Part shown: positions 1 through 19,346 of the stretch, piece after piece
How positions within the stretch are numbered: the first letter of the stretch is position 1
Layout of the letters: each line of letters opens with the position of its first letter
NCBI GenBank assembly: GCA_964619725.1
Contig: CAZUFC010000142.1
Span: forward strand, 1-19,346
Length of the DNA stretch: 19,346 nucleotides
Direction: 5' to 3'
Source of the DNA: an uncultured bacterium
GTDB lineage: Bacteria; CSSED10-310; CAZUFC01
The notes under the pieces: generated by a model
Told to the model about the DNA's origin: nothing
Seen by the model: only the letters and a program-made list of their open reading frames with translations
The model's database searches: none
Position numbers and translations under genes: made by a program

Positions 1-87
1 ATATTGAATTTAAATAGTTTTGAAATGTTTGTTTTTGCTCGATTGTCCAATTTTAGAGATGCTGCTCAACTAATTGAATTTAAATGA
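1..87 (+). CDS. Possible 3' end of an upstream gene, truncated by the window edge (ILNLNSFEMFVFARLSNFRDAAQLIEFK*)
   Basis: Frame 1 is open from base 1 to TGA at 85-87. This stop overlaps the ATG of the next ORF as ATGA (84-87), the usual translational-coupling arrangement. Too short to identify. Confidence 0.35.
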   Translation: MLNLNSFEMFVFARLSNFRDAAQLIEFK

Positions 88-563
88 CTTTAAATTTTGC
101 CTTAACGAAGTCTGACATTACGTCTTTCGGCCTTCTTTTCATTTCTTCCTTATTTTATGTGGCTAAGACGATTCATAAAACGGTCAAGGTTCAGAATTCT
201 TCCTCCGGATATAAAACGACGGCGTCAAGTCAAACGCTGAAAGAAACTAAAGTACCGAGTTTTTTTTCCCTGTTTCTTAAAACAGTAAATTCAAAATTCA
301 ATGCGAGAAGTTACAGTTGGTTCGTTTTCATAATCACCTTTTGCTGCATGTTAGCTTCCTCATTCCGTATAAAACAGGTTGAGTCGAAGGAATTATTTTT
401 TATGTTCTATGCTGCTCCCTTAACCGTTGCTATTGCAGCCGTAATGCTTTACTTTACAACTGAAAGAAAAAAGAAAACTTCTGGAGCAACTATAGTGATG
501 CAGATTTTTCCTTTTATTTTCTCTCTACTGGAGATTTTATTTATATATTCTTTACCACAGTAG
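84..563 (+). CDS. Hypothetical integral membrane protein (159 aa, about 4 hydrophobic segments)
   Basis: Hydrophobic stretches FGLLFISSLFYVA, WFVFIITFCCMLA, LFFMFYAAPLTVAIAAVMLYF and IVMQIFPFIFSLLEILFIY, separated by Lys-rich loops. ATGA overlap with the upstream frame. No family recognised. Confidence 0.6.
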   Translation: MTLNFALTKSDITSFGLLFISSLFYVAKTIHKTVKVQNSSSGYKTTASSQTLKETKVPSFFSLFLKTVNSKFNARSYSWFVFIITFCCMLASSFRIKQVESKELFFMFYAAPLTVAIAAVMLYFTTERKKKTSGATIVMQIFPFIFSLLEILFIYSLPQ

Positions 564-587
564 AATATTCTCGGAGGAATTGATCTT

Positions 588-725
588 ATGACGTCAAATA
601 ATGTTTCTGAAGAAGAATCAACGGATAATGGAAATGACGGTGGTCTAATCAGTCTTGTCTTCCCATTTTTTATTATGATTATATCCTTATTGATCTTACT
701 CAAACAATTACAAATTTTCAGTTAA
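588..725 (+). CDS. Small single-pass membrane protein, 45 aa (MTSNNVSEEESTDNGNDGGLISLVFPFFIMIISLLILLKQLQIFS); absent from the ORF track
   Basis: Shine-Dalgarno GGAGGA at 573-578, 9 nt before ATG 588; TAA at 723-725. Acidic N-terminus followed by a 19-residue hydrophobic helix. Confidence 0.6.
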   Translation: MTSNNVSEEESTDNGNDGGLISLVFPFFIMIISLLILLKQLQIFS

Positions 726-800
726 AACAAGTCGATGGCCTGACCGGAATTTCTCCCTTTTTGTTTTTTCCAAAAATTGCGTTTAAAATCATCGTTGCAC

Positions 801-828
801 TTGACAAAGCACAAATTTTGAATATTAT
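801..828 (+). promoter_or_regulatory. Sigma70-type promoter for the downstream operon
   Basis: Perfect -35 TTGACA (801-806), 16-bp spacer, -10 TATTAT (823-828; 5/6 match to TATAAT), A/T tracts upstream. Lies in the 726-886 intergenic gap, about 60 nt before oppD. Confidence 0.65.
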
Positions 829-886
829 TGATTAGACTTAATCGCTCGTTTGTGGGATTGGCAATGATATATTCCCGGTGGTATTG

Positions 887-2041
887 ATGGTTCAAAAAAT
901 TTTTCAGAAATCTTCAGAGATTAATTCTTCAAAGGTTTTAGAAGTTAAAGATTTAAAGGTTTACTATCATGACCAAAAGACGTCTGTTTTCACTCGTGCC
1001 GTGGACGGTGTTGGATTCTTAGTCGGAAAAGGAGATTGTTTCGCGATAGTCGGCGAATCCGGAAGCGGGAAAAGTACAACGGCTCATTGTTTACTCGGGC
1101 TCATCGAAGGCGTACCCGGCATTATTGATGGAGAAATTTATTATTATCCTTCACAGGATGATAAGGATTCGAAAAGAAATGCCGTTAATCTTCTTGAAGG
1201 CTTGTCGAAATTCACACGATACTATGATTATTCTGCGAAGAAAAATGGAAGGAAGGGCTTTATTATAAAGAAAAACAACAAGGCCTGGCAGAAGTTTTTT
1301 AGAAACAGGATGGAGAGTTATCTGGGCGAGCATTTTTCAATGATTTTCCAGGAGCATGTAGGAGCTCTTAATCCCATGCTGACAGTTGGCGAGCATTTAG
1401 AAGAAGTGATTAGAAACCGTCAGAGAAATGCAACGAAAAAAGATATCCAAAATGAGATGAAAAAATGGATGGATGAAATAAACCTTGATCCTTGCATAGT
1501 GGACTCATTTCCCGAAGAGTTATCCGGCGGTATGAGTCAGAGGATCATGACGGCTTTAGCCTTGGCTAACGAGCCTTGCGTGTTGATTTCTGATGAAGCG
1601 ACGACTAATCTTGATGCCGTTACATCGAAACTGATCCTTAATTTAATATTTCGGAAGCAGAAGGAACGGAATGCCTGCACTGTCTTGATATCACATGATC
1701 TTTCTCAGGTGGAGGATTATGCTGACGAGATAATGATTATGCTGAAAGGAAAGGCAGTAGAAATCGGGAGAAGGAGTCCTTTTCATCCAGAAAATCCCTA
1801 TTGGCAGCATCCTTACACACAATTTCTCATAAGGGAATATTATAAAAACCGGGTAGACAAGGTGGATTCAGAGCTTTATTTAAGAGACGGGGGGATGAAT
1901 GAGGAGGAAGGAGCTTGTCCTTTTTACGACAAACATTTGCGACTTGAACCAGGACTTTGTTGTCCCGGTAAAAATGAATTGCCTGAACTGAGGGAAACGG
2001 GTCCTGGTCATTTCACAAGATGTTTCAGTATTGGCGAATAA
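887..2041 (+). CDS. oppD: Oligopeptide/dipeptide ABC transporter ATP-binding protein, OppD/DppD family
   Basis: Walker A GESGSGKS, Q-loop SMIFQE, LNP..TVG, signature ELSGGMSQR, Walker B LISDE, H-loop ISHDL, C-terminal HPYT and Cys-rich tail (CPF...CC...GHFTRC). Start taken as ATG 887 (GGTGG at 877-881); the ORF track starts at GTG 878. The symbol is family-level; dppD fits equally well. Confidence 0.93.
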   Translation: MVQKIFQKSSEINSSKVLEVKDLKVYYHDQKTSVFTRAVDGVGFLVGKGDCFAIVGESGSGKSTTAHCLLGLIEGVPGIIDGEIYYYPSQDDKDSKRNAVNLLEGLSKFTRYYDYSAKKNGRKGFIIKKNNKAWQKFFRNRMESYLGEHFSMIFQEHVGALNPMLTVGEHLEEVIRNRQRNATKKDIQNEMKKWMDEINLDPCIVDSFPEELSGGMSQRIMTALALANEPCVLISDEATTNLDAVTSKLILNLIFRKQKERNACTVLISHDLSQVEDYADEIMIMLKGKAVEIGRRSPFHPENPYWQHPYTQFLIREYYKNRVDKVDSELYLRDGGMNEEEGACPFYDKHLRLEPGLCCPGKNELPELRETGPGHFTRCFSIGE

Positions 2042-2042
2042 A

Positions 2043-2921
2043 ATGAAAAACCGCGTTTTCGACATATTGACGATTGAACGCTTATGCAAATCATTTCCCC
2101 GCGTGATTTACAGCGACACGTTCCGGCAACGATCGATTAAAAATCATCATGCCGTTCGAAACGTTGACCTTTCGATAAGGAGAGGGGAATTTCTCGGATT
2201 AATCGGAGAAAGCGGAAGCGGAAAAACGACATTGGGACGTTTGATAGTGAGGCTAGAAGAGCCTGACGAAGGCAGGATATACTTTAATCACCAAAATATA
2301 TCGTATTACTCAACGCGACTTTTTCGTAAAGCGTTCAGCAGAAAGATACAACTGGTTTTCCAGAATCCCGAAGCAGCTTTAAATCCCGGTCAAAAGGCAG
2401 GTGAGGGAATACGCGACCTTATAGAATTGCATTATCCTGATCTAACCTCCGGTGAAACAAGAAAACAAACGATCAAACTTATTGAATCCGTAAGACTTCA
2501 TCCCGCTGAAAAATACTATCATAAGTATCCGCACCAATTGAGCGGGGGCGAAAAAAGACGACTCAGCCTGACCAGAGCCCTGGCCGTTGACCCGGACTTA
2601 TTGATAATCGATGAGCCTGCGGCGGAATTGGACCCTGCGGATCAGAACCTGGTCATCAACATTTTACGTGAATTGAGGAGAGAAAGAGATAAACAAAAAT
2701 TTCCTGTTTCCTCTTTGATTATTTCTCATGATTTGGGCATAATTAAGAAGATATGCGACAGCATTGCCGTTATGCACAAGGGGGAAATAATTGAAAAAAA
2801 CAGTAAAAGCCGATTGCTTCAGAATCCGATTGATCCGTACACGATTAAATTACTCGAAGCGTCGCTCTTGAAAAACTCTTTCAATACAGACGATTATTCA
2901 TTTAAACTAAACTTCGACTGA
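2043..2921 (+). CDS. oppF: Oligopeptide/dipeptide ABC transporter ATP-binding protein, OppF/DppF family (short form, no Cys tail)
   Basis: AVRNVDL, Walker A GLIGESGSGKTTLGR, IQLVFQNP..ALNP, YPHQLSGGEKRR, Walker B LIIDEP, ISHDL, P.DPYT..LL. ATG 2043 is 1 nt after the oppD stop (ORF track start is TTG 2031). Family-level symbol. Confidence 0.93.
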   Translation: MKNRVFDILTIERLCKSFPRVIYSDTFRQRSIKNHHAVRNVDLSIRRGEFLGLIGESGSGKTTLGRLIVRLEEPDEGRIYFNHQNISYYSTRLFRKAFSRKIQLVFQNPEAALNPGQKAGEGIRDLIELHYPDLTSGETRKQTIKLIESVRLHPAEKYYHKYPHQLSGGEKRRLSLTRALAVDPDLLIIDEPAAELDPADQNLVINILRELRRERDKQKFPVSSLIISHDLGIIKKICDSIAVMHKGEIIEKNSKSRLLQNPIDPYTIKLLEASLLKNSFNTDDYSFKLNFD

Positions 2922-2923
2922 TA

Positions 2924-4420
2924 ATGGCGTTTGAAATATTTAAGAAACCGGTTACTCTCCTTTTGATTTTAATGCTCTTATGCCTTGTATTTCTTCCCGT
3001 CGTTGAATCAAACCTGGATGAAGAAGATTTCTTAATGGTCTTCTTTGAAACATTGCGGTTGCCCGTATTGGGAAGGAACCTGAGAATCAAGGTGGGACTT
3101 TTCCATCCTGAAGGATTTGTCGCAGAATCCATCAGGATAATCAATCCGGAATTTAAGTGTGAAAGCATAAACTTATCTCATATTCATCGTGATGTGCTTG
3201 ATGTAGAATATTTCACGGGCATAATTCCAGAAGAATGTTTGACTCTGGGAGAAAACGCTTTCACAATTATCGCCGAAATTAAAAACGGCAGCAAACCTGT
3301 GCGCAAGAAATTGCCTTCTTTTTCTATTTCCAATGAAATTATTTTTTTGACTGAATTCCCTGCAGAACAAGTTTTTAAACTTAATGTCGAGGCGGATATT
3401 TATTCTAAGAATGGCATTTCAAGAATTCAGATATATGTTCGCCGTCAAAACAAACTTGATCTGGAAATTTTTGAAATGAAAGTATCGGCCTCTTCAGGCG
3501 GATTCCGATATAAGGCGCGAGGAGAAATAGGACATTCGTTGTTGAACGGGCCGATTGCCGAACTTTTCATTATGTTCTTCGATCGCGACTGGAATGGTCC
3601 GTTTGAATCAGAACACGTTTTTCTTAAAGGCGCAGCCCGTGATATTGAAATCTGTTTTTATCTTACTGACGAATCCGGTAAACCGATTATTGATTGCACT
3701 ATTCAAGTCGACGATCAAATTTTTCGTTCTAGTGATACTCTGGGAAGACATACTCTTGTTTGTCAGTCCAGGTCAGCACACGAAAAATTACATTTTACCG
3801 TAAAAGCAATCAATCACCTTCCAAAAACCGTAACTGTTCCCATCAGCATAAATCAAAATTCTTACTTACTGGATGAAGACCTCCGATTGCAGAGAGTTCC
3901 GTTACAGTTGAAGATCGATGTTTTCGATCAAAGCGGCAATCCCATTCCGGGCGCTTACGTTCAAGTTACAGACAGAAACGAAAATAAAAATTTCAATCAG
4001 ACGACAGATCGTAACGGATATTGCGAATTCATTCTCTCCTTTGAAAATTATAAAGATATCATTCTGGAAATAGATGCCCTGGGATTCGATGCAATAAGCG
4101 ACAAAGTTGATCTCAATGACGATATTCTGATTCAAAAAGATTATTATTTACCGGATGCATCACCCCTGGAAAGAATCTTCCTTTTTAAAGTCGTCGACAG
4201 TAATGGCAATAAGATCAGAAAAGTCAAAGTTTTTATTAACGGAAAACGTCTCGGAAAAACGAATGACAGAGGCATGTTAAATAAAAAAATCAGCTTTGCA
4301 GAAGGCGAAGAAATTTCGATCGAGTTTATACGAAAAAAATACATGAAGAAAGAAATTCTATTTATGATTGATGAAGAGTTGAACATACCGATTGCGGTGT
4401 GCTTGGAATCGAAAAAATGA
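2924..4420 (+). CDS. Exported or membrane-anchored protein with three C-terminal carboxypeptidase-regulatory/PEGA-like beta-sandwich repeats
   Basis: N-terminal KK + hydrophobic helix (VTLLLILMLLCLVFLPVV). Repeats LTDESGKPIIDCTIQV..SDTLG, VFDQSGNPIPGAYVQV..TTDRNG and VVDSNGNKIRKVKVFINGKRLGKTNDRG fit the V-D-x-x-G-x-P-I-x-x-A-x-V...T-D-x-x-G pattern. Starts 2 nt after the oppF stop. Confidence 0.8.
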   Translation: MAFEIFKKPVTLLLILMLLCLVFLPVVESNLDEEDFLMVFFETLRLPVLGRNLRIKVGLFHPEGFVAESIRIINPEFKCESINLSHIHRDVLDVEYFTGIIPEECLTLGENAFTIIAEIKNGSKPVRKKLPSFSISNEIIFLTEFPAEQVFKLNVEADIYSKNGISRIQIYVRRQNKLDLEIFEMKVSASSGGFRYKARGEIGHSLLNGPIAELFIMFFDRDWNGPFESEHVFLKGAARDIEICFYLTDESGKPIIDCTIQVDDQIFRSSDTLGRHTLVCQSRSAHEKLHFTVKAINHLPKTVTVPISINQNSYLLDEDLRLQRVPLQLKIDVFDQSGNPIPGAYVQVTDRNENKNFNQTTDRNGYCEFILSFENYKDIILEIDALGFDAISDKVDLNDDILIQKDYYLPDASPLERIFLFKVVDSNGNKIRKVKVFINGKRLGKTNDRGMLNKKISFAEGEEISIEFIRKKYMKKEILFMIDEELNIPIAVCLESKK

Positions 4421-4752
4421 AACTTTATTTTAAGAGAAGTCATCTGGGAACTGATCAAACATTGATTACAATTTTTATCCCCAAAAAAATCGGCCTATTG
4501 AAATCCCTATTAAAGAGAGAAACAGATACGGTAATGTCGATTCGAGTCGCTTGCGACGAAGTATGGACATTAGCGTATCAGGGATTGTTTGTCTCACCAT
4601 GGAAAAGGAATATCATATTGACCGTCCTAAATCTGTTCAGCCTCCTGCAGATATCTGACCGCGCACATTGTAACCTCGAAAAACGACTGTTTGATCAATA
4701 CCTTCCCCTGTCAAACAATTTCTTAAAGGAGAATCAGAATGAATTCTTATAA
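4417..4752 (+). CDS. Hypothetical protein (111 aa from ATG 4417); may instead be an intergenic spacer
   Basis: ATG overlaps the upstream stop as ATGA (4417-4420). The ORF fills the gap exactly and overlaps the next gene by 14 nt. No signal peptide or motif recognised. Confidence 0.4.
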   Translation: MKLYFKRSHLGTDQTLITIFIPKKIGLLKSLLKRETDTVMSIRVACDEVWTLAYQGLFVSPWKRNIILTVLNLFSLLQISDRAHCNLEKRLFDQYLPLSNNFLKENQNEFL

Positions 4753-5473
4753 AATCGTTTGTGCTGTTTTGCTTGTTCTAATCGTCAACGTCGGCTGCAA
4801 GAGTCAGCTTCAAAGAAAAATGCTGATAAGGAAAAACATTGAATTATCCTTGATTGAATTGGATGAGAACGGCAACGAGGTTAAAGAGATTATAACAGAC
4901 TCAGAACCGGTAACTTACAACTTGCCTGAAACATTATATTTCAAATTACTTCTGGAAAATAACCATGCAAAAAAGAAGTTCAAAAAATTATGGGTCGATT
5001 TGTATTTACCCAATTGCTTTGTTTATTCGTATAACTCTGAAAACCTTGATTCAACCTTGCTAAACAAAGAAGCGCATGAAAAAAAAATCGATACGGAATG
5101 GGTCCTGACCTGGCCTGTCGGCAAGGTAAATCCTGAAGAATCAGACGCTCTGATATTTCAGATAACGGGCTCTGAGTTGTACGATCACATTATCAGCAAT
5201 AAAAACAAAATCGTGCCGGTCACCGTTTATTTAAAACGAGGAAAAAAGTTAGACGTTGACAAAGAGGAATATAGAATACATTCATTCGTGACAGTAGTCA
5301 CTCCTCCAACTTTGTCTCAAATGGATGACCCTGATCTATCGGATGCGCCAACGGAGAAAATAACAGCGCCTACCATAAACACCGCTGCTTCAGGTGAGGA
5401 TGAAGTTCAAGGCGATGAAGCCAATGAAATGGAAGTTCAAACTGAAGAAAAAAATGAAAATTTCGTTTATTGA
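4739..5473 (+). CDS. Lipoprotein with a DUF11-like (Ig-like conserved repeat) domain and an acidic low-complexity tail
   Basis: RBS AAGGAG just upstream. Signal MNSYKIVCAVLLVLIVNVG|C20 (lipobox-like). ETLYFKLLLENN..LWVDLYLPNCFVY...LTWPVGKVNPEESDALIFQI follows the DUF11 pattern. Tail rich in P/T/D/E. Confidence 0.8.
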   Translation: MNSYKIVCAVLLVLIVNVGCKSQLQRKMLIRKNIELSLIELDENGNEVKEIITDSEPVTYNLPETLYFKLLLENNHAKKKFKKLWVDLYLPNCFVYSYNSENLDSTLLNKEAHEKKIDTEWVLTWPVGKVNPEESDALIFQITGSELYDHIISNKNKIVPVTVYLKRGKKLDVDKEEYRIHSFVTVVTPPTLSQMDDPDLSDAPTEKITAPTINTAASGEDEVQGDEANEMEVQTEEKNENFVY

Positions 5474-5529
5474 ACAGGAACCGGGAAAAACCTTAAACGT
5501 TTTCCTTTAGGATCAACCAGGAGTAAACA

Positions 5530-7764
5530 ATGAAAAATCGTTATCGCGTTATTCTAATTTATCTCTTTTGTATGGCCCTGATCTCATGCGAATCACCAAA
5601 CGAATTAAATTTTAAAATAACCGTTTATGATGAGAGTCAGAATCCGTTGTCTGATGTAACCGCAAGAGTAAACGGCATTCCTCTCGACGGCGTATCAGAC
5701 AGCTCTGGCGAATTGATTTCCTCAGTCAAAATTAAACCCGCCGATTTTTTACATTTCTCCACTTTCAAAAAGGGTTATGAAACGGCAGAAAAAAAGATCA
5801 GAATGGAAATAAACAAGTCGCTTTATGCTTCTACTTTCCTCATGAAAAAAACTGGCTATCGCATAAATTTAACTCTCAGAGCTCGAGATGAAGAAGGAAA
5901 TATAAGTCCTCTGACCAATGCGGATTTATTTGTCGCGGGTGAAAAAAAAGGTTCGACTGGCTTTGACGGGAAATTTCTTCTGTTTATTAACGACCTCGGA
6001 AAAAAAAATATAGATTTATTCGTTAACCATCCTTCATTTGTTGAAACTTTTGAACAGAATATCCCGCTTAATATTGAACAGTCATCATACGATAAAGAAA
6101 TCATTTTGGATGTTTATCCCGCCAGGAATTTTTATTTTCGATTTCGTAATAATAAAGCTGAACCTGTTGAGAGGCAAAAAATTATTATTTCTGACAAAGA
6201 GTTGTTTACTGATGAAGAAGGAAAAGCAGAAACAAGCATTCCGATTAAAAGCGGAGAAAAAATAGAAATTCAGTTTCCTGATTCGTCGATTTGTATGCCG
6301 AACTCCCGGACTATCTCAATTGAAAAGGATAAAGCCGATTATGATTTTAGCTTTACGCAAGGAGAGCCAGTCAGTGTTTCCCTATCCGTTTCCAATTATG
6401 AGACGGGCGCTCCTGTCGATGGGATTGAAATTAAAATAGTGAATAACCAAAGAACAATAGGTTTTACGAATGAGAACGGAGAACTTGAAAAAAGCGTGCT
6501 TTGTTTATGGGGAACGTTACCGGATGTGTTGAACATTGAAATGAATAAAAGAGGTTTTTTACCGACTACAGGGAAACTGGTTAATGCGGGAGAATTTTCA
6601 TATCGAGGAGCGTTTTCTGTCCGTCGTGCGCTTTTATTGTCTTTAGATGTAGCCTATGGAACGAATAACGGCAATGATCGTATTCCGGTTAGCGGCGCTG
6701 TCGTCAATGTAATAGGCAATTCAGGCGTAATCGAAGCTGAAACGGATAAAAACGGTAAATTTGAGAAAATACTCCCTGAAGAAGGATTTTATACTATAAA
6801 AGTTTATGATCGAAAAACTTCACAACAATATGAAGAGGTTATTAACATCGGGGAGGAAAAAACAGGTGTGCTGAGCATAACATTCAGCGCTGAATCTGCT
6901 GATCTGAGAATCGTAGCCCTTGACTCTGAAAACGAATCTGAAATTAATGGGATTTTCAGGCTTCTCGACAGCAACGGGGAAATTCAGCATACAGGAGTGT
7001 TAAACGAAAAAAAACCTTCACAGGTAAAAACCGGTTCGTATATCCTGATTATTGATTCAGAAGAATACAGCAATTATCAACAATTTGTCGATATTTCGGG
7101 TGACCGAGTCATTGAAGTAAAATTGTACAGGGATTACATAAAAAAAGGTCGAATATTGATCAACAATGATGAAGCGAAAAAAGCGCTCAGCGAGTTTAAC
7201 AAGGTAACGGAAAATAATGCAGAATACCCAAAGGCTCAATATTTTATGGCGATTTGTCATTTAAAGATGTCTGAAGAAACGGTTGTCGAAGAGGATAGAA
7301 AGACTCACGAAAAAGCGGCTCAAAGACATATACAGAATGCAATTACTCATGATAATGAACAGAATCCCAAATATTATCTCATTCTGTCGCGTTGCCATAT
7401 CAAGAAGGGCTATTATCCGGATGCCCTGGAAAGTTTAAAAGCAGCAAAAAGCAACCTCAAAAAAATTCCTGTTAAATCAAATGAAGCGATGAATTCTCAA
7501 GACGGTTATCGCGCTCAGATAATACTCTGGCAAGCATGGTGTCATGCATCAATGTCATCAAAGGACATTGCAAAAGTCAAAGATTGGGAGAAAGCTTCAA
7601 AATTCTACCAAGAGTATGAGTCTGTTTGCAATGACAATCAGAAGGTTGCCCGAGATGAGATGATTAACAGCCTGGCTACGGATGTAAAAACATTGATTGA
7701 AAAAGTTAAACAAGAGATGGACGAACAGAAGATTAACGAACAGGATATGGATGAAGAAACTTAA
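5530..7764 (+). CDS. Lipoprotein with 5-6 tandem carboxypeptidase-regulatory/PEGA-like beta-sandwich domains and C-terminal TPR repeats
   Basis: RBS AGGAG at 5519-5523. Lipobox LIS|C20. Repeats VYDESQNPLSDV..SDSSG, RDEEGNISPLTNA..TGFDG, RNNKAEPV..TDEEG, NYETGAPVDG..TNENG, PVSGAVV..TDKNG. TPR-like helices AQYFMAICHLKM and YYLILSRCHIKKGYYPDALESLKAA. Confidence 0.85.
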   Translation: MKNRYRVILIYLFCMALISCESPNELNFKITVYDESQNPLSDVTARVNGIPLDGVSDSSGELISSVKIKPADFLHFSTFKKGYETAEKKIRMEINKSLYASTFLMKKTGYRINLTLRARDEEGNISPLTNADLFVAGEKKGSTGFDGKFLLFINDLGKKNIDLFVNHPSFVETFEQNIPLNIEQSSYDKEIILDVYPARNFYFRFRNNKAEPVERQKIIISDKELFTDEEGKAETSIPIKSGEKIEIQFPDSSICMPNSRTISIEKDKADYDFSFTQGEPVSVSLSVSNYETGAPVDGIEIKIVNNQRTIGFTNENGELEKSVLCLWGTLPDVLNIEMNKRGFLPTTGKLVNAGEFSYRGAFSVRRALLLSLDVAYGTNNGNDRIPVSGAVVNVIGNSGVIEAETDKNGKFEKILPEEGFYTIKVYDRKTSQQYEEVINIGEEKTGVLSITFSAESADLRIVALDSENESEINGIFRLLDSNGEIQHTGVLNEKKPSQVKTGSYILIIDSEEYSNYQQFVDISGDRVIEVKLYRDYIKKGRILINNDEAKKALSEFNKVTENNAEYPKAQYFMAICHLKMSEETVVEEDRKTHEKAAQRHIQNAITHDNEQNPKYYLILSRCHIKKGYYPDALESLKAAKSNLKKIPVKSNEAMNSQDGYRAQIILWQAWCHASMSSKDIAKVKDWEKASKFYQEYESVCNDNQKVARDEMINSLATDVKTLIEKVKQEMDEQKINEQDMDEET

Positions 7765-8932
7765 GCAAAATTACAGAATGTTTTACATTTCAGCGGCTTG
7801 CTTATGCTTTGCCTGCATTTTTCCATCCGCCTTGAATTGTGAAGGGAATGCAGAGACATTAATCATATGCTTTTTCGATAAAATATCGGAATTACCCGTC
7901 AAAGATGTTCGCGTCTATTCAATCGATTCCAGAGGGAACTTTGCCTGGATTGGAAAAAGCGATGTGACCGGTCGAATTTCTCTCTCCATAACGGAAAATG
8001 CATACTCGGAAATTTTTGTTTCACATTCCAAATATAAATCATTCGAGATGATAATCGATTACTTCTTTAAAAATCAAAACAAAAAAGAAATAAAAATTCC
8101 TCTTTCTAGAAAAGAAGGGATTACGGTACACATAAACTGTTCAGCCGCTGACACTATGCAATCGATTCCGTGCGACTTAACTCTTAATGGGAACAAAGTA
8201 GGTGAATCCCCTGCAAAAATCAAGGTATTGGAAGGATATTATAATCTGAAAATTATTCCTTACAATTCGGTCGATTACAAAGCTGTATCATTGATGCATC
8301 CTTTTTATGAAAATAATCAAAAAATAGAATTCAAAATATTTCCAGACATCGAAAGAAATTTATTCGATTCTGAATTTACGGGAAATGAGACACATTTCAA
8401 TAAAATTATGCAAACTTTTTCAGATAATTCGATGACTTTCAACAATTTCAAATTTTTTATCAAGATTTTATCTTGTATTGATGAAAAAAATGAAATCACA
8501 GAAAATTTTCTTGAAAGCAGTCTGACAGGAAATCCTTTTTATAAAAAATTCATCAATTGTTATTTAGGGACTTACTATTTCAAAATCGGTGCATACGATA
8601 AAGCTGCAGGGTCATTTCGCGATTCAATAAATATAAGAGACGCCATTTTAAAGCAGGTTGATTTAAGTTCGGATCAGAAGGATTTTTTTCTTTTTCAAAG
8701 CTACCGGTATCGAGCTTTATGTTTGACGAAAGTTGCCGAAGAATGGAACGACGGTCTTTCTTCGAATAGAAAAATCCTGCGTGAGGCGATTAATGCATGG
8801 GAAGATTGCATATCTATTTTTCGGATTTACTCAGGATTGGAAGAAAAGGAGTCTATTTTTTCGGATTACCTTGAAACGGCTGAATATAAAAAGTCATTAT
8901 TGATCAATCTTTTAAATTCTAAGGAGGACTAA
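7751..8932 (+). CDS. Exported protein with beta-sandwich + PEGA domain + TPR
   Basis: ATG 7751 with AGGA at 7742-7745 (ORF track start 7697) gives a signal-like N-terminus MKKLKQNYRMFYISAACLCFACIFPSA. Repeat FFDKISELPVKDVRV..GKSDVTG. PEGA motif LTLNGNKVGESP.KIKVLEGYYNLKI. TPR YLGTYYFKIGAYDKAAGSFRDSI. Confidence 0.82.
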   Translation: MKKLKQNYRMFYISAACLCFACIFPSALNCEGNAETLIICFFDKISELPVKDVRVYSIDSRGNFAWIGKSDVTGRISLSITENAYSEIFVSHSKYKSFEMIIDYFFKNQNKKEIKIPLSRKEGITVHINCSAADTMQSIPCDLTLNGNKVGESPAKIKVLEGYYNLKIIPYNSVDYKAVSLMHPFYENNQKIEFKIFPDIERNLFDSEFTGNETHFNKIMQTFSDNSMTFNNFKFFIKILSCIDEKNEITENFLESSLTGNPFYKKFINCYLGTYYFKIGAYDKAAGSFRDSINIRDAILKQVDLSSDQKDFFLFQSYRYRALCLTKVAEEWNDGLSSNRKILREAINAWEDCISIFRIYSGLEEKESIFSDYLETAEYKKSLLINLLNSKED

Positions 8933-8996
8933 ACGGAAATTTGACGGATTCGGTTTGTGAATAGATGAACATGCAATTAATCGAAAGGAGTGCAGA

Positions 8997-10625
8997 ATGA
9001 CTCATCTTTTTGTTTTCATGAAATCTATCGTTTCGAGAACCGTGATGAATATAGGAACATTCAATTTGTCTTTTTTGTTGTTAATTACCGTTCTGTTTCA
9101 AAATACCGAAGTATTTTCTCAACAGCTTGTCTACACCGAATTGGAATTACCGACGTGCCTGTATTCTCCTATAACGATGGAAACTCAATCCGTACGGATG
9201 AGCGATTTAATTTATTCTTCTCTTTATGCTTACGATTTTCGCGGCGAGATAACGCCCTCCCTGGCTTCTCAGCCATTTCCAGAATCATTCAGCGACAGAT
9301 ACGAAATAAGAATTCGAAAAGGATTGAGGTGGCCGCTTTGCGGCAAGGAAATAACGGCTGAAGACATTAAATTTTGTTACGATCTCGTTATCGACGAGGA
9401 AACTGAGCTGATGCAGAAGGAATATTCTGTGATCGAGAGCGTGTCGTTTGATCATGCCGACCCATATAGTATCGAATTTAAATTAAAAAACACCGTAACG
9501 TTTCCGCAGCAGATTTTCACATTGCCGATAATTCCTAAGAACAACGGATACGAAGAAAATTACATTCATTGTACGTGCGGACTTCTGGACAGACCGGAAG
9601 GATGCGGGCCATATTACATTGATGAATGGAATCAGAACGTTCAGGAAATCAATCTTGTCTATAATAAAAACTTCCATGGCAAGCGCCCGCAAATAAGCGC
9701 CATTAAGCTTAAGGCAATACCTGATAAAAACACCGCTTTAAGGGCATTGCTTCACGGCTCGATAAACTTTTATCCTGATCTGTCTCCGTCGCATTATAAT
9801 CATCTGGATCGCATTACGTCCTGGCGTTCCAGAATCACTTCGTATAATTCACAGAACATTGAATGCTTCGCGTTAAACTGCGTGAGAAGAGATTTAATGA
9901 AAAAACAGTTTCGGCAAGCGCTTTCTTACGCGATGGATATAGAGTCGCTGATCTGGACATTGTTTCCAGGTTCAAAACAAATTTCCGGCCCTTATTCACT
10001 TTCGAGTCCATATTATAATCATGATATCGAACCGCTAAAGCACGACATCAAAAAAGCCAAAGAACTTCTCAAACGCATGAATTATAATTGGAACGCCGAC
10101 GGACTTCTTACGTATAACGGCGCTCCACTGGAAAAACTGATTATTATCGAACCGCCTGCAAACGAGCAGGCTGTGCATTTTGCCTGTCAACATGTTCAGG
10201 AAAAGCTGAATGAAATCGGAATTGAATCTGAAATTAAAGCTATGTCCGATCAGAAGGCATGGTTTCAGAGAATATTTATAGATCGAGATTTCGATATCGC
10301 TTTCATCATCTGGAAATTCTATGCTTATACTGATGTATCGCCTTTGTTCGGTTCTGAATATATGGGAAAAGGAAGTTCCAATTTCGTGCAATTCGTCGAT
10401 CCGAAGCTTGACGATCTGTTTGAGATGTTCCACACATCAGGAAAAATGGATCAGAAAATAAGCATCGGCAAGAGAATTCATGCTCATCTTCATGAAACAT
10501 CTCCCTACATTTATGGATGGGAAAGACCCTCATACGCTGCCTGGGGGGAAGAACTGGATAATGTAATTTTGACGACAAGCGTCTTCAGCCTAATCCATCT
10601 TTGGCAATATAATCCCGCGCCTTGA
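8997..10625 (+). CDS. oppA: ABC transporter substrate-binding protein, family 5 (OppA/DppA/NikA-like)
   Basis: RBS AAGGAG at 8985-8990. Hydrophobic signal segment without a lipobox. Family-5 motifs LIYSSL...G...P.LA, IRKGLRW..G..ITAEDIKF, DPYSIEFKL, P.G.GPY, FRQALSYAMD, DIKKAKELLK, L.EIGI, RDFDI, NFVQFVDPKLDDL. Family-level symbol; substrate unknown. Confidence 0.92.
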   Translation: MTHLFVFMKSIVSRTVMNIGTFNLSFLLLITVLFQNTEVFSQQLVYTELELPTCLYSPITMETQSVRMSDLIYSSLYAYDFRGEITPSLASQPFPESFSDRYEIRIRKGLRWPLCGKEITAEDIKFCYDLVIDEETELMQKEYSVIESVSFDHADPYSIEFKLKNTVTFPQQIFTLPIIPKNNGYEENYIHCTCGLLDRPEGCGPYYIDEWNQNVQEINLVYNKNFHGKRPQISAIKLKAIPDKNTALRALLHGSINFYPDLSPSHYNHLDRITSWRSRITSYNSQNIECFALNCVRRDLMKKQFRQALSYAMDIESLIWTLFPGSKQISGPYSLSSPYYNHDIEPLKHDIKKAKELLKRMNYNWNADGLLTYNGAPLEKLIIIEPPANEQAVHFACQHVQEKLNEIGIESEIKAMSDQKAWFQRIFIDRDFDIAFIIWKFYAYTDVSPLFGSEYMGKGSSNFVQFVDPKLDDLFEMFHTSGKMDQKISIGKRIHAHLHETSPYIYGWERPSYAAWGEELDNVILTTSVFSLIHLWQYNPAP

Positions 10626-10630
10626 GTAAA

Positions 10631-11533
10631 ATGATTAAAAAAATTACAAATATATCATTCCTGACCAGGGAAATCTCCCGGATACTCCTTGTCTCCTGTG
10701 CTTTAACCCTACTTATTTTCATATTGTTTCAGTATGCGCCGGGGACTTCGAGCAAAGAACGTCCCTTTAATCTGACATTTAACTATTCAATCATCGAGAG
10801 GGGACAAATAAAGTTCGATTCTTTCCTGAAAAAGGTTTGGATAACGACGCGTTTAACCTTGATCGCAATGGCCACCACGGCCATATTTTCTTTACCGGTA
10901 AGCTTAAATCTTTCCATTAAAAAACATTTAATCGTCACAAAGTTTTTCCTGTTTTTTTCATATTTCATTTCAGTCATCCCGATCTTCTTTACCGCTCATC
11001 TGGTCTTGTTTTTTATAACCAGTTCTCCTGATGAAGTCATCGGAGGAACGCTTGGAATCAAACTTATCTCTTTAAGAGATTCTGTCTTTGGTAGTAAATT
11101 CTTTGCCGGACGTATTGATTATAAATCGACTATGAATCTGATACTTCCCGGCATATTGCTGGGACTCTGCAACGGTTCCCTGGCGGAAGTCATCAGAGGG
11201 CTGAAAGAAGAAACTTCCGCACTCCTATCTCATAATTACGTCAAGGCTGCCGTGGCAAGGGGCGGCAGCGTTTTCTTCCACGTTCATCGAGCTTTGATCA
11301 TTGCAGTAACGGCGATCTTAACAATGAAGTTAACTGCTCTATTAGGAGGCGCCGTGGTGATTGAATCGATTTTCGGGATCATGGGAATCGGGCAATCAGC
11401 TTATCTTGCAGTGAAAGCAAGAGATTTTTATCTATCTCTCTACATCTCTTTTTATTTATTTCTCATACACCAGCTATTCGATTGGATTCGTCGTTTTACC
11501 GTGTTTGTTATGGACAAGAGGATCACCCGATAG
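10631..11533 (+). CDS. oppB: Peptide ABC transporter permease, OppB/DppB family (divergent)
   Basis: About 6 TM segments. LILPGILLG, EAA-type loop NYVKAAVARG, LLGGAVVIESIFGIMGIG....AV.ARDF, and C-terminal D......DKRI match OppB/DppB. Alternative start TTG 10622 overlaps the oppA stop (TTGA). Confidence 0.9.
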   Translation: MIKKITNISFLTREISRILLVSCALTLLIFILFQYAPGTSSKERPFNLTFNYSIIERGQIKFDSFLKKVWITTRLTLIAMATTAIFSLPVSLNLSIKKHLIVTKFFLFFSYFISVIPIFFTAHLVLFFITSSPDEVIGGTLGIKLISLRDSVFGSKFFAGRIDYKSTMNLILPGILLGLCNGSLAEVIRGLKEETSALLSHNYVKAAVARGGSVFFHVHRALIIAVTAILTMKLTALLGGAVVIESIFGIMGIGQSAYLAVKARDFYLSLYISFYLFLIHQLFDWIRRFTVFVMDKRITR

Positions 11534-11543
11534 GTTATTTATC

Positions 11544-12611
11544 ATGCTGCACCGTTCAATCTCATTTAATTGGAAAACATACAGAGAAATATTTAATTCT
11601 AAAAAAAAGAAATATGAAAAATTTTCTTTTTTCAGAATTCCTTCTTATTTTAAATTAATCCTGGGGATTTTTATCGCTTTTTTGTTTGTTGTTACGGCAA
11701 TGCTTGCTTATACGGTCGATTGGTCAGCCTCCGACAGCGCCTTTAAGGACTTCAAAGAACTATTTCCAGAAAATGACCATTTTGGTGTTTTTATACCCGG
11801 CAAAGCTATCAGAGGACATCCCCTCGGTTTCACAAGCGGAAAAAAGTATTTTGTAAGTTCTCTTGTTAAAGGGAGCGCAGCCTACATGCCTTCATGTTTT
11901 CTGGCAATCGCTGTGAATTGGATATTGGGGATAATTCTCGCCGTTATGGTCGGTTTTTATCCTGAAAAAAAACTAATTCCAAAAATCGGATTATTGACGA
12001 GGTTCAGCAATAAAAAGGCGACGCCTGGGAAAAAAGTTGATCATGTATATCGAGTCAGAGGACTGACTTGCGGAGAAGCGGCGCTGTCTTTCTCTCATCT
12101 GATTCAGTCAGTACCCAAAATCATTGGATTATTGCTAATATTGGGCATATTCTATCGTTCTGACAATCCGAACGTTCGTACGATCGTTCTGATGATATCG
12201 ATCGGCCTTTTTGCTTCTCCCAGAATGATGGAGACACTTGGATACCGCATCAGAAAATTTAAGAGAGAAAAATTCGTCGATGCTGCAAAAGCGGCAGGAT
12301 TCTCAGACTTTAATATCATATTTAAACAAATTTTCTGGAAAAACTGCCTGCCCCTATTCGTCGTCGAAATTTCCCGATTAATGGCTGAAATTTTCATTTT
12401 TGAAGCGGTCATGGCTTATCTTGGACTCGGAATATATGAACCTTACTGGAGTTGGGGCAGACTTGCGCAAGAGGAAATTGACTACGGCATGACTTTCGGT
12501 TTTATCAGAGGTTCATTGCATCCTTGCCTGTGCATTGCGTTTTTCTCTGTCGGATTTCTGATGCTGGGCGACGCAATAGCTGACATAAAGAGTTTAAACA
12601 GAGAGGGATAG
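11544..12611 (+). CDS. oppC: Peptide ABC transporter permease, OppC/DppC family (divergent)
   Basis: HPLG motif, EAA loop EKFVDAAKAAGFSDFNIIFKQI..NCLP, EAVMAYLGLG..EP..SWG, GF.MLGDAI.D. Start taken as ATG 11544 (ORF track start 11505). Confidence 0.9.
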   Translation: MLHRSISFNWKTYREIFNSKKKKYEKFSFFRIPSYFKLILGIFIAFLFVVTAMLAYTVDWSASDSAFKDFKELFPENDHFGVFIPGKAIRGHPLGFTSGKKYFVSSLVKGSAAYMPSCFLAIAVNWILGIILAVMVGFYPEKKLIPKIGLLTRFSNKKATPGKKVDHVYRVRGLTCGEAALSFSHLIQSVPKIIGLLLILGIFYRSDNPNVRTIVLMISIGLFASPRMMETLGYRIRKFKREKFVDAAKAAGFSDFNIIFKQIFWKNCLPLFVVEISRLMAEIFIFEAVMAYLGLGIYEPYWSWGRLAQEEIDYGMTFGFIRGSLHPCLCIAFFSVGFLMLGDAIADIKSLNREG

Positions 12612-12612
12612 A

Positions 12613-14430
12613 ATGATAACTATTAGAAATTTTTTAAAATTTTTCACATTAATTGCTTTTATTTTTGCTCTTTCAGTTCGTCCGGCTCCGGCAGACGAGG
12701 TAATGAAGGATTCTTATAAATTATTTGAAGAGAATAAATATTTTGATTTTGCCGTCAAAATGACGGAAGCGGCGAAAAATGACTCTTACAACCTCAGCAT
12801 GCCGGAGCGCGATAAACTGGCGCACGCTTTATTTTATCTCGGCTGGAGTGAGCTGGAATTTCACAAACTGGCTGTGGCGGCATGCGAGCGATATTACAAA
12901 ATCGTAAATCTGGAATTGTCTGCGGATAAAAAAACTCTTTCAGACGATATCAAATATAAAACGTCGAGAGGCATGCATAAAAATTCACGCTGGTCATTCG
13001 ATCAAGATGCGGATGCGATAGATTATTTCCTGGCGCTTGCTTATCAAGAAGCCGGGAGACATGATTCAGCGAAAAGGTATTTCGATTCCTTCTTAGAAAA
13101 TTGTCCCTCCGGTACCCGATTTTTTCAATATGCCAAAAACTTTTCGGTAAGATCGGAAATAAATTTGCCGAAATGTGAAAATCCTGTAACTTATTTTAAA
13201 AATTTACTTTCTGAAAGTATTTCGCATGCCGATGAAAATCTTCTAATATATCAAATTAAACGTTTCATTTCTGAGAACGAACACAGATACTGGATTGAAA
13301 ATCAATTACCCGGAAAGACAGATTTATTTCATGAGAATCAGAAAATAAAAGAAATTCAATCACAGTTACAACAATTGTTGGAAAACTGTAAAATCAAGGA
13401 TATAGTTATTCCGGGTCTAACAAACAAAAACGAAATCGAGCCATATTCCAGTTTTGTTGATTTCCAGGGCGAATGCATTAAAGTCTTTCTGGGGGATTCA
13501 TCTTTTTATTCCATAATGCCTGCCGTGAAAAGAATCAGGGATTTTTACCCGCATTATGAGGAACGCATGCGACGAATTTCCCCGGAAGCATACTGGGTAT
13601 TAGGAAATACTTTCCTCACAGCAGCGGAAAAGATTTATTCTGAATTAAAAAAAGATTGCGGCAAAAACGACAGAATTTACTTTACGAGTCAACTCTTAAG
13701 GTGCAAGCTTTTACGCGGGAACTATAAAGAAGCTGAGGATTTAATCACTGAAGAGAATGCCGCTTCAGAAAATAATCTTTATCCCTATAGTAAAGGAATA
13801 GTCAACGGCATTTCACGGTTTATAAACGGTTCTAAACCTCCTGACTTAAATGAGAAATCTCTTTCAAGAACTCATTCAGAAAAGTTGATAGAATTTGTTT
13901 ATTATCAATGGATTAAATCCACTTCTGGGAGAATGATAGGAGAAAAAGAAATTGATTTGCTGCATAAATCATTATTGCATATGGCCAAACGAGAATACAT
14001 GCATTTGACGGGAACTGAATCTAGAAAGCATAAGAGTAAAAAAGGGTCTTCCTCAGAAGAAATCCTGGAAAATTTTTTTTCTTATCGATGTTATCTTCTA
14101 TCGAATAAGCTGATCGAGGCGATTCTTTGTCTTACCGAAATACTGGAAAATAATACGGGCATTGAGATGAATTCAAAAGAAAAATATTTGTCCGAAAGAC
14201 AAAATTATTTAAGATCCGTAAGAAATCTTAAGCAATCAGGTTATAACAATCTAGCTTTAAACCACCCAATAGTAATGATCAAGACGGCACGCTTGAATTT
14301 TCTGATCGACGTTTTCACTTTTACTGAATATAATATGATTTTATCTTTGTTCTCTGAAAAAGAGTATATGCCGGAAGTAAGGCTTTTAAGAGACATCGTT
14401 AAATCGGTATCTCAATTTTCAAGCAAATAA
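12613..14430 (+). CDS. Secreted alpha-helical TPR-containing protein (605 aa)
   Basis: 1 nt after the oppC stop, GAGGG upstream. Signal peptide ending ..RPAPA|DE. TPR-like motifs YFLALAYQEAGRHDSAKRYFDSFLENCP, ALFYLGWSELE and LLRCKLLRGNYKEAEDLI. Confidence 0.8.
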   Translation: MITIRNFLKFFTLIAFIFALSVRPAPADEVMKDSYKLFEENKYFDFAVKMTEAAKNDSYNLSMPERDKLAHALFYLGWSELEFHKLAVAACERYYKIVNLELSADKKTLSDDIKYKTSRGMHKNSRWSFDQDADAIDYFLALAYQEAGRHDSAKRYFDSFLENCPSGTRFFQYAKNFSVRSEINLPKCENPVTYFKNLLSESISHADENLLIYQIKRFISENEHRYWIENQLPGKTDLFHENQKIKEIQSQLQQLLENCKIKDIVIPGLTNKNEIEPYSSFVDFQGECIKVFLGDSSFYSIMPAVKRIRDFYPHYEERMRRISPEAYWVLGNTFLTAAEKIYSELKKDCGKNDRIYFTSQLLRCKLLRGNYKEAEDLITEENAASENNLYPYSKGIVNGISRFINGSKPPDLNEKSLSRTHSEKLIEFVYYQWIKSTSGRMIGEKEIDLLHKSLLHMAKREYMHLTGTESRKHKSKKGSSSEEILENFFSYRCYLLSNKLIEAILCLTEILENNTGIEMNSKEKYLSERQNYLRSVRNLKQSGYNNLALNHPIVMIKTARLNFLIDVFTFTEYNMILSLFSEKEYMPEVRLLRDIVKSVSQFSSK

Positions 14431-14452
14431 GAAAGGATTCGGTTGCTCAACA

Positions 14453-17400
14453 ATGAACAGAAAAATAAAAACAGCAACCTTCGTCATTGAGGTTGTTTTA
14501 ACTTGTCTGAATTTCGTTACGGTTTCTGCGCATAAAACCGTACCGAGGATCACGCCGGATGGAAAATATGTTTCATTCCAGGAGTATGATTCAAGCGGGA
14601 AGCTTGGAATTTCAATATACGAAATAATGCAAAACGGCAAAATCAGCAAGATACCGAAAATCGATCTTTCTCTGCCCTTATATGAAACTGATTCATCAGA
14701 CGAAAGCGACGTCGCTTTCAGATTCGGCGAAATAAAAAAAACGACATCTAAAATTGAAAGAGAATCAACGGCTTTCTTTGCCTGGGCTCCGGACAGCCGC
14801 CATTATGTTTTTGAAAAATATACTTTAACAGGCAACGACCTTCATTTCGGTTCAATTGATGACACTGAAACTCAATCCGTTCGAATTACATTTGATGAAG
14901 AAATTGAACTAGACCCGCAATTCGCTCCTCTGTCTTTTCCTCCGGAAAGAAAGGATGAAAGTTATTTTTTCGTTGCTTTTTCCAAGCGAGGTTCTTTATT
15001 TATAGCCAGAATTCCAAAATCTGCGGGGAGTTATAATGATAAATCTGATAAAGTAGTCGTGAAGCAGGTCACTTTTGACACATCTTTTTCAGACTGTTAT
15101 CCGGAATGGCATCCTTCGGGATTGGGGCTGATCTTCTCTCGACGTACCTTAACCGGATATGATCTCTATTTTCTTGATTACAAAAAAATATTGAAATTTA
15201 TCCATTCGGAAAATGAAAACCTTTTTCTGGAAGATCAAGCTGAATGCTGCCTGAATCTCCCCTATTCCGATGAGCTCCACGGAGTCTTTTCGCCGAAAGG
15301 CTCCCGAATCGCCTATTTTTCCAATTTAACTCATCCGAACAACAGAAAATTATTTAATATTCACATTTCCTGGTTCTGGAATCCGGAAAACTGGAAGAGA
15401 AAAACGATCGGCAAAAAACCTGCTTTTTCGGACCTGCACACTGATGAGCCGGTACTAACAGAACAGACAATTCCGTTAGGCCCATCCTGGTCTCCCGACG
15501 GCGCTTTTTTGACTTATATCGCCAACAAACCCAATCTTGATTACCCGTTAGTCGTTTGTCGGTCGTTTAATCCAAAAACAAAAGCTTACGCAAAATCGAT
15601 TACAAACAACGTTAATTGCGCTTTTTTTCCATGTAGCGAAAGGAGTAAGGTTTGTTTACTTACTTGCCGCAAGGAATCTAAAGGTTTGAATATTGTTGCA
15701 GATTCTTTTGACGTTCTGTCGAAGTCAACCAGAAAAACGGAGGAAGAGCTTTACAGATTTATCGAATCCACTCAAGCGTTCGAACAAAGCTTCAGTTTCA
15801 AATTAGTTGATTATCACACCGGGATTCCAGTAAAAAATGCTGAATTCGAATTTTCGGAAAATCATAGCGCAGGATGCTTTTATTCAAGTTTGCTTGATGG
15901 TTACGTATGCGGCCTCTACAGGTCACCAGGCAATTTAATCGAAAACTCTTTACTGGTAGAATGGAAGAAAGACGGTAAACCTGCGGACACATCATTTTAC
16001 AATTTAAATCTGAAGTCGCTCAAAAACAGCGAATTATACGTTTTTGAACCGTTGTATGAAATAGTCCAGTTCAGGAAAGAAGCCCTGCAAGATGCGAGCG
16101 GAAAAAAACTTGATATTTCAAAAGAGAACATCGAAGTAGAAATACTATCCCAAAAAAGGGACAAAAAAGGTAATAATTTGGAAATAGTTGAACTCGATCA
16201 TGAGCAATTCAAAATCGCATTCCCTGATTCGATGTTCGGAAAAACGTGCAAACTTGAGTTGAACATTGAGGGTTATTCGCTTCCTTACAGTAATGAACTT
16301 GAGGGAAATTCTGCTGCAATCAATATAGGCAGCAGGGCTTCCGGCGGAATATTTGATCTGAGGATCGTAAAAAAATACTTGGAGAGAGACATTTTTATCG
16401 TTAATGGCGGAGTAACGCCATTCGGAATCGATAATTGGCCCGTTGCAGATGCCGTCATAGAGATACGCAATAAATTTATAGAATCAAAAACGTTCAACAC
16501 TGGAAAGGATGGTCGTGTCAGAATAAAAATTCATGAAGCAAATAAAAACGAAACTAAAATATCAGCTTCAGGCTTTGAAGCCGTGAATTTGGATCCCGCT
16601 TACTTAAAAAATAATCCCGATATGAAGGTCCTGCTTACGCCCAGAAATAATAAATGGATATTCTGGATTCGGGATTCTCAGGGGCACGTGCTTCATGATG
16701 CTAAAGTGCAAATAAAAATGGGAATCGGACGACACAACAAAATGTTAAAATTTTCAGATGAGCCACACGATATCGATTTTCCTTTCTCATACTCAACTTT
16801 CTGTAATTCCGATAAGCCCCTGGTTTTTGAATTACCATTTCCAAAACCGATTCCAAACTATTATTCCGGAAAAATCACCATTGAGCATTCGGCATGCAGG
16901 AACGGTGAAAAGATTATCGATATAAAAGATATTGACACTAATTTGGAAATCAATTTCATCTGTGTCGGGAACCCCGATGAGCTCCAGGGAATATTGTTAT
17001 ATCTCATTGATGAAGATGGGCATCCGGTATATGATGCCGGATTCAGGCAAACTGGAGGAAGTACTCTCGGCTTAAAACAGTCGGTCAGCCTTGAGGCTGG
17101 AGCTTATTTAATTAAAGACATTTCTTCTTTAAATGAATTGGAAATTGAATGTCCTGATTTCCAGAAAAAAGATGAACGCGCTGTTAAAATTGTCAGGGAT
17201 AAAATATACGCCGTAAAATTAAAAAAAATAGCACAGAAAAACAGCCATTCATCGAAATATAGAAAAATCAAAATAAAAACTTATTGCACCTTGAAAATTT
17301 ATGAAGACCTTCCTCGTTTTAAAGGGTTGCCCGAGGATTTCTTCAACAGGAAAATATTTTTGCCGTACGTAAGATTGTCCGTAAGTTATTGTCCTAATAA

Positions 17401-18397
17401 ACACGAGAATAAAAACATAATATCGAAATTTTATGAAACATCAAAAAACGGAGAAATAATTCTAAGGCTTCCTGAAAACTGTTCTGATTTAGAAGTTTCA
17501 TTAGATCAAACAGGATTTAATCATAAAGAATCTTACTTCCCAGAGGATAACGCATTTATTGAAATTGAAGTAAAATCAAACGACTGCAATTCATTCATTG
17601 ACTTGTACGGTGAAAATTCATGTCTGCTCCTGCGAGAATTAACTGACGGAAAATTGAAGACTCTCATGGATGCATTGGAACAAAAAACTGAAATAAATAC
17701 TAGCGTTTTAGCATTTGCCGAATCCATGAATTTGAAAAACCGAAGCGGAAATGTCACGCTCGTTAATAAATTTCCACCCTTTATCGGTTTTTCCAGTGAT
17801 GAGATAAAAAGACATTTTTGTGAATTACCGTTTAAATTTAATTTTTTTTCTACGATACCGTATATTATTGATAAAAAAATGCAGCTAATAAAATCAGATG
17901 ATAAAATATCATTCGTTGAATTATTGTCGCGACTTGAAATCGAAGGTCTTATGAGCAAGAAAGACTGGAGGGAATTTTATGTTCTTAATCATAAACTCAT
18001 CAATCAAAGAGGCGGCGGGTTCTACCCGTACTTCAGAAAATATGACATCATATTTGTACCCGATAAGAGACAAATGAAAGAGTTTTTGCATTCTGAAAGT
18101 GAGTATTCTGTTCCATTCAAAATTCCTGAAAAAAAGCCTCCTGATTTTCATAACCGAAACTTGGATTCGGAGACCAACCCACGATTAAGTTTTCCCCAGC
18201 ATCCAGACGAATACAAGCTTAAAAGAATATTCAAATGCTGGTTTGGAGCAAGGGGCTACGACGCACATATTAGGAGTCAAAAACGAAAAGTGAAAAAGAA
18301 ATACAAGGAAGAAGACATAATAGAGCTGGTTCTCGACAAAAAAATCATAAAAAGGATAAATGAAAAAATTAAGCCGCCAATAAAGTCATTCTTTTGA
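14453..18397 (+). CDS. Large exported protein (1314 aa): TolB/PD40-type beta-propeller, tandem beta-sandwich repeats, possible C-terminal LysM-like domain
   Basis: Signal ..FVTVSA|H. PD40-like blades ITPDGKYVSF, WAPDSRHYVF, PQFAP, YPEWHPSGLGLIFS, VFSPKGSRIAYFS, PSWSPDGAFLTYI. Repeats LVDYHTGIPVKNA, PVADAVIEI..TGKDG, IRDSQGHVLHDA, LIDEDGHPVYDA, ETSKNG. Not tolB itself: no TolB N-terminal domain and no tol-pal context. Confidence 0.85.
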   Translation: MNRKIKTATFVIEVVLTCLNFVTVSAHKTVPRITPDGKYVSFQEYDSSGKLGISIYEIMQNGKISKIPKIDLSLPLYETDSSDESDVAFRFGEIKKTTSKIERESTAFFAWAPDSRHYVFEKYTLTGNDLHFGSIDDTETQSVRITFDEEIELDPQFAPLSFPPERKDESYFFVAFSKRGSLFIARIPKSAGSYNDKSDKVVVKQVTFDTSFSDCYPEWHPSGLGLIFSRRTLTGYDLYFLDYKKILKFIHSENENLFLEDQAECCLNLPYSDELHGVFSPKGSRIAYFSNLTHPNNRKLFNIHISWFWNPENWKRKTIGKKPAFSDLHTDEPVLTEQTIPLGPSWSPDGAFLTYIANKPNLDYPLVVCRSFNPKTKAYAKSITNNVNCAFFPCSERSKVCLLTCRKESKGLNIVADSFDVLSKSTRKTEEELYRFIESTQAFEQSFSFKLVDYHTGIPVKNAEFEFSENHSAGCFYSSLLDGYVCGLYRSPGNLIENSLLVEWKKDGKPADTSFYNLNLKSLKNSELYVFEPLYEIVQFRKEALQDASGKKLDISKENIEVEILSQKRDKKGNNLEIVELDHEQFKIAFPDSMFGKTCKLELNIEGYSLPYSNELEGNSAAINIGSRASGGIFDLRIVKKYLERDIFIVNGGVTPFGIDNWPVADAVIEIRNKFIESKTFNTGKDGRVRIKIHEANKNETKISASGFEAVNLDPAYLKNNPDMKVLLTPRNNKWIFWIRDSQGHVLHDAKVQIKMGIGRHNKMLKFSDEPHDIDFPFSYSTFCNSDKPLVFELPFPKPIPNYYSGKITIEHSACRNGEKIIDIKDIDTNLEINFICVGNPDELQGILLYLIDEDGHPVYDAGFRQTGGSTLGLKQSVSLEAGAYLIKDISSLNELEIECPDFQKKDERAVKIVRDKIYAVKLKKIAQKNSHSSKYRKIKIKTYCTLKIYEDLPRFKGLPEDFFNRKIFLPYVRLSVSYCPNKHENKNIISKFYETSKNGEIILRLPENCSDLEVSLDQTGFNHKESYFPEDNAFIEIEVKSNDCNSFIDLYGENSCLLLRELTDGKLKTLMDALEQKTEINTSVLAFAESMNLKNRSGNVTLVNKFPPFIGFSSDEIKRHFCELPFKFNFFSTIPYIIDKKMQLIKSDDKISFVELLSRLEIEGLMSKKDWREFYVLNHKLINQRGGGFYPYFRKYDIIFVPDKRQMKEFLHSESEYSVPFKIPEKKPPDFHNRNLDSETNPRLSFPQHPDEYKLKRIFKCWFGARGYDAHIRSQKRKVKKKYKEEDIIELVLDKKIIKRINEKIKPPIKSFF

Positions 18398-18439
18398 CGA
18401 ATCAGTTTTATCAGATTCAACAAGGAGGATAATTGCAAT

Positions 18440-19165
18440 ATGAATAATAAACATAATGAGAAATTCGATAATTACCCTTTGCCGGAAGGATCGGATTTTT
18501 TCGAAACGAGTCAACAAGCAACGACTATGACAATTCTGAAAAAAAGAAAATCCAGCGGTAAAAGAATTTTTGGTTTATCTGTACTGATCATTCTCCCTCT
18601 AATCATTTTCGGACTTTATTACCTGCTCTTAGTATATGATAAAATTGAAAACGCTCAAAAAGCAGAAAAAATCGATGACTTTGATCCTACATCCGTAATG
18701 GTTAAATTGAATCGGAAAAATGATGACTCTAAAAATGAATTTGTTGGAACTTGCCTTTCAGAAAATTATGTTCTGAGCCGAATGAACGATGCGTACAAAT
18801 TTTCCAGTTTCTATATTGAAACAACAGATGGAATTAAGGAAAATGTGTCCGTCATAGATTACGACGGATATTCAAAACTCTGCATATTGAAAACGAATAG
18901 ATCAGAATTTAATCCCCATTTGAAACCCACTCGTTTCGGGTTTTTCGAACAGAACGCAGACTCGATAATTCTCATCGATAAAGGAAATTTTAAGCGTTAC
19001 GATTCTGAAATGGCGATGGCTGCCTTTACGAAGAACAAAAAAGAAGAAGAATGGGGGATTCTTCTGGACAAATACCACGCCGTCATCGGGATTATTTTCT
19101 GGCCTGATCCGCAAAATTACGATTATGCATTTTTGCCCATAAACGCGTTAACAAGAGATTTTTGA
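18440..19165 (+). CDS. Single-pass membrane protein with a degenerate trypsin-like (HtrA/S1C-like) domain, probably non-catalytic
   Basis: Strong RBS AAGGAGG at 18422-18428. KKRKSSGKR precedes TM IFGLSVLIILPLIIFGLYYLLLVY. S1C scaffold motifs occur in the right order: SVMVK, VGTCLSENYVLS, VIDYD...LCILK, G.LLD...AVIGI, YAFLPI. Confidence 0.75.
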   Translation: MNNKHNEKFDNYPLPEGSDFFETSQQATTMTILKKRKSSGKRIFGLSVLIILPLIIFGLYYLLLVYDKIENAQKAEKIDDFDPTSVMVKLNRKNDDSKNEFVGTCLSENYVLSRMNDAYKFSSFYIETTDGIKENVSVIDYDGYSKLCILKTNRSEFNPHLKPTRFGFFEQNADSIILIDKGNFKRYDSEMAMAAFTKNKKEEEWGILLDKYHAVIGIIFWPDPQNYDYAFLPINALTRDF

Positions 19166-19266
19166 TCGAAAAATGTCTTTGATAGCACATTGACGAAACT
19201 TCCGCTTTCTTCAATTCCATCATTTTCATTAATAATCCAAATAGCTTCTCTCTCTTTTCAATTTGA

Positions 19267-19294
19267 TGACCTAAAAATTGCTGACCTAAAAATT
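19267..19294. repeat. Perfect 13-bp direct repeat TGACCTAAAAATT x2 (15-bp period)
   Basis: Copies read directly at 19267-19279 and 19282-19294, downstream of the last + strand gene. Confidence 0.8.
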
Positions 19295-19346
19295 TCGTGT
19301 CCTTCCGGTAAGCATGCACAGGGCAAATTTTTTTCCACGGCAAGGC

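Follow-up and report, generated by a model that had tools for sequence, protein, structure and literature searches.

The window, i.e., the whole 19,346-nucleotide stretch of DNA analysed here, corresponds to an entire contig (CAZUFC010000142.1) bounded by a dispersed repeat at each end, so that the gene cluster it carries is seen as far as the contig reaches. Twelve co-directional genes (g1-g3 and g5-g13) can be found, all the long ORFs from 878 to 19165 being on the + strand, which bears out the same-strand cluster described in an earlier note on this DNA. They are preceded by a sigma-70-like promoter (TTGACA-16-TATTAT; 801-828, + strand) that agrees with 11 of the 12 consensus positions and, as a consensus match only, ranks as the top promoter-like site of the window. 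Terminator-like sites number 12 for 16.2 expected and all lie within ORFs, in agreement with the previous claim that no convincing internal terminator is present. Considering the likeliest starts, successive genes are spaced by +1 or -11 nt (g1/g2), +2 nt (g2/g3), +56 nt (g5/g6), -14 nt (g6/g7), +64 nt (g7/g8), -4 nt (g8/g9), +10 nt (g9/g10), +1 nt (g10/g11), +22 nt (g11/g12), and +42 nt (g12/g13), namely from -14 to +64 nt with the exception of a repeat insertion at g3-g5. This spacing suggests that the genes of the window form a single operon. Contigs from the sequencing run that represents the window best span 86-4572 and 14920-19321 with zero differences, and pieces from two other samples bridge the g1/g2, g6/g7, g7/g8, and g10/g11 junctions; given these bridging contigs and pieces, the gene order is not an obvious assembly chimera.

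The gap between g3 and g5 is filled by a MITE-like dispersed repeat (4447-4702, unstranded) whose two ends form 15-nt inverted repeats (4447-4461 and 4688-4702). A further 26 blastn matches to it, in both orientations and with 71-91% identity, are spread over 23 other contigs, and Rfam returns no family match. The contigs of the source-like run break within it (4549-4572). An ORF at 4399-4752, counted earlier (from 4417) as a possible gene of the cluster, overlies this repeat and was rejected; the distance between g3 and g5 is therefore 318 nt, and the gaps of at most about 65 nt announced for the cluster hold at every junction listed above but not at this one.

Five of the genes, all on the + strand, encode the Opp/Nik-type ABC core that had been recognized previously, i.e., two ATPases, a family-5 substrate-binding protein (SBP), and two permeases that fall just under the Pfam cut-off. 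The OppD-type ATPase g1 (878-2041, likely start ATG 887; ABC_tran E 8e-21) has CntF, CntD, GsiA, OppD, and NikD as its top NCBIfam matches, each below its own cut-off, and its translation displays a Walker A (GESGSGKST), a signature (LSGGMSQR), a Walker B (DEATT), and an H-loop (ISHDL) motif. The NikE/OppF-type ATPase g2 (2031-2921, likely start ATG 2043; ABC_tran E 4.3e-31), which matches NikE under its NCBIfam cut-off (E 2.4e-56), also has intact catalytic motifs in translation, and no oligo_HPY tail was detected in it. The SBP is encoded by g8 (8997-10625; PF00496 E 1.4e-48), whose best hit in a search of 5.8 billion proteins shares just 25% identity with it. Permease B, g9 (10622-11533), and permease C, g10 (11505-12611, likely start ATG 11544), score 25.4 and 23.3 bits, respectively, against a BPD_transp_1 cut-off of 26.4, with NCBIfam matches to Opp2B (E 1.4e-17) and Opp4C (E 2.2e-19).

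The seven other genes, likewise on the + strand, encode exported or membrane-anchored accessory proteins, several of which can be related to families found elsewhere as neighbors of such transporters, namely famA, a lipoprotein combining beta-sandwich (PEGA/CarboxypepD_reg) and TPR modules, and famC, an all-TPR lipoprotein of ~480 residues. The beta-sandwich protein g3 (2924-4420), with a hydrophobic N-terminus, harbors a CarboxypepD_reg domain (PF13620 E 1.5e-8, 35.3 bits vs a cut-off of 32.3) and matches the N-terminal beta-sandwich part of a famA from the same genome (locus C135; BLASTP E 3e-6). The famA-like lipoprotein g6 (5530-7764; lipobox LISC) has a beta-sandwich array (CarboxypepD_reg E 6.1e-9) followed by a C-terminal TPR module, with TPR matches in Pfam, equivalent to that of the famA profile A7 (hhalign probability 74.8%, E 2.6e-5), and its sequence matches the N-terminus of the famA of genome G010 (BLASTP E 8e-5). 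A second, weaker famA-like protein is g7 (7697-8932, likely start ATG 7751), which shares an equivalent C-terminal motif with A7 (hhalign probability 39.8%, E 3e-4); the PEGA domain attributed to it is matched only below threshold in Pfam (E 0.04, 14.3 bits vs 20.8), and BLASTP aligns g7 with the PEGA part of the famA at C135 (E 0.002). The exported TPR protein g11 (12613-14430), with weak TPR matches, is probably a diverged famC, as judged from the alignment of its residues 3-175 with a famC-like profile, A8 (hhalign probability 81.6%, E 1.1e-5), and from a PEVR motif at a C-terminal position equivalent to that of famC, the closer famC profile A2 giving an E of only 0.14. In g12 (14453-18397), an exported PD40 propeller, assigned through the alignment of residues 1-499 with the PD40B profile A1 (hhalign probability 92.7%, E 4.4e-7; Pfam PD40 and TIGR02800 are both matched below threshold), is fused to ~900 residues without assignment, Pfam returning nothing at E<=5 for residues 683-1314. 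No sequence homologue was found for g11, or for g12 taken as a whole protein, among the 13 other genomes of the phylum or 5.8 billion proteins. These ties of g6, g7, g11, and g12 are profile comparisons of moderate strength.

The two remaining accessory proteins match no Pfam (even at E<=5) or NCBIfam family, and the domains proposed for them were not recovered. Previously labeled a DUF11 protein, g5 (4739-5473; SD-like sequence 5' of ATG 4739) is a probable lipoprotein (N-terminus ...VNVGC) that ends in an acidic low-complexity stretch and is without paralogue in its own genome. As for g13 (18440-19165), formerly a pseudo-protease, it is poorly modeled (pLDDT 42.5) as a membrane-anchored protein with no assigned fold, exhibiting a hydrophobic helix at residues 41-74, the remainder having a pLDDT <50.

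Counterparts of the SBP, permease C, the PD40 propeller, the beta-sandwich/TPR proteins, and the TPR protein of the window can be found together in a recurrent cassette with the order CarboxypepD_reg protein (a small beta-sandwich protein), famA, PD40 propeller (S9-peptidase/TolB-like but without catalytic domain), famC, family-5 SBP, permB, permC, ATPase D, and ATPase F. It occurs at two more loci of the same genome, in three other genomes of the phylum (G010:C9, G004:C38, G004:C217, G002:C517, and G002:C389), and in three further phyla (G172, G331, and G180). In the same genome, C135 harbors a BamB-like protein, a CarboxypepD_reg protein, a PEGA famA, a PD40 propeller, a TPR famC, and a family-5 SBP, while C13 combines CarboxypepD_reg, famA-like, PD40, 483-residue, and TPR+SH3b proteins with a family-5 SBP, permB, permC, and two ATPases; from a 417-residue ORF onward, its genes lie a few nt apart. 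Strong famC and PD40B matches can be found in 4 of the 14 genomes of the phylum, and the cassette is present in 7 of the 25 genomes of G180's phylum. The famC gene immediately precedes that of the SBP and often overlaps it (stop and start overlap or abut in G010, G172, and G331); among 15 loci detected with a famC HMM, an SBP gene comes next downstream in 12, is hidden by a contig end in one, and is absent in two. All five ABC genes are kept in at least eight cassettes, the window included. The modules can also exist apart, as indicated by two PD40-famC loci with no SBP nearby (G568:C303 and G571:C154) and by one SBP of the cassette clade with no accessory genes nearby (G002:C17). A full-text literature search found no description of the cassette, which is rare, apparently undescribed, and present in several uncultured bacterial phyla.

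Phylogeny connects these loci. Eight cassette SBPs and one orphan group together to the exclusion of 18 other family-5 SBPs (UFBoot/SH-aLRT 100/100), and when cassettes from other phyla are added, 14 cassette SBPs from at least three phyla group with the same orphan against 19 others (SH-aLRT 100). In both trees g8 lies inside the clade, on a long branch (1.5-1.7) that could inflate its placement. Regarding the other components, g1 belongs to a starred 8-row set alongside five cassette ATPases, g9 to a starred 6-row set with four other cassette permB and C87 from its own genome, and the five cassette permC, g10 among them, group as a single clade (SH-aLRT 91). What is shown, then, is that these genes are associated, that the association recurs, and that the SBPs share a common ancestor. 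According to the earlier note, its reading would be refuted if the closest ABC homologs lay in ordinary operons devoid of accessory genes; the outcome favors the note, since the closest homologs carry them.

The split, interleaved gene order put forward earlier is not a defining feature of the system. In every other full cassette the SBP, permB, permC, and two ATPase genes are contiguous, with the accessory genes upstream, and the order with the ATPases first and the TPR and propeller genes last is found only in the window, where the famC-like gene does not precede that of the SBP and the repeat element interrupts the cluster. The window is thus a rearranged copy, fast-evolving and shuffled, and the split order a local rearrangement that has brought the ATPase pair to the start of the cluster and placed the TPR and propeller genes after the permeases.

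We consider it probable, on balance, that this rearranged and strongly diverged copy of the cassette encodes an importer of a distinct Opp/Dpp/Nik-type (PepT family) subfamily, tied to fixed exported non-catalytic partners, by which a peptide-like ligand would be imported via a periplasmic scaffold. SBP-dependent PepT-type transporters are importers by architecture. No observation favors the export, assembly of a surface structure, or mechanotransmission that had been suggested. What stands of the idea that the ABC core is part of a larger envelope complex is its functional tie to exported non-enzymatic scaffold proteins, as seen from the recurrent neighbors, the SBP clade, and a modeled famC-SBP pair. 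This pair is that of another genome, G010, and its complex is predicted with a median score of 0.73, the best of three controls reaching 0.01; of the 157 solved complexes used as a benchmark 116 attain this mark, as do 2 of the 215 mismatched pairs, although these counts apply only roughly since the prediction used its own alignments. The runs share at least 85% of contacts, partner pLDDT is at least 57, and the predicted interface (famC residues 426-472) is the best-conserved stretch of the family, which remains conserved up to the last residues. The model supports the binding of famC to the SBP via its last TPRs and conserved extreme C-terminal tail, while the position of this flexible tail in a cleft that binds peptides may echo SBP-peptide structures already familiar to the model. 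The scaffold of lipoproteins and propeller would capture or present the ligand in the periplasm, or tether and gate the SBP, and the loaded SBP would hand the ligand over to the permeases, its import being driven by ATP. The SBP profile, nearest to peptide binders, also speaks for this reading, as does the match of the PD40B model to S9-peptidase and TolB propellers.

From its context, the ligand may be derived from the cell wall. A kinase and PP2C or a PASTA-domain protein are encoded directly upstream of the cassette at six loci in G180's phylum, G180's included, a Ser/Thr kinase in G010 too, and SH3b domains are inserted in, or adjoin, cassette SBPs. Added to these neighbors is the precedent of E. 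coli MppA-OppBCDF for murein tripeptide, a PepT-family importer like OppABCDF (PMC3173086, PMC10622912). MppA also exemplifies the orphan SBPs with a shared permease set known from E. coli. No kinase or PASTA gene can be found in the window or next to the C135 and C13 cassettes, and the neighbor domains hinting at the cell wall are absent from the window itself.

It is also conceivable, albeit rather unlikely, that the system scavenges nutrients, the beta-sandwich, TPR, and propeller lipoproteins forming a capture platform for environmental proteins or oligopeptides, comparable to the surface glycan-binding proteins found beside Sus transporters, and feeding an ordinary oligopeptide importer, the cell wall and signaling being uninvolved. 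The SBP profile is indeed nearest to the oligopeptide and dipeptide binders AppA (1xoc, E 6.9e-79) and DppA, the PD40B model (pLDDT 71.5) most resembles the substrate-gating propeller of S9 oligopeptidases (TMq 0.53-0.58), and ExbB-ExbD-ExbD-TonB come after an orphan Opp-type ATPase pair of the same genome, in the same orientation, which would fit the uptake of large substrates across both membranes. However, no peptidase gene was found in any cassette examined, and recurrent kinase and PP2C or PASTA neighbors and SH3b inserts are unexpected for plain nutrition. Apart from the ligand and the role assigned to the kinases, this reading coincides with the main one.

A module for signaling or envelope homeostasis, in which the PD40, TPR, and beta-sandwich proteins would act as a sensor with the Ser/Thr kinase and PASTA proteins, the SBP serving as a receptor whose cleft the famC tail occupies or releases and transport being secondary or lost in some copies, seems improbable. 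It would account for the two PD40-famC loci that have a kinase and PP2C or a PASTA protein but no SBP or ABC genes, for the SBP loci without permeases or ATPases (C135, G004:C217, and G002:C389), and for the conservation of the famC tail modeled against the SBP, but not for the retention of the five ABC genes in at least eight cassettes, the intact ATPase motifs of the window, or the lack of kinase and PASTA genes there and beside the two other cassettes of its genome. Lastly, a diverged opp operon broken up by chance among unrelated exported-protein genes is very improbable: although the accessory proteins are orphans at the sequence level, a mobile repeat lies within the cluster and repeats bound the contig, and this 9-Mb genome, with its very numerous exported-protein genes, is rich in TPR, PD40, and CarboxypepD_reg domains, the same families recur across four phyla, identically ordered and next to members of one SBP clade, g12, g6, and g11 have their profile ties, and the genes, repeat insertion apart, are tightly spaced.

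The cassette importer proposed here shares with Opp, Dpp, and Nik systems the five-component SBP-dependent architecture, with a family-5 SBP, two BPD_transp_1 permeases, and two motif-intact ATPases. Unlike them, its SBPs form their own clade, fixed exported accessory genes precede the SBP gene, NCBIfam equivalog scores of the window proteins are all far under cut-offs, and the ATPases of the window are ~7.7 kb away from the permeases. In Tol-Pal, TolB is a PD40 propeller and CpoB/YbgF a TPR protein, a periplasmic combination similar to that of the cassette, and TolB is one of the structures that the PD40B model matches best (TMq 0.38-0.42). However, S9 propellers fit this model better, g12 reaches 18.7 bits for a TolB cut-off of 343 while the true TolB of the genome, at C58, reaches 399.5 bits, and no Pal or TolQRA genes are found in the cassettes. 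The PASTA Ser/Thr kinases PrkC and PknB sense muropeptides, and the Hanks-type kinase and PP2C or PASTA protein upstream of the cassette recall them, but kinase and PASTA are on separate proteins in the cassette loci seen. The predicted famC-SBP pair is most closely paralleled in the TPATs (TPR-protein-associated TRAP transporters) of Treponema pallidum, where, according to a passage of PMC10942540 citing Brautigam et al. (2012), the TPR lipoprotein TatT (Tp0956) binds TatP, the SBP of a TRAP transporter. No protein of the window matches the Pfam family of TatT (PF16811) at E<=0.01. Both systems are importers with a dedicated SBP-binding periplasmic TPR lipoprotein, predicted as such for famC, but the transporter is TRAP in one and ABC in the other, famC has about twice the length of TatT, and a propeller and beta-sandwich proteins are found in addition in the cassette.

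Every long open reading frame (ORF) within 878-19165 lies on the + strand, as the earlier note had described, and the window, one entire contig (C142) of a genome bin of 9.17 Mb in 344 contigs, is a rearranged and strongly diverged member of a recurrent gene set. This set, hereafter the cassette, combines a CarboxypepD_reg protein, the beta-sandwich and TPR protein famA, the propeller PD40B, the TPR lipoprotein famC, a family-5 substrate-binding protein (SBP), the permeases permB and permC, and two ATPases. In the window, two Opp/Nik-type ABC ATPases, g1 (878-2041, +; ABC_tran E 8e-21) and g2 (2031-2921, +; ABC_tran E 4.3e-31), can be recognized with Pfam and NCBIfam, while the family-5 SBP g8 (8997-10625, +; PF00496 E 1.4e-48, 166 bits vs a cut-off of 32.4) is found within 8997-12611 together with two + strand permeases, g9 and g10, scoring slightly under the BPD_transp_1 cut-off (25.4 and 23.3 bits vs 26.4). 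Regarding the other genes, Pfam detects CarboxypepD_reg beta-sandwich domains in g3 and g6, TPR repeats in g6 and g11, and a sub-threshold PD40 match in g12; no family is found for g5, g7, and g13 at E≤0.01 (Pfam, NCBIfam). The PEGA domain proposed for g7 does have a Pfam match, but a sub-threshold one (E 0.04), and two other labels find no support, namely DUF11 for g5 (no Pfam match even at E≤5) and pseudo-protease for g13 (no family match and a poor single-sequence model, pLDDT 42.5).

The best sigma-70-like match of the window is indeed located at 801-828 (11/12 consensus match), and terminator-like sites are not enriched, with 12 observed vs 16.2 expected and none in intergenic position. 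With the likeliest starts, genes overlap or are separated by at most 64 nt, as had been claimed, but the gap between g3 and g5 reaches 318 nt because the ORF assumed there (4399-4752) is spurious. No Rfam family can be found anywhere in the window. A small ORF of 45 residues at 587-724, preceded by a GGAGG Shine-Dalgarno sequence, lies between g0 and the promoter-like site; its product has an acidic N-terminus and one hydrophobic helix.

The spurious ORF sits on a dispersed repeat of about 256 nt (approximately 4447-4702), which contains an internal 17-nt hairpin (4525-4579) and for which blastn gives 26 additional matches spread over 23 other contigs (71-91% identity, both orientations). It matched no Rfam family and, given its 15-nt terminal inverted repeats, looks like a MITE-like element. 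Contigs of the best-matching sequencing run break at this repeat and span 86-4572 and 14920-19321 without difference, and four more gene junctions are spanned by pieces that come from two further samples of that study. Both window ends (1-115 and 19297-19346) are high-copy dispersed repeats, with 12 further matches on 11 other contigs for the left one and 21 on 19 for the right one, many copies being at contig ends and read depth being about 5x that of the interior; the cluster may therefore extend beyond g13. One contig joins 115 to 19297 weakly, which the repeats most likely explain as an artefact.

g8 is a family-5 (cluster C) SBP (PF00496), as expected of a PepT (Opp/Dpp/Nik) importer, TC 3.A.1.5. 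The best NCBIfam rows for the permeases are Opp2B (1.4e-17) and Opp4C (2.2e-19), far under their cut-offs; in trees, both are placed among the permeases of cassettes. The translations of g1 and g2 show an intact Walker A, signature, Walker B, and H-loop. The oligo_HPY domain (PF08352), present on the cassette ATPases of two same-phylum genomes (G002 and G004) and on contig C64 of the source genome, is not found on g1 or g2 at E≤0.01 (Pfam); NikE-type ATPases are likewise devoid of it. Where this domain normally sits, the C-terminus of g1 (window 1900-2041) has a Cys-rich C-x13-CC-x22-C arrangement, and some OppD/F proteins bind an Fe-S cluster at that C-terminal position. Since the scores against all NCBIfam equivalogs considered (OppA-F, DppA-F, NikA-E, GsiA-D, SapA-F, CntA-F, and YejF) are far under the cut-offs, e.g., NikA 92 vs 393 and OppD 148 vs 575, no substrate can be assigned by homology. 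Among solved structures, those closest to the SBP profile are the peptide binders AppA and DppA. Direct homologue searches with g8, g11, and g12 return only the proteins themselves or matches of at most 25% identity, the best database match of g8 being 25% identical.

The closest within-genome relative of the window SBP can be found on contig C135, as the last gene of a co-directional row encoding a BamB-like propeller, a CarboxypepD_reg protein, a PEGA/CarboxypepD_reg protein with TPR, a PD40 protein, a TPR protein, and the SBP. A longer row is present on contig C13, with intergenic gaps of a few nt only: CarboxypepD_reg, beta-sandwich/TPR, PD40, a 483-residue protein, TPR with SH3b, SBP, permB, permC, and two ATPases. 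The gene-neighbourhood comparison called for in the earlier note extends this picture: in three more genomes of this phylum, the same gene set is found beside related SBPs. G010:C9 harbors CarboxypepD_reg, CarboxypepD_reg with TPR, PD40, a 491-residue protein, SBP, two permeases, and two ATPases; G004:C38 harbors TPR, PD40, a 504-residue protein, SBP, two permeases, and two ATPases; and G002:C517 harbors PD40, SBP, two permeases, and two ATPases. In G002:C389 and G004:C217, the SBP is accompanied by accessory genes, the membrane parts being absent. Compared all against all, the accessory proteins fall into three families, namely famA (beta-sandwich with a C-terminal TPR module), PD40B (propeller without catalytic domain), and famC (about 480 residues, all TPR, with a lipobox visible in member P0036). 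Strong famC and PD40B matches occur in 4/14 genomes of the phylum. The observation that no catabolic enzyme accompanies the transporter can be generalized, a peptidase or other catabolic gene being absent from every cassette seen. On contig C87 (L172, 29-7064), cassette-type permB and permC without SBP or ATPases have as neighbours a pair of sulfatase genes and a gene for a 537-residue protein that matches no family; these permeases could be membrane parts serving the C135 SBP.

The kinship of the window SBP with this group is seen in a tree (IQ-TREE, LG+G4) from which three distant long-branch SBPs of the source genome and three duplicate rows were left out. In it, eight cassette SBPs and the orphan G002:C17, a row joined to the cassette group only after the first tree was viewed, form one side of a 100/100 branch vs 18 other family-5 SBPs. 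With six cassette SBPs from other phyla added, one clade of 15 rows is obtained (SH-aLRT 100) vs 19 others. The window SBP always falls inside the cassette clade, but its long branch of 1.5-1.7 calls for caution. Five cassette permC proteins form one clade (SH-aLRT 91), and the permB and ATPase trees are compatible with this but less resolved.

The accessory genes of the window are orphan by sequence, not by context. No homologue of g11 or g12 can be found in 13 other genomes of the phylum nor among 5.8 billion proteins. Using hhalign, residues 211-409 of g12 match the PD40B profile (probability 92.7%, E 4.4e-7), and the famA profile is matched in its C-terminal TPR module by g6 (74.8%, E 2.6e-5) and more weakly by g7 (39.8%, E 3e-4); in BLASTP, g3 aligns with the beta-sandwich portion of one famA protein (E 3e-6). 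Residues 3-175 of g11 match a broad famC-like profile (A8; 81.6%, E 1.1e-5) but not the close famC profile (E 0.14). The PEVR motif is kept in g11 at the equivalent C-terminal position, the famC GG..(K/R/Y)I tail is missing, the gene is downstream of permC and not directly upstream of the SBP, and a feature search in a protein atlas returns generic TPR clusters, with recognition under the reliable level. The assignment of g11 to famC is only probable on such sequence grounds. The window shares with the cassette the SBP clade, a PD40B propeller without catalytic domain, and famA (g6). It has neither a tailed famC directly upstream of the SBP nor the contiguous SBP-permB-permC-ATPase-ATPase order, the ATPases (878-2921) being split from the SBP and permeases (8997-12611). 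In this layout, the ATPase pair has been shifted to the front, and the genes for the famC-like protein and the propeller to a place behind the permeases; the window copy also has two famA-like genes, a propeller fused to about 900 further residues, and a mobile repeat that landed between g3 and g5. As cassette modules are mobile elsewhere in the source genome (accessory genes and an SBP without membrane parts on C135, permeases alone on C87, and an ATPase pair on C64), the split order stressed in the earlier note is a local accident; what is conserved is the accessory set.

A scan with a PD40B pattern gave 58 loci in assembled-genome contigs, including 4 cassettes, all four from the source phylum, and 58 loci in metagenome contigs, including 0 cassettes and 53 with PD40 only or nothing. 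This pattern was too narrow, since a later famC-based search found cassettes in other phyla. A full HMMER search of 1.84 billion proteins with a famC profile yielded 40 representatives at E≤1e-3, only 4 of them below 1e-30; common to many of the 40 is an extreme C-terminus of roughly QG(I/V)YA-x3-4-(K/R)-x-(A/G)G-x-x-(K/R/Y)-I-x. The A8 profile, built from 12 distant famC members, was searched over a broad sample of 401 genomes (the cassette searches covering 785 genomes in all) and matched 11/401 at E≤1e-8. The loci were read in three of these, each from another phylum; seven other matches are weaker (E 2e-10 to 6.5e-9). G172 displays, in the order of C135 and across two contigs, a BamB-like protein, a PEGA/TPR famA, PD40, famC, SBP, permB, permC, and an ATPase. 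In G331, famA, PD40, a 2,623-residue Ig-repeat protein, famC, and SBP precede the contig end, and in G180 a Ser/Thr kinase, PP2C, CarboxypepD_reg, a 611-residue protein, PD40, and famC do so. Counted by phylum, famC-profile matches are present in 1/2 genomes (that of G172), 1/168 (that of G331), and 7/25 (that of G180). Seven further loci in the phylum of G180 comprise three complete cassettes (G570, G573, and G574), two cut by contig ends (G569 and G571:C103), and two in which PD40 and famC have no SBP in their vicinity (G568:C303 and G571:C154). Over 15 famC HMM-match loci, the SBP is the next downstream gene in 12/15, hidden by a contig end in 1/15, and absent in 2/15. The Ig-repeat protein between PD40 and famC in G331 (L188, G331:C208, 2931-10799) contains Invasin_D3, Big_1, Filamin, and BatD/DUF11-like matches, and recalls the long extension fused to the g12 propeller. 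No description of the cassette was found in full-text searches of open-access papers and preprints. In two loci of Dehalococcoidia type (L066 and L121), a PD40 protein has as neighbours a distant family-5 SBP and opp permeases in divergent orientation; this association is probably unrelated, as their SBP falls outside the cassette clade.

Neighbouring genes and inserted domains give hints about function. In G180, G568, G570, and G573, a Hanks-type kinase gene immediately precedes the cassette, in all but G573 together with one for a PP2C phosphatase, and a PASTA-domain protein occupies that place in G571:C154 and G574 (kinase or PASTA loci of this phylum: L190, L198, L199, L201, L203, and L204). 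A kinase is also found upstream of the cassette in G010 (L050). These genes point to a signalling link, absent from the three cassettes of the source genome. SH3b domains are inserted in four SBPs (among which G010, G002:C517, and G002:C17), and in C13 an SH3b pair is carried by the TPR protein adjoining the SBP. In the cassette SBP alignment, the G010, G002, and G004 SBPs have about 75 inserted residues that give an SH3b-like match, whereas the three SBPs of the source genome do not. The PD40B model (pLDDT 71.5, pTM 0.75) is best matched by S9-peptidase propellers (TMq 0.53-0.58), followed by TolB, DPP-IV, prolyl oligopeptidase, and tricorn.

A contact between accessory protein and SBP, for which the earlier note had advocated complex prediction, is supported, but not shown, by a model of famC bound to the SBP of G010, a pair not from the window. 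With the SBP (residues 37-588) and famC (26-472) each given an alignment, the median score is 0.73, vs 0.01 for the best of 3 controls. This mark is reached by 116/157 solved complexes and 2/215 mismatched pairs, counts that are only rough because own alignments were used. The prediction runs have at least 85% of contacts in common, with a partner pLDDT of at least 57. The modelled interface of famC involves residues 110-113 and 426-472, a region made up of the conserved helices and tail at the C-terminus. On the SBP side, the contacts predicted with the lowest error lie in residues 49-54 and 480-500; from their motif positions, these two segments would be the counterparts of the two OppA segments gripping the ligand backbone. 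If this mapping is right, the famC tail is modelled in the peptide cleft of the SBP, a placement that could be genuine or merely echo known SBP-peptide complexes. Asp-419, Arg-413, and Val-415 are confirmed ligand contacts of OppA (PMC3173086).

ABC importers are textbook five-part machines. Hardly any of their binding proteins is known to have a dedicated periplasmic partner, the treponemal TRAP TPR protein being the main precedent, and PASTA kinases have been little studied in diderm bacteria. The cassette is an ABC importer with a conserved, dedicated periplasmic accessory module. It occurs in at least four phylum-level lineages, mostly of uncultured bacteria, with one SBP subfamily tied to a fixed TPR, propeller, and beta-sandwich set, and this recurrence defines a new layer of accessory proteins, open to testing, in peptide-type ABC transport. 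Several large 'hypothetical' TPR and propeller families thereby receive names and a context. Its most likely function is the import of a peptide-like ligand, for which the SBP would work with the TPR lipoprotein inside a scaffold of propeller and beta-sandwich proteins; the SBP is probably bound by that lipoprotein. The kinase, PASTA, and SH3b context suggests that peptide import is linked to cell-wall sensing in diderms. A cell-wall origin of the ligand is a reasoned guess, made because of the same context and of MppA-OppBCDF (PMC3173086). Little credence can be given to the fuller combination of these elements, in which the famC tail would be a tethered pseudo-ligand in the SBP cleft, famC and the catalytically empty S9/TolB-like propeller would retain the SBP at the envelope as long as the tail is not displaced by peptides derived from the cell wall, and the displacement would couple Opp-type import to Ser/Thr-kinase/PASTA signalling on the state of the cell wall.

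With regard to known systems, the treponemal TPR-associated TRAP transporters (TPATs) are the closest precedent for a TPR partner of an SBP (PMC10942540); no window protein matches the TatT family (PF16811) or a TRAP membrane subunit in Pfam at E≤0.01. Tol-Pal is more distant, as g12 scores 18.7 bits vs a TolB equivalog (TIGR02800) cut-off of 343 and a true TolB is encoded elsewhere, on contig C58; together with the Omp85 proteins of the source genome, this TolB indicates that the organism is a diderm and that the propeller of the cassette is something other than TolB. As a relative, the Bat aerotolerance operon (TPR, TPR with SH3, and BatD) was dropped, no vWA or MoxR genes having been noticed in any cassette.

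On contig C64 (L173, 6526-10969), an orphan Opp-type ATPase pair with oligo_HPY stands ahead of ExbB-ExbD-ExbD-TonB, all on one strand and separated by short gaps only; it is unusual for an ABC energy module of the inner membrane to be coupled in this way to a TonB energy module of the outer membrane.
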